This document shows, piece by piece, positions 1 to 64,000 of a DNA stretch of 64,000 bases. The notes below the pieces were generated by a model that worked only from the letters and a program-made list of their open reading frames with translations, had not been told where the DNA came from and did not search any database. The DNA comes from Candidatus Poribacteria bacterium. Lineage in GTDB: Bacteria > Poribacteria > WGA-4E > PCPOR2b. Where the stretch lies: positions 2,732,633-2,796,632 of the forward strand of contig OZ242351.1 in the NCBI GenBank assembly GCA_965208675.1. Reading direction: 5' to 3'. Numbering within the stretch: position 1 is the first letter of the stretch; every line of letters starts with the position of its first letter. A program made the translations under genes and the position numbers.

Positions 1-1444
1 ACGGCTTCAAATCGTTGCGGAAATCGTGTTGCAATCCAAAGGCGTGGCCAAGCTCATGTACCACTACATCATGGTCAAAACAGTCGCCGGAGGCCGGAAC
101 AATCACAGTCCCGCCAAAAGCCCCATCGGGCCCGCCACGGCCGCATACTTTACTGCCACTGCCGCCAATCCTTTGGCTGCCGATATCTATCGCCGCAACG
201 TAGATATTTATCGAGCGGTCAAAGTGCTCGTCTACTTCGTCCAAGACTCTGTTCCAAGTATCAATATGATAATGCCCATCATTGAACTTACCCTCCAGAC
301 GATGCACTACCGTCTTGCCGGCTTCATCGGTTTCCAACCGGAAGGTCTTATAGCCGAACCCGTAATAGTCCATCTGCCCGGCATAAGCCTTTTGGACATC
401 CCTTATTAACTTATCAAAGTTGCCGTTTATACCGCGCTGAGGTGAGCGATCGCTGGGAAGGAAATAGATTAGGCGAACTACATACCGCGGCCCTTGTCGC
501 GCCAAAAGGGTTTTGATATTCCGGACGCGGACCGCGCCATCTCTCCCGCCACTGGCAAGTATTGAACCGTCGGGAGAGAAGGCTACCGCCCTAATCCAAT
601 CCGAGCCTTCAGCCAGCGTTGCAAGCTTTTCGCCGTTCTTAATGGACCAGTGGCTGACCTCCCATCCCGATGCAGCGAGCGCATCTTCATCCGGAGAAAA
701 ATCAACCGAATAGACGGCGCCATTGTTCGGAATTGTTCCGAGGCGTTCCCAGTTCGACACATCCCACAAATTGATGAGATCGTCGTTTCCGCCGCTCACC
801 AGCGTTCGGCTATCCGGAGAAAATTTGAGAGATCCGACCGCCGCTGAATGGCCTTCTAGTTGAGCGACAATTCGCCGCTCTTGGACATTCCAAATCCGCA
901 CGATTCCGTTATGGTCTCCAGAGGCGAGAAGTCGTCCGTCGGGGGAGAACGCTGCCGACCAAATCCATGCGCCGTGCGGAAGGGTGGCAATCTCAGTTTG
1001 ATATACGGCATCAATCAGAATTACATGCTGACCGGCGGCGGCGATTAGCTGCCCATCGGGCGCGAAGGTTACTTCAGTTACGGGAAAAGGCACTTGGAAT
1101 GACACGGGTTCATGGGACGCGATCTCTTGCCAACCTGAAATTTCCCATGCCTTGACGGTGGAATCATCGCTGCCACTCACAAGGGTTTTGCCGTCCGGTG
1201 AAAATGCCACTGAATTGACCGTGCCTTCGTGGTTACCGAGAGTTTTCACGCTATTCTGCCGCAAATTCCACAGCTTAATAGTGTTATCCGCACCGGCACT
1301 GGCAATTATGGACGAATCCCGCGGGGAAAACGCTACCGAGTGGACGGTATCGCCGTGATTGAGAATCGTGGGTTCCTGCGCAAAACTGGACGGCAAAAAA
1401 CAGAGGAGGGCTAACGACAGAAAAGATGCAAATGTGATTTTCAT
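1..1444 (-). CDS. Secreted WD40-repeat protein with C-terminal metzincin-like zinc metallopeptidase domain (3' end runs off the window)
   Basis: ATG at 1444 on the minus strand, with the reading frame open to position 1 (no reported ORF means no in-frame stop). Translation MKITFASFLSLALLCFLPSSFAQ (signal peptide), then repeated WD motifs (HSVAFSPRDS..IKLWN, VNSVAFSPDGKTLVSGSDDSTVKAWE, SAAFSPDGRLLASGDHNGIVRIWN, etc.), then ...DHDVVVHELGHAFGLQHDF = HExxHxxGxxH metzincin signature near the window edge. Confidence 0.75.
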   Translation of the reverse strand, partial: MKITFASFLSLALLCFLPSSFAQEPTILNHGDTVHSVAFSPRDSSIIASAGADNTIKLWNLRQNSVKTLGNHEGTVNSVAFSPDGKTLVSGSDDSTVKAWEISGWQEIASHEPVSFQVPFPVTEVTFAPDGQLIAAAGQHVILIDAVYQTEIATLPHGAWIWSAAFSPDGRLLASGDHNGIVRIWNVQERRIVAQLEGHSAAVGSLKFSPDSRTLVSGGNDDLINLWDVSNWERLGTIPNNGAVYSVDFSPDEDALAASGWEVSHWSIKNGEKLATLAEGSDWIRAVAFSPDGSILASGGRDGAVRVRNIKTLLARQGPRYVVRLIYFLPSDRSPQRGINGNFDKLIRDVQKAYAGQMDYYGFGYKTFRLETDEAGKTVVHRLEGKFNDGHYHIDTWNRVLDEVDEHFDRSINIYVAAIDIGSQRIGGSGSKVCGRGGPDGAFGGTVIVPASGDCFDHDVVVHELGHAFGLQHDFRNDLKP

Positions 1445-1692
1445 CGGGAAGATTCTCTTATGAAGGCTTTGCCTAAAGCGGGTGTAGGTTTAGATTGAGC
1501 TGGCGGTTTCGGAGAAGACTATCGCAGTCGCTGTTCGCTCCTTTGATCCCTCGTTATTCACTCGGTTGATCCCTCCTTGCCAAGGAGGGGAATGAAGATT
1601 GGATGGACCGAAATCGGAACGGTATGTATCTGCGGTTATCCCGAGTGTCTACTCCGCACGACTTTTAACACTTGTGGGTAATAGTAAGCTTA

Positions 1693-2391
1693 CTAAGGGG
1701 GAGAATCTTTCAGCGCACCGTCCTTTTTGAGTTCGGCGATTACCATCTTCATGTCGTCCCAAACATCTCGTTTGGCGTTCGGGTTTCGGAGGAGGAATGC
1801 GGGGTGGTAGGTCGGCATGACTTTTACGCCGCGGTAATCGTGAAATTTCCCTTTCAGTGATGAAATTTTTTGATCGGTACGGAGTAGGGTCTGTGCGGCA
1901 AAGCTGCCAAGCGCACAGATAACTTTGGGTTGGATGAGTTCAATCTGTTTCAGGAGAAACGGTTCGCAGGTTTCGACCTCAACGGGTTTTGGGTTCCGAT
2001 TTCCGGGCGGACGGCATTTGATGACGTTCGCAATGTAGACCTGCTCGCGCGCATATCCCACGGCTTCAATAATCTTGGTCAAGAGTTGTCCGGCTCGACC
2101 GACAAAGGGTTCGCCCTGCCGGTCTTCATCGGCGCCGGGGGCTTCGCCGACAAACATGAGTTCGGCGTTTTCATCTCCTGTCCCAAAAACGACAGTGTTA
2201 CGGTTTTGATGCAATTCGCAGCGCGTGCAGTCCGCCGCTTCCTCACGCAGCCGTTTCAGGTCAAAATCGCCGGTCTGTTTTTTGGGTTCATGGTGCTCCG
2301 TAAAGCCGAGCTGCATCTGTTCTTCCACGTACTCCCTCACGGTTGCAACGATATCCAGATATTCTTGAACAATTTCTCTTGAATCTGACAT
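1693..2391 (-). CDS. Uracil-DNA glycosylase, family 4 (UdgA/SPO1-type)
   Basis: 232 aa. Has the C-x2-C element ([12 protein letters not shown]), GEAPGADED and [12 protein letters not shown] motifs typical of family-4 UDG. TAG stop. Confidence 0.9.
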
Positions 2392-2509
2392 TTTGGATAG
2401 TGAATAGGGTCGGGTTAAAAATTCGTGCTAATTTGCTTAGAAGAAACCGAGTTTTGGGGAAAAAACTCGGTTTCAAGTCTTGGGGCAAAACTCGGTTATG
2501 CCATATGCT

Positions 2510-3583
2510 TCAACCCATTTGCAAACGCCGTTTGAGCTCCTGGATCCGAACAACCGGAGTTGGGTCTTGGGCGTACGAGACGGCAAGATATAAGCTGGTC
2601 CAGTCGCCTACCGCGATTAGCGAAAGGAGGCGCGCCAACAGCGATTCGCCTTGCGAATGGACCTGCGCGATACCCGCGGTGTGCCTTTCAATAAGTTCGG
2701 CGGTGATTTCCATTCGCCGCTGCGTACGGTTGTGCGCGGCATCGTCACGCAGCATCACGACAAAGCAGCATCGCGTTAAATCGGATGGAAACTTCCAACC
2801 TTCGATTTCATTGTGGTTCATCTCAGGCAGAAGGTTGTGATACGCCAGCGATTTTGCGTTCTCATTAATCTGCGCTGTCCATCGGATTGCAACGGCGCCG
2901 AGTGATTGCGGCGCATAAATGATTGGCAGTTTCCCGCACATCTGGCGGGCAAGCTGTTTTGGGCGGTTGTCTTCGACATCAGGATGAAAGCCGTTTACCA
3001 ACCGCGACAGCAGATGGATTGCCTCTTGTGTATCGCCCCGGAAATCGAATCCCTGCGCAAATCCAAGTCGGTCAAGGATCGCTAGAACGGGTAAATAGAG
3101 ATATCCGAGCGCGGATCTGGGTTGGCCGCGGGCAGGAATAGTGAGGCAGGGAATGCCGCGCTGTACGGCAAATTCCGCGAGTTTGCCGCCGCCAGTGATG
3201 GCAATTAACTCCGCTCCACGCTCATACGCCGTTTCCACGGACATCAGCGTTTCTTCGGTGTTACCGGAGAAGCTGACGGCGATAAAAAGTGTCCCCTGCC
3301 CAACGAACGCGGGCAGCGAATAGTCGCGATGGACAGCAACAGGAATTGGGCAGTTATCGGCAACCACCGCTTTCACCAAATCGCCCCCGATACCGGACCC
3401 GCCCATTCCGGCGATGACAATGTTACGAATCTCAAGTTCAGTATACCCGTCGAGTTGGAAACCCTCGACAAGTTTTACCGCACCCGCGCACTGATCGGGA
3501 AAGCCTATCAGTTGGTCAAGCATGTTTTCTGGATCGTGGCGCCGAACCCGTATTGAATCGAGCATGGTAGGTAGTGTTGCCAA
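2510..3583 (-). CDS. Bifunctional phosphoglucose/phosphomannose isomerase (SIS-domain, archaeal-type PGI/PMI family)
   Basis: 357 aa. SIS-domain glycine motifs (IAGMGGSGIGGDL, AVSFSGNTEET). Length and overall pattern fit the PGI/PMI family. TGA stop. Confidence 0.7.
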   Translation of the reverse strand: MATLPTMLDSIRVRRHDPENMLDQLIGFPDQCAGAVKLVEGFQLDGYTELEIRNIVIAGMGGSGIGGDLVKAVVADNCPIPVAVHRDYSLPAFVGQGTLFIAVSFSGNTEETLMSVETAYERGAELIAITGGGKLAEFAVQRGIPCLTIPARGQPRSALGYLYLPVLAILDRLGFAQGFDFRGDTQEAIHLLSRLVNGFHPDVEDNRPKQLARQMCGKLPIIYAPQSLGAVAIRWTAQINENAKSLAYHNLLPEMNHNEIEGWKFPSDLTRCCFVVMLRDDAAHNRTQRRMEITAELIERHTAGIAQVHSQGESLLARLLSLIAVGDWTSLYLAVSYAQDPTPVVRIQELKRRLQMG

Positions 3584-3771
3584 TGCAAATTAAATATTAC
3601 ACAAATCGATCCATTCAAATTGGAGTGCGAGTGCCCAAATCAAGTGAAAACCTGAAATCTATAGTCTTAGGTATTCTTTCGCTTAATCCTTTGTCAGAGC
3701 AGTATAAGTAGGTCAGTCCAGATTACCCGGTCAATCGCTAAAGAACGCCGTAACTATGATAGAACCAAAAT

Positions 3772-5583
3772 TTATCCGCCGAGAAACTTGAGGAAGCGGT
3801 CAACGGGCTCAAGGCCCAGAATGTCATACCATGAGATATATAAGAACAGCCCAATGATAAAGACGACGCTAATTTTCAGCACAAGCATCTGCTTATGAAC
3901 GCTCAACGGTTTACCACGAATTTTTTCAAGCGCAAAGAATAGGATTTGACCGCCGTCCGCGATTGGAATCGGCAGCAGATTCACAATGCCCAAGTTGATG
4001 CTTATGAAGGCGACAATGTAAAGGAGGCCGCGCAGACCTGCACGCGCAGTTTCAGCAGTTGCCGTCACAATACCGATCGGCCCTGCGAGCAGCTTTGGAG
4101 AGACATCGAAGCTAAGGAGGCCGCCCAAGAGTGAAAACACGTTTGAAACAATAGTCCAGCTCTCTCCGAACCCGCGGCCCCAGGCGGTAATGATGTTATA
4201 TTTTTCAACGCGGCCCGGTTCGGCGAGTTGAAGGCCGCTGACCGACTCGCCGAACGTTAACCCCCAACCCTCAAATAGATTGCTAGCGTAGTCCGGCGGG
4301 ACTGCCACACCAAGCGCTACATCGCCGCGGCGAAATGCAAGCTGAATGGGCTGATTGGGATTTGCGCCGGCTAGTAGTTCTTGCAACTCCTCGCGGGAAT
4401 TAATCGTGTACGCGGATTCACCGTTCACCGAAACAAATTCATCTCCGGGCTGCACACCCGACTTTTCGGCTTCGCTCCCCTCCTGAACGCCGGCAACAAT
4501 AAACTGCCGGTAGATGCGCAAACTCATCTCTAGCGGCGCGCCGTCATGTTCGTAGATGTTTAACTTTTGCGCGTCCGCTCTAAGTACATATGTTATATCG
4601 CTATCAGAGAGCAGCCAACTCTCACCCGCCGATATTGTCGAGACTACCGGCGCATGAGACAGTCGGACACCGTTATCGCGAAGTGCACGTTTCAAAGCAG
4701 CCGGAATTTCGCCACTGTCCAGTTCGATTTGGGATTGAAGGTCGACCGCAAAAATAAATCCTCGTTTAATACTGAGGGCGACTTCCTCACCATGGTGTTG
4801 TGTGGCAGCGGCATAAAAGTCAAGATGTGAATAGACAGGTTCTCCATTGATTGCACCGATTTGGTCGCCAACTTGGATTCCGGCGGCTGACGCCGCGCTG
4901 CCGTCCCAGACGCGATAGACCTCCGCGTCCATTTTTGGCGTAACGCCAATGCGCCCGATTTCGCGCGCCCGAATTTTCTCGGTTTCCGGCACAACGGTTA
5001 GCGTCTGTTTTTGACCATCGCGAATTATTTCAATTTCGAGTTCTTTGCCGGGTTTTGTGAGGATTTTTGTGTTCAAATCTTGCCACCCCTGCAATCGGTT
5101 TCCGCTGATAGAAACAATTCGGTCACCCGGACGGATTCCGGCAACCTCTGCGGGGCTGTCTTTGACAACGTACCCAATCTGGGTAGTTTCGGTTGAACTC
5201 CGTACATAATTACCTGCGACCAGATATATCAGCGAAAAGACAATTATCCCGAACGCAAAGTTCATCGCAGGACCGGCAATGGCAACGAATATACGGTGTT
5301 CCACGGGGGCAGAGGAAAATTCGCCCGGCGCACCGGTACGTTCTTCAGGGTTCTCCCCCGGCATCTTCACGAATCCGCCAAACGGCAACACTGAGATGCA
5401 GTATTCGGTTTCTCCTTTCGTGAAGCCGACGAGTTTGGGTCCAAATCCGATAGAGAACTTCTCAACTCGAATGCCGCATCGCTTTGCAGCGAGGAAATGC
5501 CCAAGTTCATGAATAAAGATAAGGAAGCCGAGCGCAAGCACGGCAATAATGAATTCGTCGATTGACTGAAACATAAATTTCAC
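3772..5583 (-). CDS. rseP: RseP-type site-2 protease (M50 intramembrane zinc metalloprotease) with multiple PDZ domains
   Basis: 603 aa. N-terminal TM with HELGHFLAA (HExxH), PDZ-like segments (GIRPGDRIVSISG, GIQVGDQIGAINGEP, GVQPGDEFVSVNGE), C-terminal TM with LNLLPIPIADGG motif. TAA stop. Confidence 0.9.
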   Translation of the reverse strand: MKFMFQSIDEFIIAVLALGFLIFIHELGHFLAAKRCGIRVEKFSIGFGPKLVGFTKGETEYCISVLPFGGFVKMPGENPEERTGAPGEFSSAPVEHRIFVAIAGPAMNFAFGIIVFSLIYLVAGNYVRSSTETTQIGYVVKDSPAEVAGIRPGDRIVSISGNRLQGWQDLNTKILTKPGKELEIEIIRDGQKQTLTVVPETEKIRAREIGRIGVTPKMDAEVYRVWDGSAASAAGIQVGDQIGAINGEPVYSHLDFYAAATQHHGEEVALSIKRGFIFAVDLQSQIELDSGEIPAALKRALRDNGVRLSHAPVVSTISAGESWLLSDSDITYVLRADAQKLNIYEHDGAPLEMSLRIYRQFIVAGVQEGSEAEKSGVQPGDEFVSVNGESAYTINSREELQELLAGANPNQPIQLAFRRGDVALGVAVPPDYASNLFEGWGLTFGESVSGLQLAEPGRVEKYNIITAWGRGFGESWTIVSNVFSLLGGLLSFDVSPKLLAGPIGIVTATAETARAGLRGLLYIVAFISINLGIVNLLPIPIADGGQILFFALEKIRGKPLSVHKQMLVLKISVVFIIGLFLYISWYDILGLEPVDRFLKFLGG

Positions 5584-5617
5584 CTTTTATTGAGTAATAA
5601 ATTGTAAACGGAAGCGA

Positions 5618-6973
5618 CTACGTGTACCGCGCATTACGATATTTAGGTTGATAAAATTCCGGAAGCAGTTGGTCGACCTGCAGTAACCCCTTTCGCGTCA
5701 GCGAAATTTCATTGCTAGAATAGGTCAGCATACCCTCATCTCTCAGTTTTTTGTAAGTTGAACCAAACAGTTCCGAAATGTCCGCCCCGAATTTTTCTCG
5801 AAAATAGCCGGTTTCGATTTTCCCTAATTTTAGCTGAAGTATCATTTCTCTTATCAACTGTTCTCTTGAGGTCGTGGGAAATGCGCGGTCGTGCGGCAAC
5901 TTATTCTGGTTAAGCAACCGGATATAATCGTCCCACACGGACGCGTTTTGGAAATGCACACCGCCGACGTGGGAAAACGACGCCACGCCGGCGCCAATCA
6001 TGTCACAGCCGTGCCAAACCGCGTCCCGGTAGACGAAATTTATTGGGCTGCCTTTTTTTACCATGGTGTAAGCGCTGGAGGCCTCATACCCAGCAGCGGC
6101 GAACTGTTCAAACGCATGTTGATGCCATTCGCGCTTCGTCTTCCAATTCGCCACAGATAAGCCCGTCCCGCCGCCGAGAATGTCGTTTGAGTAAACGGTG
6201 TTAAACGGGAGTTCCATCTGATAAACGGTGATGCTGTCCAAATCCAAGTCGATGGTTTTCTTTACGGTATCACGCCAACTCGCCCACGTTTCGCCGACCA
6301 TGCCCGCAATGAGATCTACGTTGACTTGCTCGAATTCGAGGTCTTTTATCCACGGCACAACTGCATAGACCTCTTTGGACAGATGGGCTCTACCGTTTTC
6401 GTTTAGAATAGCATCGTTTAAATTTTCAACTCCGAGGCTCAAGCGCGTGACACCGATCTCTTTGATGGCGGTTAGTTTCGACTGCGTCAAAGTGCCGGGT
6501 TCACACTCGAAAGCGATTTCTTCGGCGTCATCCCAAGGCATCGACGCTTTGAGGCGGTTGACAAGCGTCTTCAGATGCTTAACGCTGATGTAAGAAGGGG
6601 TGCCGCCGCCAAAATAAACGAACGTCAAGGGACGTCCAAGAATTCTTGGCAGTTTGCTGTAAAGCGAAACCTCTCTTGTCAACGCTTCAAGATAGGTTTG
6701 AATCTCCGAGCTATTTTTGTCGGTGTAAACGCGGAAATAACAGAATTTACAGCGTTTGCGGCAGAACGGAATATGGAGGTAGAGTCCTAACGGCGTTTCA
6801 ATCGGAGAATTTGTCGAGGAATTCAGGACATCCATTAACACCGGCATGTTGTCTTTGCGCCAAAATGAATACGGCGGATAATTTGAAACGAAGACACTTC
6901 CGACTTGTGTTTCTTTTGAATCTTTCCGCGCTGTCGCCGGTTCGGGTTTTATCGTTTCCGTTTGTTTACTCAT
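5618..6973 (-). CDS. Radical SAM coproporphyrinogen-III oxidase-like protein (HemN/HemW family)
   Basis: CRKRCKFCYF (CxxxCxxC radical-SAM cluster motif) and GGGTPS. HemN-like length. Start is probably MSKQTE at 6973, which removes the overlap with the upstream gene. The longest ORF begins at 7012. Confidence 0.8.
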   Translation of the reverse strand: MSKQTETIKPEPATARKDSKETQVGSVFVSNYPPYSFWRKDNMPVLMDVLNSSTNSPIETPLGLYLHIPFCRKRCKFCYFRVYTDKNSSEIQTYLEALTREVSLYSKLPRILGRPLTFVYFGGGTPSYISVKHLKTLVNRLKASMPWDDAEEIAFECEPGTLTQSKLTAIKEIGVTRLSLGVENLNDAILNENGRAHLSKEVYAVVPWIKDLEFEQVNVDLIAGMVGETWASWRDTVKKTIDLDLDSITVYQMELPFNTVYSNDILGGGTGLSVANWKTKREWHQHAFEQFAAAGYEASSAYTMVKKGSPINFVYRDAVWHGCDMIGAGVASFSHVGGVHFQNASVWDDYIRLLNQNKLPHDRAFPTTSREQLIREMILQLKLGKIETGYFREKFGADISELFGSTYKKLRDEGMLTYSSNEISLTRKGLLQVDQLLPEFYQPKYRNARYT

Positions 6974-8159
6974 TGCTCCGTGTTCCTCCGCCAAAGCAGT
7001 ACAAAACTCCATCGTCCGAGCCGATTACAAGATTCCCGCCTGCAACGCATGGAGAGGCAACAATAGACGACCCTGTAACGAACTGCCAAACTGGTTCCCC
7101 CGTATTGATATTAAGTGCGTAAATGACACCGCCCACAGTTCCAAAGAGAACTCGGTTGCCGATGATTACGGGCGAGGAATCGACCCGCGCTTTGGTTGGA
7201 TATATCCACAGGGGTTCGCCCGTTTGCGGTTTGAGCGCATGGATTCGCTTATCCCTGCCGCCAACGATTACCGCGTCGTTCGTCACAGCGGCTGACGCAT
7301 AGAATGGAAACCCGCCCTTTGCAGGCTCGTAATTCCAGAGGATTTCGGCATGATTTAGGTCAACGCCTAACACTTGATTGCCAAATGTTCCGACAAAAGC
7401 CCGCGTCTTTAGAACAGCAGGGCTCGCCGCAACGTAATCTCCCAGCGGTATTTTGTTGTTCTCCTCGCCGTTGAGTACGTTTATGACGCGCAGATAACCG
7501 TCACAGCCCGTCGTAACCACAACATCATTCGGGTACGGCAAGCTGCCGCTGCTCCGAACGTCCACTACCGTCGGCGTGCCGTGAACGTATCCTTCGGTCT
7601 CAAACTTCCAGATTAACGCCCCGGTCTCCGCTGAAACGCTATACAGATACTGGTCATAGGAGCCAAACAGAACAGAATCGCCCGCAAAATTTGCGGATGA
7701 AATTATACCACCATCGGTCTGAAAAATCCATCTTTGTTGACCGGTTTCGGCATCCACGGCATGAAAAACTCCCATCTCGTCACCAAAGTATACAGTTTTC
7801 CTAAACACGGCTGGCGACGATTTAATCTCATCGGATGCACTATATTTCCATTTCAACGAACCGCTTTCAAGGTTAATGGCGTAAAGGTTTCCATCTAATG
7901 CCCCCACATAAACCGTGCCCGCAGCAATGGCAGCCGTAGACTCGATGCCCTCGCCCGCCTCGAACGTCCAGAGCAGTTGAGGGTTATCCGGGAAATCACC
8001 CGCAGCTACCCCTGTTAGTTGAGGATTTCCGCGGAAACTTACCCAGTCTCCGGCATCGGCTCGGCTTTGTGTGTTAAGTATGAGAATCGCACTTACAATG
8101 AAAGCCGAAAACCGGTAACGTCTGTTCGTATCGGCGTTTGATATATGGGTGTCGTTCAT
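6966..8159 (-). CDS. Secreted PQQ-repeat beta-propeller protein (BamB-like)
   Basis: Repeated G-x-[LVI]-[YF]-A-[LVI]-[DN]-x-x-[TS]-G-x-x-x-W motifs (GNLYAINLESGSLKWKY, VFHAVDAETGQQRWIF, YLYSVSAETGALIWKF, RIHALKPQTGEPLWIY, VIYALNINTGEPVWQF). Signal peptide from Met at 8159 (RRYRFSAFIVSAILILNTQSRA/DA). The ORF is open to 8252. Confidence 0.7.
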   Translation of the reverse strand: MNDTHISNADTNRRYRFSAFIVSAILILNTQSRADAGDWVSFRGNPQLTGVAAGDFPDNPQLLWTFEAGEGIESTAAIAAGTVYVGALDGNLYAINLESGSLKWKYSASDEIKSSPAVFRKTVYFGDEMGVFHAVDAETGQQRWIFQTDGGIISSANFAGDSVLFGSYDQYLYSVSAETGALIWKFETEGYVHGTPTVVDVRSSGSLPYPNDVVVTTGCDGYLRVINVLNGEENNKIPLGDYVAASPAVLKTRAFVGTFGNQVLGVDLNHAEILWNYEPAKGGFPFYASAAVTNDAVIVGGRDKRIHALKPQTGEPLWIYPTKARVDSSPVIIGNRVLFGTVGGVIYALNINTGEPVWQFVTGSSIVASPCVAGGNLVIGSDDGVLYCFGGGTRSNE

Positions 8160-8270
8160 CAATTTGCGAATTAAAGGCGGGAATTTTTGGGGTTTCACTT
8201 CCATACCGGCCGGATACAGACACCGGGTATACAAGAATAAACGCCGTTTCAAGTCTCATAGTGCTCTGAA

Positions 8271-9389
8271 TCAGTACGCCGCCTCATACAGTTCCAGCAA
8301 TTCGACTTCCCCGACTTGCCGTGGATTAAACCCGCCCGTCCATTGCGCCGCGGCTTCCTTTGCCAAATTGGGCAAATCCACTCTGTCAATATTGAAATCT
8401 CTCAGCCGCACCGGCAACCGTGCGGCGGTAATCAATTCGAAAATGCGTTCATCTAACGGTGAAGGATACAACTCGCGGTAAAGCGCGCCGACCGCCTGTC
8501 GGTTGAATCCCACAACGTGGGGCAGCATTAATCCCACCGCAACGCCGTGAATTACACCATATCGACTTGTCAAAGGATTGGCGCAGGCATGCGCTGCGCC
8601 GAGCATGGAGTTTTCTATCGCAGCACCAGCGAGATGCGCCCCCAGCAGCATTCGTCCTTGGGCGTCAACATTCTCGAGATTGCGTAGAACAGTTTCGAAA
8701 TTCCCCTCAAGCAGCCGCCACGCCTCTCTGGCAAACGCCTGCGAGATGGGATTCCGTTTCGTCGAAACATAACTTTCCACAGCGTGGGCGATTGCATCAA
8801 TGCCCGCCGCCGCCGCCACGTGGTTCGGGACGGTTGCCGTCAACACCGGATCGAGAATTACGGTTCGGAATCGGGCTTTTTTGTCGCCGCAGGCCATCTT
8901 TTGGCGGGAAACCTCTTGGGTGATTAACGCAAAAGACTGGGCTTCGCTGCCCGTGCCCGCGGTGGTCGGAACGCCGATGGAGGGGAGCATCGGTTTGGAG
9001 GCTTTGCCTTCGCCCCAATAATCCGCCATAGCGCCGCCGTTCGTGAGGAGGAAGTTGATTCCTTTAGCGCAGTCCATTGCGCTGCCGCCGCCTAAACCGA
9101 CGATTAGGTCAATCTTTCCTTGTGATGCCGCAAACCGAACACCGGATTCAACGTGCCGAGTTGTCGGATTTTCTTCTACACCGTCAAAAACAGAGACCGC
9201 TAACGATTCCTTCCTCAAGGATTTGAGCGCGTTTTCCACAATTCCGGCGCTGACGACGCCCGAATCGGACACAACCAGAACGCGCGTGCCGCCTAATTCC
9301 TTTGTCAAAGCCCCCAACTGAACGAGTGTATTCTCGCCGAATATGACGCGCGTACTCGGTTGAAAATCGAAAGGTTGCATTGCCCTCAA
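8271..9389 (-). CDS. Iron-containing alcohol dehydrogenase family protein
   Basis: 372 aa. GGGSAMDCAK and histidine-rich metal-site region (AHAVES..., HGVAVG). Overlaps the upstream ALDH gene by 4 bp, suggesting an operon. Confidence 0.85.
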   Translation of the reverse strand: MRAMQPFDFQPSTRVIFGENTLVQLGALTKELGGTRVLVVSDSGVVSAGIVENALKSLRKESLAVSVFDGVEENPTTRHVESGVRFAASQGKIDLIVGLGGGSAMDCAKGINFLLTNGGAMADYWGEGKASKPMLPSIGVPTTAGTGSEAQSFALITQEVSRQKMACGDKKARFRTVILDPVLTATVPNHVAAAAGIDAIAHAVESYVSTKRNPISQAFAREAWRLLEGNFETVLRNLENVDAQGRMLLGAHLAGAAIENSMLGAAHACANPLTSRYGVIHGVAVGLMLPHVVGFNRQAVGALYRELYPSPLDERIFELITAARLPVRLRDFNIDRVDLPNLAKEAAAQWTGGFNPRQVGEVELLELYEAAY

Positions 9390-10828
9390 TTTTTACGGCG
9401 CGTACTGGTCATCTGAAATGCCCGTTGCCGATACAGGTGCTCAAACAGATTGCCTTCGTGCGGCTGATCCCAAGCGATTTGATTGGTGCTAATCGCACCT
9501 AAATTAAGGCGTTCCACATCTGGGGAGCCAAGTAACTCATTGATAAAAGCTTCGTCTTCGGTGAAAGCGCTGACCACCAAGGTTGAGCCGATACGTTCCA
9601 AAATCTCTGGTTGCGGCACTTCTACCACACTGACGAAGGGAAACAGGTATTCTGTGTTCGCCAGTGGATGTTCCGGGCTTTCACACCAGATGACGGTTGG
9701 GAGAAGATAGGTGCAACCGGCTTTTTCAACTAGCCTTCCGCCCCCTCGAACTTCGGCTGTCACATCGCTAGCACCGGGTGTTTTCAGTTGATCGTCAATG
9801 AGACTTGAAAGCTGACGGGCGAACTTTGGATTCGAAAATGCGGCGATTTGTGCCTGCGGATCGTCCAGCGGCAGCGCGTCAATTTGCGCCAACCTTTTTG
9901 CTAAAGCCCCCGCGATTTCGCGGCTATGGGCGGGCGCCCAGATTCCGGAGGCGTTAATGCAGGACCTTCCACCGTTATCGACGATGGATGCGATCATGAC
10001 ATCCAGATATATTTCCCAATCTGAAATCTCGTCATTCGCGATGACAATCTTGCTACGGCCCGGCCCGTGAATCTGCACACGTGGATCGGTTTTCCATGGC
10101 GTCACGGTTGATTCGCCGCCGAACAGCATTGAGCGGCCGCTGCGAAGTAAAATTTCAGCGGCGCCTGTGTAGTCCGTTGGATAAAAGCCGAACGCCGCTG
10201 GAGGACAGTCCGATGCAATCAAAGCTTGCGCGATGCGGTAAGGCGTCCAAGGCTCTTCGCCTCCCGGTTTGAGAATCAGCGGGGTTTTCATCGGAATGGC
10301 AGGCAGCCAGAGCGAATGCACGCCTGGGGAGTTACTGGGCAGCACCGCCCCTAACACATTCGTTTGACGTACGTAGCTCAAGGGACGTTTATCTTGCACG
10401 CCCCAACCGTCGTCGAGTATGGAGAGATTCAGTCCGCGCGTCAACCCTCCCAGAACCGCTTCCATTTCATCCAGAACCGTCCGGATTTTGTTCATGTTGT
10501 TTCGGCAGAGACTTTCCGGCATGCCTGTCGTCGCAGAAAGCTGTCGAATGTAGTCGCCGGGCGATTGCGATTCGGCGCCCAAGGGAAGAACCGAATCAGT
10601 AAAACAATGGGCGGCTTTCTTACAAATTGCAACCAGTTCCGATACGGAAAGCGATTCAAGGGCGCGTTTGTGATGCGCGGCTGTGGTTAAGTCCTTGGCA
10701 ATTAACCCCCGATTCGACTGACTCACCTCAGCGATTGGTTCGCCTGTCTGGACGTGCCGCACGCGGTGGATATTTAGGCTGCGATAAGGGCATCCAGCTC
10801 GTAGAATCGGAATGTGTATCATTGTCAA
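9386..10828 (-). CDS. Aldehyde dehydrogenase superfamily protein (possibly acylating)
   Basis: 480 aa. ALDH-like catalytic region NGGRSCINASG and LILKPGGEEP. Translationally coupled to the Fe-ADH gene. Confidence 0.7.
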   Translation of the reverse strand: MTMIHIPILRAGCPYRSLNIHRVRHVQTGEPIAEVSQSNRGLIAKDLTTAAHHKRALESLSVSELVAICKKAAHCFTDSVLPLGAESQSPGDYIRQLSATTGMPESLCRNNMNKIRTVLDEMEAVLGGLTRGLNLSILDDGWGVQDKRPLSYVRQTNVLGAVLPSNSPGVHSLWLPAIPMKTPLILKPGGEEPWTPYRIAQALIASDCPPAAFGFYPTDYTGAAEILLRSGRSMLFGGESTVTPWKTDPRVQIHGPGRSKIVIANDEISDWEIYLDVMIASIVDNGGRSCINASGIWAPAHSREIAGALAKRLAQIDALPLDDPQAQIAAFSNPKFARQLSSLIDDQLKTPGASDVTAEVRGGGRLVEKAGCTYLLPTVIWCESPEHPLANTEYLFPFVSVVEVPQPEILERIGSTLVVSAFTEDEAFINELLGSPDVERLNLGAISTNQIAWDQPHEGNLFEHLYRQRAFQMTSTRRKN

Positions 10829-10888
10829 TGCGCTCTCGTTCTAGATGAAAAAATGGGTCGATAATCCTTGTCAAATGCGAGTTTCATT

Positions 10889-11665
10889 CTACGATCTCTT
10901 TTTCTTGCCGCCCTTCTTTCGACTTACGCCCAGCGCTTCAATTTCTTCCCATAGATTTTGATAGGACTTTGCGGCGGGGGACTTGGGCGCAAAGACCGAG
11001 ACCGGCTCTCGTTGGATTCCCATTCTTTCGACATGGGACAGATAAGGAATAGCGGTCTGCAGAACACCGTTGAAAACGCGTAACGACTCTTGCATCAGTT
11101 CACGGTGGATTTTTTTCCGCCTATCAACCATCGAAAAAAAGGTGTACAGGTTGCCCGAATCATAACCGCTTTTATCAAGGAAATCGATTAACTGCTTGTG
11201 TGTACGCACGGACAGCGTGGTTGGAATTAGCGGAACGAGGAGGGAGTCCGCAGCGTCGAAAATATTCTCCGCAAGCAGATCAATGGTACACGGACAGTCC
11301 AAAGTGATTAAGTCGTATTCATCCCGAAGCGGCTCTAGAATTCGTTTTAACCGACGTCTCGAACGCTTCAATTGATGAAAAGTGACCGCCAAATTTCGAT
11401 GCGTAAAATCCGATGGCAGCAGATCCAAATTGTCAAAATCCGTGCCTTTGATATTTCGTTCGATTCGCTTGCCGCCTTTAACGAACCCCTTTGTCCTTGA
11501 TTTGAGTTTGGGTTTGACTCGAAGGTAATATGTCGCAGAACTTTGCGCATCCAGATCGCAGATAAGGGTTTTTAGCCCCGCTTGAGCCGCTAAATATGAC
11601 AGGTTAACGGTTGTAGCAGTCTTTCCGACGCCGCCTTTATTACTGTAGATTGCCAGTGTTTTCAT
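10889..11665 (-). CDS. ParA/MinD-family P-loop ATPase (deviant Walker A) with lysine-rich C-terminal tail
   Basis: SNKGGVGKTATT deviant Walker A, DLDAQ, LITLDCP Walker B-like. C-terminus VSRKKGGKKKRS. No parB nearby. Confidence 0.85.
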   Translation of the reverse strand: MKTLAIYSNKGGVGKTATTVNLSYLAAQAGLKTLICDLDAQSSATYYLRVKPKLKSRTKGFVKGGKRIERNIKGTDFDNLDLLPSDFTHRNLAVTFHQLKRSRRRLKRILEPLRDEYDLITLDCPCTIDLLAENIFDAADSLLVPLIPTTLSVRTHKQLIDFLDKSGYDSGNLYTFFSMVDRRKKIHRELMQESLRVFNGVLQTAIPYLSHVERMGIQREPVSVFAPKSPAAKSYQNLWEEIEALGVSRKKGGKKKRS

Positions 11666-11682
11666 TCAACAAACTCGCGCAA

Positions 11683-13230
11683 TTACGAAGCGAAAAGTTC
11701 CCGGAACAACTTTCTGTTTGAAGAGGAAGCAAAATCGTTGAAAATATTGGAAAATGAGTTTTTAACGGTCTGTTTTTTTTGACTCAACGCCCCGATTAAA
11801 CTGCCTATTGCGAGAATTGTCCTTTTGGACTGCGAATTCGCTATAGGCAGTTCACCAGTAATCGTCTGAAGATATTCGTCCTGAATGCACACATCCTGAA
11901 AATCCCCAAGATTATCTTGCAAATTTTTCAACTGGTTTATTAAAATACTAATTTTTGGATAGGGAAACAGACTGGAAAAGAACTCCATCAAATACCGCAG
12001 TTTTTTGCATTCAATCCTGAGTTGATGCAACAGCTCATCTCCGGTATTCTCAAAGCTCAGGCGTCCAAGTTTAACGACATTCCGGTACCTCCTGTAGATT
12101 CGGTTCCGCGCAAGAAAAATTATTGGAACACCTGCGTTAAGTGCCGGTGAAGTGTTTTTCGACGGTTCGTCAAGAAAGGCTTCCCAATCCTTCAGCATCC
12201 GCGAGAGCCGTTTGGAGTTTAAATTGCCAACAACTTCCTTTAACGCTTCCGATCGTTTCACACGTAAATGGTCAAACAGCGGCTCAATGTCAACTTGAAA
12301 TACATTCGGAAGCATCGCCTTGTAGTTTCTTTCGTTAAGGAGATAAACATCCAAATCCCGCAGCGGATTCGAGAGTTTGCCCAATGCGGCGAACTCCCGC
12401 CTAAACCGGTCGATTGCATCCTCCGGGAACACAGACTTAATCTGGCTTAAAGCGGAACGTGTCCGGCGGATAGCAACGCGAAAATCGTGCAAAAATTCAG
12501 TGTCAAGGTCCGCCTTGATGCCCTCCACATTGCGATTGATGACTTTCAGTAGAAGCCGCAGCACAATTTTAGTCGCCTCATCAGCACGCATATCCGGGTC
12601 GAGTTTTAATTTCAATTTTGTAGAATAATCTCCCGGGTACTGATTTACCGCTCCCAAGATGTTGCGATAGATATCTTCCTCCCCAACTGTTGGAAATCCC
12701 AAATCGTGGAATTGGTTGGCCAACGTTCGAAAGTATGCCGGATATCCTCGAACCTGCTCTAAGGTCAGATGAGTTGACATCGCGGGCGCGTCAGGTTTAA
12801 GCCTGAACGCTTCGTAAACGAAGCGCGCCACTGTTTTTTCGTCGGGGTTCAAAATGCGGTAGGAATTTGAATGGGAGACGATTTCAGCGCGCTTCAAAAG
12901 CGCGCGTACCTTTATAATCGGCGACAGCAGGTCTTTCAATCGGCTGTCAGGAAAATCCCATATGAAGACGGGTTGAGCGCGGATGCGGGCGCGCTCCATC
13001 AACGTGTTTTGAGAAAGGTGATGCAGTACAAAGTGACTTCCAGTTCCGTACAAAGCAAGTGAATTATTGAATAAACGCCAGTCGAAGGTGTCGTAAATTG
13101 TAAAACGCTCTGTGGCGGACTGCTCTTCTTTGGTGGAGTACGATGCATCAGCCGATTCACGAATCAAACGCTCTTGACTATACCCGGCAGGTAGCTTAAA
13201 TTTCAGATAATTATGCAAGTCTGCCTCCAC
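11683..13230 (-). CDS. CHAD domain-containing protein (N-terminal ~220 aa of unknown function)
   Basis: HDFRVAIRRTRSALSQ and CKKLRYLMEFF are typical CHAD helical-motif signatures. Sits 17 bp upstream of the ParA-like gene. Confidence 0.7.
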   Translation of the reverse strand: MEADLHNYLKFKLPAGYSQERLIRESADASYSTKEEQSATERFTIYDTFDWRLFNNSLALYGTGSHFVLHHLSQNTLMERARIRAQPVFIWDFPDSRLKDLLSPIIKVRALLKRAEIVSHSNSYRILNPDEKTVARFVYEAFRLKPDAPAMSTHLTLEQVRGYPAYFRTLANQFHDLGFPTVGEEDIYRNILGAVNQYPGDYSTKLKLKLDPDMRADEATKIVLRLLLKVINRNVEGIKADLDTEFLHDFRVAIRRTRSALSQIKSVFPEDAIDRFRREFAALGKLSNPLRDLDVYLLNERNYKAMLPNVFQVDIEPLFDHLRVKRSEALKEVVGNLNSKRLSRMLKDWEAFLDEPSKNTSPALNAGVPIIFLARNRIYRRYRNVVKLGRLSFENTGDELLHQLRIECKKLRYLMEFFSSLFPYPKISILINQLKNLQDNLGDFQDVCIQDEYLQTITGELPIANSQSKRTILAIGSLIGALSQKKQTVKNSFSNIFNDFASSSNRKLFRELFAS

Positions 13231-13475
13231 AGCGTTGTCTTCGCACCGTCATTGATTTCGCCATCGCATTTCACAAGTTTCATTGTATCAGAACCGCTGT
13301 ATTTCATCAATAAGAATACCGCTGTGTCAGCAGACGCAGCGTTCATTATAGCATGATTGGGATCAGTGTCAATCATATTCAACTGCTTCATCCGTGAGGA
13401 GATAGTGCACCACATTCAGCGTGAGGCATTGGAGTGAAGAAACCCCAAATGCGTATTGTCACGGGTTCAAAATTA

Positions 13476-13504
13476 TTGACACGCATTGCGTCGGGTGGTA
13501 GAAT
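13476..13504 (+). promoter_or_regulatory. sigma-70-type promoter for rarA (TTGACA-17 bp-TAGAAT)
   Basis: TTGACA at 13476-13481, a 17-bp spacer, TAGAAT at 13499-13504, about 75 bp upstream of the rarA start. Confidence 0.5.
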
Positions 13505-13578
13505 GCATCCCGCGGTAGGTTGGGTGATCGGGCGGTCTATCTCAACCTGAACCGCCAGAATTTAGCGGAGGTCATCCA

Positions 13579-14931
13579 GTGAATGAGTCAGGAACCCCCA
13601 CCAATCTGTTCGACTCTCAGCCGACGTCCGGCAAAAGCGCGGGACCTCTGGCGCACCGGGTTCGCCCCAATTCACTCGACGGATTCGTCGGACAAGAGCA
13701 TCTGCTGGACAAGGGACAGCCTCTTCGTCGTGCAATCGAAGGCGACGTGTTGATGTCCTGCATCTTTTGGGGTCCGCCGGGGTGCGGCAAGACTACGCTG
13801 GCGCACATTATCGCCCAGTATTCAAAAGCGCACTTCGAGCCTATCAACGCGAGCACAACAGGCGTTCCGGAATTGCGTAAACGAATCGCCGCTGCTCAAG
13901 AACGCTTAAAAATCCAAAATCAACCTACCATCCTGTTCTTGGACGAAATCCACCGCTTTAACAAAGCGCAGCAGGATTTTCTGCTGTCCTTCGTGGAAAA
14001 CGGCACAATTGTGCTGATTGGTGCGACTACCGAAAACCCTTCCTTTGAGGTGAATACCCCGCTCCTCTCTCGCATGCAGGTTTACCCGTTCCACCCGCTA
14101 GAAACACGCCACATCCAGCAGATAGTGGATACGGCAATCTGCGATATTGAACGGGGACTTGGCAAGTATCGAGTCACACTTTCGGATGCGGCTATGGAAG
14201 CGCTCGTTCGGATTGCGGACGGCGATGTGCGGCTAGCACTTAATGCGTTGGAACTCGCGGTGCAAACGTGCAAGCCCAATTCGCAGCAAATCCGTCACTT
14301 GGATGCGGAGAGCGTCCGCCGCGCCGCACAGAAACGGATGCTGCGCCACGATAAAGCTGGCGATGAACATTACAACCTAATTTCGGCCTTTATCAAGAGT
14401 ATGCGTGCGTCCGATGCAGACGCTGCCATCTATTGGCTGGCGAGGCTCCTTGAAGCCGGAGAGGACGCGCGTTTCATTGCACGGAGAATGGTAATCTTGG
14501 CGTCTGAGGATGTCGGAAACGCCGACCCACAAGCGTTGTTGATTGCGGACGCGGCGGCACGCGCCGTGGAATTTGTCGGGCTTCCGGAGGCGCAACTCAA
14601 TTTGGCTCAGGCTGCCACCTACCTCGCGTGCGCACCGAAAAGTAATGCCTCATATCTGGCTTTACTAGCGGCTCAGAAAGATGTACGCCAAAAATCCGCC
14701 TACCCGGTACCGCTCCACCTGCGGAACGCACCCACGCAACTGATGCGAGAACTCGGGTACGGAAAGGGATACCAGTACGCTCACGATTTCGAAGAACACA
14801 TCGCCGACATGGAATGCCTCCCCGAACCTCTACACGGGCAACGCTACTATAAACCGACGGATATCGGATATGAAGCGGTCATCCGCGAATATCTGGAAAA
14901 AGTTAAAAACAAAATAGGGCGAACTGATTGA
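13579..14931 (+). CDS. rarA: Replication-associated recombination protein A (AAA+ ATPase RarA/MgsA)
   Basis: 450 aa. [11 protein letters not shown] Walker [17 protein letters not shown] Walker B/sensor, C-terminal MgsA helical domain. TGA stop. Confidence 0.9.
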
Positions 14932-14961
14932 GTCTAGCGGAGCGAAGGGCGAGCAAATTTG

Positions 14962-15042
14962 ATCTCACAATAGCGTACTCTCTATACGATAAATTCGCCG
15001 CTCTCCATCCTCTCTTCGCATCTCAAGAACGCACCCAATTTT
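14962..15042 (-). pseudogene. Remnant of the C-terminal KMRK..WRIY module of the ECF-fusion family
   Basis: Minus-strand translation ...LEMRREDGERRIYRIESTLL* resembles family C-termini (VKMRKEDGAWRIYE). Nucleotide similarity to 22640-22690. No upstream ORF. Confidence 0.45.
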
Positions 15043-15903
15043 CAAGTGCGTATCTCATTACGCGCGGTGTGCGTTCGGCCGATCGAGTTTGCGGCCTCAT
15101 TTGGTGTCAAAGTTGCAACCAAAACCTATCTTCTCAGGAGAATTTTCCGAGCGTTTTTGCCCTACATTTTAGTTGACACAGCATCTGAAACTCTGATAGG
15201 ATGTATTCAATTGAATCCGTGCATAAGGTAGGTATTTCTCTGGCGGGCTAAACGCTTGGGTACAACAGCGATGAATCTGCTTGCTTCTATCACAAATAAA
15301 ATCCCCTGTAACCCGTCCCGCAACCGCATTTCCCCGGAGGACAGGATTGATACTCCGACTATTATGGGATTATATTGGTCCGGATTCACCGAGAAACTTC
15401 ATACGCAATTATTTTTTCTTGCCAAGCGTCTTTGAAGAGGCAGGTTAGTTTGCCTCTCTGGAGGCGCTTTTTTGTTTGTGGAGCGTAACGATTTCTATAA
15501 GCCGATTCAATGGCTAAAATAGCAGTTTGCGGGAGCTTGAGTTGATATGCCAATCGGATTGAGGCAATGCTGACACAAGCTGGATCGTAATCCGAAGGCG
15601 AAGCGATTTGTGGCCGCAGGCGAAAACCGAAGAAAGAGCTGTTTCTGGTCGGATTTTCCGCCTTCGGCGGTGTCTTCTTGTGGCTCATTGGCTGTACCCG
15701 GTACCATAAATTAACCATGTTAGCGTGGGGTGGTTCATTTGTCCGCGCTCAAACGAAAACCGCGAAGGATCCCTTTGGGAGGAATGCGCTTAAAGTAAAA
15801 CCAACTCTAGCGATTGAGCTTATAGATTCGTTTTGACTCTTTCTTCATTCTTTAGAGATGAGGTTTTCCAACATGGCAACCATTCAAGAAAGGACAATAT
15901 CTC

Positions 15904-16725
15904 ATGAAAAAGACAGTTGTACGATTGACCTTTTTCTGCGTTGGCTTGGTCTTCGCCGGTTTGGTGTTGACGAGTATCAGTGATGCCGAAATTGACATGA
16001 CAGGCGCGAGGGCTATTTGGCTCTTTGACGAAGGGGAAGGTGATACAACTAGCGATATTTCTGGCAATGATTTTCACGCAACCCTCGCAAATGGTGCGGC
16101 ATGGACGGACGGCAAGTTCGGAGCAGGTGTGAGTTTCGATGGAGCGGATGATTATGTGGAAGCGAATGCCCCAGTCGTTGTCGAAACAGTCGATTTCACA
16201 ATGGGTCTTTGGCTAAATCCAGGCGAGACTCAATCCCAGTGGGCTAATGTCCTCTCCAGTCATGGCAGCGATCCAGGACCTCCGGAAATTTGCCGGGGAA
16301 TGTCCATTGAACAGGTTAGCGACTCCGCAAATCTGTTCTACTTTATCGCGGGTGGCGGGGAAAACGGTTGTTGGCTTGGTCAAGCGGCGCAAACCCAACT
16401 GGCAGCCGGTGTTTGGCAGCATTTCGTCATTGTACGGCAGGGGGCTACATTGACACATTACCTGAACGGCGAGGTATCCGCGGAGGGACGCGCTCAAAGA
16501 GATACACCCTACGCACCTGCCACACTTAATTTCCGCATCGGAAACTGGAGCGTCTTTGAGGGCAGGGGGTACAATGGCACAGTTGACGACGCTTTTATTT
16601 TCGATAGAGCACTGAGCCACGATGAAATTACCAGCCTTATGGACGATGGCTTTGATGTTGAAATCGCCGTTTCCCCGGCAAGGAAAATTTCTGCGGTCTG
16701 GGGAGGGATAAAAACACTATTTTAA
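15904..16725 (+). CDS. Secreted LamG/concanavalin A-like lectin-fold domain protein
   Basis: Signal peptide. LamG_3-like pattern (DGKFGAGVSFDGADDYVE..., FTMGLWLNPGE..., WQHFVIV..., LTHYLNGE, DDAFIFDRALSHDEI). Confidence 0.7.
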   Translation: MKKTVVRLTFFCVGLVFAGLVLTSISDAEIDMTGARAIWLFDEGEGDTTSDISGNDFHATLANGAAWTDGKFGAGVSFDGADDYVEANAPVVVETVDFTMGLWLNPGETQSQWANVLSSHGSDPGPPEICRGMSIEQVSDSANLFYFIAGGGENGCWLGQAAQTQLAAGVWQHFVIVRQGATLTHYLNGEVSAEGRAQRDTPYAPATLNFRIGNWSVFEGRGYNGTVDDAFIFDRALSHDEITSLMDDGFDVEIAVSPARKISAVWGGIKTLF

Positions 16726-17209
16726 TCTGAAATACGTCTTATCCTCGTGCAGAGGCAGGCGTGCCCGTGCTTACGCTATCATGTGGATTGTGATGGCTAG
16801 GAATCCAAGTTCCCGTCTTCGATACGGCTTTGAACCCTTCAGTGGTTTAACCTTCAAATCCATTCTACGTTAAGCACGCAAACGTTGAGTGCCAGCTGAT
16901 ATTCTTGTTCAATCTGAAACCGGATGTAGAATTGCAAGCCCTCTTGTGCGAACTGTAAGCGGCTAAGCTTTGATTAGTACCTAATATAGCAAAGAATAAT
17001 CCGTAATGAGTAATACGTGAGAAGAAGGTTAAATCTTATTGTGTTTACACGTGACGCGTGACTTCATTCTAATGAGAAATGGATTCCTCGATTAAAAACC
17101 CTGGACGAATCGAGATTGTGGCGTTAAATTGTCGGTCGGGATTCTAACACGGAGATTTCCTTGTCGATTTCGAAAACTCGACCGGCAAATTTTATAAGGA
17201 GATTGTCTT

Positions 17210-18040
17210 ATGAAGAGCACATCTGTCAGATTAACCGTCTTTTGTATCGGTCTGATCATCATCAGTCTGGTGTTAACAGGTAAAACCGACGCCCAACTTG
17301 ACATTGAAGGCGCTGTAGCGATATGGCTTTTTGACGAAGGTAGAGGCGATAAAGTAGCCGATGCCTCCGGCAATGGTAATGATGGAGAGTTTGTAAATAA
17401 TCCAGAATGGGTCGAAGGAAAATTTGGCGACGCTTTGGATTTCGATGGAATTGTTGACTATGTACAGATAAATGTCCCAGTCGTTGTGGAAACCGATGAC
17501 TTCACAATGGGCTGTTGGGTGAATCCAGGAAAAGTCCAAAAACAGTGGGCAAATATTCTCTCTAGCCATGGCGGCGATCCAGGTCCTCCGATAAATTGTG
17601 AGGGAATGTCCTTTGAACAGAATAGCGACACTCCAAATCGGTTCTACTTTATCGGGGGAGGTGCGCCGCGGCAATGTTGGCTTGGCCAAGCGGCGCAAAC
17701 TCAACTGAAGAGCGGTGTTTGGCAGCATTTCGTCGTTGTACGCAAGGATGGTAAACTGACACATTATCTGGACGGTGAGGTGTCCGCGGAGGTAGGCCTT
17801 CCACAAGACCTCGCGGTTGCCACAGATAGGTTTCGCATCGCTAACTGGAGTCGCCACGGGAACCGGGAATTCCAGGGGAAGGTTGACGAAGCCATGGTTT
17901 TCAGTCGAGCACTAAGCCACGATGAAATTACCACGGCCATGAATGAAGGTATTGCCGAGATATTGCCAGTTGCCCCAGTGGACAAAGCGCTCACTACGAC
18001 GTGGGGGACATTAAAATGGATGAATCGGAGAAGAGAATAA
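17210..18040 (+). CDS. Secreted LamG/concanavalin A-like domain protein (tandem paralog of 15904-16725)
   Basis: About 55% aa identity to the upstream paralog and the same motif order. Signal peptide. Confidence 0.7.
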   Translation: MKSTSVRLTVFCIGLIIISLVLTGKTDAQLDIEGAVAIWLFDEGRGDKVADASGNGNDGEFVNNPEWVEGKFGDALDFDGIVDYVQINVPVVVETDDFTMGCWVNPGKVQKQWANILSSHGGDPGPPINCEGMSFEQNSDTPNRFYFIGGGAPRQCWLGQAAQTQLKSGVWQHFVVVRKDGKLTHYLDGEVSAEVGLPQDLAVATDRFRIANWSRHGNREFQGKVDEAMVFSRALSHDEITTAMNEGIAEILPVAPVDKALTTTWGTLKWMNRRRE

Positions 18041-18549
18041 CGACCGGTTCATCTACTACCAAGTGGGCGATTTGGTAGAAGTCTTGTCGACACTTGAGAC
18101 AAGCGTTGTTTAATTCAAGGATTGAATCAAACAGTAAGGTCCCAAGGTATTCTAAGTGTTTCATCGTCTGAAACTAAGGTCCTGCCTCACTATTATTCAG
18201 TTTTCTTACCCTGCGCACTAGAGCAACTTCCGCTCCTTGCTGCTGTGGTGCGTCCATCCAACCTGTAATTATTCGGCGTTTTTGACCGCACAAGCCCGTT
18301 GAATTAGTGTAAAATTCTGTCAAAAGAAATTCCAGAATTTACTGTTCTATTCCCACACTGATACCGTCTAGCACATCGTTGGAAGAACAGTGATGCAGCA
18401 ACGCCCCAAGAAAACTCCACGACCAAATGCGATCGAAAATTCCATTGAAACACGATTCCCTCCGGTGGAATCTCGAAAGCCGTTCTGTTTCTGACCCAAT
18501 CTCGATTCTCTAATAGTAGGACTCTTTTCGTTTTCTGCAAAAGGCAATC

Positions 18550-20514
18550 ATGCCCGTAATTAGCAGACCGCCGCTCAGAAGATTTTTCAGTTGTAAGGTT
18601 TCGGCTCTGGCTTTGGTTATCCTGCTGGGGCTTAGCCGGGCGGCGCCAAGCCAGGCACCTGAAGGGTTCGAATTCGCCGATGTCGTGGAGAAATACCAGA
18701 AGGCTGTGGATGAATATCCGGCGTCGATAGAGGCGTATATGAATCTAGGCTTCGCGTATCTAGCGGTGGATGCGATGGAGCAAGCCAAGGAGATGTTCCG
18801 CGAGGTGCTCCGATTGGACGCGGAGTCTCCTGAAGGACACTATTGGCTAGGGCGAATCGACAATCTCCAGGGCAATTTTGAGAAATCAATTTTTTCTTTT
18901 CAGAGTGCTGTCCGTTTGCTTCCAAACTGGAGCGACGCGTATTCGGAGTTGGGATTGTGCTATTTTCGGACATACAAATATGATGAGGCTGAAGCCGCTT
19001 TCAAGAAGGCGCTTTCGCTGATGGCAATGTCGAAAACCCATCGCCCTCGATTTGCACCACCGCCCATCTTCGAAAAAGAAAACCAAGAATGGATAAATAA
19101 AGTGGCACCGATGCTAAAAAGCGGTATTGTTTATTATCTTAGCCTTATCGCATTCGAACGTCGACTTTTTGACGAGACTGCCGAATACTGCCGTCAAGTT
19201 ATCCGGATAGAACCCCAATTTGCGGAGGCGTATTTTCAGCTTGGGATGGTTCATGTTCAAAAAAAAGAGTGGGAAGCGGCAGAGAAAGCATTCGGCCAGG
19301 CAATTCACATTAGACCTCAAATGGGGCACGCCCACTACCAGTTGGGGTTATTGTATTTCAGACAAGGCAAACAGGCAGAAGCCGCCAACGCGATAGCGCA
19401 ATCTCAACAACTTAACAATTCTTTGGAACAACTCCGGAAGCAGCAATTATCCCTGATGTTGAACACAGACAAAGCCCCCGTCCTATCAAACCTCGGTTGG
19501 CAATATTTAAATGAGAAGAATTACGAAGCGGCTGTTCGGGAGTACAAAAAAGCACTCTGGCACAGCCCAAATCTCGCGGAAGCACACAACGGAATCGGTT
19601 ATGCATATACGATGCAAGGCCAACTTGAGAAAGCAATCCAAGCTCAACAGATGGCGATCCGATTGAAACCTCAGATGGCTGAAGCATACGCGGGCATGGG
19701 ACTCATTCGGCTAAAGCGTGCAGAAGTTTCTCAAAGCGAAGGAGATTATGAATTAGCCCTTTCGGCGTATCGCAAGGCAACAGAATTGAAGCCGGAATTC
19801 CCGGAAGCCCTCCTGAACCTTGGCAATATTGCCAATAAACTTTCTCGTCTTGAGGAAGCTGAAAAGGCTTATATAACATTGTTAACACTTCGGTCGAATC
19901 ACGCGCATACCCAACTTGGCGAAATTCCGATAAGCCGGATTCATCTGAATCTGGGCAAAATTTATTTGCGTCAAGAGAAATTCCCACAGGCAAATCGGCA
20001 TTATCAGGAAGCACTGAAGCAAAATCCGGATCTCGCCGAAGCGTTTTATGACTTGGGATTCATAGCATTTAAAGATGGCCGGGCAGATGACGCCGTCGAC
20101 AACTATAAGACTGCGCTAAAAATCCAACCCGATATGGCTGAAGCGCATTACTTCCTTGGAAAAATATACGTTGAACAGAATCAGTTTGAGCCGGCGGAGA
20201 AAGCATTTCAGAGGGTTATCGAGATTCAGCCCTCCTTCCACAGAGCCTATGAACGGTTAGCACACCTATACGGACAGACGGGCAGGTACACAAACAAGGC
20301 TGTGGCACTCGCCGAGAAAGCCGTAGAACTTCAACCCAATTCGGCGGCTTACCTCAATACCCTGTCATGGTTGTATTACATCAACAAAGATTATGTGCAG
20401 GCGGAAAGCGCCATAAAAAAAGCACTCGTGTTGCAACCCGATAATCGGCTCTACCAACGAGGACTCAAAGCCGTTCAACAAGCCACGGGCGTTGATGGAT
20501 CGGCGAGGAATTGA
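18550..20514 (+). CDS. Secreted tetratricopeptide (TPR) repeat protein
   Basis: 654 aa. Signal peptide. More than 12 TPR-like 34-aa repeats (AEAYFQLGMVHVQKKEWEAAEKAF..., AEAHNGIGYAYTMQGQLEKAIQ...). Confidence 0.85.
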   Translation: MPVISRPPLRRFFSCKVSALALVILLGLSRAAPSQAPEGFEFADVVEKYQKAVDEYPASIEAYMNLGFAYLAVDAMEQAKEMFREVLRLDAESPEGHYWLGRIDNLQGNFEKSIFSFQSAVRLLPNWSDAYSELGLCYFRTYKYDEAEAAFKKALSLMAMSKTHRPRFAPPPIFEKENQEWINKVAPMLKSGIVYYLSLIAFERRLFDETAEYCRQVIRIEPQFAEAYFQLGMVHVQKKEWEAAEKAFGQAIHIRPQMGHAHYQLGLLYFRQGKQAEAANAIAQSQQLNNSLEQLRKQQLSLMLNTDKAPVLSNLGWQYLNEKNYEAAVREYKKALWHSPNLAEAHNGIGYAYTMQGQLEKAIQAQQMAIRLKPQMAEAYAGMGLIRLKRAEVSQSEGDYELALSAYRKATELKPEFPEALLNLGNIANKLSRLEEAEKAYITLLTLRSNHAHTQLGEIPISRIHLNLGKIYLRQEKFPQANRHYQEALKQNPDLAEAFYDLGFIAFKDGRADDAVDNYKTALKIQPDMAEAHYFLGKIYVEQNQFEPAEKAFQRVIEIQPSFHRAYERLAHLYGQTGRYTNKAVALAEKAVELQPNSAAYLNTLSWLYYINKDYVQAESAIKKALVLQPDNRLYQRGLKAVQQATGVDGSARN

Positions 20515-22289
20515 GTGAGGGAATGGGGAAAGCGAAGGGGACTCGGAAGTTAATCCGTTCAGGATTCATATTCCCCGCATTCGGTTTTCTAGTCTTCTGG
20601 CTTTCTGGCTTGCCGGTGAACGCCCAATTCCACTTCACCGAAGTCCCCGCTCAAGTTACGGCTGCGGCATCCGTGTTCCGCGGGACCGGCATCCACTTTC
20701 AGCACTCAGACGGCCGCAGCGGTGAGCGGTATTTTGTTGAGACGCTTGGCTCCGGCGCCGCGTGGTTTGATTATGACGAAGATGGAGATTTGGACATCTA
20801 TTTCGTCAACGGCGCGGATTTGCCGAAGATGCGCTCGGATGTTCCGCCGACTAACGCACTTTACCGCAATAACGGCGACGGCACCTTCACCGATGTGACA
20901 TCTGATGCTGGCGTGGGCGATACGGGATATGGTTTTGGTTGCTGCGTAGGCGATTACGATAACGACGGTTACTCAGACCTTTATGTCACGAATTTCGGCC
21001 CAAATCTTCTGTATCACAATAACGGCGACGGCACCTTCACCGACATGACGCATGAAGCAGGTGTTGGAGATGAGCGGTGGGGAGCTTCCGCTGCTTTCGC
21101 CGATTATGACAACGATGGCGACATAGATTTATTTGTCGCCAACTATGTGACGTATCAATTAGAGAATAATCAGGATTGCTATGAGAGAGGCATCCGCGCC
21201 TATTGTCCGCCGGCAGATTTCGCGGGGGCGCTGGATGTGCTTTATCGAAACGACGGCAATGGCACGTTTACAGACATCACACAGAATGCGGGATTCATGA
21301 ACTCAAACGGCAAGGGGCTGGGCGTCGTTTGGGGGGACTATGACAACGACGGCTATGCTGACCTTTCCGTGGCGAATGATACGACGCCTGACACACTTTA
21401 TTGGAACAAGGGCGATGGCACTTTTATGGAGGTGGGGACTTTCGTTGGGGTTGCCTTTAGCGGCAGAGGCACTGCCTTAAGCGGGATGGGCATCAGTTTC
21501 GGCGATTATGACAACGACGGCTGGTTAGATCGGGTTGTGACGAACTTCCAGGATGAACCAAACACTCTCCATCACAACGACGGGATTGGGGAAAATACAG
21601 GGCTTCCCCCTGTTTTCGCCGATACGACTTTTTCAGCCGGCCTTGGAAGGCCAAGCCTTCCGTATCTCGCCTGGGGTGTGGATTTCGTAGATCTCGACAA
21701 CGATGGGCATCTGGACATCTTCGCGGCGAATGGGCATGTACACGACAAGGCCGAAGAAATTAACAGAGATGTCAATCAGAGCAGTACGTACGCCCAGCGA
21801 AACCAGGTCTTCAGAAATCGAGGCGATGGCGGTTTCTATGAGATTTCCGAGGGCATCGGCACCGGATTGCACATAAAGAAAGTAAGCCGCGGCGCCGCAT
21901 TCGGCGATTATGACAACGATGGCGACGTTGACATCTTGATTACCAATTCCAATCAGGCGCCGGACCTCATTCGGAACGACAGCGTAAATTCAAACCACTG
22001 GCTGATGCTGGAGACCATCGGCACGCAGAGTAATCGGGACGGGATTGGTGCCCGTGTGAAAGTGACCGCAGGAGGATTCTCACAAATCCGGGAAGTAAAA
22101 AGCGGCTCCAGTTACCTTTGTCAGAGCGATATGCGGTTACATTTTGGACTTGGCGAGGCATCAGAAGCCGATTCGGTGGAGATTCGATGGCCCAGCGGGT
22201 TGGTGGAGCGTTTTGAAGGCGTCAAAGCCAATCAGTTTGTGAAGGTGATAGAGGGGGAAGGACAGCTCCTGTCACAACCGTCTGAATGA
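20511..22289 (+). CDS. ASPIC/UnbV-domain protein with FG-GAP/VCBS repeats (CRTAC1-like)
   Basis: Repeated YRNNGDGTFTDVT / GDYDNDGxxDL FG-GAP-like units. C-terminal UnbV_ASPIC pattern (RDGIGARVKVTAGG..QIREVKSGSSYLCQSD..LHFGLG). TTG start overlaps the TPR gene stop by 4 bp. Confidence 0.85.
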   Translation: MSEGMGKAKGTRKLIRSGFIFPAFGFLVFWLSGLPVNAQFHFTEVPAQVTAAASVFRGTGIHFQHSDGRSGERYFVETLGSGAAWFDYDEDGDLDIYFVNGADLPKMRSDVPPTNALYRNNGDGTFTDVTSDAGVGDTGYGFGCCVGDYDNDGYSDLYVTNFGPNLLYHNNGDGTFTDMTHEAGVGDERWGASAAFADYDNDGDIDLFVANYVTYQLENNQDCYERGIRAYCPPADFAGALDVLYRNDGNGTFTDITQNAGFMNSNGKGLGVVWGDYDNDGYADLSVANDTTPDTLYWNKGDGTFMEVGTFVGVAFSGRGTALSGMGISFGDYDNDGWLDRVVTNFQDEPNTLHHNDGIGENTGLPPVFADTTFSAGLGRPSLPYLAWGVDFVDLDNDGHLDIFAANGHVHDKAEEINRDVNQSSTYAQRNQVFRNRGDGGFYEISEGIGTGLHIKKVSRGAAFGDYDNDGDVDILITNSNQAPDLIRNDSVNSNHWLMLETIGTQSNRDGIGARVKVTAGGFSQIREVKSGSSYLCQSDMRLHFGLGEASEADSVEIRWPSGLVERFEGVKANQFVKVIEGEGQLLSQPSE

Positions 22290-22339
22290 ACTTTGGAAAA
22301 TCCGCTTTACCCGGTGCGGCCCCATCTTCGAAACGCACT

Positions 22340-22590
22340 GGCGCAACAGATACGGGCACTCGGTTTCGGGAAATGGTGCCAGTACATTCACGATTTTGAA
22401 GAACACATCGCCTCCATGGAATATCTTCCCGACGCTCTTCACAGATAACGCTCCTAAGAGCCGGTCGACATCGTACATGAAGCGGTCATCCGTGAATATC
22501 TGGAAAAAGTGACAAAACAAAAAAGGGCGAATCAATTGAACCATGTTCGTCTGATGAAGTCTAGCGGAGCGAAGTCAGAATTAGTCTAAT
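22340..22590 (+). pseudogene. Degenerate duplicate of the rarA 3' end (last ~55 codons plus 3' flank)
   Basis: About 75-80% nucleotide identity to 14760-14950. Translates to ...[22 protein letters not shown] against rarA ...[23 protein letters not shown]. The shared downstream motif agtctagcggagcgaag occurs at both sites. Confidence 0.6.
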
Positions 22591-22593
22591 GCA

Positions 22594-24078
22594 TCAGTAT
22601 ATTACCCTTTCCTCCCTAAATAATTCGCCCATCATTATATTACCCTTCCCATCATAAATTCGCCACTCCCCATCCACTTTTCGCATTTTAAGAACGAATC
22701 CAGTGTTCCTGGGGCTATCCGACGTTGGCGCTTCTAATCGGAAATGAAATTCATCGCCGACATATTCACTACTCACAATCTCTATCTGACTATAACCCTC
22801 CCGCATCTTCGACTGTCCTTCCGGAGTTTGAATTGCATCCAGTCCCTTCAGTATAGACTGAATCACAGATTCTCTCGTCTTTTCTACTAACGCTTCTGGC
22901 ACCCCTTCTGGAAAATTATCTTCAATTGCATTTAAGGTTTCATTTACAAATTCTTCTGGAAACTCCCCTCCGAGGAAACGTAAACTAGTTTCAATATGAT
23001 CTCTGTAAGCTCCTGTCACAAAGGGGAGAGTTTCCTCTAAATCCACATTCTTAAGTGCTTCCACATAAGCGTTCATCACCTCTTCGGCGGATAAGATTGT
23101 GCCTTCTGATGCAACGGATGAATCGGTTTCGCCTGATTCGGAATCCTGATTAGATGCCCCGTCCGTTGCTAGTTGCGACGCCTGCGTTTCCGATTGTTCG
23201 TCGGCACCTTCTAGATGATCGAAGAAGTCCTCAATTTGCAGCATCTCTTCTGCGGAGATTTGCGGCTTATTTTCGGGTAAAGGTGCGCTGACCGCGCCTT
23301 TACGAGCGGTGTCCGTTTGAGCGACCGAGGTTTCAGACTCAGTTGGCGTCGAAGCTACAATCTCAACCGATGGAGACGAATCTTCTTTCGACGATATGAA
23401 CTGGCGCGTTCCGATGAAGGCGAGTACAATGATGGCTACCGCCCCGGCGGTGATTTTGGGTACTGTTCCAACTTTCATGACCGTTAATCCTCCTGAGTAG
23501 ATTTGTTTGAGTGTGGGCATCGGAGAAACAAACACACCAGTAAGCAGATGACCCAATCGTTTGGCGAGTTTCTGCTTGGCGCGCGAGAGCCGAAACGAAA
23601 TCGCCTTGTATGACAACCCATGCGTCCGAATCAGTTCGTCGTAGCCTGCGCCTTCAAGATAGTACGAGCGAGCGATTTCCCTATCTTTTTGCGGCAACGT
23701 TTCAATCGCGCGGCGAATCAGTTCCCTCTGTTCGCGGCGTATCAACTGTTCGTCGGGTGCGTCCGGGGTTAGGAGTGTGTGTGCGCTCGCTTCATCAATG
23801 GAAACAGTATTGACACGCTGTTTTCGCAACCAATCTCGTGCACTGTTTCGGGCAATCTCTGCCAGCCAGTATTTGAATTTTTCCCGATCCTCATACTGCA
23901 CCAAGCCACGGTAGGCGTTGAGAAAGGTGTCTTGCACAATCTCTTCGGCATCGTTCGGATTGTTTACAAATCCGATTACAACCGCATAAACAAAGGCGTA
24001 ATGCACCCGCATTAACTCCGTGAATGCACCTTCGTCCCCCGCTTGAACGCGGTAAATCAGATCTTTAGTGTTAGCCAC
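22594..24078 (-). CDS. ECF sigma factor fused to a TM segment and a C-terminal extracytoplasmic KMRK..WRIY module (subfamily A)
   Basis: GTG start with GGAGG RBS. Sigma region 2 (AEEIVQDTFLNAYRGL), region 4 HTH (LPQKDREIARSYYLEGAGYDELIRTHGLSYKAISFRLSRAKQKL), TM helix (KITAGAVAIIVLAFIGT), acidic S/P/E linker, PQISAEEMLQIEDFF motif, then EYVGDEFHFRL...KMRKVDGEWRIY. Has a 19-aa extension past the family C-terminus. Confidence 0.8.
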   Translation of the reverse strand: MANTKDLIYRVQAGDEGAFTELMRVHYAFVYAVVIGFVNNPNDAEEIVQDTFLNAYRGLVQYEDREKFKYWLAEIARNSARDWLRKQRVNTVSIDEASAHTLLTPDAPDEQLIRREQRELIRRAIETLPQKDREIARSYYLEGAGYDELIRTHGLSYKAISFRLSRAKQKLAKRLGHLLTGVFVSPMPTLKQIYSGGLTVMKVGTVPKITAGAVAIIVLAFIGTRQFISSKEDSSPSVEIVASTPTESETSVAQTDTARKGAVSAPLPENKPQISAEEMLQIEDFFDHLEGADEQSETQASQLATDGASNQDSESGETDSSVASEGTILSAEEVMNAYVEALKNVDLEETLPFVTGAYRDHIETSLRFLGGEFPEEFVNETLNAIEDNFPEGVPEALVEKTRESVIQSILKGLDAIQTPEGQSKMREGYSQIEIVSSEYVGDEFHFRLEAPTSDSPRNTGFVLKMRKVDGEWRIYDGKGNIMMGELFREERVIY

Positions 24079-24160
24079 TGTTCTTCATTCCTCCTTATAC
24101 CCCTTAATCAAACATAACGACGTTCTGCGATTTTTTCTAGCACTTTTTTTGAAGATGTAA

Positions 24161-24204
24161 CTGTCTGAATCAGGATTTACCGGATTAAAGGATTCCCAGG
24201 ATAT
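24161..24204 (-). promoter_or_regulatory. Conserved promoter core (phased AATCC x3 ... GATTCAGACAGTT) upstream of the 22594-24078 paralog
   Basis: Minus strand TATCCTGGGAATCCTTTAATCCGGTAAATCCTGATTCAGACAG. Followed by the conserved leader AAAAAGTGCTAGAAAAAATCGCAGAACG (24121-24150). Confidence 0.5.
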
Positions 24205-24219
24205 CAGATTAGTCGCGGG

Positions 24220-24257
24220 TTGAAAATAAAAAAGGCGAATGGGTTGTACCATTCGCC
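24220..24257 (-). terminator. Intrinsic terminator (9-bp stem GGCGAATGG/CCATTCGCC + T-tract) after the 24296-25765 gene
   Basis: Minus strand reads GGCGAATGGtacaacCCATTCGCC followed by TTTTTTATTTTC. Confidence 0.6.
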
Positions 24258-24295
24258 ACGTGAAGTCTTTGGGAATAGAGTTGGGAGTTTGTTGA

Positions 24296-25765
24296 TTATT
24301 CCCTTGCATAAATTATCCACACTCCATCAACATTCCGCATCTTAACGAGGCGCATTATGCTTTCTGGTGGCTTTGGAAACCCTGGAGGAAGCTCTCCCAA
24401 TCCCGGTAGTTTTGGCATCGGCACGCTCAATCGGAAGTGAAATTCATCACCGACATATTCGCTCCTCACAATCTCCATCTCCCCATACATTTCCTGTGCC
24501 ATTTGCCGTATCTTCGCCTGCACTTTTGAATTCTGGTTAATCTCCAACATCATTTGCTGCAGACTATCCATCTGTTTTTCTGACATCGCTTCTTTTTCTT
24601 TCGACATCTCGTCGGAAATACGATCTGCTACGTCTTCTGAAAACCCATCACTGAAGATGTGCAAAGTAGTTTCAATGTGATTTCTGGCGGTCCCATCTAC
24701 GTACGGGAGCAATGCCTCAAAGTCAAAAGTCCTATATGCATCGAGATAAGTATCCATCAACTCTTCGGCGGCAAAACTAGCGCTTTCGGCTTCAAAAGAT
24801 GAATCAGTGACATTGCCTTTTTGAAAATCTTGATTGGTTGTCTCGTGCGTTGCTAGTTGTGAGATAGCGGCCTCCGATTGCGCGTCTGACTCATCAAGGT
24901 GAGCGAAAAAGTTTTCGATTTGCTGCATCTCCTCTGCAGAGATTTGCGGTTTGTCTTCAGGCACAGACGCGACGACTGCGCTTTTACGAGCGGCGTCCGT
25001 TTGAGCGACCGAGGTTTCAGGCTCAGTTGGCGTTGAAGCAACAATCTCTTCCGATGGCGACGAATCTTCTTTCGACGATAGGAACTGGCGCGTTCCGATG
25101 AAGGCGAGTACAATGATGGCTACGGCCCCGGCGGTGATTTTGGGTACTGTTCCAACTTTCATGACCGTTAATCCTCCTGAATAGATTTGTTTGAGTGTGG
25201 TTATCGGAGAAACGAATACACCAGAAAGCAGATGACCCAACCGCTTGGCGAGTTTCTGTTTGGCGCGTGAGAGTCGAAACGAAATTGCCTTGTATGACAA
25301 CCCGTGCGTCCGAATCAGTTCGTCGTAGCTTGCGCCTTCAAGATAGTACGAACGCGCGATGTCCCTATCTTTTTGCGGCAAGGTTTCCATCGCGCGGCGA
25401 ATCAGTTCTCTCTGTTCGCGGCGTATCAACTCTTCGTCAGGTGAATCCGCGGTTTGAAGCGTACCTTCGCTCACCTCGTTGATGGATACGGCGTCGATTC
25501 GTTGTTGTTCTCGCAACCAGTTTAAGGCTCGATTTCGCGCAATTTTTGCGAGCCAGCCTTTGAATCTTTTCGTATCCTCAAGTTGTGGCAAACCGCGGTA
25601 AGCGTTAAGGAAGATTTCTTGGACAACTTCCTCGGCGTCGTTGGGATTGTTTACGATTCCGATTACAATCGCATAAACGAAGGCATAATACGCCTGCATT
25701 AACTCAGTGAACGCACCTTCGTCCCATGTTTGGGCGCGAGAAATGAGGGCGTTGTCGTTATCCAC
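24296..25765 (-). CDS. ECF sigma-TM-periplasmic module fusion protein (subfamily A paralog)
   Basis: Same architecture and motifs. GTG start. C-terminus ...VKMRNVDGVWIIYARE. The sigma-domain region is nearly identical in DNA to the neighbouring paralogs. Confidence 0.8.
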   Translation of the reverse strand: MDNDNALISRAQTWDEGAFTELMQAYYAFVYAIVIGIVNNPNDAEEVVQEIFLNAYRGLPQLEDTKRFKGWLAKIARNRALNWLREQQRIDAVSINEVSEGTLQTADSPDEELIRREQRELIRRAMETLPQKDRDIARSYYLEGASYDELIRTHGLSYKAISFRLSRAKQKLAKRLGHLLSGVFVSPITTLKQIYSGGLTVMKVGTVPKITAGAVAIIVLAFIGTRQFLSSKEDSSPSEEIVASTPTEPETSVAQTDAARKSAVVASVPEDKPQISAEEMQQIENFFAHLDESDAQSEAAISQLATHETTNQDFQKGNVTDSSFEAESASFAAEELMDTYLDAYRTFDFEALLPYVDGTARNHIETTLHIFSDGFSEDVADRISDEMSKEKEAMSEKQMDSLQQMMLEINQNSKVQAKIRQMAQEMYGEMEIVRSEYVGDEFHFRLSVPMPKLPGLGELPPGFPKPPESIMRLVKMRNVDGVWIIYARE

Positions 25766-25839
25766 AGTTTTTCGTTCCTCCGTTGCATTATATTAAGACA
25801 CTGTTCTGCGATTTTTTCTAGCACTTTTTTGTGATGTAA

Positions 25840-25883
25840 CTGTCTGACTCAGGATTTACCGGATTAAAGGATTCTCAGGATAT
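25840..25883 (-). promoter_or_regulatory. Conserved promoter core upstream of the 24296-25765 paralog
   Basis: TATCCTGAGAATCCTTTAATCCGGTAAATCCTGAGTCAGACAG plus the conserved leader. Confidence 0.5.
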
Positions 25884-25899
25884 CAGATTTTTCGCGGGC

Positions 25900-25937
25900 A
25901 GAAAATAAAAAAAGGCGAATGGGTTGAACCATTCGCC
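25900..25937 (-). terminator. Intrinsic terminator (same hairpin family) after the 25987-28728 gene
   Basis: GGCGAATGGttcaacCCATTCGCC + TTTTTTTATTTTC on the minus strand. Confidence 0.6.
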
Positions 25938-25986
25938 TTGTGAAATCTTGGGGAATACGGTTGTGGGTTTGTTAAGAGTTCCGCTT

Positions 25987-28728
25987 TTAATACAAATAAT
26001 TAACTTCGTAAATTTGCCATGCACCGTTCTCTTTTCGCATCTTAACAGACGTACCCGGCATCTCTAGGTGCTCGGGCATCTCCGGCAGCTCTATCCCCTG
26101 TAATTCGGGCATCTCCGATATGTCCGGTATCTCTATTTTCGGCATGGCTATTTTCAATTGGAAGTGGAATTCATCGTCGACATATTTACTGGTCACAATC
26201 TCAACCTGACTGAACATTGATCGCACCATCGGATTCTGCATCGTATCGTTTAACATCTGAATCATACCGTCCGCCATTTCTTCTGATAACCCAATGTCAT
26301 TATAATATATATCAACAAGCTCATCCGGAAGCTCACCGTTAAACATGCCTATAAGACCCGTTACCACTGGTCGGGCAGTGCCTGTCACATACGGCAGCAT
26401 CGTCTCAAGTTCAAGCTTTCTATACGCCTCTATATAGGCATTCATCAACTCTTCGGCGGATGCATTCGCGTCGGTTGTGCTGGACTCGGTTTCAGATTCA
26501 GACGGTAGTTGGGAGGTGTCCACTTCCGGTTCTTCGATTTGACCGAGGGAGTCCTTGCCAACGATGACGGTGGCGCGCTTGTTTCGAGGGAATACACTCG
26601 CCGCCAGGTGCTGCATGTCTGCATCGGTAACGCGCTGGATGGCATCACGCAATTCGTTGCCATCCAGTTTCAGTTGATACCGACGACCGGTGCTGAAAGC
26701 TAAACCGTAAAGGTTTTGCGCCCACATGGCATCCGGCACCTCAACTGTGCCCAACATTGCCATTGAGTTAAGCGTTCGCTGTTTGTCCTCCGGTGTAAGT
26801 TTTGTCGCCAACGCCGTGTTTAGGCGTTCGTCGAGTTGAATCAGTGCAATATGGTCGTCTGTGTCAGATTGTAGGTCGGTTTGGAGCACAAGTGTGGTAT
26901 CATCCTCCAGCGGTGTGAAGTACACACGCGGTGTTTTACCCGGCTGAAAGACGAACTGTGCGCTTGCCCACAAACGCGAGACAACTATCAGGAACGGCGC
27001 GTACTCCTTACTCCCGGGTCGGGGTGCAGCATATCCAATCGCTGCGACGCCGGTCGTATCGTCGTTCACAGGTTCTGCAGTAAGCAACCGCAGCCCGCCG
27101 GTCAATGCTATAGACTTGCGCGGTTTAATAGGGGGCGACACGCTGGGCGAAATGTGACCGAAGTTTTGGTGAATCAACTGCCGCGCTTCGGCAACGTCAA
27201 ACCCGCCTGCGATGGCAAGAATGGCGTTGTTCGGTTTGTAGTAATTCTGCCAAAATTGCTGGAGCTCGTCGAGCGTCATAGTCTCGATGTGCTCGGGCGC
27301 GACGCCGACGCGTCCGCCTTCGAGAATCGTGTGCAAGTGAGCTCGAACACTGTTTAAACCGACCAGCGACGGGACGCCACTATACATGTTCCTCAACTCC
27401 GCCATCACGCGAGGCACCTCACGATTCAGATCGGCTTGGGTAATGCGTAGGTCATTCATGCGGGTAGCCGCGTCCTTCAATTCGGACGCGAATTGTTTTG
27501 CTTCGACGACCCCGGCAAAAACGGTGTAGTCAAATCCCGTGTGCGAGTTCCAGCCTGCAACATAGCGTGCCTGAAGCTGTATGGCGCCGCGCGCTGGGGA
27601 GTCGCCGGCTGCAGCGGTATAATACAGGTGTTCAAGCAGGTGTGCTCTGCCGGACTTTCCGATCGGGTCGTGGTCTCCGCCCAAATTGAACAGCACTACA
27701 ACCGCCACTTGGCTTGACGTGGGAACAGGGCGTAGAATGACTGTCAGCCCATTTTCCAGTTTGTACGGCGCCCGTATCTCGGTCTTTGAAATTTTAACCT
27801 CGGCGACGGAGTTGATCGGACTCGGTTGCTCGGGCGAATTACCGACAATCCCCGTGCCGTGTTCACCAAGAACCGTTGGCGGTTTGGCCCCCTCGGCCAC
27901 GAGTTCCACCGGAATCTCTGCAAACATTGTCATCTGGATTTCGCTGGGAAGCGGTGAACTGGCCAGATCGCCGGGCGTAGCAACTGGTCGGAGAAATTGA
28001 TTGAAAAGCATAAAGGTAAGTACTATCCCGACGGTCGCTGAACCGATGAATGGAAGCAACGGCTTCGTTGAAATCGGTTGCACTTTGGTTGACTTAATGG
28101 CTTCGACGATTCGGAACGTAAAGCCTGACTGTAATTTTTTCTCTGCAAATGTGGTGTCTATCATCGAAATCAACTCCTCCTTCAGTTTGGTTCTGGCTCG
28201 CATCAACCGTTGGTTCACGGTGTTGACAGAAGTCCCCAAAAACCGCGCAATCTCCTTGCTACTCAGACCGCCAAGATAGTAGAGCGTCAACGTCTGTCGA
28301 TAGATTTCCGGCAATTGATCAATCGCCTCACGGATGGATTCGGCTGCGGCTTCGCTTCGATAGGCATCAATTGACGGTGTGTCCAAGAGCGCCGTGTCTT
28401 GGTCCTCGATGTAGTCTCCATCTGGACGGCGTAATCGGGATGTGAGAAAATTTGTGCACGAATTAACCGTAATTGAGAACAGCCACGCTAAGAAGTTATC
28501 CCGTCGCTTGAGGGTAGGAAGTTTCTGATAGGCTTTAATAAAGACTTCTTGGGTGATGTCCTCAGCATCGTGGAAGTTTCTAAGCTTTGTGTAAGCTAGG
28601 GCATAGACGCTCGACTTGTATTTATCAACGAGCAAGCCAAACGCCGCCGATTCTCCATTAAGGCATTTTCCGATGATGTATCCATCTTCTGTGTACACGG
28701 TTCTATTCCTCTCACCAAATGGCTTCAT
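25987..28728 (-). CDS. ECF sigma-TM fusion with periplasmic M16 (pitrilysin-like, HxxEH) peptidase domain and C-terminal KMRK..WRIY module (subfamily B)
   Basis: 913 aa. ECF regions 2 and 4 (DAEDITQEVFIKAYQKL; LSSKEIARFLGTSVNTVNQRLMRARTKL), TM (GSATVGIVLTFMLF), GKSGRAHLLEHLYYT inverted zinc motif, C-terminus ...SKYVDDEFHFQLK...VKMRKENGAWQIYEVNYLY. Confidence 0.8.
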   Translation of the reverse strand: MKPFGERNRTVYTEDGYIIGKCLNGESAAFGLLVDKYKSSVYALAYTKLRNFHDAEDITQEVFIKAYQKLPTLKRRDNFLAWLFSITVNSCTNFLTSRLRRPDGDYIEDQDTALLDTPSIDAYRSEAAAESIREAIDQLPEIYRQTLTLYYLGGLSSKEIARFLGTSVNTVNQRLMRARTKLKEELISMIDTTFAEKKLQSGFTFRIVEAIKSTKVQPISTKPLLPFIGSATVGIVLTFMLFNQFLRPVATPGDLASSPLPSEIQMTMFAEIPVELVAEGAKPPTVLGEHGTGIVGNSPEQPSPINSVAEVKISKTEIRAPYKLENGLTVILRPVPTSSQVAVVVLFNLGGDHDPIGKSGRAHLLEHLYYTAAAGDSPARGAIQLQARYVAGWNSHTGFDYTVFAGVVEAKQFASELKDAATRMNDLRITQADLNREVPRVMAELRNMYSGVPSLVGLNSVRAHLHTILEGGRVGVAPEHIETMTLDELQQFWQNYYKPNNAILAIAGGFDVAEARQLIHQNFGHISPSVSPPIKPRKSIALTGGLRLLTAEPVNDDTTGVAAIGYAAPRPGSKEYAPFLIVVSRLWASAQFVFQPGKTPRVYFTPLEDDTTLVLQTDLQSDTDDHIALIQLDERLNTALATKLTPEDKQRTLNSMAMLGTVEVPDAMWAQNLYGLAFSTGRRYQLKLDGNELRDAIQRVTDADMQHLAASVFPRNKRATVIVGKDSLGQIEEPEVDTSQLPSESETESSTTDANASAEELMNAYIEAYRKLELETMLPYVTGTARPVVTGLIGMFNGELPDELVDIYYNDIGLSEEMADGMIQMLNDTMQNPMVRSMFSQVEIVTSKYVDDEFHFQLKIAMPKIEIPDISEMPELQGIELPEMPEHLEMPGTSVKMRKENGAWQIYEVNYLY

Positions 28729-28822
28729 TTAGTATGACAATGCAAAAGACCGAAATATTACACGGGCAGACAATTTTTCGGTTGAAAGAGAGGATAAGTG
28801 ACAGGGTGTATCTGTTACCGAA

Positions 28823-28866
28823 CTGTCTGACTCAGGATTTACCGGATTAAAGGATTCTCAGGATAA
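28823..28866 (-). promoter_or_regulatory. Conserved promoter core upstream of the 25987-28728 (M16-containing) paralog
   Basis: TTATCCTGAGAATCCTTTAATCCGGTAAATCCTGAGTCAGACAG. The leader differs from the subfamily-A leader. Confidence 0.5.
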
Positions 28867-28882
28867 CAAATTTTTCGCGGGT

Positions 28883-28919
28883 TGAAAATAAAAAAGGCGA
28901 ATGGGTTGAACCATCCGCC
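28883..28919 (-). terminator. Intrinsic terminator (same hairpin family, 1 mismatch) after the 28966-30354 gene
   Basis: GGCGGATGGttcaacCCATTCGCC + TTTTTTATTTTC on the minus strand. Confidence 0.55.
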
Positions 28920-28965
28920 TTGCGAAGTCTTGTGGGATTGAGTTGCCGGTTGCTTTAACGTCTGA

Positions 28966-30354
28966 CTATTCATAAATTCGCCATGCCCCGTCCTCCTTTC
29001 GCATCTTAACAACGTTTTCTACGCTCTCCGGCAACTCTGGCATCTCGTCCAGTAGTTCCGCCCGTAGTTCTTCCGGCGTATCCCGCATCAGCGGTTCTAT
29101 CAGTGCTCCAAATTGTGGTAAAGTTGTTCTCACTCGAAAATGGAATTCATCGCCAACATATTCGCTGCTTACAACCTCGGACCCGCCAAGCACCGGGCCG
29201 AACGTCAACTCAATCATCTGCTTGAGCTCTGGATTTTCCTCCATAAAATCTTTCATGTCCGGCAAAACACTTTCCAGCTCTTCTTTAGCAGCCCCTGTCA
29301 ATAACGGGAGCATTGCCTAAAAGTCTAAATTCTTGGATGCCTCGATATAGGCGTTCATTACCTCTTCAGCGGATTGTTCCGTGTCTTCAACAACCGCATC
29401 GGTACTGATTGAGACATGCTGATCGAAGTCTTGCTGATGTGCGGCTTCTGCGTGTTGTGTTTTGTCCGATTGTGCGTCCGCTTCATCGAGTTGAGCGAAG
29501 AAGTTTTCAATTTGCTGCATCTCCTCTGCAGAGATTTGTGGTTTGTCTTCAGGCACAGGCGCGACGACTGCGCTTTTACGAGCGGCGTCCGTTTGAGCGG
29601 CGGAGGTTTCAGCCTCAGTTGGCGTTGAAGCAACAATCTCTACCGTTGGAGTCGAATCTTCTTTCGACGAAATGAACTGGCGTGTCCCGATGAAGGCGAG
29701 TGCGATGATGGCAACTGCCCCGGCGGTGATTTTGGGAACGGTTCCAACTTTCATGACCGTTAATCCTCCTGAGTAGATTTGTTTGAGTGTCAACGCGGGA
29801 AAGGCGAATACACCAGTGAGTAGATGGCTCAACCGCTTGGCGAGTTTCTGCTTGGCACGCGAAAGCCGAAACGAAATCGCCTTGTATGACAACCCATGCG
29901 TCCGAATCAGTTCGTCGTAGCTGGCGCCTTCAAGAAAGTAGGAGTGAGCGATGTCCCTATCTTTTTGCGGCAGCGATTCCATGGCACGTCGAATTAGTTC
30001 TCTCTGCTCGTCGCGAATCAAGCTTTCGTCAGCAGACTCTGACAACTGAACTGCCCGCTCATCCACTTCATCAATAGATACGGTGTCCAACCGCTGTTCG
30101 CGTAACCAGTTTAAGGCTCGATTTCGCGCAATTTTTGCCAGCCAACTCTTGAGTTTGGTCTGCTCCTCATACTGCGCTAAGGCGCAGTAGGCGTTGAGAA
30201 AGGTGTCTTGCACAATCTCTTCGGCGTCGTTGGGATTGTTCACGATTCCGATTACAACCGCATAAACGAAGGCATAATGCGCCCGCATCAATTCAGTGAA
30301 TGCACCTTCGTCTCCCGCTTGGGCGCGAGAAATGAGCGTATCGTCGTTCCTCAC
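28966..30354 (-). pseudogene. Subfamily-A ECF sigma-TM-module paralog interrupted by one in-frame TAG (29314-29316); may be expressed as two products
   Basis: ORFs 29317-30354 (sigma + TM + linker, ends ...KNLDF*) and 28966-29313 (AMLPLLTGAAKEE...VKMRKEDGAWRIYE) are in the same frame. Paralogs read DFEAM at this position, consistent with GAG to TAG. Confidence 0.6.
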
Positions 30355-30430
30355 CGTAATTCATTCCCTTCCATCTACGCTATACAGAACACAGCTTTTG
30401 AGATTTTTCTAGCACTTTTTGGGTATTTAA

Positions 30431-30474
30431 CTGTCTGAATCAGGATTTACCGGATTAAGGGATTCTCAGGATAA
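30431..30474 (-). promoter_or_regulatory. Conserved promoter core upstream of the 28966-30354 paralog
   Basis: TTATCCTGAGAATCCCTTAATCCGGTAAATCCTGATTCAGACAG plus the conserved leader. Confidence 0.5.
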
Positions 30475-30491
30475 CAAAATACACGCGGGTT

Positions 30492-30527
30492 GAAAATAAA
30501 AAAGGCGAATGGGTTGAACCATTCGCC
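30492..30527 (-). terminator. Intrinsic terminator (same hairpin family) after the WD40 gene
   Basis: GGCGAATGGttcaacCCATTCGCC + TTTTTTATTTTC on the minus strand. Confidence 0.6.
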
Positions 30528-30557
30528 TGGTGAAGTGTTGAGGAATTCGGTTGCGGG

Positions 30558-32441
30558 TCATCGAGAGACATCCCATAAAAGCACTGTTCCGTCGTAACTT
30601 CCACTCCCCAGCGTGCTCCCATCCGGGTTGAATGCCAGGGTACTAATGTACGACGTATGCCCCTTCAAGCTTCGTCGCTGCGTCTCCGTCTTGGCATCCC
30701 ACAGAAGGATGATTGCGTCGGCATCCCCACTCGCAAGCGTTCGTCCATTCGGGCTAAACTCTACCGCGGTAACATCTGCCGAGTGACCGTTTAGCGTTCT
30801 ACGGTGCGTCCCCGTGGCAGCATTCCAAAGCTGGACGGAATGGTCGCCGCTCCCACTGGCTATCTTGTTTCCGTCTGAGCTAAAGGCGACGCTCGTGATG
30901 TCCGCGGTATGACCCTTTAGTGTTCGGCGGTGCGCGCCCGTGGCGACATCCCAAAGTCGGATGGTTGCGTCGGTGCACCCGCTTGCCAACGTCGCGCCGT
31001 CTGGGCTGAACGCAAGCGTCGAGCGAGCCGGCCTGTAAACGCGAGGAACGGTGTCCGACGCCTCCCAGTGCAGGTTATGCAGTTGCGCACCCGTCTCGGC
31101 ATTCCACAGGCGGATAGTTGTTTCGCCGTTCCAACTTGCTACCGCTGAGCCATCCGGGCTGAACGCTATGCTGTGGTCTACGCCGTCATCGTTTCGTAAT
31201 GTCCGCAGATATGCACCTGTCTTTACATTCCAAAGGCAGACGGAATGATGCCCATTTCCACCTGCTAACGTTAGCCCATCCGGGCTAAATGCTATGCTAT
31301 GGGCCTCTGATAAATACCGGTCCAGTGACCGCTTGTGCTCGCCTGTCACAGCATCCCATAAACGAATGGGATTCAACCGGCTCGCACTTGCCAACGCCGC
31401 ACCGTTCGGGTTGAACGCTATGCTAATGACGGGTTTTATATGTCCATCCAGCGTCCCTAAGTGCGTATCCGTCACCGGATTCCACAGGCGAATTGTCCCG
31501 TCGTCACTCCCGCTTACCAACGTTGCACTATCCGGGCTGAAGACGACATGAGTGACCCAACCCGTATGTCCTTCTAGCTCCCGCAGCCGTGTTCCTGCCG
31601 CGACATTCCACAATCCGATGGTCGTGCCAGGCCCACCACTTGCCAAGATACTGCCATCCGGGCTGAACGCGACGCTCGAGACCATAGGTATGCGTTCTTC
31701 CAGTTGCCAAAGGTGTACTCCGGTCTTAGCGTTCCAAAGTCGGATGCTATCGCCCCAACCGCCGCTTGCCAGTACGCTGCCATCTGGGCTGAACGCGACC
31801 GCGGTGGCATACTCCGTGTGACCTTCCAGAGTTCGTACAGGTACGCCTGTCTCCACATCCCACAGACGAATAGTCTTGTCATAACTTGCGCCTGCCAACG
31901 TCGAGAAATCCGGGCTGAACGCGGCGGTACCAACGGAATATGTATCTCCCTGCGGAGTACGCAGTTCCAGTGACCGCGTATGTGTTTTAGTCTCGACATC
32001 CCACAGATGAACGGTCGTCTGCGACACACCTGCTAGTGTGCTGCCATCCGGGCTGAAAACCACGTTCAAGGTGCCCTCTGATTTTGCCTCCAGTGTATGT
32101 AGGTGTAAACCCGTCACGGCATCCCACAGACGAACGGTATTGTCCGAACTTCCACTCGCTAGCATGCTGCCATCCGGGCTGAACACTACGCTCGCCACAA
32201 TTCCCGAATGTCCGGTGAGCAGAGCTATCTCTTGATGGGTCGTTGTATCGTAGAGCCAGATACCGATTCCGCTGCCGACTGCAAGCCGAGCGCCATCGGG
32301 GGAATACTGTATTTGACCTATCGCCCCCTTTCCGATCCGCGCTACAACCCCTTCAGGCAAACCCCACTGCGAGGCATCTTGCGAAAAGGCGTTGCACAAG
32401 GTCAAGGAGAACAGTATATGCAAGGATAAAACTGTTTTCAT
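30558..32441 (-). CDS. Secreted WD40 beta-propeller repeat protein (~14 WD repeats)
   Basis: Signal peptide, then reiterated [HS]xxxVxSVAFSPDGxxLASGSxDxTIRLWD units throughout. Confidence 0.9.
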   Translation of the reverse strand: MKTVLSLHILFSLTLCNAFSQDASQWGLPEGVVARIGKGAIGQIQYSPDGARLAVGSGIGIWLYDTTTHQEIALLTGHSGIVASVVFSPDGSMLASGSSDNTVRLWDAVTGLHLHTLEAKSEGTLNVVFSPDGSTLAGVSQTTVHLWDVETKTHTRSLELRTPQGDTYSVGTAAFSPDFSTLAGASYDKTIRLWDVETGVPVRTLEGHTEYATAVAFSPDGSVLASGGWGDSIRLWNAKTGVHLWQLEERIPMVSSVAFSPDGSILASGGPGTTIGLWNVAAGTRLRELEGHTGWVTHVVFSPDSATLVSGSDDGTIRLWNPVTDTHLGTLDGHIKPVISIAFNPNGAALASASRLNPIRLWDAVTGEHKRSLDRYLSEAHSIAFSPDGLTLAGGNGHHSVCLWNVKTGAYLRTLRNDDGVDHSIAFSPDGSAVASWNGETTIRLWNAETGAQLHNLHWEASDTVPRVYRPARSTLAFSPDGATLASGCTDATIRLWDVATGAHRRTLKGHTADITSVAFSSDGNKIASGSGDHSVQLWNAATGTHRRTLNGHSADVTAVEFSPNGRTLASGDADAIILLWDAKTETQRRSLKGHTSYISTLAFNPDGSTLGSGSYDGTVLLWDVSR

Positions 32442-32681
32442 TTGAAGACTCCTTTACAACTAAAATCATTGCAATCAACGTTACAGAAAAAACCAATCGC
32501 AACATTTCGTCAATTCTACTACGAGTAGAACATGCTATTGGTGGGGTCAATCGTTTTCTTACCGCAAAAGAATTGTTGCGAACATGGAAGATGGATTCAA
32601 CAATCAAGTCATAGAGGCATGTTACGGCTTACACAATTTTCGACTGCACTTCAGACCATGGTTCTACAAGCCCGCTAACAA

Positions 32682-34895
32682 TTACTGATAATCAATGTCA
32701 TAAATTCGCCATTCATCAGCCTCTTTTCGCATCTTATAAGTCATATCCGGAATTTCCAGGTGGTCGGGCATCTCCGACAGTTCCATCCCCTCCGGCATTT
32801 CTATCCCTTGTAGTTCGGGCATTTCCGATACGTCCGGCATCTCTATTTTCGGTATCGGTATTCTCAATTTGAAATGAAATTCATTGCCGACAAATTCACT
32901 GCTTACAACCGTTAACTGACTGTATATTGAGCGCAAGCCTGCTTGCACCATGGGATTGTTCATAGAATCCTCCATCATCTGAACCGTGCCGTCCGGCATG
33001 GAATCTATAAGCTCTTCTGGAAACTCACCGCTAAACACGTCCATGGTACTTTTTACCTCTTCTAGGGCGGTGCCTGACAAATACGGGAGCATCGTATCAA
33101 GGTCAAGATTTTTATGTGCCTCTACAAAGGCGTTCATCACCTCTTCGGCGGATACGCCTGCGCTATCAACGCTTAATCGTGCATCCGATTCTTCAGAAGA
33201 GAGCAGAGAAGCGCCGCCAACGATGACGGTGTCGCGTTTCTCTGGCGAGAATACATTCGCTGCCAGGTGCTGCATATCTACATCGGTTACACGCTGGATG
33301 GCATCGCGCAGATCCCCGCCATTTAGTTTCAGTTGATACCGGCGGCCAATGCTGAACGCTAATCCGTACGGATTTTGCGCCCACATGGCATCCGGTACAT
33401 CAACTGTGCCCATCATTGCCATTGAGTTTATCGTTAGCTGTTTGTCCGCCGGCGTGAGTTTCGGCGTCAATGCCGTGTTTAGGCGTTGGTCGAGTTGATC
33501 GAGCGCTGACTCAATGTCCGCCTCAATTTGCACGTCGGTCTGGAGCACAAGCGTGGTGCCATCGTCCAATGGTGTAAAGTACACAGGCGGTGTTTTGCCC
33601 GGCTGAAATGCAGCCTGCGCGCCTGCCCACAAACGTGAGACAACTATCAGGAACGGCGCGTATTCCTTGCTCCCGGGTCGGGGTGCAGCATATCCAATCG
33701 CTGCGACGCCGGTCGTAACGTCGTTCACAGGTTCCGCGGTGATGAAGCGAATTGCCCCGGTCTTCGCTGCAGGCTTGGGCGGCTTTGCAGGCGGAGGCAT
33801 ACCGGACGGAATCAGGCTGAAGTTTTGGTCAATCAAATGCCGCGCTTCGGCAACGTCAAACCCGCCTGCGATGACAAGAACGGCGTTGTTCGGCTTGTAG
33901 TAATCCTGCCATAACTGCTGCAGTTCACCGAGAGTCATTGTCTCAATGTGCTCGGGCGCACCGCCGACCCGTCCGCTTTCGGGGATGGGGTGCACCTGAG
34001 CTCGCACACGGTTTATGCCGACCAGCGACGGCACGCCGCTGTACATGTTACTCAATTCTGTCATCACGCGAGGCACCTCGCGGATTAGATCAGCTAAGGT
34101 GATTTGCAAATCGTTCATGCGCGCAGCCGCATCCTTCAACTCCAACGCGAATTGCCCTGCTTCGACGACACCTGCAAAAACAGTGTAGTCGAACCCTGTT
34201 TGCGCGTTCCAGCCTGCAACATAGCGTTCTTGAAGCTTCATGGCGTCGCGCGCTGGGGTGTCACCGGCTGCAGCGGTGCAATACAGGTGTTCAAGCAGGT
34301 GTGCTCTGCCGGACTTTCCGATCGGGTCGTGGTCTCCGCCCAAATTGAACAGCACTACAACCGCCACTTGGCTTGACGTGGGAACAGGACGTAGAATGAC
34401 TGTCAGCCCATTGTCCAGTTTGTACGGGGTTGGTATCTCAGAATTCGAAATTGTAGCGGCGGCGTTCATCGAACTCGGTTGACCGGGCGAATTGCCGACA
34501 ACCCCCGTTCCGGGCTCACCGGCAACCGTCGGCGGTTTGGAGGCATCAGCAACGAGTTCAACCGGAATCTCTCCAATCATTGTCATCTGGATATCGCTGG
34601 GGTACGGTGAACTGGCCAGATCGCCGCGCGCAGCGGCTGGACGGAGCAATTGACTGAAAAACATAAAGGTAAGCACAATCCCGACTGCTGCTGAACCGAT
34701 GAACGCAGGCAACGGCTTTGTTGAAATTGGTTGCACTTTGGTTGACTTAATAGCTTCCACGATTCGGAACGTAAAGCCTGACTGTAATTTTCTCTCTGTA
34801 AATGTGGTGTCTATCATTGCAATTGACTCCTCCTTCAGTTTGGTTCTGGCTCGCATCAGCCAGTCGTTGACGGTATTGACGGAACGCTCAAACAC
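32682..34895 (-). CDS. Subfamily-B paralog lacking most of the sigma domain: region-4 remnant + TM + M16 peptidase domain + KMRK..WRIY module
   Basis: About 75% aa identity to 25987-28728 from SVNTVN..LMRARTKLKEE onward. HLLEH is intact. C-terminus ...YKMRKEADEWRIYDIDYQ. The ORF starts inside the sigma region-4 helix. Confidence 0.65.
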   Translation of the reverse strand: MFERSVNTVNDWLMRARTKLKEESIAMIDTTFTERKLQSGFTFRIVEAIKSTKVQPISTKPLPAFIGSAAVGIVLTFMFFSQLLRPAAARGDLASSPYPSDIQMTMIGEIPVELVADASKPPTVAGEPGTGVVGNSPGQPSSMNAAATISNSEIPTPYKLDNGLTVILRPVPTSSQVAVVVLFNLGGDHDPIGKSGRAHLLEHLYCTAAAGDTPARDAMKLQERYVAGWNAQTGFDYTVFAGVVEAGQFALELKDAAARMNDLQITLADLIREVPRVMTELSNMYSGVPSLVGINRVRAQVHPIPESGRVGGAPEHIETMTLGELQQLWQDYYKPNNAVLVIAGGFDVAEARHLIDQNFSLIPSGMPPPAKPPKPAAKTGAIRFITAEPVNDVTTGVAAIGYAAPRPGSKEYAPFLIVVSRLWAGAQAAFQPGKTPPVYFTPLDDGTTLVLQTDVQIEADIESALDQLDQRLNTALTPKLTPADKQLTINSMAMMGTVDVPDAMWAQNPYGLAFSIGRRYQLKLNGGDLRDAIQRVTDVDMQHLAANVFSPEKRDTVIVGGASLLSSEESDARLSVDSAGVSAEEVMNAFVEAHKNLDLDTMLPYLSGTALEEVKSTMDVFSGEFPEELIDSMPDGTVQMMEDSMNNPMVQAGLRSIYSQLTVVSSEFVGNEFHFKLRIPIPKIEMPDVSEMPELQGIEMPEGMELSEMPDHLEIPDMTYKMRKEADEWRIYDIDYQ

Positions 34896-35205
34896 TGCGC
34901 AATCTCTTTAGTAAATAGCCCCCTAGTATTTAACCCTTTGCTACGGGTAGAGAGATTCTGATACACTTAAAAAACATTACGTGCGCGGCATCCTCATCAT
35001 TAATTAAGTTACTCAGCTTTGCGTAAGCGAGAGCGTAGACGCTCGACTTGTATTTATCAAAGAGCAAGGCAAATGCCGCCGATTCTCTATTAAGGCATTT
35101 TCCGATGATGTATCCATCTTCCGTGTACACGCTGCTGCTCCTCTCACTGAACGACTTCATTTTGTAAGACAATGCAAAAGACTGAAAAATTACAAGGGTG
35201 GACAA
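34896..35205 (-). pseudogene. Disrupted N-terminal (sigma region 2) remnant of the 32682-34895 paralog
   Basis: ORF 34930-35205 translates MKSFSERSSSVYTEDGYIIGKCLNRESAAFALLFDKYKSSVYALAYAKL, which matches the N-terminus of the 25987-28728 paralog. About 300 bp covering sigma regions 2.3 to 4 are missing or garbled before the frame resumes at 34895. Confidence 0.6.
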
Positions 35206-35253
35206 TTTCTGGGCGGAAAGAGAGGATAATTATTGAGGTGAATCTGTTGCCAA

Positions 35254-35297
35254 ACTGTCTGAATCCGTATTTACTGGAATAAAGGATTCTTAGGATA
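35254..35297 (-). promoter_or_regulatory. Conserved promoter core (slightly diverged) upstream of the disrupted 32682-35205 paralog
   Basis: TTATCCTAAGAATCCTTTATTCCAGTAAATACGGATTCAGACAG. Confidence 0.45.
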
Positions 35298-35314
35298 ACA
35301 GATTTGTCGCGGGT

Positions 35315-35350
35315 TGGAAATAAAAAAGGCGAATGGGTTGAACCATTCGC
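35315..35350 (-). terminator. Intrinsic terminator (same hairpin family) after the 35427-36308 gene
   Basis: GGCGAATGGttcaacCCATTCGCC + TTTTTTATTTCC on the minus strand. Confidence 0.6.
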
Positions 35351-35426
35351 CTGGTGTATCGGGGCAAGGAAACTCCTCATACCAATGTCTACAGTACTCA
35401 TCCGACAGTTAATCGGTACTATGGAA

Positions 35427-36308
35427 TTATTCAGGGGAAGCCGAGTCGAAAGTGAAGCGCGTCTTCTGTGTATTTAGGGTCCCCTGGCGTTCGAGAAACT
35501 CGGCTAAAGGTTTAATATCTTCAATTGCGGTTTCTAAATTTTCAATCTCCTTGGCATGTTTTTCAGGGGAATGGTCTTTTAGCATCTGCTTTTTTAATTC
35601 GAGAAACCGAATAATCTCTGGAATCGTGCCTTCTTTCTCACGAGAAAGACGAAAAAAGAGTTCCTCCCATTCTTTTGTGAGAGGGTGTCCATGAAACGCG
35701 AGCGCGCTGAATGAGACAAGTTCCGCCCTTGCAGCTTTCGGGTCCGTCTGGAGCAGTTCATGAAATGCATGCAAATGCTCTTGCCCGACCTTGGTGTCCA
35801 AGATCGCCCCTGTTTTTGACGGCTCCTTCTGTTCATCCTGTTCCCGCGTTTCAAGAGTTGGCTCTGAACGTTCCCACATTTTTTTCAACTCATCGTAGTG
35901 TTCCAGCATTTTGCGGTGGTGTTGTATCTGTCTGGCAAACTCCCGGGCATTGATGTGTGTCAACATTCGGATTTCCAATTCGGACACCCGTTTGAGATCC
36001 GAAAGATGTTCAGTACCTTCTCGGCTAAGGCGAAAGTAGAGGGGCACCCATTCTTCAGCGAGTGCGTGTCCGCCAAACATTTTTTTTGCAACGTTTTGGA
36101 GTTCTGAGCGGGCTGCTGCAGGGTCGGTGGGCAGGCGTTTCTTAAATGTGTCGAGGTGCTCTGTCCAAAGTGTGCAGTCTATACGATACGGTTGAGAACG
36201 TGCAGGCCTCAGGTGTGGGGGTTCTGTGGGTTCACCTGAATGACCAAAAGAAAGAGATCCAATGCTGCAAAAAGTTAAGTAAAGCAAGCAAGTGATTATA
36301 TACCTCAT
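35427..36308 (-). CDS. Secreted hypothetical protein with an internal ~100-aa tandem duplication
   Basis: Signal peptide. Two repeats sharing TDPxAARxEL...GHxLxxEWxxLxFRLSRE... Confidence 0.55.
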   Translation of the reverse strand: MRYIITCLLYLTFCSIGSLSFGHSGEPTEPPHLRPARSQPYRIDCTLWTEHLDTFKKRLPTDPAAARSELQNVAKKMFGGHALAEEWVPLYFRLSREGTEHLSDLKRVSELEIRMLTHINAREFARQIQHHRKMLEHYDELKKMWERSEPTLETREQDEQKEPSKTGAILDTKVGQEHLHAFHELLQTDPKAARAELVSFSALAFHGHPLTKEWEELFFRLSREKEGTIPEIIRFLELKKQMLKDHSPEKHAKEIENLETAIEDIKPLAEFLERQGTLNTQKTRFTFDSASPE

Positions 36309-36478
36309 GATTCACTCCTTTTGAGGAAGGTGTTTTGCTCTCAGTATAACGGTGACGAAAGTAGTGTAGGTACGATAGGTTTGAACTTTCTGATACTGTC
36401 GGATAGAGTTGCGAGCTAGTCTAATGTTTCACTGTCATAAATTCGCCACACGCCATTCTCTTTTCGCATCTTGATAAT

Positions 36479-36919
36479 CTAATTCGAGGCGGTCACTTTT
36501 GAGATTGCCATTCCTGATATCTCCGGCATCTCGGGCGGCGGTCCGCCCATTTTGAAGTGGAATTCATCCCCAACATATTTGCTACTCACAACTCCTAACC
36601 GACTAAAATACTCAAGTACAGTTTGTTCAACCATCTGACGCATCTCAGCCGGCATTTCCGGTACAATTTCCGGATCCATGAGCGGGAAGCCCATTACCGC
36701 AGCCTTTTCAAACTCCTCTTTGGCAGTCCCTGTCATTAGCGAACCCATCGCCTCAAAGTCCATATTCTTAAACGCCTTCACGAAAGTATTCATCACATCT
36801 TCAGCAGATTGAGACGTGCTCCCTGACGGCATTTCCACATCTTTTTTCTCCGATACACTCAATGAACAGCCGTTAACAAACAAAGGCAAACAGACAAGGC
36901 TCACAATCAAAAATCGCAT
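36479..36919 (-). CDS. Stand-alone lipoprotein carrying the family's periplasmic module (no sigma, no TM), ending at an in-frame TAG
   Basis: Start MRFLIVSLVCLPLFVNGC (lipobox) with GGAG RBS. Contains FKNMDFEAMGSLMTGTAKEE and VSSKYVGDEFHFKM. The TAG at 36479-36481 is followed in frame by IIKMRKENGVWRIYDSETLD* up to about 36413. Confidence 0.6.
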   Translation of the reverse strand: MRFLIVSLVCLPLFVNGCSLSVSEKKDVEMPSGSTSQSAEDVMNTFVKAFKNMDFEAMGSLMTGTAKEEFEKAAVMGFPLMDPEIVPEMPAEMRQMVEQTVLEYFSRLGVVSSKYVGDEFHFKMGGPPPEMPEISGMAISKVTASN

Positions 36920-37136
36920 TTTCTCTCCTTTGTGGTAGTAGCGATTGGTAGACAAACCGTGTATGGCATTAGCGACAGGTTGCTTATCGCGGGAAGCTAG
37001 GAATGATTTGAGCATGCATCCACGTACATGTAATGACATTGACTACAACAAATTTTTGACCGCCACTCAGAAAAATGAAGTTGTCGTGAGGAGGCAAGAG
37101 TTCAGCCACAAGCCGATTATTCACCATCGGCTGCGT

Positions 37137-38639
37137 TCAATCGGATACTGATTCGCGCGAGTCCAATATCTCACTCTCATAAACCCGCCACGCGCCATTC
37201 CCTTTCCGCATCTTGAAAAGTGTATTTGGCACAATGACGTCTGAGATTTCTATCCATGTAATCTCCGACTTATCCGGCGCTGGTCCTCCCAATACAAAGT
37301 GAAATTCATCGCCGACATATTCGTTACGCACCACATCTAGCTGACTGAGAGATTTCAGCCACACGTTTCGCATCTTCCGCTCAAATGCCCCACTTCTTAT
37401 CTCTTGTTCAATACTCCGCATCTGCTGTTCAGCCATCTGACGCATCTCAACCGGCAAATCCGACAAATCTTTTAGCCTATCTAGCAGTTTAGCTAGTTCA
37501 GCCGGGTCTAGGATTGGGAAGTTGCCTGTCGCCGCCATGGCCCACTCTCCTTTGATGCGTCCTGTGGATAGAGAGTGTACCGCTTCAAAGTCAAGATTCT
37601 GAAACCCTTTCACATAAGCGTTCATCACTTCTTCTGCGGATAAGTCCGTGTCTTCTGCTACAACAGGTGAATCGGTGTCGCCTAATTCGGAATCCTGATT
37701 AGATGCTTCATCTGTTGCTAGTTGTGGCGAATCTGCCTCCGATTGTGCGTCTGCACCCTCAAGTTGAGCGAAGAAGTCCTCAATCTGCCCCATCTCCTCC
37801 GCTGAAATTTGCGGCTTACCCTCACGCGAGGGTGCGGCGAACGTACCTTTACGCGTGGCGTCCGTTTGTGAGGCTAGGTTTGCAGACTCAGTTGATGTTA
37901 CAATCTCGACCGTAGGGGAGTTATCCTCTTTCGACGATATGAACTGGCGTGTCCCGATGAAAGCGAGTACAATGATGGCTACCGCACCGGCAGTGATTTT
38001 GGCAACTGTTCCAACTTTCATGACCGTTAATCCTCCTGAATAGAAATTTTTGAGTGAGGTTATCGGAGAAACGAACACACCGCTGAGCAGATGCTCCAAC
38101 CGTTTGGCAAGTTTCTGTTTGGCGCGCGAAAGTCGAACCGAAATCGCTTTGTAAGACAGTCCGTGCGTACTCATTAGTTCGTCATAGTCCGCACCGTCAA
38201 GGTAATAAGAGTGAACAATCTCCCGCTCTTTTGGAGAAAGCGTTCCAAGTGCGCGTCGAATCAGCTCCCTCTGTTCACTGAGAATCAACTGTTCGTCTGG
38301 CAATTCTTGCGTCTTGACGGTGGATTTACCGATTTCATCAAACAGGCTTAATTCGTCTATAGGAACAGTATCAATCCGTTGTTTTCTCAGCCAACTTCGT
38401 GCGCGATTTCGAGCAATCTCTGCGAGCCAAGTTTTGAATTTTGACCTCTCCTCATACTGCGCCAAACCACGGTAGACGTTGAGAAAGGTGTCCTGGACAA
38501 TCTCTTCGGCGTCTTGGGGGTTGTTCACCATATCGATGACGATTGCATAAACGAAAGAGTGATATGCCCGTATCAGATCGACAAATGCACCTTCATCCCC
38601 AGCTCGCGCGCGACAAATGAGTGCGCTGTCATTATCCAC
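37137..38639 (-). CDS. ECF sigma-TM-periplasmic module fusion protein (subfamily A paralog)
   Basis: 500 aa. GTG start. Sigma regions 2 and 4, TM (KITAGAVAIIVLAFIGT), PQISAEEMGQIEDFF, C-terminus ...NEYVGDEFHFVL...FKMRKGNGAWRVYESEILD... Confidence 0.8.
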   Translation of the reverse strand: MDNDSALICRARAGDEGAFVDLIRAYHSFVYAIVIDMVNNPQDAEEIVQDTFLNVYRGLAQYEERSKFKTWLAEIARNRARSWLRKQRIDTVPIDELSLFDEIGKSTVKTQELPDEQLILSEQRELIRRALGTLSPKEREIVHSYYLDGADYDELMSTHGLSYKAISVRLSRAKQKLAKRLEHLLSGVFVSPITSLKNFYSGGLTVMKVGTVAKITAGAVAIIVLAFIGTRQFISSKEDNSPTVEIVTSTESANLASQTDATRKGTFAAPSREGKPQISAEEMGQIEDFFAQLEGADAQSEADSPQLATDEASNQDSELGDTDSPVVAEDTDLSAEEVMNAYVKGFQNLDFEAVHSLSTGRIKGEWAMAATGNFPILDPAELAKLLDRLKDLSDLPVEMRQMAEQQMRSIEQEIRSGAFERKMRNVWLKSLSQLDVVRNEYVGDEFHFVLGGPAPDKSEITWIEISDVIVPNTLFKMRKGNGAWRVYESEILDSRESVSD

Positions 38640-38714
38640 TGTGCTTCGTTCCTCTCTTGTACCTTAACCAAAACGCCGTTCTGCGATTTTTTCTACTACT
38701 TTTTTGGGTATTTT

Positions 38715-38749
38715 CTGTCTGAATCAGGATTTACTGGAGTAAGGATTTA
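38715..38749 (-). promoter_or_regulatory. Partial promoter core upstream of the 37137-38639 paralog, split from its upstream half by a ~140-bp insertion
   Basis: TAAATCCTTACTCCAGTAAATCCTGATTCAGACAG. The matching upstream half (...ATCCTGAAAAG and the hairpin remnant) lies at 38896-38960. Confidence 0.4.
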
Positions 38750-39039
38750 CACAGCTGAACACCCAAAGGTTCGTAGTAGGACAATTTAATGCCCGTTTTT
38801 ACTTAAAAATATGTCAGGTCAAGGGTGTGAAGGACATACCGGACGCGCAATAAATTACGCTACTACAAGCTGAACTGCCTATGTCCTAGGAATACAGGCT
38901 TTTCAGGATAAAAAAATTTTCACGGGTTGAAAATGAAACAGGCGAATGGGTAAAAATAATTGCCTAGCGAGGGGCTGGGGTGAGAGACGTTGGTTGTTTA
39001 ACTTTTCATCCGATAGATGCGCCATTCCCCGTCTACTTT

Positions 39040-39807
39040 TCACATGCTAACGACTAGTCCAAAATTGCTGTATGCATCGGCCATCGGCACGGTCAATCGG
39101 AATTGGAATTCATCGCCGACATATTCACTACCCACGATTGTCGTCTGACGGAAAATTCGACGCCATTTCGCTAGGTTTTCCGGAGATCGAATTGAATCCA
39201 TTGCTTTGTAAGCCGACTCAACTGCCTCGTCTATTTCAGTTTCGGACATACCATCGTCGATTGAAGTCAGGTAGTCATTCAGCATTTTTTCCGGCATCAC
39301 CCCACCGAGAACACTCAAAAGGTTTTCAATAGGTTTCCTGGCATTCTCAGTAGTGAATGGGAGAACCGTCTCCAAATCGAAATCCCTAAACGCATCCACG
39401 AACTTATTCATCACTTGTTCAGCGGGATGCTCTAGATTTGCACCCGAGTCTTCGGAGAAGTGTTCAGCGCTATCCTGTATTATCTCTGCGTTTAGTGATG
39501 ATTTCGGTTCATCCAACTCTGGTTGTTCAGCCATGTCTTCGAGTTGGGCGAAAAAGTCCTCAATTTGCTGCAGCTCTGCGGCAGAGATTCGCAGCGTGTC
39601 TTCTGGCAAAGCGCTATCGATTTCGGCATTTCGCGCCGTACGCGTTTGAGCGGCCGAATCTGAAAACTCCTTTGGCGATGATATTACAATCTCAACCTCT
39701 CGATCCGAATCCTCTTCAGCCGAAATGAACCAGAGTGTTATAATCGTGCCGACTAAAATGAGGGCTACTGCACCGGCTACGGTTTTGTGAAGCGTTCCAA
39801 ATTTCAT
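39040..39807 (-). CDS. Sigma-less family member (TM anchor + acidic linker + periplasmic module) with premature TGA in the KMRK motif
   Basis: Starts MKFGTLHKTVAGAVALILVGTIITL, homologous to the ...MKVGTVPKITAGAVAIIVLAFIGT segment of full-length paralogs. Contains LRISAAELQQIEDFFAQLED and ...SEYVGDEFQFRL...VVSM. The TGA at 39040-39042 is followed in frame by KVDGEWRIYRMKS* (CGA to TGA at the Arg of KMRK). Confidence 0.65.
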   Translation of the reverse strand: MKFGTLHKTVAGAVALILVGTIITLWFISAEEDSDREVEIVISSPKEFSDSAAQTRTARNAEIDSALPEDTLRISAAELQQIEDFFAQLEDMAEQPELDEPKSSLNAEIIQDSAEHFSEDSGANLEHPAEQVMNKFVDAFRDFDLETVLPFTTENARKPIENLLSVLGGVMPEKMLNDYLTSIDDGMSETEIDEAVESAYKAMDSIRSPENLAKWRRIFRQTTIVGSEYVGDEFQFRLTVPMADAYSNFGLVVSM

Positions 39808-39860
39808 AATTTCTCCTGTATAGCGTTTTCGCGTGTGGGTATCGGAAACAGGAACCGTTT

Positions 39861-40598
39861 CTAGCTTTCTCTAACATTGTGCCGGTCTTTACATTCATCG
39901 CGCGGAAAACGCTCCAGCAGCAGGTCAGCGGGTGTGTAATGCCATGCGGCGCAGTAGCGCGTTCGATTGCTGCGATTATCGTGGCTGCCGTGCAGCAGGT
40001 TTGCTGAGAATATCACAACCGAACCTGCCGGCACTTCGACATCAACCGCTTTCGATTCATCGATTTGAACCCAACTGCCATACGTGTTGGGGTTTCTGTG
40101 ATGTTTTGCGATAACTTTCGATTTATGGCTATTGGGAACCACCCGCAAGCAGCCGTTTTCCCGGTCCGCGTCTTGAAGGTAAATCGCGCAGCTTACAACC
40201 CGCCCCGTGTTCGTCCCGAAGTAGAAGTTATCCTGATGCCAGAAGACAGATGTTCCGCCGCCGGGGAGTTTTGGGAAGAACTTTGTCCCAAACACGTCAA
40301 TGTCCGGTCCGATTAGCGGCGCAACGCGGTCAAGGATTTCCGGTTCTTTAGCCAGGGCAACGATGCGCGGCTCAAGAACGCAGACGCCTTGAATTTTGTG
40401 CAAAAAGCCCGGAATCTGCTGACCGTTTTTGTCAATTTCGAATGACCAGTGCGGCGTATCGACAGGGACATGTGCGCTTCGCTTAACCAATTCATCGAAG
40501 ACCGCTACATAATGGGCAAGTTTCTCGCGGGAAATAAGCCTTTCAAAAACGACGTACCCTTCTTCATGAAACCGGATTTCCGCTTTCTCGCTTAACAT
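39861..40598 (-). CDS. Phytanoyl-CoA dioxygenase (PhyH) family Fe(II)/2OG oxygenase
   Basis: 245 aa. WHQD...H facial-triad pattern (VFWHQDNFYF, LLHGSHDN), PhyH-like. Confidence 0.8.
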   Translation of the reverse strand: MLSEKAEIRFHEEGYVVFERLISREKLAHYVAVFDELVKRSAHVPVDTPHWSFEIDKNGQQIPGFLHKIQGVCVLEPRIVALAKEPEILDRVAPLIGPDIDVFGTKFFPKLPGGGTSVFWHQDNFYFGTNTGRVVSCAIYLQDADRENGCLRVVPNSHKSKVIAKHHRNPNTYGSWVQIDESKAVDVEVPAGSVVIFSANLLHGSHDNRSNRTRYCAAWHYTPADLLLERFPRDECKDRHNVRES

Positions 40599-40660
40599 CG
40601 TAATGACTCATTTCTGCTGCATTTAGACCAAAATCTTATTCCGCCCGCGGCCCCATTCCG

Positions 40661-41458
40661 CTACAATCCCTTTAGCAATTCCACAAATCGCTTCCAGGCT
40701 TTTTCAACCGTTGCCTTTTCGGCATTACTCGCATCATCAGCCATCCCGTGTCTGAGGAATCCGTGGCCAACGCCGGAATAAATTACCGGTTCATAGCTCA
40801 CGCCTGCTGCGTCAGCGGCGGCTTTGGTGCGTTCAATTGTGGCATTAACTCGATTATCGTTCTCGCCATAAAATCCGTAGACAGGGCATTTAATATCACG
40901 GATGGCTTCGCCGCTTGGCGGAGGACCATAGAAGACAAACGCCCCGGCAATTGTGTCGTCGTTCGCCGCGAACCGAAATGTCTGTCCGCCGCCCCAGCAG
41001 AACCCACTCACAGCAACCTTGTCCGTTGTTGAGGGCAGGTCTCGAAGGTATTTCGCTGTCGCTTTCAAATCGGCTGTAATTTGACCGGCGTCGAGATTCC
41101 GAATGGCTCTGCGAACATCGTCGCCGGACTCGAAACTCTCTGTGCCGCCGCCGTCCATACCTGAAAGCATGTCGGGGCAGATGGCTACAAAACCTGCTTC
41201 AGCGAGTCTGTCGCCGACGAGCCTTACCCAATCGGTCAGTCCGAAAATCTCGTGGATGACAATCACCGAAGTCGCCTGCTCTTTAATCTCAGGAAAAACA
41301 ATAAAGGCATTCACGCTCCGCCCTTTAGTCGACGGGATTTTCACCCATTCGCCGTGCCGCGGCGAATTTTCAAGCTGCTCCTTCGCACTCGCAGCCGCTG
41401 CATCGGATCCGAGTATCAAAGCGAGGCAAATTGTACATATGAAGTTCGGTACTTTCAT
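40661..41458 (-). CDS. Secreted dienelactone hydrolase family protein
   Basis: Signal peptide. VIVIHEIFGL, GFCWGG nucleophile elbow, GVGHGF. Confidence 0.85.
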   Translation of the reverse strand: MKVPNFICTICLALILGSDAAAASAKEQLENSPRHGEWVKIPSTKGRSVNAFIVFPEIKEQATSVIVIHEIFGLTDWVRLVGDRLAEAGFVAICPDMLSGMDGGGTESFESGDDVRRAIRNLDAGQITADLKATAKYLRDLPSTTDKVAVSGFCWGGGQTFRFAANDDTIAGAFVFYGPPPSGEAIRDIKCPVYGFYGENDNRVNATIERTKAAADAAGVSYEPVIYSGVGHGFLRHGMADDASNAEKATVEKAWKRFVELLKGL

Positions 41459-41540
41459 AATTCTGTTCTCCCTACTGTGAATGGTTCGATTTACGTGCCG
41501 GCAGGCGGTTCAGACCGCGTGCGTTTTCGTTCGATTTTAG

Positions 41541-41590
41541 GGACTACCCGATTAAAGAATTTTTAGGATAGCAGATTCTCCGATGAGGTG
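41541..41590 (-). promoter_or_regulatory. Degenerate copy of the promoter core upstream of the dienelactone hydrolase gene
   Basis: TATCCTAAAAATTCTTTAATCGGGTAGTCCC matches the 5' half of the core. The GATTCAGACAG half is absent. Confidence 0.35.
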
Positions 41591-41643
41591 ATACCCAAAG
41601 TGAAGAATTAGCTAGTTTAATACCCGTGCAGGAGGTTTTTCCT

Positions 41644-43317
41644 CTAAAAACGGTAAAACCACGTTGTAGCGAATTCGATTCCGCGTCCGGATTCAAGGGG
41701 TTTGAAAAAGTTCATTCTGGAAATAGGGCTGTCCTCCGAGAACTGTAAACCGATACCGACATCTGTCTTTGGATCAAAGCGGTACGGTTTATCAGATATA
41801 CTCCAAACTTGCCCTTCATTAAGGGACAACACGATGAACCACTCATTCAGAAACCCCCAATGGTACAGATTTGAGAGACGGTATAAATATTCTATATTGA
41901 GCAGGGCGCCGTGATCTCCTGAAAATGCGTAGAGTGGATATCCGTTCAAGAGACCAGGCCCCCCAATAAAGAATTGGCGTTGAATCGGCAGTTCATCCGT
42001 AGCAAAGCCCAACATCAGCCGCGTTTGGACAATGTTATTTCCTTTCCCTACTGCATATCGCAGGTGCAACTGAAACCGCGTAAAATCAAAATCGGAATCA
42101 ACGGCAGGACTGCTGTGCTCGACGAGAAGGGTATTGTGCCAACCGAGGTTTTTGTTTTTCCTAGTGTTCAGGTCGTACGTAAATTCGACACTCCGCAGCC
42201 GCCCGGGGTCTATCCGTGGATTTTCTCTCGCTTTTGGAACTGAATCCCAATTGTAAAGATGCCAATCCGTAGATTTACGCAGGCTTTCGTGTGATTCGGC
42301 GCGCATCGTGAATTTGAGCGAATGCGTGAACTCCCGCGGTTCCCATCGAATCGACATCTCAACCCCTTCTCTTAAATAGTAGTTATGTAGCTGAGTCAGC
42401 CCCAGAACGCTACACCAGACGTACCATCCATCCTCGTAGGACGGGAAAAGATCCGGAGAGACGACAGCGGTGGTGCGATGGATTTGAGCCGTGACGCCCA
42501 AATTCCAGATGTTGGGTTGCCCCTGGATAGCTTCTCCACCCACTCTGTAATTGAGATACTTATTTCCAAATCCGTAGCCAATCTCTCCAAATAATTTTGG
42601 CAGATGCGCTCTAGCCGAGCTAGGGATGTCCCACATCCAGAGCGGTCCCATCTGCCACCGTTTTCCCAGTTCGAGGCGAGTAGCCAGCAACCATCCGGTG
42701 ACACGATTAAACCGAATGAGCGGAACTGGACCGAGATAATAGTTTGAAGAGAGCGCTTTTTCGGCGACGGTAATTATCGCAACGAGCTTTGTGCCGTCAT
42801 TCGTATACTCTAAGGTGACCCGACTAAAATAGGGTAAGAAATCCTTTAAGGTGTCAACTGCTTTGTTGAGGTCTTCAGGTCCGTATTCAAGGCCGCCTCG
42901 AATCTCCGCCTCGGAAACTTTCTGATTTCCTCGAATCCGAATTTCATGAATTGGGTGTCCCGCGGCAGTCCGAAACCGCGTCGTTGGTGGAGTTGGCGAA
43001 CTCTGCCTATCCGGCTGCGTTACAACGATAATTGTTGCTACACGCCTCGAACCGTCATGCTTAATTTCCAAGATGGCCCTATTCAAATCGGGCAAAGGCA
43101 AGGTTGTAATCGCTTTTGTGATATCCTCAGGTGCGTTTTCAAGGGCGCTTCGAATTTGTGCTTCGCTGATTTGCTGATTTCCTTGAATCCGGACTTCATG
43201 AATCGGTTCGCCTTCGGCAGTCCGAAACCGCGTGGAATCGTTTTGCGGATGTGCGCTCGCCGCAACACCAATCTCTACCGTCAAAAATGAAATGACGAGG
43301 AGCATTACGCGGTTCAT
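41644..43317 (-). CDS. Omp85-superfamily outer-membrane beta-barrel protein with two tandem POTRA-like repeats
   Basis: Signal peptide. Duplicated ~75-aa unit (TRFRTAEGEPIHEVRIQGNQQISEAQIR... and TRFRTAAGHPIHEIRIRGNQKVSEAEIR...). A long barrel-like region with alternating hydrophobic residues ends in ...WFYRF, with a terminal Phe. Confidence 0.65.
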   Translation of the reverse strand: MNRVMLLVISFLTVEIGVAASAHPQNDSTRFRTAEGEPIHEVRIQGNQQISEAQIRSALENAPEDITKAITTLPLPDLNRAILEIKHDGSRRVATIIVVTQPDRQSSPTPPTTRFRTAAGHPIHEIRIRGNQKVSEAEIRGGLEYGPEDLNKAVDTLKDFLPYFSRVTLEYTNDGTKLVAIITVAEKALSSNYYLGPVPLIRFNRVTGWLLATRLELGKRWQMGPLWMWDIPSSARAHLPKLFGEIGYGFGNKYLNYRVGGEAIQGQPNIWNLGVTAQIHRTTAVVSPDLFPSYEDGWYVWCSVLGLTQLHNYYLREGVEMSIRWEPREFTHSLKFTMRAESHESLRKSTDWHLYNWDSVPKARENPRIDPGRLRSVEFTYDLNTRKNKNLGWHNTLLVEHSSPAVDSDFDFTRFQLHLRYAVGKGNNIVQTRLMLGFATDELPIQRQFFIGGPGLLNGYPLYAFSGDHGALLNIEYLYRLSNLYHWGFLNEWFIVLSLNEGQVWSISDKPYRFDPKTDVGIGLQFSEDSPISRMNFFKPLESGRGIEFATTWFYRF

Positions 43318-43430
43318 CTGGCACCTCCTTTAGGTACAATCCGTATGCTTCCCGTTGTGAAATCGGAACTTCGGCCATATTCAACTACAAAATCCAGATA
43401 AATTTCTTGCCACTTTTATCGGGTGATAAA

Positions 43431-43474
43431 CAGTCTGAATCAGGATTTACTGGATCAAAGGATTCTCAGAATAG
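43431..43474 (-). promoter_or_regulatory. Intact conserved promoter core upstream of the Omp85/POTRA gene
   Basis: TATTCTGAGAATCCTTTGATCCAGTAAATCCTGATTCAGACTG, about 115 bp upstream of the ATG at 43317. Confidence 0.5.
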
Positions 43475-43491
43475 CAGATTTTTAGCGGTAT

Positions 43492-43527
43492 GAAAAGAAA
43501 AAAGGCGAATGGATTGAACCATTCGCC
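43492..43527 (-). terminator. Intrinsic terminator (same hairpin family) after the orphan module fragment, upstream of the Omp85 gene
   Basis: GGCGAATGGttcaatCCATTCGCC + TTTTTTCTTTTC on the minus strand. Confidence 0.55.
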
Positions 43528-43544
43528 TTGTGTAGTTTTTGGAC

Positions 43545-43710
43545 TAGGAATTCAGGTTAGTGATGGTACACCTCATCTTCAATTTCATGAATGTGCCATG
43601 TTCCACCGACGCTGGCACACCAAACGTTCTCCAGCGGAAGTGCAATTCATCGCCGACATGCACACTGCTCAAAATCCCGACCCAATAAGGCTCTGTAGAT
43701 ATTTCACCTA
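43545..43710 (-). pseudogene. Orphan fragment of the family C-terminal module
   Basis: Minus-strand translation ...ILSSVHVGDELHFRWRTFGVPASVEHGTFMKLKMRCTITNLNS* resembles SSEYVGDEFHFRL...KMRK. There is no upstream ORF. Confidence 0.5.
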
Positions 43711-44026
43711 ACTAGACGACCGAATTAACGAAACCGAGAAACCCAAGATGGCATTCGGCAAGGCACTCAGACCAAGAAAAGATTCGCCGATAGTGCTTGG
43801 TTATGTTTTTAAACTATCCATTAGAGTCTTTCATGACAAAGACAGGCATTATAGCATTTAAGTGACGGCTTTTGGCACGCGGGAAACAACCGGCATTGCA
43901 CCCCAGTAGGTTAAACTATACGAATGAATCATGTTCATTGGTGAAACCCTGAACTAACGACCCAACACAGATGATTCGTGGCGCTGTCCCGCGCTTAGCG
44001 TGTAGCGTAATGGATTGCTCAAACCA

Positions 44027-44410
44027 TCAGCCGTGATACGGTATTGTGAGATTCTGATTCAGTTGTTTTCGATTGTTCTCTGATTTCCAAGAGGGAGAAG
44101 GTGCCGACAAAGAATTAAAATTATTAGTTGCTGAATTCCTCTCGCTAACCTCAGCTTTGTACGATTTTATTAGATTGACTGTTGCCCACACAAACAACGC
44201 GATCGCAACCACCACAAACACAAACATAACCGGTCTTAGTTTTTCACTCCATGGTGTCCGTTTTCCCCAAGCCGCCGCTGCCGCGGAAAAGAGAAGCAAC
44301 CCCGTCATGAATAACGTCTCTGTAGTAACACCCGTAACCGTGATTTGAATTAGTATAATAATCAATCCTATTACGAGGGTAACCAAGGCAATTCGTTTTT
44401 TGCGATTCAT
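44027..44410 (-). CDS. Small hypothetical membrane protein (3 predicted TM helices)
   Basis: Start MNRKKRIALVTLVIGLIIILI... Three hydrophobic stretches. Confidence 0.45.
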   Translation of the reverse strand: MNRKKRIALVTLVIGLIIILIQITVTGVTTETLFMTGLLLFSAAAAAWGKRTPWSEKLRPVMFVFVVVAIALFVWATVNLIKSYKAEVSERNSATNNFNSLSAPSPSWKSENNRKQLNQNLTIPYHG

Positions 44411-45130
44411 AAAAACCCTTCCATAAATGAGCATATAGTCATGGCACAATTATAACGGCAGTTTCCATTGTTATGCCGTTTAGCAATCGGTGTTTTTTCT
44501 TAGCCTCTCGAATTTGCTGTGAGATGGAACATTCCTCCACTCGTTGAAACACCTCATAATGATCATGTTTAACGAACTCGTAACCTTTTTGCAAGTCACG
44601 CTGCAGACGCACGCGCATTCATCATTCGAATACAAGATGTCCTCGTTCTTCAAACATATCGGCGAGGTGAATCCCTATAGAAACTGAAAATTTGCCATCT
44701 TCAGTTGTGTGTATAGCCATGAATTTATCAATGTCGCTACCTTCAACTGACGCAAGAGTGCCTAATCATAGGGCAATCCGGAGATTCTCCTTATGTATCT
44801 CAAGGGCATTTAGGTGAGTTTTACGTGTTTGCCTGAAAGATTCACAAGCATGATCGATTCTCCTTATCAAGTGTACGTGATGCTGCTAGACATTGGTTTC
44901 TTTTACAGAAAGCTGTGTCACTATGGCATTCGGCGAGTCAAACTGAGCAAAGAACCAGTTTGTCACATCTTCGACCGTTTTACACAAGCGTAACAATTCC
45001 GCCTCAGTGTCGTAACAATACACGGATTTTTACGGACGTAATCTGTGGTGTAAGCAACGGAACTGGAGCAAGGTGTTCCTTGATGAGAACTCATGGGGCG
45101 GGTTGCGAGTTATTGTGAAACTTCTCTCTA

Positions 45131-46564
45131 CTATTCATAAATCTGCCATGTACCGTTCTCTTTTCGCATCTTATGAAGAAAGTCGGGCATTTCCGGCATC
45201 TCAGGCATCTGAAATGTCTCGGGAATCTCTGAAATGTCCTGCCCAAACCTTCCTAGCATCTCTGACATTTCCGGCAACTGGCTCCTTAATCGAAAGTGGA
45301 ATTCCTCGCCGACAAACTCACTGCTCACAATCTCTGCTTGACTAAACATCTGTTTAAGGATTGGTTGCATCATTCCTTGTATCATCTGAAGTGTCTCATC
45401 TGCCTCGTCTTCTGGCAAACCACTATCATAAAAAATTTCCTCAATCTCTTGTGGTAACCCTCCTAAAGGCAAACTACTTTCAAACTCTTCTTTGGCTGCA
45501 CCTGTCAGAAATGAGAGCATCGCGCCAGCGTCAAAATTCCGGAACGCCTTCAGATAAGCGTTCATTACATCTTCAGCGGATTGAGTGGTGTCTTCTGGCG
45601 TCGCCCATGAGTCGGTGGCATCGCCCGCATCGGCGTTCTTATCTAAGGCTTCGTCCGTTACTTGTTGCGACGTATCCGTCGCCGAATGCGAGTCTGCCTC
45701 GTCAAGTTGAGCGAAGAAGTCCTCAATCTGCTGCATCTCTTCTGCGGAGATTCGCGGTTTATCTTCACGCGGGGGTGCGGTGACTGCATTACTTCGTATG
45801 GCATCCGTTTGGATGGCCGGTTGCGCGGACTCTGTTGAAGTCACAATCTCAACCGACGAGGACGTATCCTCTTCTGACGAAATGAACTGGCGCGTCCCGA
45901 TGTAGGCTAGTATGACGACGGCTACTACCCCCGCGGTGATTTTGGGTATTGTTCCAACTTTCATGACCGTTAATCCTCCTGAATAGATTTTTTTGAGTGT
46001 CGACGCGGGAATAGCGAACACCCCAGTGAGCAGATGACCCAACCGCTTGGAGAGTTTCTGTTTGGCACGCGAAAGCCGTACCGAAACCGCTTTGTACGAC
46101 AACCCATGCGTCCTCGTCAACTCGTCGTAGCTTGCGCCTTCAATATAGTACGACCGGGCAATCTCCCGCTCACCTGGCGAAAGCGTCTCTATCGCACGGC
46201 GAATGAGTTCGCTCTGTTCACGGTGTATCAACTCGTCGTCCGGTGCATCCGAGGGCGATAGTGTGTGCTCCCCCACCTCATTGATGGACACGGTATCAAT
46301 CCGCTGTTCTCGCTGCCAGTTGAGCGCACGATTTCGCGCAATTTTTGCCAGCCAGTTTTTAAACTTTTTCGCATCCTCGAGGTCTGGCAGGCCGCGATAA
46401 GCGTTGAGAAAAGAATCTTGCACGACCTCTTCGGCGTCTTGGGGATTTTTCACGATTCCGATAACAATCGCATAGACATAACCATAATGCACCCGCAATA
46501 GATCGACGAATGCACCTTCGTCCCCGGATTGTGCGCGAGCAATTGTGTCCTCGTTAATAATCAC
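45131..46564 (-). CDS. ECF sigma-TM-periplasmic module fusion protein (subfamily A paralog); lacks the conserved promoter core upstream
   Basis: 477 aa. GTG start. Sigma regions 2 and 4, TM (KITAGVVAVVILAYIGT), PRISAEEMQQIEDFF, C-terminus ...SEFVGEEFHFRL...LHKMRKENGTWQIYE. Confidence 0.8.
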   Translation of the reverse strand: MIINEDTIARAQSGDEGAFVDLLRVHYGYVYAIVIGIVKNPQDAEEVVQDSFLNAYRGLPDLEDAKKFKNWLAKIARNRALNWQREQRIDTVSINEVGEHTLSPSDAPDDELIHREQSELIRRAIETLSPGEREIARSYYIEGASYDELTRTHGLSYKAVSVRLSRAKQKLSKRLGHLLTGVFAIPASTLKKIYSGGLTVMKVGTIPKITAGVVAVVILAYIGTRQFISSEEDTSSSVEIVTSTESAQPAIQTDAIRSNAVTAPPREDKPRISAEEMQQIEDFFAQLDEADSHSATDTSQQVTDEALDKNADAGDATDSWATPEDTTQSAEDVMNAYLKAFRNFDAGAMLSFLTGAAKEEFESSLPLGGLPQEIEEIFYDSGLPEDEADETLQMIQGMMQPILKQMFSQAEIVSSEFVGEEFHFRLRSQLPEMSEMLGRFGQDISEIPETFQMPEMPEMPDFLHKMRKENGTWQIYE

Positions 46565-46812
46565 TGTGAGTTGTTCCTCTCTTTAACCTAATAAAGACAC
46601 GGTTTTACGACTTTTTCTACTTCTTTTTTGCTTTCGTTCTCCTGTTGTTGCTATTTCCTTTCAAAACTGGGGGACGAACCATGCTGCGATTAGTGATTGC
46701 GGAACCAACTGACGCCGTGCTAAAATTGAAATTTGATTCCCTAATTCTTTCGCCGCTAGATGCCACCATCGCGCATCATCCGACATAATACTCCGCTTGT
46801 CAGTTTGACACT

Positions 46813-47859
46813 ATGAACATTCGGCATAGCGTCACAAACCTTCAGCTTGTCCATCCATTCAAAATCTCAAGGCGGGATGCCGATCAATATCGACAGGTTA
46901 TCTACGTCGAGATTGATGGCGGTATTGGCGAAGCTGCGCCGGCTCGGTTCTACGGCGAAACTGTCGCGACGGTTCAGGGTGCTCTAGAAATTTTCGATTC
47001 GAATCTAGATGAGAATCTAGATGAGAATCTAGATGCCATTCAAGCCGTGATGGATAGGTTGGAATGTACGCTACCAGGGAATTACGCGGCGAAGTGCGCA
47101 GTTGATATGGCGTTGCATGATCGGCTCGGCAAGCGGTTAGGCGTGCCGCTTTACCGGTTGTGGGGACTCAATCCCAATAAAACCCCGCGCACCGCATTCA
47201 CAATTGGGTTGGACGAACCGGAGATTATGGGTCGTAAAGCGCGCGAGGCGCGAGATTACCCAATCCTAAAGGTTAAACTCGGCACGCCTCACGACCTCCA
47301 GATAATCCGCGCAATCCGCCGTACAACGGATAAACCGATTTATGTCGATGCAAACACATCGTGGACGCCCAAAGAGGCGGTACGTAAAATCGAAGACCTA
47401 GTCCCTTACAGGATTGAACTCATCGAGCAGCCAACGAGCGCTGACGATTTGGAGGGGCTAAGATATATCAAAGAACACGTGGATGTCCCCATTATCGCCG
47501 ATGAAAGTGTCAAACGCGCCGTGGATATCCCCCCGCTTCTGGGTTGTGTTGACGGAATAAACATTAAGTTGACCAAATGCGGCGGCCTCCTCGAAGCCGT
47601 GCGGATGATTCACGCCGCGCGCACCCACGGTCTACAGGTCATGATCGGCTGCATGATAGAAAGTTCGCTTGGCATCACGGCGGCTGCCCACCTCACGCCG
47701 TTTGTGGATTACGCCGATCTTGATGGGCATCTTCTCATTGTTAACGATCCGCATGTCGGCGTTACGCTTGAGGCGGGGAAAATCATCCTCCCCGATCGGC
47801 CCGGGATTGGCGTTGTCCCCCGTGAATGCCGCCGCACGCCGCCATCAGATACGCTTTGA
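46813..47859 (+). CDS. Enolase-superfamily dipeptide epimerase-like protein (MR/MLE family)
   Basis: KVKLG, DANTSW, ELIEQP, IADES, KLTKCGG. Metal-ligand spacing typical of L-Ala-D/L-Glu epimerase-like enzymes. Confidence 0.8.
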   Translation: MNIRHSVTNLQLVHPFKISRRDADQYRQVIYVEIDGGIGEAAPARFYGETVATVQGALEIFDSNLDENLDENLDAIQAVMDRLECTLPGNYAAKCAVDMALHDRLGKRLGVPLYRLWGLNPNKTPRTAFTIGLDEPEIMGRKAREARDYPILKVKLGTPHDLQIIRAIRRTTDKPIYVDANTSWTPKEAVRKIEDLVPYRIELIEQPTSADDLEGLRYIKEHVDVPIIADESVKRAVDIPPLLGCVDGINIKLTKCGGLLEAVRMIHAARTHGLQVMIGCMIESSLGITAAAHLTPFVDYADLDGHLLIVNDPHVGVTLEAGKIILPDRPGIGVVPRECRRTPPSDTL

Positions 47860-47888
47860 AGCCGTGCGAGATGGTTCGGCATCGCAAT

Positions 47889-48620
47889 TCAATCGAGTTC
47901 AACCGGCACGCCGTCCAGCAAACCATTTTCGTGCATATCCACCCATTCGTCCATGAAGATTTTGTTCCATTGGTCGGTCAGCGGGTGCTCCAGCATATCA
48001 CGATACACCGTCCACATGGTGACCAGCTCGTCGGCGCCGTCACGGAATGCCGCGTGCGCCGTCTCTACTGAACGCACGAGCGCCGCCATTATAAATGGCC
48101 GCTCCTCCCATCCGCTGAACATCTGTACACACTCACGTATCAGTTGTGTCGGATTGCCGCCCACGGATTTGACCGGATCGCAGAACGGCAAGACGTGGTC
48201 GACACCAGCCTGCGCGACAGCGGCGGCTTGGGTCAAGGAGAAGACAGTCGTACAAAACGTCTCAATCCCGTCCTTCTTGAGCGCGCTGAACGCCTTAAGC
48301 CCGTTTGCCGAGCATGGGATTTTCAGGATAATCTGACCCGACAGGTCGGTAAAAACCTTCCCAACCGAGAGCAGTTCCTCGACCGTATGACCATCGATTT
48401 CCACAACTACGGGTTTGTCCGTGATGTTGAGATATTCCTTAATCAGTGCAATTACCGAACCGTACGGCTTGGCGTACTGGTTCAGCACTACGGTGTTGGT
48501 CACAATTCCAGCTATTCCCAGCGGCATCCACGGTGCTAAATCGTCGGGGGTACCGGCGAGCCAAATGGTGGGGCCGCGGCCTTCAGAACGCGCTTTCGGC
48601 ACAGGTCCGTTTGAAGTCAT
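47889..48620 (-). CDS. Transaldolase/fructose-6-phosphate aldolase family protein
   Basis: 243 aa. GIAGIVTNTVV resembles the G..GVTTNPS motif. Class-I aldolase TIM-barrel pattern. Confidence 0.65.
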   Translation of the reverse strand: MTSNGPVPKARSEGRGPTIWLAGTPDDLAPWMPLGIAGIVTNTVVLNQYAKPYGSVIALIKEYLNITDKPVVVEIDGHTVEELLSVGKVFTDLSGQIILKIPCSANGLKAFSALKKDGIETFCTTVFSLTQAAAVAQAGVDHVLPFCDPVKSVGGNPTQLIRECVQMFSGWEERPFIMAALVRSVETAHAAFRDGADELVTMWTVYRDMLEHPLTDQWNKIFMDEWVDMHENGLLDGVPVELD

Positions 48621-48934
48621 TACGATGTTCTCCTAGTTTTGGCAAATTCTTGGGTATGTATTTGGAAGTATAGTCGATTTTGTGAATCAGGTCAATTCGT
48701 TTCTCCGCTCGATCGCATCTGTGCGATTCACAACGCCAATGACAGTGAACCGGCTACCGACAACCGCATTTTGCGCATTATCAAATCCAAAATTGGTAGC
48801 CCTGCGTTGCTGTCGTTGTGGTATAATATTTACATTTCTGAATTGATGTAAACATTGATAAAAGGCAAATACTTCGCTGTCGGACCATGAATAAACAATA
48901 ACTTTTGCAATAACCATTGACCAGGAGGGCTGAT

Positions 48935-49666
48935 ATGCCGAACAGAGGTTTATCCAATGAGGAGATAGAGCAGCTAAAGCGGTACGACTCGCCTACAGTG
49001 TGCAACGTCATCGAGCTATTCGATGTGCGTCCGAGAGACGCGGGGTATATGAACGAACATGTGAAGTGTTGCTTCCCGGAAATGCCGCCGATGGTAGGAT
49101 ACGCCTCTACGGCGATGCGGCGCTGTGCGAGCGCTCCAAGGACGAGCAGCGAGCAGGTGAGTTTAGAAGCGCAATTGGAGAGTTTCGAGGCGCTGCCGGG
49201 GCCGGCTGTGGTGGTGTACCAGGACCTCGATGAGCCGAAGGTAGCGGCGACGTTCGGCGATATCATGTGCAAGTCGCTCAAGACTTTCGGCGCTGTGGGA
49301 ATCGTAACCAGCGGTACCGGGCGGGACCTTGATCAGGTACGGGCGCTGGACTTCCCCGCGTTTACCAACGGCGCAATCTCTTCGCACGGTTACGGCTACA
49401 CCGCTGCCATCGGGATACCCGTTCATGTGGGCGGCATCACCATACACCCAGGCGATCTTCTCTACGGGGACTGCAACGGCGTGACGACAATACCGAACGA
49501 AATTGCCAGTGAAGTGGTTGACTGTTGTGCCGAGTTCGCCGCCGCAGAAGCCGTCGTGCTCAACTATCTTGACCGTAGCGATGCGACGCCAAAAGGCCTA
49601 ACGGAGGCTCAGAACGAATGCAAGCGAAGGCTGGCGGAACTAAGTGAGCGCGTACGGACGAAATGA
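48935..49666 (+). CDS. RraA family protein (putative 4-hydroxy-4-methyl-2-oxoglutarate aldolase / RNase E regulator-like)
   Basis: FGDIMCKSLKTFGAVGIVTSGTGRD and GDLLYGDCNGV motifs of the RraA/MenG-like fold. RBS AGGAGGG upstream. Extended -10 TGGTATAAT at 48817-48825. Confidence 0.7.
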   Translation: MPNRGLSNEEIEQLKRYDSPTVCNVIELFDVRPRDAGYMNEHVKCCFPEMPPMVGYASTAMRRCASAPRTSSEQVSLEAQLESFEALPGPAVVVYQDLDEPKVAATFGDIMCKSLKTFGAVGIVTSGTGRDLDQVRALDFPAFTNGAISSHGYGYTAAIGIPVHVGGITIHPGDLLYGDCNGVTTIPNEIASEVVDCCAEFAAAEAVVLNYLDRSDATPKGLTEAQNECKRRLAELSERVRTK

Positions 49667-49747
49667 AATCGCCCTTGGGTGTATTTTTCGGGGTTACCGC
49701 AACTGAGTTGAAATGCGCCGACGGATTTGGGAAAGTCCTTACGTATT

Positions 49748-50407
49748 TTATACATCGTAACTGCTGACAACAGCGAGTTTTAACGGCTCATCGCCAACGT
49801 TTCGATATGCGTGCGTTACGTGTCGGGGAATAAATGCGACGCTCCCCGCACCCAACGCCGCTTCTTCTTCGCCAATCTTGACAGACGCCTGCCCCGAAAT
49901 TATGTAGTAGACTTTCTCTCGGTCGGAGTGAGCGTGTGCTTCGACGCCGCCTTGCAATCCGTAGGTCACCTCTGCCACACCTAATTTGCTCGGAGGGACA
50001 TCGTCGAACTGGTAGGTATGGAGATCCAGCAAGGTTAGCAGTTCCTCCCCCGCATTGTGGAACCCGTGCGGTATGCCCAACGCAATCAAGGCGACGCCTC
50101 CTGGTCCGAGCACCGATGTGTCCTCTCCAATCGTAACTGATGCTTGACCCGCGATAATGTAGTAGGCTTGTTCGTTGTCGTCGTGTACGTGCTTGTCATG
50201 GCTTCCACCGGTTGCATAGGTAAGTACAACGAACTGCATCCGGCTGGAACTGATATTTCCGAGGTTGTATTCGCCGAATATTTTGTCTGGACCAATCAGC
50301 GCCCTGCCGAAGCGGTATTCCTTTGGGGCAAGATTCCCAAATCTTTTTTGCCAAAAGACCGTAATTGGAAGCAATGGGTCCTCTGGGGTCCGCATATATT
50401 TCTTCAT
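49748..50407 (-). CDS. Bicupin domain protein
   Basis: Two cupin motifs: HDKHVHDDNEQAYYIIAGQASVTIG and HAHSDREKVYYIISGQASVKIG. Confidence 0.7.
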   Translation of the reverse strand: MKKYMRTPEDPLLPITVFWQKRFGNLAPKEYRFGRALIGPDKIFGEYNLGNISSSRMQFVVLTYATGGSHDKHVHDDNEQAYYIIAGQASVTIGEDTSVLGPGGVALIALGIPHGFHNAGEELLTLLDLHTYQFDDVPPSKLGVAEVTYGLQGGVEAHAHSDREKVYYIISGQASVKIGEEEAALGAGSVAFIPRHVTHAYRNVGDEPLKLAVVSSYDV

Positions 50408-50483
50408 GTGCGCTTTCCATCTCCTGAAATCAAAGACCGGCTAGGGTTACAACCGTTGAGATGTTTAAAATACAAATCATCCT

Positions 50484-50888
50484 TTATAGTTCGTAACTGC
50501 TAATTACCACGACGGTCAACGGTTCATCGCCTGCATTGGCAAATCCGTGCGGCATATTCAGCGGGATATATACTACCCCACCCGGGCCGACGATGCCTTC
50601 TTCAACACCCACTGTAGCTTTCGCCTGACCGGACACGATGTAATAGGCTTGCTCCTTATCGGGATGGGTGTGTTCTTCCGTGTAACCGTCCGGCGTGTAG
50701 GTATCGACAGAAATTTCCAATCGTTTTGATACCATGTTGCCGAGATTAAACTTGCCGTGAATTACATCGGGGCCAAGAAACAGCCATGAAGCCAGTTGAT
50801 CTTTGTGATCGTCCGGATGTAGCTCAGCGATCGAAATTTGTCCAGAGCGCATGTCGTGGTCTGGAGTACGTATGTATTTTTGCATCAT
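50484..50888 (-). CDS. Cupin domain protein
   Basis: EEHTHPDKEQAYYIVSGQAKATVG...PLNMPHGFANAG. Confidence 0.7.
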   Translation of the reverse strand: MMQKYIRTPDHDMRSGQISIAELHPDDHKDQLASWLFLGPDVIHGKFNLGNMVSKRLEISVDTYTPDGYTEEHTHPDKEQAYYIVSGQAKATVGVEEGIVGPGGVVYIPLNMPHGFANAGDEPLTVVVISSYEL

Positions 50889-51154
50889 TATTCTCCTTTA
50901 CCACCTGTCACCCCGGTCACGCGGGCGACAAGTAGCGTTGCGTAGATTGTGAAAAGTGTGAGGTTGAGTTGTGCCGCAGCAAACCGTAAAATTATACCTA
51001 GATTCCAATTTAAATACAAGCGTTATGTCTAGACGGTCAATATCTTGACACTCACGGTGCTGCGTGTTACTATTTTGTAGAATACTCTTCGATTGGCCCG
51101 CTTTGGAAGCAGCGTGTCTGGGATTGTTGGTGGGAAAATGGAGGAGGAGATAAA

Positions 51155-51661
51155 ATGACACGAATAACGGCTTTGTTCATAATCGTGGTATGTTTGATAA
51201 TCGACACCGGTTGCGCTAATCGATTATCAGACCGGGCGGACGTTGCGGCGGGCGAAGAGAGTAGACTACTGCAAACCAACGAGGCTCACTCAGATAATGG
51301 TTCTGTTACAATTTACACCAATCCTGCTGCGCATCCGCATTCACGAATCAACAAAAAACGTGCAATTGACAGCTTTCTTCGGTCAGACCCTGGCAGAACC
51401 AAACAACTTCAAGAGTTATATGAAGAATACAATAAAAGAGCAAGCAATCCGCCGACCGAAGACAAGCTCCGGAATTCGCTGTTAGCTATTCCCGAACTCA
51501 GTCATTCGGTGAATAGCGCCATCGCTGCCGCTAAAATAATACGCGGCCACCACAGGCGCCTTGATATATCTATGGAAGATGCGATTTTCATGTACCTGAC
51601 ACAAGACTGTAATTGGGATGCGGAGAACGCACGGTCGATTCTAGAGCGAATCGAGTATTGA
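51155..51661 (+). CDS. Hypothetical lipoprotein/secreted protein
   Basis: N-terminal hydrophobic signal region ending in the non-canonical IDTGC. Confidence 0.45.
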   Translation: MTRITALFIIVVCLIIDTGCANRLSDRADVAAGEESRLLQTNEAHSDNGSVTIYTNPAAHPHSRINKKRAIDSFLRSDPGRTKQLQELYEEYNKRASNPPTEDKLRNSLLAIPELSHSVNSAIAAAKIIRGHHRRLDISMEDAIFMYLTQDCNWDAENARSILERIEY

Positions 51662-51924
51662 GCGCAACACTGCAGAATTGCTTTCAAGAGCATCAAGCGG
51701 GTTCAATGATTGCTTTCTATAGTTGTGATATTCCACGCTTACGACGCAATAACGACGCAACCACATGATAACTCAGACGCTAGACTTATCATCCTACTTG
51801 TCACTCGATCATAAATCGTATCCAATGGTATAATTTCCGCCGACGGCGGCGCAGTTTGGTACGCCTTTGACATTACAACAATGAACATTTGTATGCCGAA
51901 ACCTACCTGAAAGGAAATTGAGCT

Positions 51925-52275
51925 GTGAACGCCCCGACCACTGTTTATTGCATTACTGTGAAGTTGACCCCGGAACCAGAAGGCGGTTATACAGTAACAT
52001 GTGAGGAATTGCCTGAGTTGATAACGGACGGGAATTCGGTAGATGAGGCGTTAAATAACGTCATAGACGCATTCATCGCAACACTCGAACTATATGAAGA
52101 TTTAGGGCGTACATTGCCTGACAACATTATTCAAAAGTCCAAACAAGAACCTATAGTTCATCCGTTTCAGACACTGACACCAAAATTAAACGGGGCTGAT
52201 GGCTCGCCTGTACCATACGTCTTTCAAGCCACTCTAAATCGTGAGCGCCATGACATATCGAGAAATGTCGCGTAA
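51925..52275 (+). CDS. hicB: HicB-family (UPF0150-like) antitoxin
   Basis: YCITVKLTPEPEGGYTVTCEELPELITDGNSVDEALNNVIDAFIATLE matches the HicB/UPF0150 N-terminal fold. Extended -10 TGGTATAAT at 51829-51837. The true stop may lie earlier than the ORF end. Confidence 0.6.
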   Translation: MNAPTTVYCITVKLTPEPEGGYTVTCEELPELITDGNSVDEALNNVIDAFIATLELYEDLGRTLPDNIIQKSKQEPIVHPFQTLTPKLNGADGSPVPYVFQATLNRERHDISRNVA

Positions 52276-52462
52276 ACTCAAAAAACTCGGTTGTCGCGAA
52301 ACGAAACACAGAACACGAGGCTCTCATCGAAAATGATTCAACCCCCTTACGGAAAGCGCGACAGTTATTCCTGATCACGGAACTAACGATATGCCAATTG
52401 GAACACTTCGCGCAGGTATTAGGCAATTGGGGATAAATTGGACAGATTTCAAACGCACCTAG
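52250..52462 (+). pseudogene. hicA: HicA-family toxin gene interrupted by one in-frame TGA (52334-52336)
   Basis: MTYREMSRKLKKLGCRETKHRTRGSHRK*FNPLTESATVIPDHGTNDMPIGTLRAGIRQLGINWTDFKRT*. GSH..., TVP.H and DLPIGTL..I..LG are HicA hallmarks. One reading frame throughout. Confidence 0.6.
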
Positions 52463-52866
52463 TCCCTCCGCGAATCCAAACCTCCTAGCCCCTACGATTA
52501 TTGGTTCGTCCTTAATTTTGAGCATCGCTAACAATCAAGGGTATCGGTATTCAGTCGCCATGCAATACGACGAACCGAGTGAACGAATCATTCTAGGCAA
52601 CGAATTGAACCCGCCGCGCTGCCGGGAAGGGCAATATCCCGAACAGAACGAAATCCTTGTGTTCCCAGCCGATGAAACAAACCCACCAGACGAACGCACT
52701 CCCCGAAAGCCGCCGTTCGCGTTGTTAAGACCTTCGTCCGATGAGTGACACCGCTTACAAAAAGGCGCCAGCGGTGCCATAGCTCACCACGCCATATTGA
52801 GGGTTTTGAAATTTCGTTCAAATTCGATTGTTACTTCTTCTTATTCTTATGGCAATGTGATTATTC

Positions 52867-53680
52867 TCACGAATGACGGGTGTCGTGCGGATACACCAAC
52901 GCATGCCGTTCGTGTAATTGAGCGAGGTGGCGCATACGCTGTGGACTCGCGGTATTGAGCATGAGTTCGGTGTACATGCCGCCAATCTTGAATCCGTGCG
53001 CGACGGGGCAGTGGCCGCGGACATATTCGTCAATACGCGCCATTTCGCTCTCGGTGGCTGCGTGCTTATTCAAGTTCATTGTGAACATCCGCCGTTGGGT
53101 TGATCCGCCAAACGAAGCGTGGAGGATGTCGTGGTAAAAGACCACCAAATCTCCCGGATTCGTCGCCAATGCGGCGGCACCAGGAATCTCGGATGGCGAA
53201 AATCCCCACAAATGCTGCGCATCTCTGGGATGGATTTCACCGGACCGCCATATGGAGTCGCGTCGGTGGCTGCCGGGAAGCACGCGAAGGCAGCCGGTGT
53301 CGCGTGTGAGCCGGTCTAGGTAGAAAACCATCTTGATCGCGAAGAGTTCAGGGTAGTTCCCGTCTGTGTGCCAATCCGTGTCGCCGCAATAATAGTTGCC
53401 GTCGCCCGAAGCATAGTTGAAGCCATCACCCAAAATGGCGGACGCGATACCCTCAATTCGGGCATCGTCGAGCAGCGTGCATAACCGTTCGCTGTGATCG
53501 ATGGTCGGAACAATCATGGTCGGCTTCGATCCATCGTGCATCTTACCGCCGCCGCAGGTCTGCATAACGTCCTCAAACTCATCGATAATCCAAGCGATCT
53601 CATCCGGACCAAAAAGTTCACGGAAAACCAGATAGCCGAAGGTGTGAAAGAAGTTGAGTTGATGTGTTGTGAGTTGCATG
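52867..53680 (-). CDS. Phytanoyl-CoA dioxygenase (PhyH) family protein (second copy)
   Basis: Start MQLTTHQLNFFHTFGYLVFRELF. HTDGNYPE and VFYHDILHAS motifs. The longest ORF extends to 53946, but that N-terminus is atypical. Confidence 0.7.
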
Positions 53681-53998
53681 GCAAAAACTCCGTGTATGTA
53701 TTCAATACCCTTTAAAGTTTTGTCCTGTCCGAATCGAAACTGTGTTGCCGCGATGGTATGATTGAGTCGTCCTAAACTGTCATAATGATCCAATTCAGCG
53801 TGTGTGATTATATCACCTTTGTGGTGGATTTCCAAACCATACTTGACAGCGCTGATGAGGGATGCACGACAAGTGCAATGTGATTTGGATGCGCGCTCTG
53901 ACGAGGTAAAACAACTGTAGAAGTTTATGGTTGATGGAGATAGCATTCCTTTGGTAAAATTTCATGCAGTTTGAATGTCTATAAATTAAGAAAGCAAC

Positions 53999-55414
53999 AT
54001 GGCGAATAAATCTCTCAATCAACTCCTAACCGCGGTAACGGTCGTCATCGACTTCTGCCTCATCGGAATTTCGATCCGCACCGCCTACTGGCTCAGGTTT
54101 GAGTCGGGCTGGTTGCAGGCAGTTGCCATCCACACGGGCGGAAATCCACCGCTCGCATTCTACTTTCAGCTCATCCCATTGAACGCGGCAATCTGGATAT
54201 TGACACTTCGGGGATTAGGGCTTTATCGGGTCGAAAACGAGATTACGCTGGAAACTGGCCTAACGCTTCTGAAGGCTTCAGCCGTCGCGTTAATTTCCAC
54301 ACTTGGCGCCGTCTTTTTCTTCTATCACCACCACGAATTTTCTCGCTGGGTAATGCTTTTGGCGTGCGGGACGAGCGCGGTTTTTCTTTACTTGAATCGG
54401 CTCGCGGTGCAGCGGTTCAAGCAAACGCTGCAGCAGGCAGGTATTGGTGTAAGCCAAGTCGCCGTTGTCGGCTTTAACGCAACCACAAGGCAACTCATCC
54501 ATTCTATCCGAGGAAAAGCCCGTAAAAGTTACCAATTACTCGGTGTTATAATCGGAAAGCAACTACCGCCTGAGCCAATTTCTCAGTATGTTCTTGGCGG
54601 CACAACCGAAGTGCGCAGCCTCGTCCAAAAGTATCAGATTAACGAACTGTTCATCACGTCACCGGCAATTTCTCATGAAGAGATTTTACAGATTGTGCAT
54701 GATTGCGAAGGGCTGCCCGTTCAGATTCGGGTTCTCCCGGACCTCTACGAAGTTATGATTGGGAAAACGCATGTGGTGGATTTTGACGGGATTCCGGTTG
54801 TTCAGTTGAAAGAACTTCCACTACACGGCTGGTGCGGGCTGATTAAGCGGGGGTTGGACATCGCCTTAAGCACGTTTGCCTTGGTTATTTTGAGTCCGGT
54901 TATGGTTGCGATTGCGATTGCGGTGAAGTTAACATCTGCAGGTTCAGTCATTTTCCGCCAAGAACGGATTAGCAGGGATGGGACAGCCTTTCGCATCTAC
55001 AAATTCAGATCTATGCGCCAAGATGCGGAGGCGGGAATTGGACACACATGGGCTGCGCCGGACGATCCACGGCAAACGCGGCTCGGGCGATTCTTGAGGC
55101 GTTGGGGTTTAGACGAACTTCCGCAACTTGTCAATGTAGTCAAGGGGGATATGAGTCTAGTGGGACCCCGGCCGGAGATGTCAGGGCTGATTGATGATTT
55201 TAGCAAATCTTTCCCTCACTACTTGGATCGGCATCGGGTGAAATGCGGTTTAACGGGTTGGGCGCAAGTCAATGGTCTGCGCGGAAACACCTCACTCGAA
55301 GAGCGGCTCCGTTACGATTTATTCTACATTGAAAACTGGTCGCTCGGCTTTGACATCAAAATCCTGCTCAAGACTTTGTGGGCGATCAAAAAGGGCGGTT
55401 CATTTCAGAAGTAA
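53999..55414 (+). CDS. Polyprenyl-phosphate sugar-1-phosphate transferase (WbaP/EPS priming glycosyltransferase; bacterial sugar transferase family)
   Basis: N-terminal TM helices. C-terminal RQERISRDGTAFRIYKFRSM...DELPQLVNVVKGDMSLVGPRPE (PF02397-type). Confidence 0.9.
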   Translation: MANKSLNQLLTAVTVVIDFCLIGISIRTAYWLRFESGWLQAVAIHTGGNPPLAFYFQLIPLNAAIWILTLRGLGLYRVENEITLETGLTLLKASAVALISTLGAVFFFYHHHEFSRWVMLLACGTSAVFLYLNRLAVQRFKQTLQQAGIGVSQVAVVGFNATTRQLIHSIRGKARKSYQLLGVIIGKQLPPEPISQYVLGGTTEVRSLVQKYQINELFITSPAISHEEILQIVHDCEGLPVQIRVLPDLYEVMIGKTHVVDFDGIPVVQLKELPLHGWCGLIKRGLDIALSTFALVILSPVMVAIAIAVKLTSAGSVIFRQERISRDGTAFRIYKFRSMRQDAEAGIGHTWAAPDDPRQTRLGRFLRRWGLDELPQLVNVVKGDMSLVGPRPEMSGLIDDFSKSFPHYLDRHRVKCGLTGWAQVNGLRGNTSLEERLRYDLFYIENWSLGFDIKILLKTLWAIKKGGSFQK

Positions 55415-55606
55415 GGGGGCCAGATTTGAAAGGATTTGGCAACCTGCCGAATTATAGCCATTTTGGATTTTATTTACACAAGGGGTGATTGATAATCGAG
55501 GCTAGGAAGCCTCGCCCACAAACCGATGGTAAATGGCCGCAATGGCTATAAGGTGTAGATATGCTATTTCTTACCATGAGACTAGATTGAGGGGAAAGAT
55601 TCTCCC

Positions 55607-57253
55607 ATGCGTACGCTCCTCTCCAAAAAATGGCTTCTTCTCAGTTTGATTGGCGCGCTCCTCGTCCTGCTAGTCGCGCTAGTATTATTGTATCGGTCGA
55701 TTTCCCTCCGGGAGCCGGATCGGAGTCTGCTCACCCTGCTTCCTGACGCACCAATCTGTTATCTAAGTGTAAAAGATCTCGGCGGATTTGTTGAAACCTT
55801 TGGGCGCAGCGAGTTTGGAAAACAGACAATGAAGATGCCGCTCCTTACAGAAATCCAACGAGAATCGTGGTGGCGCCAAATTGTGTATCAGAAACAACAC
55901 TGGGAGTATGAAATGGGCGGGGAGTTAAATCTAAAGGCACTTAAAGGCTACTTTGGAGAAGAAGCGATTTTGAGCCTTTACCATCGCGGAGACGAAATTT
56001 CTTTCCTGTTGATTAGTATTGTTGGCGCGAAAGAGAAATTAGAGATTGCGGCACTCACAGCCACAGATTTTGTCAACCCAAAATACAAGCGGAAAAAGGA
56101 GAATTACAGGGGAATTGATATCAACACAATTACCGGCTATCCGCGAGATTTCAGCTACGCCTTTATCGGCAAGATAGGTCTGTTGGGACTCGACAAATCA
56201 TTAATTCAGGAGACAATTGATATGCATTCAGATGCGAGGCAGGATTTCATCAGCCTCGATCCTACCCGGGAATACATGCGCCAACGGTATGACTCGGACA
56301 GTAACACAATGTATATCAATGTTTCCAGATTTACTCAAGCCTTCGCGTTGAACGGCGGCCTCAAGTCATTATTGGCACCTGTCAACGCGTGGAGCGTCGG
56401 TAATCGCTATGAAAATGGTGTTATTCACTCTCGACATCGGTTAACATGGGACGCAACTCCGAAAATCATGCCGAATGATTCGCGTCCAATCAATCAAAGC
56501 CTATTATCCATACTCCCGGCAACCACGGCATTTCTTTGCGCAAGCAGAGACGAAGATTTTTTAGCGTTGGGGACGCCGATGGAAAACGCCCAATTCATCC
56601 AATTTCAAGGGAACCGTATTGAACTCTTTCGCCATTTAAACTCGCAGTTTGCGTTTTTGCTGCTTGATGCCCAAGGCACAAACCCGATGGCAATACCGCC
56701 AGCACTGCTCATTCTCACCATCCGCGATGACTCTAATTTTAGAGCGGATTTTGCGGAGCTGCGGAACGCAAAGGTCTCCATTTTCGGTAAACCGCTCCAA
56801 TTTCTAAAACCTCAAGATTATCACGGAACAGAGATTTACCCCGTCCAACTTCGTTTCGGGTTCTTGTTCTCCGTAACAGGCGGCTGTGCAATTGTCGATA
56901 ATTATTGGATTATCAGTTCTACGCTCGATGGATTGAAAACCGCCATTGATACTTCTGAGGGACGAATCGCGGCGTTGCCTGAAACAGGATTCTCAACTTC
57001 AACTCATCAATCCGCTGAAAGTCAAATCTTTATTCAACCCAACCGATTCTTTCCTCAACTAAAACGCCTCACCTCAATACTCGGGTTGATTGCATCCACT
57101 TCCGGTCAAGGCGATGGTTCAGCGTTGATGACTCGCATTACAAATAATCTCTTCCCATTGGAAGCGCTTGGCGCAATCAACGCTGAGATAGATTTTGACA
57201 GCGGAGCTGTTGATGCACAAATTCGGATTGTATTGGAGCCTACGGAAGGTTGA
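55607..57253 (+). CDS. Hypothetical membrane-anchored protein (N-terminal TM, large extracytoplasmic domain)
   Basis: MRTLLSKKWLLLSLIGALLVLLVALVLLY TM anchor. No recognisable catalytic motifs. Confidence 0.5.
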   Translation: MRTLLSKKWLLLSLIGALLVLLVALVLLYRSISLREPDRSLLTLLPDAPICYLSVKDLGGFVETFGRSEFGKQTMKMPLLTEIQRESWWRQIVYQKQHWEYEMGGELNLKALKGYFGEEAILSLYHRGDEISFLLISIVGAKEKLEIAALTATDFVNPKYKRKKENYRGIDINTITGYPRDFSYAFIGKIGLLGLDKSLIQETIDMHSDARQDFISLDPTREYMRQRYDSDSNTMYINVSRFTQAFALNGGLKSLLAPVNAWSVGNRYENGVIHSRHRLTWDATPKIMPNDSRPINQSLLSILPATTAFLCASRDEDFLALGTPMENAQFIQFQGNRIELFRHLNSQFAFLLLDAQGTNPMAIPPALLILTIRDDSNFRADFAELRNAKVSIFGKPLQFLKPQDYHGTEIYPVQLRFGFLFSVTGGCAIVDNYWIISSTLDGLKTAIDTSEGRIAALPETGFSTSTHQSAESQIFIQPNRFFPQLKRLTSILGLIASTSGQGDGSALMTRITNNLFPLEALGAINAEIDFDSGAVDAQIRIVLEPTEG

Positions 57254-57367
57254 ACGCGGGGGGCGAAAATTAAATTCGCCGCGCCACAAACATTTCAGTT
57301 GACAAGGGTAAGTCGGTTGGGTTATGATTTTGTGGTGAGCAGATATAAAACATTGGGTGATTGTCGA

Positions 57368-57832
57368 ATGAAAAAGTATAATTTTCAGATTAGGTTCTTT
57401 TTGGTCGTGGTTCTAGGCAGCACGGTTCTCGGCGGGTGCGATAGTTCTCCATCGGGCGGAAGTGGATCGTTGGATCTTCTCCAAGGTGAACCTGCGATTC
57501 TAGAGGCTGTCCTCGCGGTAGATCTCATTGACGATCGGCCGGTAGGAATCACCGATACCTTTTTCGGGTCAAGCGACCGCATCTACTTATGGATGTATTG
57601 GGCGGCCGTAGAAGGGCGGCATACCGCTGAAGTCAGCTGGTATTCACCAGCACAAGACGTGGACGATCCACCATTTCGAGATGACGCTGAATCCTTTACC
57701 TCATCAACCGGCGATCAGATTACATGGTTTTTTATCGACCGTCCCTCTGGCGGATTTACCGACGGCGAATGGTCAGTTGACATCTTTTTAGACGGACTGT
57801 TCGAGCGGAGCATTTTTTTCGCCGTGGAGTGA
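57368..57832 (+). CDS. Hypothetical lipoprotein
   Basis: MKKYNFQIRFFLVVVLGSTVLGGC lipobox, followed by a Gly/Ser linker. Confidence 0.5.
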   Translation: MKKYNFQIRFFLVVVLGSTVLGGCDSSPSGGSGSLDLLQGEPAILEAVLAVDLIDDRPVGITDTFFGSSDRIYLWMYWAAVEGRHTAEVSWYSPAQDVDDPPFRDDAESFTSSTGDQITWFFIDRPSGGFTDGEWSVDIFLDGLFERSIFFAVE

Positions 57833-57895
57833 TGCAGTACATAGTTCCTGTTGTGCTTCGTCGCCTTCCCATCCACGTTTCCCGCAATTTTACCT

Positions 57896-58798
57896 TTACA
57901 CCAAATCCTTTCCAACAATCATGCGGTACACGTCCAGATATTTTTCGCTGGTTTTCTCGACTACTTCTTCCGGCAGTTCAGGGACAGGCGGCTGTTTATT
58001 CCATCCAATCTCATTGAGATAGTCGCGCACGTACTGTTTATCGAAGCTGCGCTGCGACCTGCCCGGTTCATATTCGTCTTTTGGCCAAAACCGAGATGAA
58101 TCCGGAGTAAAGACTTCGTCAATGAGGATAAGTTTCTCGCCGAGCAGACCAAACTCGAATTTCGTGTCACAAAGTATCAGCCCGACTTCTTCTGCCCGCT
58201 CGCTTGCCGCTTCAAACAACGCAACGCTTGTCTGCATTACGCGCTCCGCCAAGTCCTTTCCAATGATACCTTCCATCTGAGCAATTGAAATGTTCTCGTC
58301 GTGCTCCCCGTATTCAGCCTTTGTGGCGGGTGTAAAGATTAGTTCGGACAAGCGGTCAGATTCCTGCAACCCTTCCGGAAGCCTTGCCCCGCACACAGTC
58401 CCATCTTTTTTGTATTCCGCCCAGGCAGAACCGGCGATATATCCGCGTACCACGCATTCGACATCTATCCGATTCGCTTTATGGACAAGCATGGAACGGC
58501 CTTCGACAGAGTCAGCATTGTGCCGAACATTATCTGGGTACGCTGCCACATCCGTCGTAATAAGATGATTTTCGACAATGGAACTTGTGAAATCAAACCA
58601 GAATTCGGAAAGCGCGGTTAAGACGCGTCCCTTGTATGGGATGCCGTTAGGCAGTACGTAATCAAACGCCGATATCCGGTCGGTAGAGATAATTAACAGC
58701 CGATCGTCCAGATCGTAGAGATCGCGAACCTTGCCCCTATGAAGCAGCTTTAGGTCTGCGAGATTTGTTTCTGCAACAACATTTTTAGACATAAGCAA
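57896..58798 (-). CDS. purC: Phosphoribosylaminoimidazole-succinocarboxamide synthase (SAICAR synthetase)
   Basis: 300 aa. GKVRDLY, LLIISTDRISAFD, LILCDTKFEFG motifs. Confidence 0.9.
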   Translation of the reverse strand: MLMSKNVVAETNLADLKLLHRGKVRDLYDLDDRLLIISTDRISAFDYVLPNGIPYKGRVLTALSEFWFDFTSSIVENHLITTDVAAYPDNVRHNADSVEGRSMLVHKANRIDVECVVRGYIAGSAWAEYKKDGTVCGARLPEGLQESDRLSELIFTPATKAEYGEHDENISIAQMEGIIGKDLAERVMQTSVALFEAASERAEEVGLILCDTKFEFGLLGEKLILIDEVFTPDSSRFWPKDEYEPGRSQRSFDKQYVRDYLNEIGWNKQPPVPELPEEVVEKTSEKYLDVYRMIVGKDLV

Positions 58799-58889
58799 CT
58801 CCCAAATTCTATCTGTGATGGGTAGCAGTTCCGTTCGTGGAGGAGGTTTGGGTCATTTGAGGGAATTTGACTAGGAGACTAGCAGGAGG

Positions 58890-60020
58890 TTAGTTAAGAA
58901 TCTCATAGAAAAAATTCCGCCGTTTTGGGGTGAATCCGAAGTCGGAAATTGTCCGCTCGATTTCTTCGATTGGCATGCAGTAAACCGTTCCCGCTTTACT
59001 CACAACATTCTCCTCTATCATGGTGCCGCCCATGTCATTCGCGCCGAATCTGAGGGACAACTGACCAATTTTTGGCCCCTGAGTTACCCATGAAGACTGG
59101 AAGTTGTCAAAATTGTCAAGCATCAGGCGGGATATTGCTAATGTTTTAAGATACTCAAAACTTCCAGCGGGCGGCATGTGTTCGAGGCGGGTGTTATTGG
59201 GTTGTAGCGACCAACAAATGAAAGCGGTGAATCCGCCGGTCTCGTCTTGCAACTCGCGCAAACGGAGGAGATGTTCTACGCGCTCCGCATAACTTTCGGC
59301 ATGTCCGTACATCATCGTGGCGCTTGATTTAAGCCCTACATAGTGCCCTTGCCGCATCACTTCCAACCACTCGTCCGCAGTGCATTTTTTCGGACTAATC
59401 TCGTTTCTGGCATGGTCGGTCAAAATCTCTGCGCCCCCGCCCGGAATTGAATCCAATCCAGCATCGCGCAATCGAATTAACGTCTCTTTCAGCGTAAGCC
59501 TGTTAATCTTAGCAAACCAGTCAATTTCCGGCGGTGAGAAACCGTGAATGTGGATGTCATAATTTGCCTTAATCCACTGGAGGTAATCTTCGTACCAGTC
59601 GAGCTTCAGTTTGGGGTGTAATCCGCCTTGCATCAGGATGAGAACGCCGCCGAGATCGATTGTCTCTTGAATCTTACTGCCTAACTCTGCTTTGGACATC
59701 ACATATGCGTCAGGATCGCTTTTATGGCGATAGAAACCGCAAAATTCGCAGTCGACATAGCACCAGTTAGTGTAGTTGATATTGCGATCTACAATATAGG
59801 TGATACGTCCCTCCGGGTGATTCCGCTGGCGGATGGTGTCGGCTGCACTGCCAATCGACAACAAATCGAAACTCTTAAAAAGCGTTAAACCGTCGTCAAA
59901 ATCCAATCGTTCCGCGGCTAATGCTTTTTCCAATATCGGCTGAATGGTCTCATCCATAAGGATTACTGGTTCCTTCGTTGCATTGATAGCATTTTGCATC
60001 CATAGGAATTTCACGGGCAT
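58890..60020 (-). CDS. Radical SAM enzyme of the MqnC/MqnE/CofH family (futalosine-pathway menaquinone or F420-like biosynthesis)
   Basis: CYVDCEFCGF (Cx3Cx2C). About 375 aa. LILMQGG pattern of this family. Confidence 0.7.
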   Translation of the reverse strand: MPVKFLWMQNAINATKEPVILMDETIQPILEKALAAERLDFDDGLTLFKSFDLLSIGSAADTIRQRNHPEGRITYIVDRNINYTNWCYVDCEFCGFYRHKSDPDAYVMSKAELGSKIQETIDLGGVLILMQGGLHPKLKLDWYEDYLQWIKANYDIHIHGFSPPEIDWFAKINRLTLKETLIRLRDAGLDSIPGGGAEILTDHARNEISPKKCTADEWLEVMRQGHYVGLKSSATMMYGHAESYAERVEHLLRLRELQDETGGFTAFICWSLQPNNTRLEHMPPAGSFEYLKTLAISRLMLDNFDNFQSSWVTQGPKIGQLSLRFGANDMGGTMIEENVVSKAGTVYCMPIEEIERTISDFGFTPKRRNFFYEILN

Positions 60021-60159
60021 TGATTAATGATTCGAAACCGCTTCGCTGCCAACCTGTGTTTCCAGCTTAGTATTGTATCACTTCTATCAAGCCTCGTCAA
60101 CCCAAGTTATCAACGTAGTGATCCATTCGTGCTTCAACGACTGGAACATCCCATTTCTC

Positions 60160-60756
60160 TCAGAATTCCAGTAGACGTTCAATTGACAAGGCAGCCGTGT
60201 TTTGGGGGTCAACCTGAATGGCGGCTTCCACTGCCCCTTTCGCAAGCTCCTTCTCTCCCAGATAGAAATAACATGCGCCTCTCAGCGCGTGTAAGTCTGC
60301 GATCGACTGATAATCGTGTCGAAAGAGAGTGGCGTGATCGGCTTTCAGCGCATTATCTATGGCGAGCAGCGCGGTTTGAAAGTCCGTGGGGTTTTCGCGC
60401 CGGAGAAAAAGCGTGTTTGCTAACCCGATCCACGCATCGGCATTTGACACGTCTAGACGTATAGCTTCCTCGAAAGCATCCTGTGCCTTTGCGACAATCT
60501 GAGGATTCACTGAAGAAGTCCGTGATGCGCTCAGGTGGCTCCAGCCCAAGCCGTTGCGCGCATCCGGCAGGGTCTCATCCAGATTGACTGCACGCTCAAA
60601 ACTCAAAAGTGCAGCGGAAAAATCGCCGTCATTGTAGGCAGTCCAGCCGGCAACCTGGTTTTTTCGGGCTGCCTCCGTATCAATTTCCTGATCGTTAGAA
60701 CAGCCCAACAGTACAACAAGTGAAAAACACAGGCTAACAGCGATGAAACGGTTCAT
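60160..60756 (-). CDS. TPR-repeat lipoprotein
   Basis: MNRFIAVSLCFSLVVLLGC lipobox. TPR-like repeats (AWIGLANTLFLRRENPTDFQTALLAID...). Confidence 0.65.
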   Translation of the reverse strand: MNRFIAVSLCFSLVVLLGCSNDQEIDTEAARKNQVAGWTAYNDGDFSAALLSFERAVNLDETLPDARNGLGWSHLSASRTSSVNPQIVAKAQDAFEEAIRLDVSNADAWIGLANTLFLRRENPTDFQTALLAIDNALKADHATLFRHDYQSIADLHALRGACYFYLGEKELAKGAVEAAIQVDPQNTAALSIERLLEF

Positions 60757-60830
60757 TCGATGCAGACTCCTTTAGGACGCTTCTGCACTACCTCAATAAC
60801 AAACCCTTATGTTTCCCGACAGTAGAGTTT

Positions 60831-61424
60831 TCAAGCAATCGCACGTTGATAAGAGAAATCGAGTAGAAGCCTAATCTCTTTGACTTGTGCGGCTCTTAGG
60901 AACTCCACCACGTTCTCATCGGACGTGCCCGCTGCATCCTGGCACCAATCGACAAACTGAAACGCGTCCCAGTCCGTCTTCTGCTGTATGGCTGACGCAT
61001 AATCCGCGAGTCCAGACGCGTGGTTGGATCGCTCTTCTATCAACGCTAGCACCTGTTCTCGAAGCGCCGGAAAAATGGCGTGCGCGCCTGCACGGCGGAA
61101 CCAGTATTTGGCGTTGCTATAGTCAGGCTCGCGGCGATGCATGATACCGTGCCAATAGCTGCCGGTTTGACCCTCGATTTTCTGAGAGATTTTGTGCGAT
61201 ACGTCCAAGGCATCGTTCCAAAGCAGCAACCCACTCTTCACTGAAGCGCCGAAAGTATCATCTTTAACCGCTTGGCCGTCAAAGAGTATATCTACGGAGA
61301 CTCCCTGAATTCGATTCGTTAGATCACTATTCCAATCGTTCTGTGGCACAAGCGGCGGGAGCGGACGACGCGCGTCGAGCTCTTGGACAATCGCTGCAAT
61401 TGTCGATGAATACTCTGAACCCAT
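60831..61424 (-). CDS. Hypothetical protein
   Basis: 197-aa ORF with RBS-like context. No recognisable motifs. Confidence 0.45.
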   Translation of the reverse strand: MGSEYSSTIAAIVQELDARRPLPPLVPQNDWNSDLTNRIQGVSVDILFDGQAVKDDTFGASVKSGLLLWNDALDVSHKISQKIEGQTGSYWHGIMHRREPDYSNAKYWFRRAGAHAIFPALREQVLALIEERSNHASGLADYASAIQQKTDWDAFQFVDWCQDAAGTSDENVVEFLRAAQVKEIRLLLDFSYQRAIA

Positions 61425-61752
61425 TGTGTTCTCCTTCAGTTATTCGAGCGTGGCATTTGTGTAAGACTTGAGATTTAGCTAAATTATAACCCGCGGCAAC
61501 TAGCAGAGCAAGTCAAAGTCGTACAAGCCGCAAATGTTCGGGGTGGCTGTGAACCTCCCAATATTCATAGACCGCCGTTTGTGCGGGCGCAGTATAAACC
61601 GCCCTCCATGCAAATCCGTCAAATTTGGTGCGGCGGCGACTGGGAAGGTTATATTTTGAGATTAATGCGTCACCTTAAAACACGCCAATTCGATCCGGAA
61701 TCGTCTAAAATAATTTTGTATCGTTCATATCTGTAACGAGTTCTATCCTAAC

Positions 61753-62427
61753 ATGCGTGAGAAATTACTTCAACTGTATGATAGTTTATATGCCGAATAC
61801 GGTCCGCAGAATTGGTGGCCCGCTGAGACTCCATTCGAGGTGATAATTGGAGCGATTCTTGTACAATCGACCGCATGGAAGAATGTCGATCACGCAATTA
61901 AAAATCTAAAAACCGCCGAGCTGTTAACGCCCGAACGGTTGTGCGAATGCCCCCAAGACACGCTGGAAGCGCTCATCCGTCCATCTGGCTACTACCGTGT
62001 CAAGACGAAGAAGATTCAGGCGTTCATGGAGCATCTACGAATTAATTACCGGAATAGTTTAGACGCATTATTGGCAATGGACCAGCCACCGCTTCGGGAA
62101 GAACTGCTTTCGATTTATGGAATTGGGGAAGAGACAGCGGACTCCATTCTGCTTTATGCAGCTCGCAAGCCCATCTTTGTGGTCGATGCATATACATACC
62201 GCTTACTCACACGGCTTGGCTGGACGGACGGAAAATACGACTACGGTAAATTTCAAAAAATCTTCATGGACGCTTTACCAAAGGATACCGACCTGTTTAA
62301 CGAGTATCACGCCCTGATTGTACGTCATGGTAAAGCAACATGCGCCAAAACTCCGAAATGCTCAGTGTGTGCGCTGTCTCAGCAGTGCCCTTACCCCATC
62401 TCTTGTCAAAACAAGCTAACACGATAA
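61753..62427 (+). CDS. HhH-GPD superfamily base-excision DNA glycosylase (endonuclease III-like) with C-terminal [4Fe-4S] motif
   Basis: Helix-hairpin-helix LLSIYGIGEETADSILLYAA with catalytic Asp (VVDAYTYR). CAKTPKCSVCALSQQC = C-x6-C-x2-C-x5-C. Confidence 0.8.
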   Translation: MREKLLQLYDSLYAEYGPQNWWPAETPFEVIIGAILVQSTAWKNVDHAIKNLKTAELLTPERLCECPQDTLEALIRPSGYYRVKTKKIQAFMEHLRINYRNSLDALLAMDQPPLREELLSIYGIGEETADSILLYAARKPIFVVDAYTYRLLTRLGWTDGKYDYGKFQKIFMDALPKDTDLFNEYHALIVRHGKATCAKTPKCSVCALSQQCPYPISCQNKLTR

Positions 62428-62740
62428 CGGGCATTTCCATACAGCCAAAGCCCCAGAGCGGGATCAAGCGACCGAATAGGGAGCGCGATAGAAGTTCCAA
62501 TGATTGTAACCACTCAATCGCTCAAGTATGGGTTTGGCGCTTAATTTTCAAACAAGCTCTAAGCGTTCATCAGTCGCGGGTTTATCCATGACTTTTCACC
62601 CCGCTTGTGCTATAATGATCGCAGCGAATTCAGTGGAGACAACGGACGAACTCTCAAGATTAAATAATCTGAAATAGTTAGTTCCATAGTACCTATCAAT
62701 TTTGCACGCTTGACGTCCCAGCATTCAGAGGTTGTGATAC

Positions 62741-63862
62741 ATGGCATACGCCTATACCCCAGGTCTCAAAGTTACAACAGGTTCGAAGATTCGGAAAGAG
62801 CGCAGGTTGCCGCTTAAAGGAGACGTGCTTGTCCAGAGGGGCGATGCGGTGCGTTCGGAAGACGTCGTTGCAAGAACGAACCGGCCGGGGAACGTCCAAC
62901 TAGTAAACGTTGCAAATCTCCTGAGTATTCCGCCCGAAGACGTCAAAGATTATATGCATAAAACAGAGGGAGAAGCTGTTGCAAAAGACGAAACACTCGC
63001 AATGACAAAGGGAATATTCGGGCTGTTTAGGTCACTGGCGCGTTCTCCGATTGATGGAACAATCGAGACCATCTCTAAGGTTACCGGGCAAGTGATTTTG
63101 CGTGAACCGCCGTTGCCCGTTGAAATGAAGGCATTCATCAATGGAACGGTTGTAGAGGTTTTTCCCGATAAAGGCGTCGTTGTAGAAGCATATGGGACGT
63201 ACGTTCAGGGAATTTTCGGCGTTGGAGGTGAAGCCGTCGGTACCATGAACGTAGTTGTTGATTCGCCCAATGCGCCACTGACGCCGGACGCCATTCAGAC
63301 TACACATCGCGGCAAAATCCTCGTAGGCGGCTCCATCGTTGGGTATGACGCGCTTCAGGAAGCCATACGGTGCGGCGTAAAAGGAGTTGTCGCGGGTGGA
63401 ATAAACGACACCGATCTCCGGAAGTTCTTGGGTTACGAACTCGGCGTCGCAATCACGGGTACAGAAGCACTTGGGATTACGCTTATCATTACTGAAGGTT
63501 TTGGCAAAATTAGTATGGCAGGGCGTACATATAATTTGCTCAAAGATCAGGAAGGGATGCAAGCCTCAATTAACGGTGCCACGCAAATTCGAGCCGGGGT
63601 CGTGCGCCCCGAAATTGTCATACCATTTGAAAATCGTGAACAATCCCCCCAAACCGCGCATGAAAGCGGCGTGCTTGAAGTCGATACTCCTATCCGCATT
63701 ATCCGTGAACCCTATTTCGGGCAACTTGGACGTGTCACCGCCTTGCCGGTCGACCTTCAACAGCTTGAAACTGAAGCAAATGTGCGGGTACTGGAAGTTG
63801 AGCTAGATGACGGCGCACGCATCACACTGCCGCGCGCAAATGTGGAGATTATTGAGGCGTAA
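62741..63862 (+). CDS. Conserved hypothetical protein
   Basis: 373-aa ORF. No motifs that could be assigned with confidence. Confidence 0.5.
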   Translation: MAYAYTPGLKVTTGSKIRKERRLPLKGDVLVQRGDAVRSEDVVARTNRPGNVQLVNVANLLSIPPEDVKDYMHKTEGEAVAKDETLAMTKGIFGLFRSLARSPIDGTIETISKVTGQVILREPPLPVEMKAFINGTVVEVFPDKGVVVEAYGTYVQGIFGVGGEAVGTMNVVVDSPNAPLTPDAIQTTHRGKILVGGSIVGYDALQEAIRCGVKGVVAGGINDTDLRKFLGYELGVAITGTEALGITLIITEGFGKISMAGRTYNLLKDQEGMQASINGATQIRAGVVRPEIVIPFENREQSPQTAHESGVLEVDTPIRIIREPYFGQLGRVTALPVDLQQLETEANVRVLEVELDDGARITLPRANVEIIEA

Positions 63863-64000
63863 AGGACGGCGCTAAGCATTTCCAAAAATGAGAATGTTGT
63901 CGGGCGTTTCCAAGTAGACGCTTGAACCACACAATGCATTTCACCGGTAAATCGTTATGAATAACAACCGCAAAGACAATTCGAATCGTGCATTAACCGT

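Follow-up and report, generated by a model that had tools for sequence, protein, structure and literature searches.

What does an orphan ParA-type ATPase do when its neighbour encodes not a ParB protein but a polyphosphate-binding CHAD protein? We met this question at a two-gene locus in a Candidatus Poribacteria genome, of which we examined a stretch of 64 kb (the window). A sequence-only reading of this DNA had suggested a dedicated system for positioning or partitioning polyphosphate (polyP) granules. Its description of the locus holds: both open reading frames lie on the minus strand where it had placed them (Table 1), 17 nt separate the CHAD stop codon from the ATPase ATG, the translation of the ATPase contains the deviant Walker A motif KGGVGKT and ends in an SRKKGGKKKRS tail, and no ParB-like gene adjoins the pair, which is flanked by an aldehyde-dehydrogenase-like gene and a RarA/MgsA gene. 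Neither a further ParA-like gene nor a further CHAD gene occurs in the window.

Table 1. Features of the CHAD-ATPase locus, in coordinates of the 64-kb window
Feature	Position	Strand	Remarks
ParA/MinD-type ATPase gene	10889..11665	(-)	ORF, 258 aa; domain matches
Lysine-rich C-terminal tail SRKKGGKKKRS, aa 248-258	10892..10924	(-)	Poribacteria-specific
Family-specific basic segment after switch I, aa 44-76, ATYYLRVKPKLKSRTKGFVKGGKRIERNIKGTD, net charge +9	11438..11536	(-)	
Deviant Walker A N9-KGGVGKT-16 (SNKGGVGKT); signature lysine K10, P-loop lysine K15	11618..11641	(-)	Translation
TTM-like + CHAD protein gene	11683..13230	(-)	Maximal ORF 515 aa; Pfam CHAD match
CHAD domain, aa 203-513, polyphosphate-binding module	11692..12624	(-)	
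N-terminal domain, aa 1-205, divergent TTM/CYTH fold without ExExK	12616..13230	(-)	Proposed ParA-interaction or regulatory module
G+C-rich hairpin, predicted 5' leader of the CHAD-ParA transcript	13319..13341	(-)	Terminator-like stem reported, both strands
Promoter-like site 5' of the CHAD gene: TTGACA, 16 nt, TATAAT, TG extension	13345..13372	(-)	Consensus match only

The CHAD gene more likely starts at TTG 13218 (511 aa) than at GTG 13230 (515 aa), because GGAGG with a 5-nt spacer precedes the TTG and the closest homologues are 511 aa long. The promoter-like site upstream matched 12 of 12 consensus positions in a scan, and its sequence was also read directly. We rejected the idea that the leader or the operon contains a riboswitch or another known RNA, as no Rfam match was obtained at E values up to 1, and the hairpin itself has no matching Rfam family. 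At the other end, a search between the ATPase gene and the aldehyde-dehydrogenase-like gene that follows it revealed no terminator, and the operon may continue into the latter gene and an Fe-alcohol-dehydrogenase gene; in neighbourhood maps, these downstream dehydrogenase genes are conserved in Poribacteria only.

The ATPase matches Pfam AAA_31 (122 bits) and CbiA (52 bits), both above the cutoffs, and the Walker A motif, the switch I sequence D37-L-D39, and the Walker B sequence L-D-C-P are conserved in 74 family members. [quoted passage not shown] Its best match among PDB sequences reaches only 69 bits; of the proteins with solved structures, ParA/Soj and MinD proteins are most closely related to it. 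Three narrower assignments were tried and rejected. First, the protein shares the deviant Walker A core, the switch I aspartates, and Walker B with the ParA of ParABS partition systems, but it scores 74.5 bits against the NCBIfam ParA partition model NF041546 (cutoff 180), has a CHAD gene and an aldehyde-dehydrogenase-like protein as neighbours rather than a ParB or other centromere-binding protein, and carries a strongly basic core with a family-specific basic insert. Second, MinD is ruled out by 55.5 bits against TIGR01968 (cutoff 212.9), with no adjacent min genes and no MinD-type C-terminal helix; the C-termini of the family are short and variable. Third, BcsQ, a name that some sources give to family members, scores 53 bits against TIGR03371 (cutoff 157.85), and no neighbourhood map of the sampled loci contains cellulose synthesis genes.

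The neighbouring protein has two halves. The C-terminal half is a CHAD domain protein (PF05235, phosins), identified by its Pfam match (aa 224-455, 183.7 bits), a fold of two four-helix bundles, and conserved basic polyP-contact residues, which are invariant. It is homologous to CtCHAD of Chlorobium tepidum (Q8KE09; PDB 3e0s and 6qv7), with about 1e-54 and 37% identity over 292 residues, and the polyP-contact residues of the two are identical. In the published passages that we drew on, CtCHAD is crystallised and binds polyP, and a Chlorobiaceae CHAD domain is crystallised with polyP; this work covers only the isolated CHAD domain, and the same passages mention neither an N-terminal domain nor an ATPase neighbour. 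Because its residue numbering implies a similar N-terminal extension of ~200 aa, CtCHAD is probably a member of the TTM-like plus CHAD family found here.

No Pfam family matches the N-terminal half. A fold comparison, the sole approach that linked this domain to CYTH, assigns it the eight-stranded triphosphate-tunnel (TTM/CYTH) fold. The catalytic signature of that fold is another matter: across 62 sequences, the ExExK motif is absent, with acidic residues at a frequency of at most 0.06 at the two glutamate positions. Pfam CYTH found no match in 25 diverse N-domains, although E values as high as 10 were allowed; hhalign against bona fide small CYTH proteins of the same loci returned a probability of 0.3%; and a profile search of PDB sequences with the N-domain gave no match. 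Since the ExExK motif is lost, we predict that triphosphatase and cyclase activities are absent from the domain. The sequence-only reading had considered that its idea would be refuted if this domain were a typical CYTH triphosphatase in an unrelated operon, and this is not what we see: no ExExK, no Pfam CYTH match, no CYTH profile similarity, and a conserved operon context. The missing ExExK and Pfam CYTH signals also distinguish the protein from E. coli YgiF, a TTM/CYTH triphosphatase fused to CHAD, as do its greater length (by ~80 aa) and its coupling to a ParA-type ATPase gene.

Are the two genes neighbours by design or by accident? The co-occurrence check that the earlier reading had proposed shows CHAD and ATPase genes to be tightly coupled across many phyla, and either protein, used as the starting point for sampling, gives this result. 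Starting from the ATPase, every genome locus with a relative of at least ~45% identity and sufficient upstream DNA, except one (L074), has a homologous ~520-aa CHAD gene directly upstream on the same strand; a relative with 41% identity (L072) has no CHAD neighbour. The two genes overlap by 1 or 4 nt in 32 of the 68 genome loci that have both and are spaced 0-30 nt apart in another 30 (62/68 overlapping or within 30 nt). Starting from CHAD, we could test 64 metagenome loci, those whose sequence continues for at least 400 nt past the end of the CHAD gene. The ATPase follows directly in 60 of them (59 scored, plus L145, which is cut by the contig end), one (L093) has only an ATPase remnant downstream, and three (L147, L150, and L162) have the CHAD protein in a polyP cluster without the ATPase. 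Thus, the coupling is not obligatory, since these three loci lack the ATPase and L072 and L074 have no CHAD gene nearby. In all, roughly 130 loci have both genes. These counts are not phylogenetically independent, because many of the sampled loci are related Desulfobacterales. By record title, the carriers are Poribacteria, Desulfobacterota, Chloroflexota, Chlorobiota, Gammaproteobacteria, Actinomycetota, Verrucomicrobiota, and a KSB1-labelled bin, i.e., at least seven phyla (about 7-8); Chlorobiaceae and the cultured isolates Desulfopila sp. IMCC35008 and Marinospirillum perlucidum are among them.

In neighbourhood maps, the flanking genes vary by lineage, whereas the pair itself stays together. 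The 1-4 nt overlaps across 7-8 phyla, together with these variable flanks, exclude chance adjacency and so count against the idea that the arrangement is functionally meaningless. That idea is the weaker version of a proposal in which the pair is a system for DNA partition or chromosome organisation with CHAD in place of ParB. Membership of the ATPase in the ParA/MinD superfamily, and the name 'chromosome partitioning protein' that some databases give to its relatives, would fit such a role. The score far below the ParA partition cutoff does not, and neither does the CHAD protein, in which Pfam detects no HTH or ParB domain. A figure legend in PMC6537752 describes a specificity experiment with single-stranded RNA and a 54-nt DNA and states that CtCHAD 'however' binds heparin; from that legend, we read CtCHAD as binding neither nucleic acid. 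We consider both versions of the proposal very unlikely, with hardly any chance of being right.

If the pair does not partition DNA, its gene neighbourhoods point elsewhere. The sequence-only reading had proposed looking for ppk genes nearby. In many other genomes, the pair has PPK1, PPK2, or other genes for polyP or phosphate next to it, but the window itself, when searched with sequences from related loci, contains no homologue of PPK1, PPK2, CYTH, SixA-like, Na/Pi, PstS, or metallophosphoesterase proteins. In Desulfobacterota, the pair sits within polyP clusters with PPK1, PPK2, CYTH, a SixA-like phosphatase, and a Na/Pi transporter, and in Gammaproteobacteria it lies beside PhoU and PstS-type genes. 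PPK1 is directly upstream of the pair in 11/53 genome loci and 25/49 metagenome loci, and a CYTH gene is directly downstream of the ATPase in 15/61 and 19/46, respectively. Further neighbours of the pair are PPK2 pairs, a metallophosphoesterase, a Na/Pi-PhoU transporter, PhoU, a PstS-type binding protein, and a CNNM/CorC transporter. The link of the gene pair to polyP is well supported.

A link to polyP leaves room for more than one task. The ATPase might act as an ATP-dependent regulatory switch for polyP metabolism or granule biogenesis instead of positioning granules across the cell, with the TTM-CHAD protein as its granule-bound effector; its targets might be, for example, the nucleation, size, or coalescence of granules, or whether PPK1, PPK2, or a phosphatase can reach them. 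The company that the module keeps speaks for this, as it sits among enzymes rather than structural genes (PPK1 upstream, with CYTH, SixA-like phosphatase, PPK2, and metallophosphoesterase nearby), and one natural protein (P0362) joins a His_Phos_1 domain to TTM-like and CHAD domains. Several ParA/MinD relatives, such as MipZ and FlhG, are also regulators, not movers. Yet the ATPase lacks none of the features that mark ParA proteins as dimerising and matrix-binding, and the solved structures most closely related to it are the ParA/Soj and MinD proteins named above. Moreover, Chlorobiota, Actinomycetota, and Poribacteria carry the pair with no polyP enzyme near it, a pattern that better fits a self-contained two-protein device than an enzyme regulator. 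We regard a regulatory switch as possible, if unlikely.

Which surface might the ATPase bind? The sequence-only reading had pointed to the lysine-rich tail as an element that could bind DNA or polyP. This was not borne out: Lys/Arg-rich tails occur only in the closest Poribacteria relatives (L001-L003, L081, and L082) and are absent from the remaining family, and a lineage-specific tail cannot be the family's DNA- or polyP-binding element. A charge common to the family lies elsewhere. The CHAD-linked ATPases are strongly basic (median pI 9.6, core median net charge +13), and the segment after switch I (aa 44-76; Table 1) has a net charge of +5 to +9 in these proteins, whereas its equivalent is at -1 to -2 in generic Soj-like ParAs (L076-L080) and at 0 in the relative without a CHAD neighbour (L072).

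That this charge is confined to the CHAD-linked clade raises the possibility that the ATPase binds polyP, not DNA, through the basic segment. Here polyP would be the matrix or the activator of the ATPase, which, with the TTM-CHAD protein as a MinE-like or competing regulator, would form a dynamic coat that shapes or disperses the granules. The equivalent region of MinD presumably contributes to partner binding at the dimer interface. On the other hand, a basic surface would suit non-specific binding to DNA just as well, and the neighbouring gene already supplies a dedicated polyP binder of high affinity. Furthermore, the DRRKK basic cluster of the ATPase aligns with what we take to be the DNA-binding arginine R189 of B. 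subtilis Soj, a further likeness to ParABS. We find this proposal doubtful. A fainter possibility still is that the ATPase uses polyP as a binding surface or activator through the clade-specific segment while the inactivated TTM-CHAD protein is the partner that triggers hydrolysis on the granule. If polyP did act as the matrix, it would be a third kind for ParA/MinD proteins, besides DNA and membrane.

Our preferred reading is that the pair is a conserved, co-translated module for polyP granules that most likely works like McdA/McdB, and we give it about an even chance. The CHAD half of the 511-515-aa protein would bind the granule surface, leaving the catalytically degenerate TTM-like N-terminal domain to face the cytoplasm and engage the ATPase. 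The ATPase would dimerise on ATP via its deviant Walker A motif and bind a polyanionic matrix, most probably the nucleoid. Stimulation of ATP hydrolysis by the granule-bound partner would then release the ATPase locally, and the resulting ATPase gradient would space the granules and share them between daughter cells. In this scheme, we infer the contact between CHAD protein and ATPase, the binding of the ATPase to a matrix, its stimulation by the partner, and the positioning of granules. Because the pair is conserved in at least seven phyla, often inside polyP-metabolism clusters, we suggest that it is a strong candidate for the machinery that positions polyP storage granules.

The comparison with McdA/McdB is one of layout and proposed mechanism. 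Both are two-gene modules in which an orphan ParA-type ATPase without ParB stands beside a binder of a non-DNA cytoplasmic inclusion, and the nucleoid-gradient mechanism proposed here is the same. Unlike McdA, the ATPase has the signature lysine, and it resembles McdA (6noo) only remotely (39 bits); instead of an McdB-type protein, it has a TTM-like plus CHAD protein as its partner, the gene context contains no carboxysome genes, and the inferred cargo is polyP granules. Since the layout of orphan ATPase and cargo binder is common to both, the pair may work in an McdAB-like manner without belonging to the McdAB family. Spacing of storage granules along the nucleoid is also a property of AlgP (P. 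aeruginosa polyP granules) and of PhaF/PhaM (PHA granules), but these are passive histone-like tethers without an ATPase (PMC9239181), whereas the system proposed here would be active and ATP-driven.

Passages of PMC9239181 and PMC13556221 cite work in which other CHAD proteins localise to polyP granules in vivo. In 2013, a model put forward a ParA-like mechanism for polyP (PMC3806658), and a 2026 study still calls the positioning mechanism of polyP granules 'yet-to-be-discovered' (PMC13556221). Solutions independent of ParA do exist, because polyP granule spacing in S. elongatus does not depend on its only ParA-family protein (PMC13556221) and P. aeruginosa involves AlgP in this task (PMC9239181). 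A similar published gene cluster is the folD-ppk-parA-CHAD cluster of Acidithiobacillus, which by its published description has a conserved neighbourhood of ppk1, parA, and CYTH-CHAD (PMC6416229, PMC10892726); both papers regard parA as a gene for plasmid or chromosome partition and do not suggest a role at granules. These gene maps and the 2013 and 2026 statements on mechanism were all that we found in the literature tying a ParA-type ATPase to polyP granules or phosins, and we found no paper proposing a granule role for the CHAD-ATPase pair.

How bacteria space and inherit polyP granules is an acknowledged open question, for which the pair offers a concrete and widespread two-gene candidate. 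Its carriers include Microthrixaceae, Desulfobacterota, and sponge symbionts, groups associated with polyphosphate accumulation and phosphorus cycling. For the CHAD-linked ATPase clade, the finding would correct database names such as 'BcsQ' and 'chromosome partitioning protein'. A possible role can be assigned to a large family of ~510-520-aa CHAD proteins whose N-terminal half has no Pfam match, and this half is an example of a catalytic TTM domain apparently turned into a non-catalytic module. If the proposed function is confirmed, polyP granules would join the cargos of ParA/MinD ATPases.

The sequence-only reading placed a ParA/MinD-type ATPase gene and a CHAD gene in tandem on the minus strand; both open reading frames lie there, and re-measurement gave the same 17-nt spacing between the CHAD gene and the ATPase gene. 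The ATPase begins with MKTLAIYSNKGGVGKT, and an ATPase matching it at 99% identity is encoded at L001, a genome locus in record OZ242326.1. No further ParA-like or CHAD gene was found within the 64-kb window, a piece of a Candidatus Poribacteria chromosome. For the CHAD gene, a start at TTG 13218 is more likely than one at GTG 13230, given the GGAGG just before the codon and a product of 511 aa, as in the nearest homologues. Two divergent promoter matches lie within the span 13319-13504 between the CHAD and rarA/mgsA-like genes, and this span, with promoters and hairpin, returned no Rfam match. Our scan found no terminator-like site between the ATPase gene and the downstream dehydrogenase genes. 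Of the latter, the aldehyde-dehydrogenase-like gene is divergent (Pfam Aldedh, just 48.7 bits) and is overlapped by the Fe-alcohol-dehydrogenase gene, whose top NCBIfam match is ErcA-like; the order from ATPase through aldehyde-dehydrogenase-like to Fe-alcohol-dehydrogenase gene is kept in Poribacteria only. Elsewhere in the window, two paralogous LamG-like proteins have hydrophobic N-terminal segments (putative signal peptides), and their genes are followed by one for a 654-aa TPR protein.

Features of the window around the ATPase and CHAD genes
Feature	Position	Strand	Remarks
Aldehyde-dehydrogenase-like and Fe-alcohol-dehydrogenase genes	8271-10828	-	directly 3' of ATPase gene
ParA/MinD-type ATPase gene	10889-11665	-	258 aa; Pfam AAA_31 (122 bits) and CbiA
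CHAD protein gene	11683-13230	-	515 aa; Pfam CHAD at aa 224-455 (183.7 bits)
G+C-rich hairpin in CHAD leader	13319-13341
Putative sigma-70-type promoter upstream of CHAD gene	13372-13345	-	TTGACA, 16 nt, TATAAT; full consensus match
Second putative sigma-70-type promoter	13476-13504	+	strong, near-perfect match; faces divergent rarA/mgsA-like gene
Laminin_G_3 (LamG-like) gene	15904-16725	+	~275 aa
Laminin_G_3 (LamG-like) gene, paralogous	17210-18040	+	~275 aa

An ATPase-based scan, limited to one genome per species, returned 80 loci. A homologous ~520-aa CHAD protein is encoded directly upstream on the same strand in every locus that has an ATPase of at least ~45% identity and enough upstream DNA, except L074. 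No CHAD gene was found near the ATPase of L072 (41% identity) or near the generic ParAs of L076 and L078-L080 (~30% identity). By record title, carriers include Poribacteria, Desulfobacterales, Desulfobulbales, Anaerolineae, Caldilineae, Chlorobium, Prosthecochloris, Gammaproteobacteria, Solirubrobacterales, Microthrixaceae, Jatrophihabitans, Opitutales, and a bin labelled KSB1. Co-occurrence across genomes, the check proposed in the sequence-only reading, thus bore the pairing out: in 62 of the 68 loci with both genes, these overlap by 1 or 4 nt (32 loci) or lie 0-30 nt apart (30 loci), and only six are spaced more widely. We also sampled in reverse, fetching 80 metagenome loci by CHAD protein alignment. 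Among the 64 with at least 400 nt past the CHAD gene, 59 scored an adjacent ATPase, one (L145) has an ATPase interrupted by the contig end, and one (L093:2113-2418) retains, between the CHAD and CYTH genes, a ~100-aa remnant that appears to be a decayed copy; the other three (L147, L150, and L162) have no ATPase gene and retain the polyphosphate (polyP) cluster. Many entries in these locus counts are related Desulfobacterales and hence not independent events. The genes around the pair vary by lineage, whereas the pair itself stays intact. Its presence across phyla with changing flanks rules out chance or recent synteny as the cause of the pairing. Two Acidithiobacillus papers described a conserved folD-ppk-parA-CHAD cluster, in which they assigned parA to partition and gave it no role at granules (PMC6416229, PMC10892726). 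In the window, the domain matches of adjacent genes include no ParB-like neighbour of the pair. We consider it very improbable that the genes form a DNA partition system or that their adjacency has no meaning.

In Desulfobacterota, the pair is embedded in polyP clusters. Pfam-confirmed neighbours are PPK1, PPK2 (often in tandem), a small canonical CYTH protein with ExExK, a SixA-like histidine phosphatase, a metallophosphoesterase, a Na/Pi-PhoU transporter, and a lysine-rich helix-hairpin-helix protein. PPK1 lies immediately 5' of the CHAD gene in 11/53 genome and 25/49 metagenome loci, CYTH immediately 3' of the ATPase gene in 15/61 and 19/46, and one or more polyP or phosphate genes are present in 38/65 and 59/80, respectively. 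Gammaproteobacterial loci contain PhoU, a PstS-type binding protein, and a CNNM/CorC transporter, and the flanks in Poribacteria, Chlorobiota, and Actinomycetota are unrelated to polyP. The proposed check for nearby ppk genes found PPK1 or PPK2 beside the pair in many other genomes and no ppk gene in the 64-kb window. We judge some action of the module on polyP to be highly probable. With polyP enzymes as neighbours, the pair could form an ATP-driven switch that regulates how granules arise or which enzymes reach them, a possibility that we consider rather unlikely.

Several neighbours deserve separate mention. The SixA-like phosphatase is the commonest (28 genome and 43 metagenome loci; e.g., L041:6912-7421), and in P0362, a protein of 685 aa, it is fused N-terminally to the TTM-like and CHAD protein; this fusion and the frequent neighbourhood suggest a functional link between the phosphatase and this CHAD family. 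The helix-hairpin-helix protein (~200 aa, with a lysine-rich body) recurs near the pair in Desulfobacterales polyP clusters at 15 genome loci (L024:2690-3289 (+), L006-L008, L017, L019, L023, L040, and others) and could be a nucleoid tether like the histone-like AlgP or PhaF. Several Desulfobacterales loci have two genes between ATPase and CYTH, for a ~207-aa protein without Pfam match and a guanylate-kinase-like protein (L031:1821-2465 (+), L015:6859-7623 (+)).

The CHAD protein of Chlorobium tepidum (CtCHAD) is reported to bind polyP, its structure having been solved with a polyP 9-mer, and mutation of His253, Arg256, Arg260, or Arg296 to weaken binding (PMC6537752). The equivalent H248, R251, R255, and R291 are invariant across 62 family members, and K435 is kept in 58 of them. 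The crystallised CtCHAD domain probably belongs to this family, since its best matches are Chlorobiaceae proteins preceding the ATPase (47-50% identity). The N-domain (residues 1-205) has a triphosphate tunnel metalloenzyme (TTM) fold but lacks both ExExK glutamates, with acidic residues at a frequency of at most 0.06 at those positions. Hence, the architecture resembles that of E. coli YgiF, yet the tunnel domain is probably non-catalytic. Searching 1.84 billion representatives with the N-domain gave 1093 matches at E ≤ 0.001, full-length ones being ~505-525 aa, which points to a sizeable family.

The ATPase retains the signature lysine, P-loop lysine, switch I DLD motif, and Walker B. It falls under every curated NCBIfam cutoff (ParA partition, MinD, BcsQ, RepA, and SopA) and reaches no more than 69 bits with ParA and MinD proteins of known structure, which by sequence makes the CHAD-linked ATPases a distinct clade. 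Members (P0004, P0005, P0007, and many others) carry the database labels "cellulose biosynthesis protein BcsQ" or "chromosome partitioning protein"; these are probably wrong, as the window ATPase is well under both curated model cutoffs. The family alignment has no MinD-type C-terminal helix. The lysine-rich C-terminal tail, to which DNA or polyP binding had been tentatively ascribed, is present but restricted to the nearest Poribacteria. The clade hallmark is charge (core median pI 9.6, median net charge +13). In CHAD-linked ATPases, the segment past switch I (aa 44-76 in the window protein) has a net charge of +5 to +9; generic Soj-like ParAs have -1 to -2 there, and L072, which lacks a CHAD gene, has 0. 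A DRRKK basic cluster putatively aligns, as a lead only, with the arginine through which B. subtilis Soj binds DNA. Through its basic segment the ATPase might bind polyP itself, which we regard as unlikely.

As the best-supported reading we propose, at even chances, a device like McdAB, the carboxysome-positioning ATPase and adaptor, that spaces and partitions polyP granules. What the data show is the conserved coupling, the polyP context, ATPase motifs as well as polyP-binding residues that are intact, and a TTM fold that has lost its motif. The CHAD half would hold the protein on the granule, and the degenerate TTM domain would contact the ATPase, whose ATP-bound dimer would attach to the nucleoid; partner-stimulated hydrolysis would then generate gradients by which granules are spaced and partitioned. 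The analysis confirms the observation made in the sequence-only reading; it supports the interpretation in part and makes it considerably stronger. Positioning itself, like CHAD-ATPase contact, matrix binding, and ATPase stimulation, is something we infer.

A ParA-like mechanism was among the possible models of polyP inheritance considered by Henry and Crosson (2013) (PMC3806658). Granule spacing in P. aeruginosa involves histone-like AlgP (PMC9239181), and that in S. elongatus is independent of its sole ParA-family protein, the mechanism being "yet-to-be-discovered" (2026; PMC13556221); the CHAD-ATPase system is clearly not universal. Our literature search found no published assignment of a ParA-type ATPase to polyP granules. 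The module would be a ParA/MinD cargo system in which both the inferred cargo and the kind of adaptor are new, and the finding makes the question of how polyP granules are positioned directly testable.

Follow-up and report, generated by a model that had tools for sequence, protein, structure and literature searches.

Join-point scars of tandem or segmental duplications in bacterial chromosomes are direct repeats in which each copy completes one gene and dead gene halves lie in the middle, and they can collapse to a single junction when the copies recombine; the tandem duplications that have been described are mostly young and unstable. Campbell-type single-crossover integration of circular DNA gives a repeat-insert-repeat arrangement, in which the repeat is the shared homologous segment and each flanking gene is again completed by one copy. 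Target-site duplications of transposons and IS elements, 2-15 bp in length, also place the inserted segment between direct repeats, and homology-facilitated illegitimate recombination or ectopic gene conversion joins DNA at one end within homology and at the other by an illegitimate joint. Convergent genes, finally, can share one bidirectional intrinsic terminator.

The stretch of 64,000 nucleotides analysed here (the window) comes from the genome of a sponge symbiont, a Candidatus Poribacteria. In it, the junction between rarA and a neighbouring gene family occurs twice, with one gene completed by each copy and a dead gene half left over from each. The arrangement departs from a simple head-to-tail duplication joint in that a 7.2-kb block of four genes sits exactly between the two copies, and the scar is old, at ~23% divergence. 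With somewhat better than even confidence, we read it as an old duplication scar at the convergent junction of rarA and the family gene fam1, with the block lying between the copies. The features of the locus are as follows.

13579-14931, plus strand: rarA (replication-associated recombination protein A / MgsA), intact, 450 aa; Pfam MgsA_C 1e-69, AAA_assoc_2 7e-28, AAA 8e-20
14690-15054, no strand assigned: junction copy A, with the functional rarA tail (14690-14931), the degraded shared terminator and flank (~14905-14964) and the dead family-gene tail; aligns to 22297-22719 and to the single junction of the relative L093
14965-15054, minus strand: family-gene 3' relic of 29 codons plus stop
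15055-15903, plus strand: non-coding leader of the block (S), with a sigma-70-like promoter from a promoter scan at 15173-15202 (TTGACA-18-TAGGAT, TG-extended)
15904-16725, plus strand: LamG1, Laminin_G_3 domain protein; Pfam 2.5e-22
17210-18040, plus strand: LamG2, Laminin_G_3 domain protein, 59% identical to LamG1; Pfam 3.6e-23
18550-20514, plus strand: TPR-repeat protein; Pfam TPR_1 4e-77 and related families
20511-22289, plus strand: FG-GAP / ASPIC-UnbV (CRTAC1-like) protein, the last gene of the block; Pfam FG-GAP_3 2e-52, UnbV_ASPIC 4e-25
22297-22539, plus strand: rarA pseudogene relic, codons ~371-450
22514-22593, minus strand: degraded family-type intrinsic terminator and flank (GTCTAGCGGAGCGAAG), downstream of fam1; homologous to the array terminator consensus (z 13.6)
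22594-24078, minus strand: fam1, intact 494-aa ECF-type sigma factor (regions 2 and 4) with a hydrophobic segment and a C-terminal extension of ~300 aa; Pfam Sigma70_r2 1.7e-15, r4_2 1.1e-6

RarA is encoded in a single intact reading frame that comprises the AAA+ ATPase core, AAA_assoc_2 and the MgsA C-terminal domain. Its homologs are 96% identical in the relative L089 and 85-89% identical in L081, L087, L091 and L093. In L084-L086 (83% RarA identity), the genes on either side of rarA are unrelated, so that these relatives served only as an outgroup; those retrieved by a GTDB scan with RarA, all at 63-78% identity, showed no synteny at the rarA locus. The family to which fam1 belongs combines regions 2 and 4 of ECF-type sigma-70 factors with the C-terminal extension and forms an array of ~10 copies on the minus strand; Pfam detected both Sigma70_r2 and Sigma70_r4_2 in 22594-24078, 24296-25765, 25987-28728, 29317-30354, 37137-38639 and 45131-46564. 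Many paralogs within the array are truncated or mosaic. A literature search combining Poribacteria and sigma factors found nothing relevant to this array.

An initial annotation of the window had reported that the 3' end of rarA and its flank occur twice at about 75-80% identity. Comparison by blastn, tblastn and MAFFT reproduced this repeat at somewhat greater length: 14690-15054 recurs at 22297-22719 with ~78% DNA identity (blastn E 5e-53; tblastn E 8e-21), and each unit holds the last ~80 codons of rarA, the flank and the 29-codon tail of a family gene, in the same order and in direct orientation. The rarA tails (14691-14931 and 22297-22539) are 78.2% identical over 243 nt (blastn, E 4.7e-53), and a repeat search of the window recovered the greater part of them as an ungapped match of 219 nt at 77% identity (family D19; 14701-14919 and 22308-22526). 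The flank GTCTAGCGGAGCGAAG is identical at 17 of 17 positions (14931-14947 and 22558-22574), and the family-gene tails are 81.8% identical (14989-15043 and 22654-22708; E 8.6e-12), both by blastn. Chance similarity between short low-complexity stretches, which the initial annotation had named as the observation that would undo its claim, does not apply, as the repeat is not of low complexity and the MAFFT alignment of the two copies is clean. Two indels separate the copies: a 19-nt piece corresponding to half of the terminator hairpin is absent from copy A, and the fam1 tail of copy B, which takes in the 3' end of fam1 up to ~22719, contains a 39-nt tandem duplication also present in L093. Two directly oriented copies in the window face a single-copy version in this relative, and it is the rarA/family-gene junction itself that has been duplicated.

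In L093, a related complete genome, rarA and the fam1 ortholog are convergent and only 52 bp apart, with no block between them. Positions 9708-9948 of its reverse complement align to both 14691-14931 and 22297-22539 of the window, and the alignment continues through fam1 to 24346; over the terminator and the 3' part of the gene, fam1 and its ortholog are 87% identical across 1015 nt. An ancestral family gene beside rarA, as postulated in the initial annotation, is thereby borne out, and the gene was displaced, with the block placed as an insertion or rearrangement would place it; its destruction is not borne out, since the gene survives intact as fam1 (22594-24078), which was already described there as intact at 22594. 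In the rarA tree, L093 is nested inside the block-bearing clade, so that its uninterrupted junction may be a reversion by recombination between the copies and not the ancestral state.

The junction in L093 contains a single perfect hairpin, GGCGAATGG-GTTGAA-CCATTCGCC, bordered by an A-run and a T-run, and the stop codon of rarA is located in the loop of this terminator, which is common to rarA and the fam1 ortholog. It resembles the shared bidirectional terminators of convergent genes, with the difference that the hairpin overlaps the end of the rarA coding sequence and has been lost in both copies of the window. In this clade, but not in the outgroups L084 and L001, rarA ends within such a family-type terminator (z 8-15 for the homology), which takes in its stop and its last ~10 codons. 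The same hairpin ends the array genes and is confined to the array. The copies at 24234-24257 and 25912-25939 (minus strand) qualify as intrinsic terminators and sites A and B no longer do, with fold energies of -1.7 (A) and -4.5 kcal/mol (B) against -15.7 kcal/mol (z -4.45) for the canonical terminator at 24234-24257; in copy A, the hairpin was lost because of the 19-nt deletion. A rarA remnant in every spacer of the array was considered and rejected, as only the terminator part (~60 nt) is common to the spacers and tblastn finds no other piece of rarA there.

The rarA sequence in copy B is a pseudogene fragment. Residues 375-445 of RarA match 22308-22520 with 63% identity (tblastn, E 7.7e-21), and a tblastn search of the whole window yielded no further rarA pieces. 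The fragment is interrupted by two in-frame TAA stops, many of its conserved residues are replaced, and its differences are distributed 13/14/25 over the three codon positions, compared to ~5/4/24 for functional pairs. Its place in the tree is close to the base of the clade, and just 43 of 500 bootstraps join it to the rarA of the window; it retains ancestral bases where the window and L089 have common derived ones, and its third-position divergence equals that between subclades. The relic is therefore old and has evolved neutrally, and the duplication is of about the same age as the split of the clade into three subclades, which differ by roughly 15%.

The complementary relic in copy A, identified by tblastn and frame translation, consists of 29 codons and a stop (DTHLKIGCVLEMRREDGERRIYRIESTLL followed by the stop codon), with further stop codons upstream. 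The initial annotation had recognised it as a remnant of ~27 codons at 14962-15042; in the present analysis it spans 14965-15054. It matches residues 454-475 of fam1 with 54% identity (tblastn), and its tail is closest to those of the site-B fam1 and of the L091 fam' gene (51 of 66 positions each), with no other paralog tail in the window being closer than that of fam1. L089 has the same relic. In L091, the site-A fragment still comprises 317 codons (residues 162-478), aligns up to window position 23551 and abuts S directly; an internal deletion of ~840 bp has shortened the fragment in the window and in L089. The site-A fragment is a dead, leftover duplicate. The surviving halves are complementary, as the family fragment of L091 abuts S at one end of the block and the rarA relic of the window abuts the ASPIC flank at the other.

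The block between the copies is found 3' of rarA also in L087, L089 and L091, and L090, whose contig begins inside LamG1, has the LamG1-to-ASPIC part in the same order. Orthologs of LamG1 are present in L087, L088, L089, L090 and L091, and LamG2 and the TPR gene are likewise placed by synteny with relatives. S is colinear with L091 (4786-5720) from 15114 onward and with L087 from 15137; its promoter motif is kept in L087, and its ORFs contain no Pfam domains. Each of the three subclades in the rarA tree has members that carry the block, so that the age of its arrival approximates that of the rarA relic. Its composition is native, and nothing marks it as foreign or recent: GC content is 0.490 (window, 0.497), and the use of tetranucleotides is typical, with a correlation at the 28th percentile.

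At the right end of the block, the relatives diverge from the window. Colinearity extends only to 22276-22294, the alignment to L089 ends at 22276, and the ASPIC stop codon of the window lies 5 codons downstream of that in L087, with the L089 protein ending at the L087 position. A flank of ~65 bp behind ASPIC is common to L087, L089 and L090; the window retains only ~20 bp of it. In the four block-bearing relatives for which post-ASPIC sequence was recovered, no rarA relic was found after ASPIC, using sensitive searches in L087 and standard tblastn and blastn in L089, L090 and L091. Together, the missing relic and the shorter flank indicate that the present ASPIC/relic joint is probably not the original one and that extra deletions must be assumed. 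L089 and L090 have a common, different array edge without the relic, and in L087 the translated post-ASPIC DNA looks like a decayed ISL3-type transposase. A scan of JGI metagenomes with a gapped DNA pattern spanning the ASPIC end and the rarA relic returned one 1-kb contig (L092), a chance match.

For the old duplication scar, the starting state would be rarA (plus strand) and fam1 (minus strand) converging on one intrinsic terminator, with the rarA stop in the hairpin loop. A segment of ~1.3 kb, from rarA codon ~371 through the terminator to about residue 162 of the family gene, would have been duplicated, and the LamG-LamG-TPR-ASPIC block with its own promoter would have come to sit between the copies. 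This could have happened by a single duplicative insertion, through integration of a circle carrying the segment or through a replication template switch, or in two steps, with the block inserting into the non-functional middle of an earlier short tandem duplication; we regard the two routes as about equally likely, and the block would accordingly have arrived either with the duplication or into its dead middle. Of the circular route, the Campbell-type form is only a formal possibility: despite the matching repeat-insert-repeat layout, no circular donor, integrase or plasmid genes were found, and the block is native in composition. Each copy retains one working half, with A completing rarA and B completing fam1, and the other halves, free to decay, are now the 29-codon family tail and the 243-nt rarA pseudogene. 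We infer that later deletions trimmed both relics, and both are presumably without function. As an observation on fam1 itself, the gene is mosaic: the 3' part is similar to L093 gene 1 and L090 gene 3, the 5' part to the array-edge genes of L089 (gene 1) and L090 (gene 2), with the nearest relative switching at about residues 200-300. This fits a recombination boundary inside fam1 and counts against the duplication scar as set out here.

That boundary is central to a competing account, which we consider possible, though doubtful. Here, the block already lay 3' of rarA and the first family gene, the family gene at the array edge later received a pasted junction copy, and the site-A gene was truncated separately. 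The pasting would be a one-ended homologous event between paralogs, be it ectopic gene conversion, break-induced copying or homology-facilitated illegitimate recombination of imported DNA, with a tract running from the family gene through the terminator into rarA, one end at the fam1 mosaic boundary and the other at an illegitimate joint a few bases past the ASPIC stop. The many truncated and mosaic paralogs of the array are in keeping with this, as is the relic-free array edge of L090 and of L089, the closest relative. The identity between the window and L089 drops from 96% on the left to 89-92% on the right at the ASPIC end, which suggests a recombination boundary at this position. Against pasting, at least two independent events are needed to leave two complementary dead halves abutting the ends of the block, and the uninterrupted junction of L093 calls for an extra deletion here too. 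The relic, ~23% diverged and with ancestral character states, is not a recent copy of the window's rarA; the donor must therefore already have been an old relic. Such recombination or conversion could move a decayed pseudogene but does not explain its origin, which is only shifted elsewhere.

Less probable again, and to be taken as speculation, is that the repeat-block-repeat layout reflects recurrent gain and loss, in sponge-symbiont populations, of a eukaryote-like surface or adhesion cassette (LamG, TPR, CRTAC1/ASPIC-like). Homology-driven integration would bring the cassette in at the rarA/sigma-gene junction, and recombination between the copies would remove it precisely, with L093 as a clean excision product and L081 as a second, independent loss.

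Insertion of the block as a mobile element or genomic island with a target-site duplication, by a transposon or an integrative element, is very unlikely. A multi-gene block flanked by direct repeats, present in some close relatives and absent from others, has the outward form of such an element, but the duplication of ~0.4-1.3 kb is orders of magnitude larger than transposon target duplications. The small ORFs in the non-coding ends of the block contain no transposase, integrase or other Pfam domain; the ends have no terminal inverted repeats and no tRNA or Rfam match, nor were signatures specific to one mechanism (microhomology, att-like sites) found there. An integrative island is further disfavoured by the typical composition.

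It is also highly improbable that the rarA relic is kept for a function, whether as a 3' UTR or terminator spacer of fam1, a small ORF or a regulatory RNA. The relic has been present from about the time when the clade radiated, and an antisense ORF of 90 aa (22272-22544) overlaps it, but substitutions at all codon positions, the in-frame stops, the degraded terminator hairpin and the lack of any Pfam or Rfam match argue otherwise, as does the failure to find it after ASPIC in four block-bearing relatives, one of which has 96% identity on its left side. An origin of the relic by recent duplication of the resident rarA 3' end, within the present lineage, is suggested only by the presence of both copies in one genome, 7.6 kb apart, and can practically be dismissed, given that the copies are only 76-78% identical while the closest relative is at 96%, and given the ancestral bases, the bootstrap values and the third-position divergence of the relic.

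The duplicated-junction scar opens no long-standing question, and its value is mainly for annotation: 22297-22539 is to be recorded as a rarA pseudogene fragment and 14965-15054 as a family-gene fragment, neither being a new gene or a regulatory RNA. A minor curiosity is that, in this clade, the RarA C-terminus and stop codon are encoded within the terminator hairpin of the convergent neighbour. For Poribacteria, the locus documents the plasticity of this region, in which a four-gene block of eukaryote-like domains is present or absent, the array of sigma-factor fusions is mosaic, and the DNA behind the ASPIC gene is structured differently in each lineage examined.

The repeat described in the initial annotation, a rarA 3' end followed by a family-gene tail in two places, is real, with repeat search, blastn, tblastn and MAFFT all in agreement. 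The features concerned are the following.

Features of the window
13579-14931: rarA/MgsA, intact (Pfam MgsA_C, 1e-69)
14690-15054: junction copy A (site A), with rarA tail, flank and family-gene relic
15173-15202: predicted sigma-70-like promoter
between the junction copies, plus strand: the block, comprising two LamG genes (LamG1, LamG2), a TPR gene and an FG-GAP/ASPIC (CRTAC1-like) gene, preceded by a non-coding leader, S
22297-22719: junction copy B (site B), with rarA relic, flank and 3' end of fam1
22594-24078, minus strand: fam1, the family gene at the array edge
22594-46604 (22.6-46.6 kb), minus strand: array of about ten family copies (full, truncated or interrupted)
24146-24288, 25825-25967, 28808-28950, 30416-30558, 35240-35382, 43416-43558: conserved spacer element of ~140 nt between array genes

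The repeat search returned a two-copy family (14701-14919 and 22308-22526; 219 nt ungapped, 77% identity), and blastn aligned 14691-14931 with 22297-22539 (78.2% over 243 nt, E 4.7e-53), with the flank GTCTAGCGGAGCGAAG identical at both copies and the family-gene tails (14989-15043 and 22654-22708) at 81.8% identity. At the protein level, RarA residues 375-445 match 22308-22520 (63% identity, E 7.7e-21), and no further rarA fragments were found in the 64-kb window. In the MAFFT alignment the copies match cleanly and are separated by two indels, 19 nt absent from copy A and a 39-nt tandem repeat in copy B. The latter, at the fam1 3' end (22594-22680), adds ~13 codons (..GEWRIYDGKGNIMMGELFREERVIY); it also occurs in the L093 ortholog and is missing from the site-A relic and the L091 fragment. 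The closest matches of the site-A family relic are the L091 fragment and the site-B tail, at 51/66 each; other paralog tails are less similar.

The product of the family gene is an ECF-type sigma factor, recognised by Sigma70_r2 and r4_2, to which a hydrophobic segment and a ~300-aa extension are joined; the extension, for which no Pfam match was found, is a C-terminal module ending in the conserved YVGDEFHF...KMRK..G.W.IY. Two copies carry an inserted M16-peptidase part (25987-28728, 32682-34895), and a damaged one (28969-30354) aligns to fam1 over its full length, yet its ORF ends at 29317. A detached N-terminal piece lies at 34936-35160, and C-terminal fragments at 36434-36883 and 39001-39864. 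Within the array, 30558-32441 is a WD40 beta-propeller gene with clear 126-nt periodicity, of whose 3' end L089 keeps a remnant (13393-13500).

The spacer element corresponds to families D6 and D10 of the repeat search. It consists of the upstream gene's terminator and the conserved plus-strand motif AACTGTCTGAATCAGGATTTACCGGATTAAAGGATTCTCAGGATA, which lies ~70 nt before the next start codon and could serve as a common promoter, possibly under autoregulation. The terminator part, on the minus strand, is predicted to be a strong intrinsic terminator (GGCGAATGG-loop-CCATTCGCC and a T-run; hairpin -15.7 kcal/mol, z -4.45). In the window, L087, L091 and L081 the end of rarA shows homology to it (z 8-15), versus z below 2 in the outgroups L084 and L001, which have a different RarA end. 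Throughout the clade the last ~10 RarA codons (KVKNK.GR.D) and the stop, which falls in the hairpin loop, are encoded by the family-gene terminator (14902-14931; L093 11538-11560), the outgroup C-terminus being ..EKIKKISEE instead. In L093, a perfect family-type hairpin has the rarA stop TGA in its loop; from both window junction copies the hairpin has been lost.

No synteny around rarA was found in GTDB relatives (63-78% RarA identity). Closer relatives were obtained by protein searches and gene-context look-ups.

Arrangement around rarA in closer relatives
L089, 96% DNA identity over window 10527-22276: window-like, including the site-A relic; diverges directly after ASPIC, without rarA relic
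L090, 91.5% DNA identity: contig begins in LamG1; post-ASPIC structure as in L089
L087, 89% RarA identity: rarA, short flank, then block; site-A family fragment gone; apparent ISL3-type transposase remnant after ASPIC
L088, 89% RarA identity: shorter contig, stops after LamG1; rarA-LamG1 spacing as in L087
L091, 86% DNA identity in the block: rarA, LamGa, family fragment (residues 162-478), S (starting at the equivalent of window 15114), block
L081-L083, 88% RarA identity: rarA, LamGa, truncated family gene, then directly PhyH-DLH
L093, circular 4.92-Mb genome: rarA convergent with a 494-aa fam1 ortholog, 52 bp between them; block absent

The L087 remnant (14400-14900), judged from the translated sequence, resembles a decayed ISL3-family transposase N-terminus and occupies the position of the window's rarA relic. 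At the ASPIC stop (22272-22289), TGA of L087 is TCA in the window, whose ORF is 5 codons longer; the L089 protein ends as in L087. LamGa, an additional LamG gene between rarA and the family fragment (L091 2812-3800; L081 11353-12330), is 71% identical to LamG2; because terminator-like hairpin copies lie on both its flanks, it resembles a further small insertion, again flanked by duplications, at the rarA/family junction. The PhyH-DLH join of L081-L083 corresponds to window 39.5-41.5 kb, so these loci lack the block and most of the array; the L081 state seems to reflect an independent deletion between two truncated copies of the family gene. The sole metagenome match to the gapped junction pattern, L092 (JGI contig Ga0058704_10241884), was discarded as a chance match whose alignment lacks real homology.

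For the comparison, L093 was turned so that its rarA reads in the plus direction. Window 9395-14931 is then matched by L093 4417-9948 (82.9% identity), and window 22297-24346 by L093 9708-11748 in one piece (83.0%), so the single L093 junction corresponds to copies A and B. Given these alignments, the stop within the hairpin and the clade-only terminator homology, the older state is, as read from sequence, a direct convergent junction of rarA, terminator and family gene, from which both window copies derive. L093, nested in the clade, may retain this state or have reverted to it precisely by recombination between copies. The copy-B terminator and 3' part match L093 at 87.1% over 1015 nt, which identifies fam1 as rarA's original neighbour. 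The initial annotation had proposed an insertion or rearrangement that displaced or destroyed a rarA-adjacent family member: the adjacent gene, the intervening block and the displacement are borne out, whereas destruction is not, since the gene survives as fam1, and the event is ancient.

The dead halves are complementary and each adjoins one block end: in L091 the family fragment stops at residue ~162, directly against S, and in the window the rarA fragment starts 8 bases past the ASPIC stop codon. One event could thus account for both. With modest confidence, we prefer a duplication of the junction with the block placed between the copies; a ~1.3-kb segment spanning the junction would have been duplicated either by a single duplicative insertion or in tandem, with the block inserted afterwards into the dead middle. 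A more doubtful alternative is that recombination between paralogs pasted a relic-terminator-tail unit, already in existence, onto the array edge; three observations speak for it. The rarA relic is absent after ASPIC in L087, L089, L090 and L091, and of the ~65 bp post-ASPIC flank common to L087, L089 and L090 the window retains ~20 bp, so the present ASPIC/relic joint is probably secondary. Precisely at the end of ASPIC (window ~22276-22294, L089 11754), identity between window and L089 drops from 96% to 89-92%, the lower values lying on the array side; this points to a boundary of homologous recombination, with the array having a history of its own. Third, fam1 is a mosaic: residues ~313-494 share 85-96% identity with the first gene of L093 and 86-97% with the third gene of L090, and residues 1-138 share 93-99% with the gene at the array edge in L089 and L090. 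Such a unit would, however, still first have been copied from a rarA/family junction, so pasting would change how the feature arose but not what it is.

The rarA relic is old. Trees of the 243-nt tail place it within the clade (99.4% bootstrap) but close to the base; the functional rarA genes of window, L089, L087 and L088 cluster without it (82%), and it pairs with the window's own rarA in only 43/500 replicates. The full-length rarA tree has three subclades ~15% apart, (window, L089), (L087, L088) and (L093, (L081, L091)), and the block occurs in all three. Duplication and block arrival are thus about as old as the clade, and a recent duplication of the rarA end is excluded. Two TAA stops interrupt the rarA frame of the relic, which also has replacements where functional copies are invariant; it differs from window rarA at 13, 14 and 25 of 71 sites each at codon positions 1, 2 and 3, compared with about 5, 4 and 24 for functional pairs at like third-position distance, and the surplus at positions 1 and 2 is as neutral decay since the split would give.

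There is no evidence that the block is foreign. A GC check, which the initial annotation had suggested, gave 0.490 versus 0.497 for the window, and in tetranucleotide correlation with the remaining window the block ranks at the 28th percentile of equal-sized segments, so by both measures the composition is native. At the block ends, no terminal inverted repeats, transposase, integrase, tRNA or Rfam match was found. From its sequence, the relic has no indicated function, as the hairpin is lost in both copies, searches gave no RNA-family or protein-domain match, and it is absent from L089, though that locus is 96% identical next door. In this Candidatus Poribacteria genome, the feature is an ordinary though well-resolved rearrangement scar.

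Follow-up and report, generated by a model that had tools for sequence, protein, structure and literature searches.

Intact genes of the sigma factor array described here probably encode one-component, membrane-tethered pro-sigma factors that would be freed by regulated intramembrane proteolysis. Their ECF sigma2-sigma4 part would lie in the cytoplasm, followed by one helix spanning the inner membrane, then an acidic, disordered stalk that contains a single conserved amphipathic helix, and finally an NTF2-like cone domain in the periplasm.

The array comes from Candidatus Poribacteria, which are uncultured and sponge associated. A profile of the C-terminal module (∼150 aa), run over the whole 64-kb stretch of DNA analyzed (the window), found nine copies at E values of 1e-28 to 1e-60 and one remnant (43547..43711, retaining ..VGDELHFR..MKLKMR.., E 0.005), all on the minus strand between 22.6 and 46.6 kb, with no further match. 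The nine minus-strand open reading frames (ORFs) listed in the initial annotation were all found where it had placed them, and each carries the module, but only five of the nine are intact. Four of the five are type-1 fusions of an ECF sigma domain, a transmembrane (TM) helix, an acidic stalk, and the NTF2-like module: paralogs A (22594..24078, 494 aa), B (24296..25765, 489 aa), G (37137..38639, 500 aa), and I (45131..46564, 477 aa), the last being 100% identical to a database protein (P0121) on a 4.89-Mb contig. The fifth, type-2 paralog C (25987..28728, 913 aa), has an M16 peptidase domain with a retained HLLEH motif and an M16_C domain inserted between the TM helix and the module. The four damaged copies include three with a single in-frame stop. 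Paralog D (28966..30354) is a type-1 fusion interrupted by one TAG (29314-29316, GAG to TAG) and otherwise intact. Two further copies never had a sigma domain: F (36416..36919) joins a lipoprotein signal peptide (..LFVNGC) to the module and has a TAG ahead of the last two strands, and H (38998..39807) starts with MKFGT, consists of TM, stalk, and module, and carries a TGA (CGA to TGA in KMRK) at a site that is intact in its nearest relative (L004). Paralog E (32682..about 35160) is a decayed type-2 sigma-M16-NTF2 gene with a truncated, frameshifted, or deleted sigma domain. Damage to four of nine copies could reflect relaxed selection in the source genome.

The N-terminal part had been described as a canonical ECF sigma-70 domain with regions 2 and 4, and profile searches bear this out. 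Wherever the N terminus is kept, Sigma70_r2 (PF04542, 51 to 66 bits; cutoff, 24), Sigma70_r4_2 (PF08281, 26 to 67 bits; cutoff, 25.7), and TIGR02937 sigma70-ECF (96 to 108 bits; cutoff, 42.9) score above their Pfam or NCBIfam cutoffs, and the NCBIfam subfamily and equivalog models all stay below theirs (e.g., TIGR02989, 86 to 98 bits versus 124.6). No Pfam match to Sigma70_r3 or Sigma70_r1 was found in the array proteins, in which the sigma core ends near residues 175 to 186. By these features, the sigma domains are ECF (group 4) sigma-70 factors, having regions 2 and 4 without region 1.1 or region 3.

The single TM helix, acidic S/P/E/T linker, and conserved short helix of the initial annotation could each be located. 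There is one hydrophobic peak per copy (around residues 206 to 226), the stalk is acidic and consists of 70 to 74% S/T/P/E/D/Q/A, and the helix reads PQISAEEMxQIEDFFAQL. Net charge is −1 to +5 in the N-terminal part and −25 to −37 in the C-terminal part. The single TM helix together with this charge asymmetry supports an N-in, C-out topology with a cytoplasmic sigma domain and a periplasmic NTF2-like module, as had been predicted. Paralog F, in which a lipoprotein signal peptide replaces the sigma-TM part, likewise points to a periplasmic module, as does a WD40 ectodomain that is joined to sigma-TM in one protein and to a signal peptide in another. The signal-peptide WD40 protein of the array (30558..32441, minus strand) shares 68% identity with the ectodomain of P0360, a type-2 sigma-TM-WD40 fusion on another Poribacteria contig, and is thus a sigma-less relative within the same modular family.

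The C-terminal module, unrecognized at the outset, reached no Pfam or NCBIfam family at threshold in the array proteins or in 98 homologs and therefore appears to represent an undescribed family. The early guess of an NTF2/SnoaL/DUF4878-like fold is supported by a confident AF2 model (pLDDT 85.6, pTM 0.77); the predicted fold is an alpha+beta cone in which helices at the N terminus pack against a curved antiparallel sheet. It is also supported by the subthreshold Pfam matches of the 98 homologs, which are mostly of NTF2 type (DUF3828, MecA_N, Tim44, SnoaL_3, DUF4878, and DUF4440). DUF4878 reached at best 16.5 bits against a cutoff of 24.1, DUF3828 was matched in 12 of the 98 members (best E, 2.7e-4), and SnoaL models were matched in 3 of the 98 at E 0.038 or weaker. 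A survey of its distribution placed the module in Candidatus Poribacteria only, usually fused to sigma (83 of 121 module-bearing ORFs from 80 Poribacteria loci). The module was also found in other protein contexts. Those contexts, along with the four damaged copies, would suit an account in which the array is mostly evolutionary debris, with duplicated sigma genes having taken up neighboring coding sequence as extensions without sensory function; in Planctomycetes, sigma genes have been duplicated and have captured unrelated, divergent C-terminal extensions (PMC7671368). We regard this as very improbable, because >120 protein clusters, reaching down to 53% identity, keep the full-length architecture, as do many complete chromosomes of Poribacteria, and because the confidently folded module has invariant E116, F119, and W145.

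Type-2 paralogs belong to a second sigma lineage, in which the sigma domain of C shares only 30 to 35% identity with type 1, and E is 73% identical to C. Both C and E are predicted members of Peptidase M16, with M16 (PF00675, 25.1; cutoff, 22.3) and M16_C (PF05193, 43.5; cutoff, 23) domains, an HxxEH zinc motif, and a downstream Glu. HLLEH aligns with HALEH of the zinc protease 4nnz, and REVPRVMAE aligns with the E..EE motif; many orthologs of the M16 lineage have HLLGH. Elsewhere, including in Planctomycetes, this sigma lineage is joined to M16, Kelch, or WD40 ectodomains, and both Poribacteria and Planctomycetes commonly have such sigma-TM fusions. Paralogs C and E fall within this sigma-TM-ectodomain set (e.g., Paludisphaera soli P0406), in which ectodomains appear exchangeable on the same sigma lineage and TM helix, whereas the NTF2-like module was found in Poribacteria only. 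Within the M16 lineage, the module is limited to the closest relatives (98 to 99% coverage), and the common 875-aa orthologs have another tail.

IutY of Pseudomonas putida, a sigma-TM-periplasmic-domain polypeptide, is activated by Prc and RseP, and truncation of its periplasmic domain activates it (Bastiaansen et al., PMC5411451; PMC8999054). Like this ECF243 sigma/anti-sigma hybrid, the array fusions are single polypeptides in which one TM helix links an N-terminal cytoplasmic ECF sigma to a C-terminal periplasmic domain, without a separate anti-sigma factor, and the proposed release proceeds through a periplasmic protease and then RseP. IutY differs in having a FecI-type sigma, a FecR-type periplasmic domain, and signaling from the TonB-dependent receptor IutA, whereas in the Poribacteria array a long acidic stalk bears the NTF2-like module; the array genes, unlike iutY, are also multicopy with a conserved internal translation start. 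No Pfam match to FecR or a TonB receptor was found in the array proteins or neighboring ORFs of the window. If release follows the IutY model, the NTF2-like module would respond to a cue in the periplasm, leaving the stalk or the module itself open to attack by a periplasmic protease, an RseP-type site-2 protease would next cut the conserved Gly/Pro TM-juxtamembrane segment, and the released sigma domain would bind RNA polymerase. A candidate releasing protease of the RseP type (Peptidase_M50 with PDZ domains) is encoded at 3772..5583 on the minus strand. The gene is unlinked, ∼17 kb from the array, and since most bacteria have rseP as a housekeeping gene, finding one here permits the proposed release without pointing to it specifically.

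Conservation along the protein bears on this proposal. Identity between paralogs is 67 to 78% in the sigma domain and 32 to 52% in the NTF2-like domain, and the frequency of the top residue is 0.86 in sigma4, 0.85 in the juxtamembrane segment, and 0.82 in the TM helix, compared with mostly 0.35 to 0.68 in the module, where the beta1-beta2 hairpin alone is higher (0.76). The TM helix and juxtamembrane segment contain an invariant Gly and a near-invariant Pro. Sigma might instead work while tethered, as in ToxR or CadC, recruiting RNA polymerase at the membrane under the control of NTF2 oligomerization or conformation and without cleavage. We consider this unlikely, since IutY, the sole experimentally studied sigma-TM-ectodomain protein, is inactive until cleaved, and since conservation of the TM and juxtamembrane parts at the level of sigma4 exceeds the need of a passive anchor and fits protease recognition.

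The ∼30 residues between sigma4 and the TM helix showed no anti-sigma domain and no zinc-finger (ZAS-like) element; the 35 residues ahead of the helix contain no Cys and no more than one His. Within the sigma-fusion genes, AGGAGG-N10-ATG is conserved near this segment's end. In paralog A, the internal Shine-Dalgarno sequence and ATG read TCA GGA GGA TTA ACG GTC ATG (codon 201; 23476..23496), with counterparts in B (25160-25180), D (29752-29772), G (38019-38039), and I (45962-45982), all on the minus strand. At its synonymous third position, the GGA codon has the same base in 47 of 48 sequences, whereas the median over 28 four-fold sites is 0.60, and stand-alone homologs begin exactly at the internal Met. 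The site probably allows the same mRNA to be translated into a sigma-less TM-stalk-NTF2 isoform as well. Such an isoform is without precedent in the IutY model. High conservation of the juxtamembrane segment would also be expected if the proteins were strict sigma/anti-sigma fusions, with LLTGVFxxPxxTLKxxYSGGLTV as a minimal class-II-like anti-sigma folding onto sigma2/sigma4 until relieved by conformational change or degradation upon a periplasmic signal. Very short anti-sigma elements are described in the literature (CnrY, ECF291), and the product of a type-2 pseudogene has a faint Pfam match to CnrY, a class II anti-sigma (E 0.027). That match is, however, below threshold and missing from the intact proteins, AF2 leaves the segment undocked on sigma (pLDDT 28 to 35), and the internal start accounts for part of the conservation at the nucleotide level, which makes this reading slightly less likely still than activity in the tethered state.

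Returning to release by proteolysis, the upstream regions suggest how the array may be wired. A cassette conserved across paralogs and species (24161..24257, minus strand) comprises a terminator hairpin (GGCGAATGG..CCATTCGCC) with a T-run, AATCC repeats, and the palindrome AATCCnGATT. Further copies lie at 25840-25937, 28823-28919, 30431-30527, 35255-35351, and 43431-43527, and one without the hairpin lies at 38715-38731. At the loci examined, 15 of 19 copies lie upstream of a sigma-fusion gene at a distance of no more than 200 nt. In its AATCC repeats and palindrome, the cassette resembles a transcription factor operator more than ECF −35/−10 elements, so autoregulation is at most tentative. 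A full copy also precedes a gene for an Omp85/POTRA-family outer membrane protein (41644..43317, minus strand), which is therefore a candidate for co-regulation, and a relative (L046) shows this arrangement too. The near-identical type-1 sigma domains and shared cassette, combined with diverged NTF2-like domains, suggest that many sensors may feed one or few shared outputs, candidates being the paralogs themselves, the Omp85-like protein, and, in a relative, a secreted dienelactone hydrolase.

Other known systems share parts of this design. Actinobacterial ECF48, ECF52, and ECF53 (e.g., SCO4117) have a long C-terminal extension with TM helices, an extracytoplasmic Pro-rich region, and a sensor domain, and their activation by proteolysis is predicted, as proposed here; ahead of the TM they carry a ZAS-like zinc finger, and their ectodomain is of a carbohydrate-binding type, whereas the array proteins, from another phylum, have a juxtamembrane segment without Cys and an NTF2-like ectodomain. 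An NTF2-superfamily domain C-terminal to the ECF sigma is also found in ECF41, ECF56, ECF294, ECF295, and ECF205. The ECF41-type SnoaL domain is cytoplasmic, directly follows sigma4, and contacts the sigma core, whereas a TM helix and ∼100-residue stalk intervene in the array proteins, so their NTF2-like domain would lie outside the cell and could not touch sigma. ECF41 proteins have NPDKL, DGGGK, and WLPEP motifs, strings that are absent from the array proteins. ECF41-like membership was rejected on the intervening TM and stalk and the unreached SnoaL models. RsgI9 of Clostridium thermocellum (PDB 7sjy) has an S1C peptidase-like and NTF2 ectodomain, but it is a separate anti-sigma factor of a Gram-positive bacterium that binds sigma-I by its cytoplasmic domain, with S1C in place of M16, whereas the array modules are fused to sigma.

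The sigma-TM-ectodomain concept is thus not new, being known from IutY and ECF48/52/53; the lineage-restricted NTF2-like version is. Also new in the array are the conserved internal Shine-Dalgarno/ATG and the conserved terminator-plus-operator cassette upstream of sigma-fusion genes. Tentatively, one mRNA may yield both a tethered sigma and a sigma-less isoform that acts as a decoy or partner setting the release threshold, and the array might be a Poribacteria-specific integrator of many inputs to one promoter, possibly responding to cues from the sponge host.

An ORF listing of the 20- to 49-kb region recovered all nine open reading frames of the initial annotation, every one on the minus strand. 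Searched with a profile of these C-terminal modules (~150 aa), the window gave nine copies, the paralogues A to I, with E values of 1e-28 to 1e-60, plus a short remnant at 43547-43711 and no further module, and the paralogy of the array copies is far beyond chance level. The N-terminal ECF sigma domain is canonical, as had been proposed, in A (22594-24078), B (24296-25765), C (25987-28728), D (in its 29317-30354 portion), G (37137-38639), and I (45131-46564), all on the minus strand. The Pfam models Sigma70_r2 and Sigma70_r4_2 and the NCBIfam model TIGR02937 all score above cut-off in these proteins, which are members of the ECF sigma factors. The earlier description of an array of paralogues holds for the nine module copies. 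Intact fusions are confined to A, B, G, and I (type 1) and C (type 2, M16 containing); F and H, listed among the paralogues, are without a sigma domain.

Three copies are interrupted by one in-frame stop each, with the downstream sequence intact and no frameshifts. D is one gene with a GAG-to-TAG change at 29314-29316; F, a form with a lipoprotein signal (MRFLIVSLVCLPLFVNGC...), carries a TAG (36479-36481) ahead of its last two strands; and H, a TM-stalk-module protein without sigma, has a CGA-to-TGA change (39040-39042) within the KMRK motif. Uninterrupted orthologues of F and H are present in the closest relative (locus L004). The pattern points to recent nonsense mutations, with sequencing error or read-through as the alternatives. 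Copy E, 73% identical to C, is a decayed version of it with a truncated and frameshifted sigma domain. Together, the intact, nonsense-bearing, and decayed copies show a continuing birth and death of copies in the array. The array also encloses a 293-aa protein (35427-36308, minus strand) with a signal-like N terminus and an internal two-fold repeat (..DPxAARxEL..HxLxxEWxxLxFRLSRE..), for which no Pfam match was found. It is flanked on the plus strand by genes at 15904-16725, 17210-18040, 18550-20514, and 20511-22289, comprising two Laminin_G_3 paralogues, a long TPR protein, and an FG-GAP/ASPIC protein, in an order identical to that in a related genome (L001).

The type-1 proteins consist of sigma2 (residues 1-90), a linker, sigma4 (to about residue 175), a juxtamembrane segment of ~30 residues (LLTGVFxxPxxTLKxxYSGGLTV), a single TM helix (MKVGTVPKITAGAVAIIVLAFIGT), an acidic stalk composed to 70-74% of S/T/P/E/D/Q/A, a conserved stalk helix (PQISAEEMxQIEDFFAQL; for example, PQISAEEMQQIEDFF), and a second low-complexity stretch leading into the module. 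A hydropathy scan of these proteins (cut-off, 1.4) found no second hydrophobic segment at TM level, in agreement with the single helix originally proposed. Residues 176-196 were considered as a second TM helix, which would invert the topology, and were rejected, as the mean hydropathy of residues 176-194 is ~0.6 by hand calculation and the scan shows no peak. Net charge is -1 to +5 before the TM helix and -25 to -37 after it. In F, a lipoprotein signal peptide stands where the sigma-TM portion would be. A WD40 gene within the array (30558-32441, minus strand) likewise has a signal peptide, and its product shares 68% identity with the ectodomain of P0360, a type-2 sigma-TM-WD40 fusion encoded on a different Poribacteria contig, the similarity beginning at the shared junction QDASQWGLPEG. 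Each of these two natural variants shows on its own that the ectodomains are exported. The proposed topology of a cytoplasmic sigma domain and a periplasmic module is supported by the charge asymmetry and by both exported variants.

The C-terminal 150 residues are covered by no Pfam or NCBIfam family. An AF2 model computed from a 98-sequence alignment (pLDDT, 85.6; pTM, 0.77) shows several helices leading into a four-stranded antiparallel sheet, and a full-length model reproduces these elements (pLDDT, ~90) with the TM and stalk disordered. The predicted structure identifies the module as NTF2-like, in support of the earlier guess at the fold, and its family is an undescribed one. The conserved core is formed by the beta1-beta2 hairpin (YVGDEFHF) and by beta3-beta4 (KMRKxxGxWxIY). 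A helical insert and the beta2-beta3 loop are hypervariable; the loop consists of 0 to 40 residues of hydrophobic-Pro-Glu repeats (MPE, LPE, and IPE), for example residues 429-461 of I. A reading of these repeats as Met-Pro-Glu copper sites was dismissed, since M, L, or I precedes Pro-Glu and the repeats are hence not Met specific.

The best-fitting studied precedent is IutY, the ECF243 sigma/anti-sigma hybrid of Pseudomonas putida. This sigma-TM-periplasmic polypeptide becomes active only once Prc and RseP have taken off its periplasmic part and cut the TM segment, and truncating it leads to activation (PMC5411451, PMC8999054). Set beside this precedent, a sigma domain that is active while still tethered appears unlikely. 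The gap between sigma4 and the TM helix is Cys free and only ~30 residues long, and a motif check found both the ZAS and the ECF41 motifs missing; a CnrY (anti-sigma) match (E value, 0.027) came from a pseudogene product only and was taken as chance. The TM and juxtamembrane segments are as conserved as sigma4, rich in invariant Gly residues, and marked by a near-invariant Pro. The juxtamembrane segment could serve as a minimal fold-back anti-sigma element, but the AF2 model leaves its residues undocked on sigma, and we regard this reading as quite unlikely. By analogy with IutY, regulated proteolytic release of the tethered sigma would be the better explanation, and we favor it with moderate confidence because there is no anti-sigma domain, the TM and juxtamembrane segments are conserved, the stalk is long and disordered, and an RseP-type site-2 protease gene (Peptidase_M50 with several PDZ domains; 3772-5583, minus strand) lies in the window ~17 kb from the array. 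The long disordered stalk may expose protease sites, and RseP-mediated cutting of the TM helix would free the sigma domain, as in IutY.

The phylogenetic survey called for by the initial annotation found the module in Candidatus Poribacteria only. An exhaustive profile search of 1.84 billion representative proteins returned only 94 clusters, and screening a single genome for each of 185,579 species gave 116 confirmed matches; the 79 loci retained from this screen all come from MAGs of Candidatus Poribacteria, many of which are complete chromosomes of 4.7 to 7 Mb. A database protein encoded on a 4.89-Mb contig matches protein I at 100% identity, and one close homologue carries the annotation Candidatus Poribacteria. 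The full-length sigma-TM-stalk-module arrangement is kept in >120 protein clusters at 53-85% identity; that the extensions are a non-functional capture is very improbable. Among the module-bearing ORFs at the loci examined, 83 of 121 are sigma fused, ~24 are members of an unrelated family of proteins that end in a shortened form of the module, and the remainder are sigma-less forms or fragments. The unrelated family (L031, L042, L049, and ~20 more loci; match at ~3001-3300) has the N terminus GSGKSLRAGVLS...NENFINxWV.... Public annotation of the fusion proteins reads merely "sigma-70 family RNA polymerase sigma factor," and our literature search found neither the module nor Poribacteria ECF fusions described, nor anything joining ECF01-Gob with WD40.

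Type-1 paralogues share 67-78% identity in sigma and 32-52% in their modules, whereas C shares only 30-35% with type 1 in sigma and 37-50% in the module. A homologue search with C showed that sigma-TM-M16 proteins are common, typically 875 aa in Poribacteria, with a C-terminal tail differing from that of C, and ~990 aa in Planctomycetes (Paludisphaera and Isosphaeraceae); within this set, the NTF2 tail is restricted to the closest relatives of C. The C-type sigma-TM portion is also joined to Kelch or WD40 propellers. HLLEH and a downstream Glu motif are kept in the M16 domains of C and E (32682-34895), and HLLGH replaces HLLEH in many 875-aa Poribacteria orthologues (e.g., P0327), so that M16 may be a non-catalytic sensor across much of the family. 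With one module on two unrelated ECF lineages, and one of these lineages carrying M16, WD40, or Kelch, periplasmic sensor domains appear to transfer freely onto a sigma-TM chassis. The occurrence of M16, Kelch, WD40, and NTF2 on this chassis makes exchangeable ectodomains a general theme in this region of the tree, which fits the duplication-plus-new-extension pattern of sigma genes in Planctomycetes (PMC7671368).

A repeated cassette precedes each sigma gene; the seven copies in the array are at 24161-24257, 25840-25937, 28823-28919, 30431-30527, 35255-35351, 38715-38731 (without hairpin), and 43431-43527, all on the minus strand. It starts with a strong intrinsic-terminator hairpin (GGCGAATGGTTCAACCCATTCGCC) and a T-run, followed by ~100 nt with three AATCC repeats and the palindrome AATCCnGATT, an A-rich box (AAAAAAGTGCTAnAAAAAATC) at -66 to -45, and a Shine-Dalgarno sequence (SD; AAGGGAGGAA) at -19. 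None of similar quality occurs elsewhere in the window, and no shuffled sequence equalled the observed match count. Its position relative to the start codon is constant across Poribacteria species, and at the loci examined a sigma-fusion gene begins within 200 nt downstream of 15 of the 19 copies. The other four precede a decayed sigma gene, an Omp85-like gene, and a secreted dienelactone hydrolase or, in L034, have no clear downstream ORF. The copy at 43431-43527 precedes an Omp85/POTRA-family gene (41644-43317, minus strand), as in relative L046, and in another species (L017) the hydrolase behind the cassette is the orthologue of window gene 40661-41458; both genes are candidate regulon members. 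The cassette looks like a shared regulatory region, either promoter or operator. The conserved sigma domains and cassettes, set against the divergent NTF2 modules, suggest many sensors converging on a shared output. Rfam at gathering thresholds gave no match in the window, and the upstream element corresponds to no known RNA family; a scan for the sigma-70 consensus gave no more than background (19 sites versus 16.7 expected). ECF-like promoters proposed by eye (GAATCC-N16-CTGATT and GAAC...CGT) were inconsistent between paralogues and species and were set aside. A metagenome search with the A-rich box (AAAAAGTGCTAAAAAAA), an overly unspecific pattern, yielded no sigma fusion or module among the matches listed (120 loci).

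Every type-1 gene contains an internal SD and ATG near codon 201 (23476-23496, 25160-25180, 29752-29772, 38019-38039, and 45962-45982, minus strand). The SGGLTV-MK codons are TCA GGA GGA TTA ACG GTC ATG throughout, placing AGGAGG 10 nt ahead of an in-frame ATG at nearly the spacing of the genes' own SD. In 47 of 48 sequences the first GGA has the same base at its synonymous third position, compared with a median of 0.60 over 28 conserved four-fold sites; the sole more conserved site is a Gly codon three codons past the internal ATG. Stand-alone homologues of 280 aa start precisely at the internal Met, and part of them are sigma-deleted derivatives conserved in several genomes. The conserved SD and ATG, with homologues starting there, make it likely that internal initiation yields a sigma-less isoform.

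The architecture itself has precedents; notable here are a module restricted to one phylum, its arrays, the shuffling of ectodomains, and an internal start that is conserved. The presumed mode of action resembles that of IutY, from whose family these proteins are excluded, as they have neither a FecR domain nor a TonB transducer. The zinc finger of ECF48/52/53 is absent from the Poribacteria fusions, and an NTF2 domain outside the membrane separates them from the ECF41-like proteins. A notable structural parallel to C and E is the ectodomain of RsgI9, which combines a peptidase-like part with NTF2. We know of no membrane-tethered sigma factor other than IutY that has been experimentally dissected, and such a factor is the simplest imaginable path from the cell exterior to a promoter. 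The family adds a compact new example, with no anti-sigma domain and a well-folding ectodomain, and offers natural sigma-fused, sigma-less, lipoprotein, and nonsense-truncated variants; orthogonal chassis of the sigma-TM-sensor type are also attractive as synthetic biology parts. If real, the internal start would add a level of regulation new to ECF systems. Poribacteria are uncultured sponge symbionts, and the expansion described here is specific to their lineage.

Follow-up and report, generated by a model that had tools for sequence, protein, structure and literature searches.

MITEs and Correia elements are small intergenic elements with terminal inverted repeats that can bring promoters or terminators to host genes, and integron attC sites are imperfect palindromes that end in R'' (RYYYAAC) and R' (GTTRRRY) core sites. 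Autoregulated ECF sigma promoters consist of two blocks at a fixed spacing upstream of the start of the sigma gene, and an AAC motif is usual in the -35 boxes of ECF promoters. In the REPIN/RAYT system, REP doublets are found together with associated tyrosine transposases (Bertels & Rainey 2011, PMC3116915). Putative mobile promoters have been described (Matus-Garcia, Nijveen & van Passel 2012; PMC3488235, PMC3575422), and one of these papers cites the Correia elements of Neisseria (PMC3575422). A survey of PD-(D/E)XK proteins lists the GxxExxY family (PF13366) as being of unknown function and subject to multiple transfers (PMC3424549).

The window analyzed here, a stretch of 64,000 nucleotides from a Candidatus Poribacteria bacterium (GCA_965208675.1 OZ242351.1:2732633-2796632), contains a cassette that is repeated in the spacers of a gene array, and one element of this cassette, a 45-nt array of AATCC-like units referred to here as the arm, belongs to a dispersed repeat family that is linked to GxxExxY genes. 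This family is similar to REPIN/RAYT in that its extragenic repeats occur solo, in tandem clusters, and as inverted doublets that can form long hairpins (-58 kcal/mol for an arm doublet), in that a small protein gene is flanked by its own repeats and is far outnumbered by them, and in that target-site duplications are absent. It differs in that the gene encodes a PD-(D/E)XK nuclease of ~125 aa rather than an IS200-like HUH tyrosine (Y1) transposase, in that the arm is a phased pentamer array whereas REP itself is palindromic, and in that one arm subfamily is near-identical across six phyla whereas REPINs are lineage-specific. Like MITEs and Correia elements, these sequences are mostly non-coding and intergenic, with terminal inverted repeats and a short non-coding interior, and ORF-less derivatives far outnumber coding copies; unlike them, they have neither a target-site duplication nor a recognised transposase parent (the GxxExxY nuclease, whose gene is the only one that the arms recurrently enclose, is not among the known transposases), and their arms are 2 to more than 400 nt apart. 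With putative mobile promoters they share the occurrence of highly similar non-coding sequence before unrelated genes, sometimes in different phyla and without an Rfam match, but the arm is tied to a specific protein-coding element and, across phyla, is not located preferentially upstream of genes. The cassette as a whole resembles the spacers of tandem gene arrays, in which the terminator of the upstream gene is followed by promoter elements of the next, and also autoregulated ECF promoters, its element P2 (described below) having two blocks at a fixed spacing ~30-35 nt before the start codon of the sigma gene. It departs from the former in a hairpin stem that is invariant across distant species and in an element of apparently foreign origin between two candidate promoters, and from the latter in that P2 lacks the usual -35 AAC.

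Anatomy of the repeated cassette

The genes between 22.6 and 46.6 kb of the window are all located on the minus strand and form a tandem array of ECF-sigma fusion paralogs, which join an ECF sigma domain (regions 2 and 4) to a membrane segment and to a C-terminal domain that differs among them. M16-peptidase fusions account for two of the paralogs. Also scattered through the array are several decayed paralogs and genes for a WD40 protein, an Omp85-like protein, a dienelactone hydrolase, and a PhyH oxygenase. Syntenic sigma arrays are present in the distant Poribacteria L074, L075, and L076. In the spacers of the window's array, the cassette is present on the minus strand throughout: six of its copies are near-identical, one is split, and one is decayed. 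A repeat finder returned a 143-nt family with six copies and a 92-nt family with seven copies, at the positions where the initial annotation had placed a repeated intergenic cassette. Chance controls were performed with 100 dinucleotide-preserving shuffles per pattern: the 26-nt core, allowing up to 3 mismatches, had 5 matches (0.00 expected), the hairpin pattern 6 (0.02 expected), and the leader pattern 3 (0 expected). In the alignment of the copies, a sharp-edged conserved block extends from ~35 nt before the hairpin, and thus includes ~35 nt of 3' UTR, to CAGACAGTT, and the flanks vary among copies. The repeat finder, the shuffle controls, and the alignment together bear out the existence of the cassette.

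Copy 1 begins with the 3' UTR (24258..24295) of a sigma-fusion gene whose stop codon is at 24296-24298. This is followed by the terminator GGCGAATGG-TACAAC-CCATTCGCC with TTTTTTATTT (24224..24257; hairpin 24234-24257), the candidate promoter P1 (24198..24226), the arm (24159..24203), the promoter-like element P2 (24114..24143), and, belonging to the sigma-fusion gene 22594..24078, the Shine-Dalgarno sequence AAGGAGGAA (24088-24096) and the GTG start codon (24076-24078). All of these parts are on the minus strand. The gene 22594..24078 is the last of the array, and just a decayed hairpin is found on its 3' side. The same order of parts is present in copy 2 (25795..25986; hairpin 25914-25937, P1 25877-25905, arm 25838-25882, P2 25795-25824) and in copy 4 (30386..30557; hairpin 30504-30527, P1 30468-30496, arm 30429-30473, P2 30386-30415), which starts directly 3' of the WD40 gene stop. 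Copy 3 (28821..28965; hairpin 28896-28919, P1 28860-28888, arm 28821-28865) continues into a leader of another type, that of subfamily B, which belongs to the sigma-M16 peptidase fusion 25987..28728. Copy 5 (35253..35382; hairpin 35328-35351, P1 35292-35320, arm 35253-35297) has a 293-aa gene upstream and a subfamily-B leader with a decayed sigma N-terminus downstream, and copy 8 (43429..43558; hairpin 43504-43527, P1 43468-43496, arm 43429-43473) is situated between a sigma-fusion C-terminal remnant (43635-43676) upstream and the Omp85-like gene downstream. Copy 6 (38670..38980) is the split one: its hairpin is decayed, P1 is at 38905-38933, and the arm is interrupted after the third unit by an insert of ~140 nt, which is also found in the related genome L037, so that the distal arm half is at 38714-38749, followed by P2 at 38670-38699. 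At 41541..41590, before the dienelactone-hydrolase gene, a decayed arm is present without a hairpin; in L076, hairpin, P1, and arm are all intact at the orthologous position, and 22 nt separate the arm from the ATG. The first array gene (45131..46564) has the leader without either hairpin or arm.

Mean identities of the segments, computed over 11 copies from 4 genomes, were 94% for the hairpin, 92% for the arm, 78% for the spacer, 56% for the leader, and 54-63% for the flanks. Identity within genomes was equal to identity between genomes, which argues against simple within-genome homogenisation and favors constraint, or else repair with the dispersed family as template; the ~92-94% identity of hairpin and arm could be caused by selection or by repair from other family copies.

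The hairpins are the top five terminator-like sites in the 20 kb scanned. They are located 30-40 nt past the stop codons of the upstream genes and fold at -17.1 kcal/mol (z = -5.6), with a stem of 9-11 pairs (6 G-C) and a 6-nt loop followed by TTTTTTATTT, that is, a stem-loop with a U-run. The terminator role initially assigned to the hairpin and T-tract is therefore well supported. The stem GGCGAATGG/CCATTCGCC with its T-run also ends paralogs in Poribacteria whose proteins are only ~50% identical, and a ...CTTCAYNA motif that is kept before the hairpin across the window copies precedes it in distant Poribacteria as well. Among the distant Poribacteria compared, no compensatory changes were found in the stem, and the loop occurs in both orientations. 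A purely structural terminator role does not account for the invariance of the stem sequence.

Directly after the T-run, seven window copies contain P1, TTTTCA-N17-TGn-TATCCT (in copy 1, -35 TTTTCA at 24221-24226, an A-rich N17, TGn, and -10 TATCCT at 24198-24203), which has its hexamers within the 16-18 bp spacing of sigma-70-type promoters and a -10 whose second and sixth bases are A and T, respectively. The window-clade P1 is weak, matching 8 of 12 hexamer positions plus TG, and a standard scan did not list it. Across six loci, a promoter-like site (score of at least 8) followed 21 of 25 sense hairpins, compared to 6.9 +/- 2.1 (maximum 12) in shuffles. At the P1 position L074 has TTTTCA-N17-TGCTAGAAT and L075 has ATGACA-N17-TGTTAAAAT, which is near-consensus (TAAAAT -10); L075 and L076 also have TTGnnn-N16/18-TAAGAT after the T-run. 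The -10 thus differs by lineage (TAAAAT, TAGAAT, TAAGAT, TATCCT), and its position and spacing are constant. In L076, the hydrolase gene that starts 22 nt past the arm has no P2 and nothing else upstream. In the window's clade, the P1 -10 is the first ATCC unit of the arm (TATCCT), and the other units are located downstream of the -10. We infer from this positional conservation that P1 may be active as a promoter. A shared promoter between the array genes, as proposed in the initial annotation, is likely in principle, with P1 after the T-run as its probable site rather than the AATCC array.

P2, GTGCTAGA-N17-(C/T)GTCTT with the blocks CTAGA and GTCTT, is kept before every subfamily-A gene at six loci (the window, L037, L045, L074, L075, and L076), where it is located 30-35 nt upstream of the GTG. 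Copy 1 reads GTGCTAGA-N17-GTTAT with an A-run before it. The spacing is 17 nt in all copies but one (18 nt, in L074). P2 is also found at arm-less genes, including the first genes of arrays, which lack both hairpin and arm; in the window, that of the first array gene reads GAAGTAGA-N17-GTCTT (46594..46623, minus strand). Its fixed two-box spacing (16-17 nt is typical of such promoters) and CGT/GTC-type -10 fit an ECF-type autoregulated promoter, and the box that would be the -35 reads GTGCTAGA in place of the ECF AAC motif. P2 is probably the gene family's own promoter, of the ECF type and autoregulated; an extended -10, TGCTAGAAA, is an alternative reading. Transcription would start at P1 and P2, to judge from the placement of both elements.

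The arm (TATCCTGGGAATCCTTTAATCCGGTAAATCCTGATTCAGACAGTT in copy 1, nhmmer score 56) consists of four ATCC units (TATCC, GAATCC, TAATCC, AAATCC) followed by CCTGATTCAGACA. The unit starts are 9, 8, and 9 bp apart, which is less than one helical turn; the three AATCC units at 9-10 bp, or one turn, counted initially are replaced by this reading. In the nhmmer alignment, the pentamers and the terminal CCTGATTCAGACA are invariant and the 3-4-nt spacers after each pentamer vary freely, a pattern that may resemble a protein-binding array, as suggested at first for a repressor or other regulator. A single arm is unstructured on both strands, folding no better than shuffled sequence (z = +0.5 and +0.4). 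Pairing of the UCCUUU unit of the arm with the ribosome-binding site was predicted as well; it is invariant and hence uninformative. The window arms are all solo and in one orientation. L074 and L075 lack the universal arm in their syntenic sigma arrays and have, at the arm position, a related sequence ending in CCTGCGRTTTTGAYGCAC.

Several known sites were compared to the arm by inspection. A -35/-10 pair inside the pentamers did not fit in either direction. Nor did the boxes of sigma-54 or sigma-H, DnaA boxes, an IHF site, opposite-strand CsrA GGA sites, or the inverted repeats of Tn3, IS4, IS903, and IS1380, the resemblance being limited to short words. The arm does not correspond to an integron attC, since the ends of the element, TGTCTGAATC...GATTCAGACA, do not match the R'' and R' core sites, and the copies in the window, as single arms, are unable to fold.

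Considered as a whole, the cassette is best described, with reasonable though not high confidence, as a composite intergenic module of four separable parts in which P1 and P2 would act as promoters.

A dispersed repeat family linked to GxxExxY nuclease genes

An arm pattern with 24 specified bases derived from the core was searched against reference genomes, one genome per species. It was found at 71 loci in six phyla: 25 in Poribacteria, 29 in Dehalococcoidia/Chloroflexi, 10 in Bacteroidota (including isolates of Pontibacter and Chitinophagaceae), 2 in Cyanobacteria (including the isolate Anabaena UHCC 0187), 2 in Ignavibacteria, and 3 in Pseudomonadota (including Thioploca). Two cyanobacterial plasmids (Dolichospermum and Anabaena sp. 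90) also carry arms, as do at least 120 metagenome contigs; IMG/VR viral contigs and phage records gave no match to the pattern. The positions left unspecified in the pattern are conserved too, except for the 3-4-nt spacers, such that nearly all 42 positions are constrained. Using nhmmer, 485 arms were identified, with 34 inverted doublets in the genome set and more in metagenomes. The arms are arranged solo, in tandem arrays, and as inverted doublets, whose outer ends read TGTCTGA...TCAGACA and whose two arms are 2-70 nt apart.

The neighbours of the arms are mutually unrelated and include genes for enolase, superoxide dismutase, and Rieske oxygenases as well as hsdS and TIR-TPR genes. No transposase or other shared protein family was found near the arms across phyla, and no target-site duplication was found at the TG...CA ends of doublets and complete units, where the flanks differ. 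Outside Poribacteria, 23 solo arms were co-oriented with genes and 32 opposed, and this lack of preference indicates that the family has no general promoter role; the bias of 19 to 6 among Poribacteria arms is inflated by paralogs. It is from the sporadic cross-phylum distribution that mobility of the arm family can be inferred. Literature searches for the arm sequence retrieved only unrelated primers, and a search combining Poribacteria and MITE retrieved no description of these repeats.

At several metagenome loci, the sequences between paired inverted arms are homologous, 370-470 nt long, and contain one ORF of ~125 aa each. The enclosed ORFs are GxxExxY proteins, with E values of 1e-38 to 1e-40 and 132-138 bits for TIGR04256 (cut-off 35) and 127-131 bits for PF13366 PDDEXK_3 (cut-off 22). 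Across the arm-selected loci (~1.3 Mb), ~20 GxxExxY ORFs of the cognate subfamily adjoin arms, most of them with an arm no more than ~110 nt away on both sides. The ORF is placed either inside one doublet or between two, the doublet-ORF-doublet layout being present at L095, L099, L177, L182, L187, and L197. ORF-less doublets and solo arms far outnumber the complete units of ~0.5 kb. A reverse test was performed with nuclease genes picked by protein similarity alone, and hence not biased by the arm: all four carried arms next to the gene. These genes were from a Dehalococcoidia chromosome, a 3.4-Mb genome, the L037 Poribacteria genome, and a contig encoding a near-identical protein, the last being a near-identical copy of P0169 from another assembly, that of a near-identical relative. 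P0169 is itself a GxxExxY member encoded on the window's own contig (4,892,038 bp); no GxxExxY gene was found within the window.

Divergent GxxExxY genes have flanking inverted repeats of other sequence with the same phased design of 8-10-nt units. The unit is CACAGAGGA at the Bacteroides finegoldii gene, CACAGAGA at the Bernardetia gene, and CGGAAAAAG and ACGGATGAAC at the metagenome loci L187 and L099, and the Poribacteria locus L019 has a second arm type. In the nuclease alignment, the motifs GxxExxY, D, and ExK are invariant. The structure model has a pLDDT of 92, and its best fold matches are PD-(D/E)XK nucleases, among them Cas4, lambda-exonuclease-like enzymes, the R2 endonuclease domain, splicing endonucleases, and Hjc. 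At least ~8,000 homologues were retrieved in a GxxExxY search. No paper tying the family to repeats was found in a literature search for GxxExxY, PF13366, and TIGR04256.

The link between nuclease and repeats is drawn from adjacency and co-variation, and the nuclease may recognise the arm. The window arms belong to the same arm family and are quite probably solo end-repeats of the GxxExxY-associated elements; the 3' end of the GxxExxY ORF (...IFNDRE and stop), sought in the spacer ATTTTCAACCCGCGAA, gave just a 9-nt match. The unexpected outcome of the analysis is this cross-phylum repeat family together with its nuclease gene, for which no earlier description was found.

Possible role of the arm in the array and significance of the family

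In the explanation proposed here, the conserved 3' UTR and the strong intrinsic terminator would end the upstream gene, and P1 (TTTTCA-N17-TGn-TATCCT), as a sigma-70-type promoter directly after the T-run, would initiate a transcript whose first ~35 nt correspond to the 45-nt arm, which begins within the P1 -10. The arm would be a solo end-repeat of a dispersed family whose complete units of ~0.5 kb comprise inverted arms or arm doublets around a ~125-aa GxxExxY (PD-(D/E)XK) nuclease gene. At subfamily-A genes, P2 (CTAGA-N17-GTCTT) would come next, and then the ribosome-binding site and GTG, and the module would have multiplied together with the gene unit via tandem duplication. More generally, and as a tentative proposal held with slightly less than even confidence, GxxExxY mini-nucleases and their phased 8-10-nt flanking arrays would constitute an undescribed class of nuclease-associated repeats, a counterpart of RAYT/REPIN built on another enzyme, in which every nuclease subfamily would recognise a repeat of its own; the subfamily with AGGATT units would have spread nearly unchanged through at least six phyla, and the solo arms of Poribacteria would have been co-opted as promoter-proximal elements of a fast-duplicating ECF-sigma fusion array.

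An alternative that develops the initial annotation takes the AATCC array itself as the shared promoter, with its -35 and -10 inside the phased pentamers, and as recognised by the fused ECF sigmas, so that the genes would form an autoregulated regulon. The array is indeed highly conserved and is located upstream of most sigma paralogs, the Omp85-like gene, and the hydrolase gene, but the identical sequence adjoins housekeeping genes in either orientation in Bacteroidota, Cyanobacteria, Chloroflexi, Ignavibacteria, and Pseudomonadota, and the same 42 nt are found by unrelated genes in six phyla. Nearly all 42 positions are constrained, unlike the two short boxes of an ECF promoter, and the syntenic arrays of L074 and L075 and the first gene of this array lack the arm yet retain P2. 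We consider this view improbable as far as the AATCC array is concerned; recognition by ECF sigmas fits P2, which is the better candidate and is present at all subfamily-A genes. Least probable of all is a structured RNA leader (riboswitch or attenuator) between terminator and start codon, for which the region has a suitable length (~120 nt), conservation, and position upstream of the ribosome-binding site. Neither the window nor 12 related loci contain an Rfam 15 match that reaches its gathering score, the only hits being at chance level with about half that score, and the consensus fold (-6.5 kcal/mol, with a positive covariation term) shows no conserved structure, the arm alone folding no better than shuffled sequence on either strand. 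The subfamily-A leader pointed out initially is thus retained as a conserved element, namely P2, and its riboswitch-like character is not, there being no Rfam match, structure, or covariation.

Two further explanations concern what the arm does at its present position. It could be an operator: several copies of a protein, perhaps a repressor and perhaps the GxxExxY protein, would occupy the phased ATCC units between the P1 -10 and P2 and gate transcription of the paralogs. Invariant pentamers and CCTGATTCAGACA with free spacers are more suggestive of recognition unit by unit than of base pairing, the arm by itself is unstructured, the repeat units co-vary with the nuclease subfamily, and arm identity is equal within and between genomes; against this, a spacing of 8-9 bp leaves the units off a single helix face, and outside Poribacteria the arms have no fixed position relative to promoters. 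An operator role is on balance unlikely, and it could hold alongside the four-part explanation proposed above. The arm might alternatively have no host function, being the hitch-hiking relic of a selfish element trapped in the spacer prior to amplification of the gene unit, and kept near consensus by nuclease-driven repair or gene conversion from other copies. The family does behave like selfish intergenic DNA, with tandem arrays, doublets, and no orientation bias, the window includes decayed and interrupted copies (at 41.5 kb and 38.8 kb), and distant Poribacteria do without this arm. However, across four genomes the arm is 92% identical compared to 78% for the adjacent spacer and 56% for the leader, with no within-genome excess, and its first unit provides the -10 at the conserved P1 position; we regard an arm without function as doubtful, if a shade less so than the operator.

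At the locus itself, the model of a phased-pentamer ECF promoter is replaced by a four-part anatomy in which P2 is the family-specific cis-element. Beyond the locus, a 42-nt non-coding sequence is almost invariant among Bacteroidota, Cyanobacteria, Chloroflexi, and Poribacteria, and the uncharacterised and widespread GxxExxY/PF13366 family gains a genomic context. If the nuclease does act on the repeats, this would represent a new route by which small repeats spread, and bacterial genomes could acquire terminator-promoter junctions, recombination sites, or regulatory sites from repeats spread in this way.

Invariance of the terminator stem

The stem of the terminator hairpin in the repeated intergenic cassette, GGCGAATGG/CCATTCGCC (e.g., window 24234-24257), was unchanged between Poribacteria in which the neighbouring proteins were only ~50% identical. 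It was found throughout L074, L075, and L076, three loci of distant Poribacteria with syntenic sigma arrays, and no compensatory changes in the stem were present between these loci and the window. A terminator with a purely structural role would be expected to drift. The loop was seen in either orientation, TTCAAY or RTTGAA, and the hairpin was also located 3' of the non-paralogous WD40 and PA14 genes.

Interrupted and clustered arms

In the split cassette copy 6 (window 38670..38980, minus strand), the 45-nt arm, a repeat with four ATCC units, was interrupted after the third unit by an insert of roughly 140 nt (window ~38750-38890), which contained the inverted repeats GGACAT/ATGTCC and GTAGTAG/CTACTAC as well as the direct repeat GTTCAGCT. 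The insert was also present in a related genome (L037 6510-6693, 83%), and a 26-29-nt core of it was found again at L008 and L010, two other loci from Poribacteria. This may represent a further family of small repeats. An interrupted arm was likewise located on the Dolichospermum plasmid pAfl69 (L072 4200-4270), where a 24-nt insert, ATGGCTTGCGCCACGCTTCGCTA, lay inside the terminal CCTGAT|TCAGACA. Very small dispersed repeats have been described in Nostocales, and the 24-nt insert is reminiscent of these.

Clustered arms were found in other Poribacteria loci (L024 1238-2147, L029, L030, and L066) and in metagenomes (L105 and L179). In some clusters, type I restriction specificity genes were preceded by up to 6 tandem units composed of arm doublets (inverted arm pairs) and a truncated hsdS leader; in others, as many as 12 arms lay head to tail within 900 nt. 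Many of the genes adjoining arms in Poribacteria and on cyanobacterial plasmids were defence genes, namely TIR-TPR, hsdS/hsdM, Mrr-methylase, DGR, and VapC.

Gene content and probable turnover in and beside the sigma-fusion array

A 7.6-kb block, containing two LamG-like genes, one gene for a 654-aa protein, and one FG-GAP/ASPIC gene, was bracketed by two copies of a ~320-bp junction (window 14701-15024 and 22308-22689; 77% identity), which comprises the 3' ends of a rarA/mgsA-like AAA gene (13579..14931) and of a sigma-fusion gene. This duplicated junction resembles a scar left by an insertion or by a segmental duplication.

Inside the array, a WD40 gene (window 30558-32441) was built of 126-nt (42-aa) repeats, of which 11-12 copies with 60-100% identity were still recognisable at the DNA level; in L074, a WD40 domain was directly fused to a sigma domain.

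Decayed members were numerous in the array (window 28966-30354, 32682-35240, 36479-37039, 39040-39807, and 43635-43676). One gene was split by a stop codon (29317..30354 and 28966..29313), one M16 fusion had lost its sigma N-terminus, two ORFs consisted of the C-terminal domain alone, and one more was a short C-terminal remnant. The abundance of decayed members suggests a fast birth-and-death turnover of the array paralogs.
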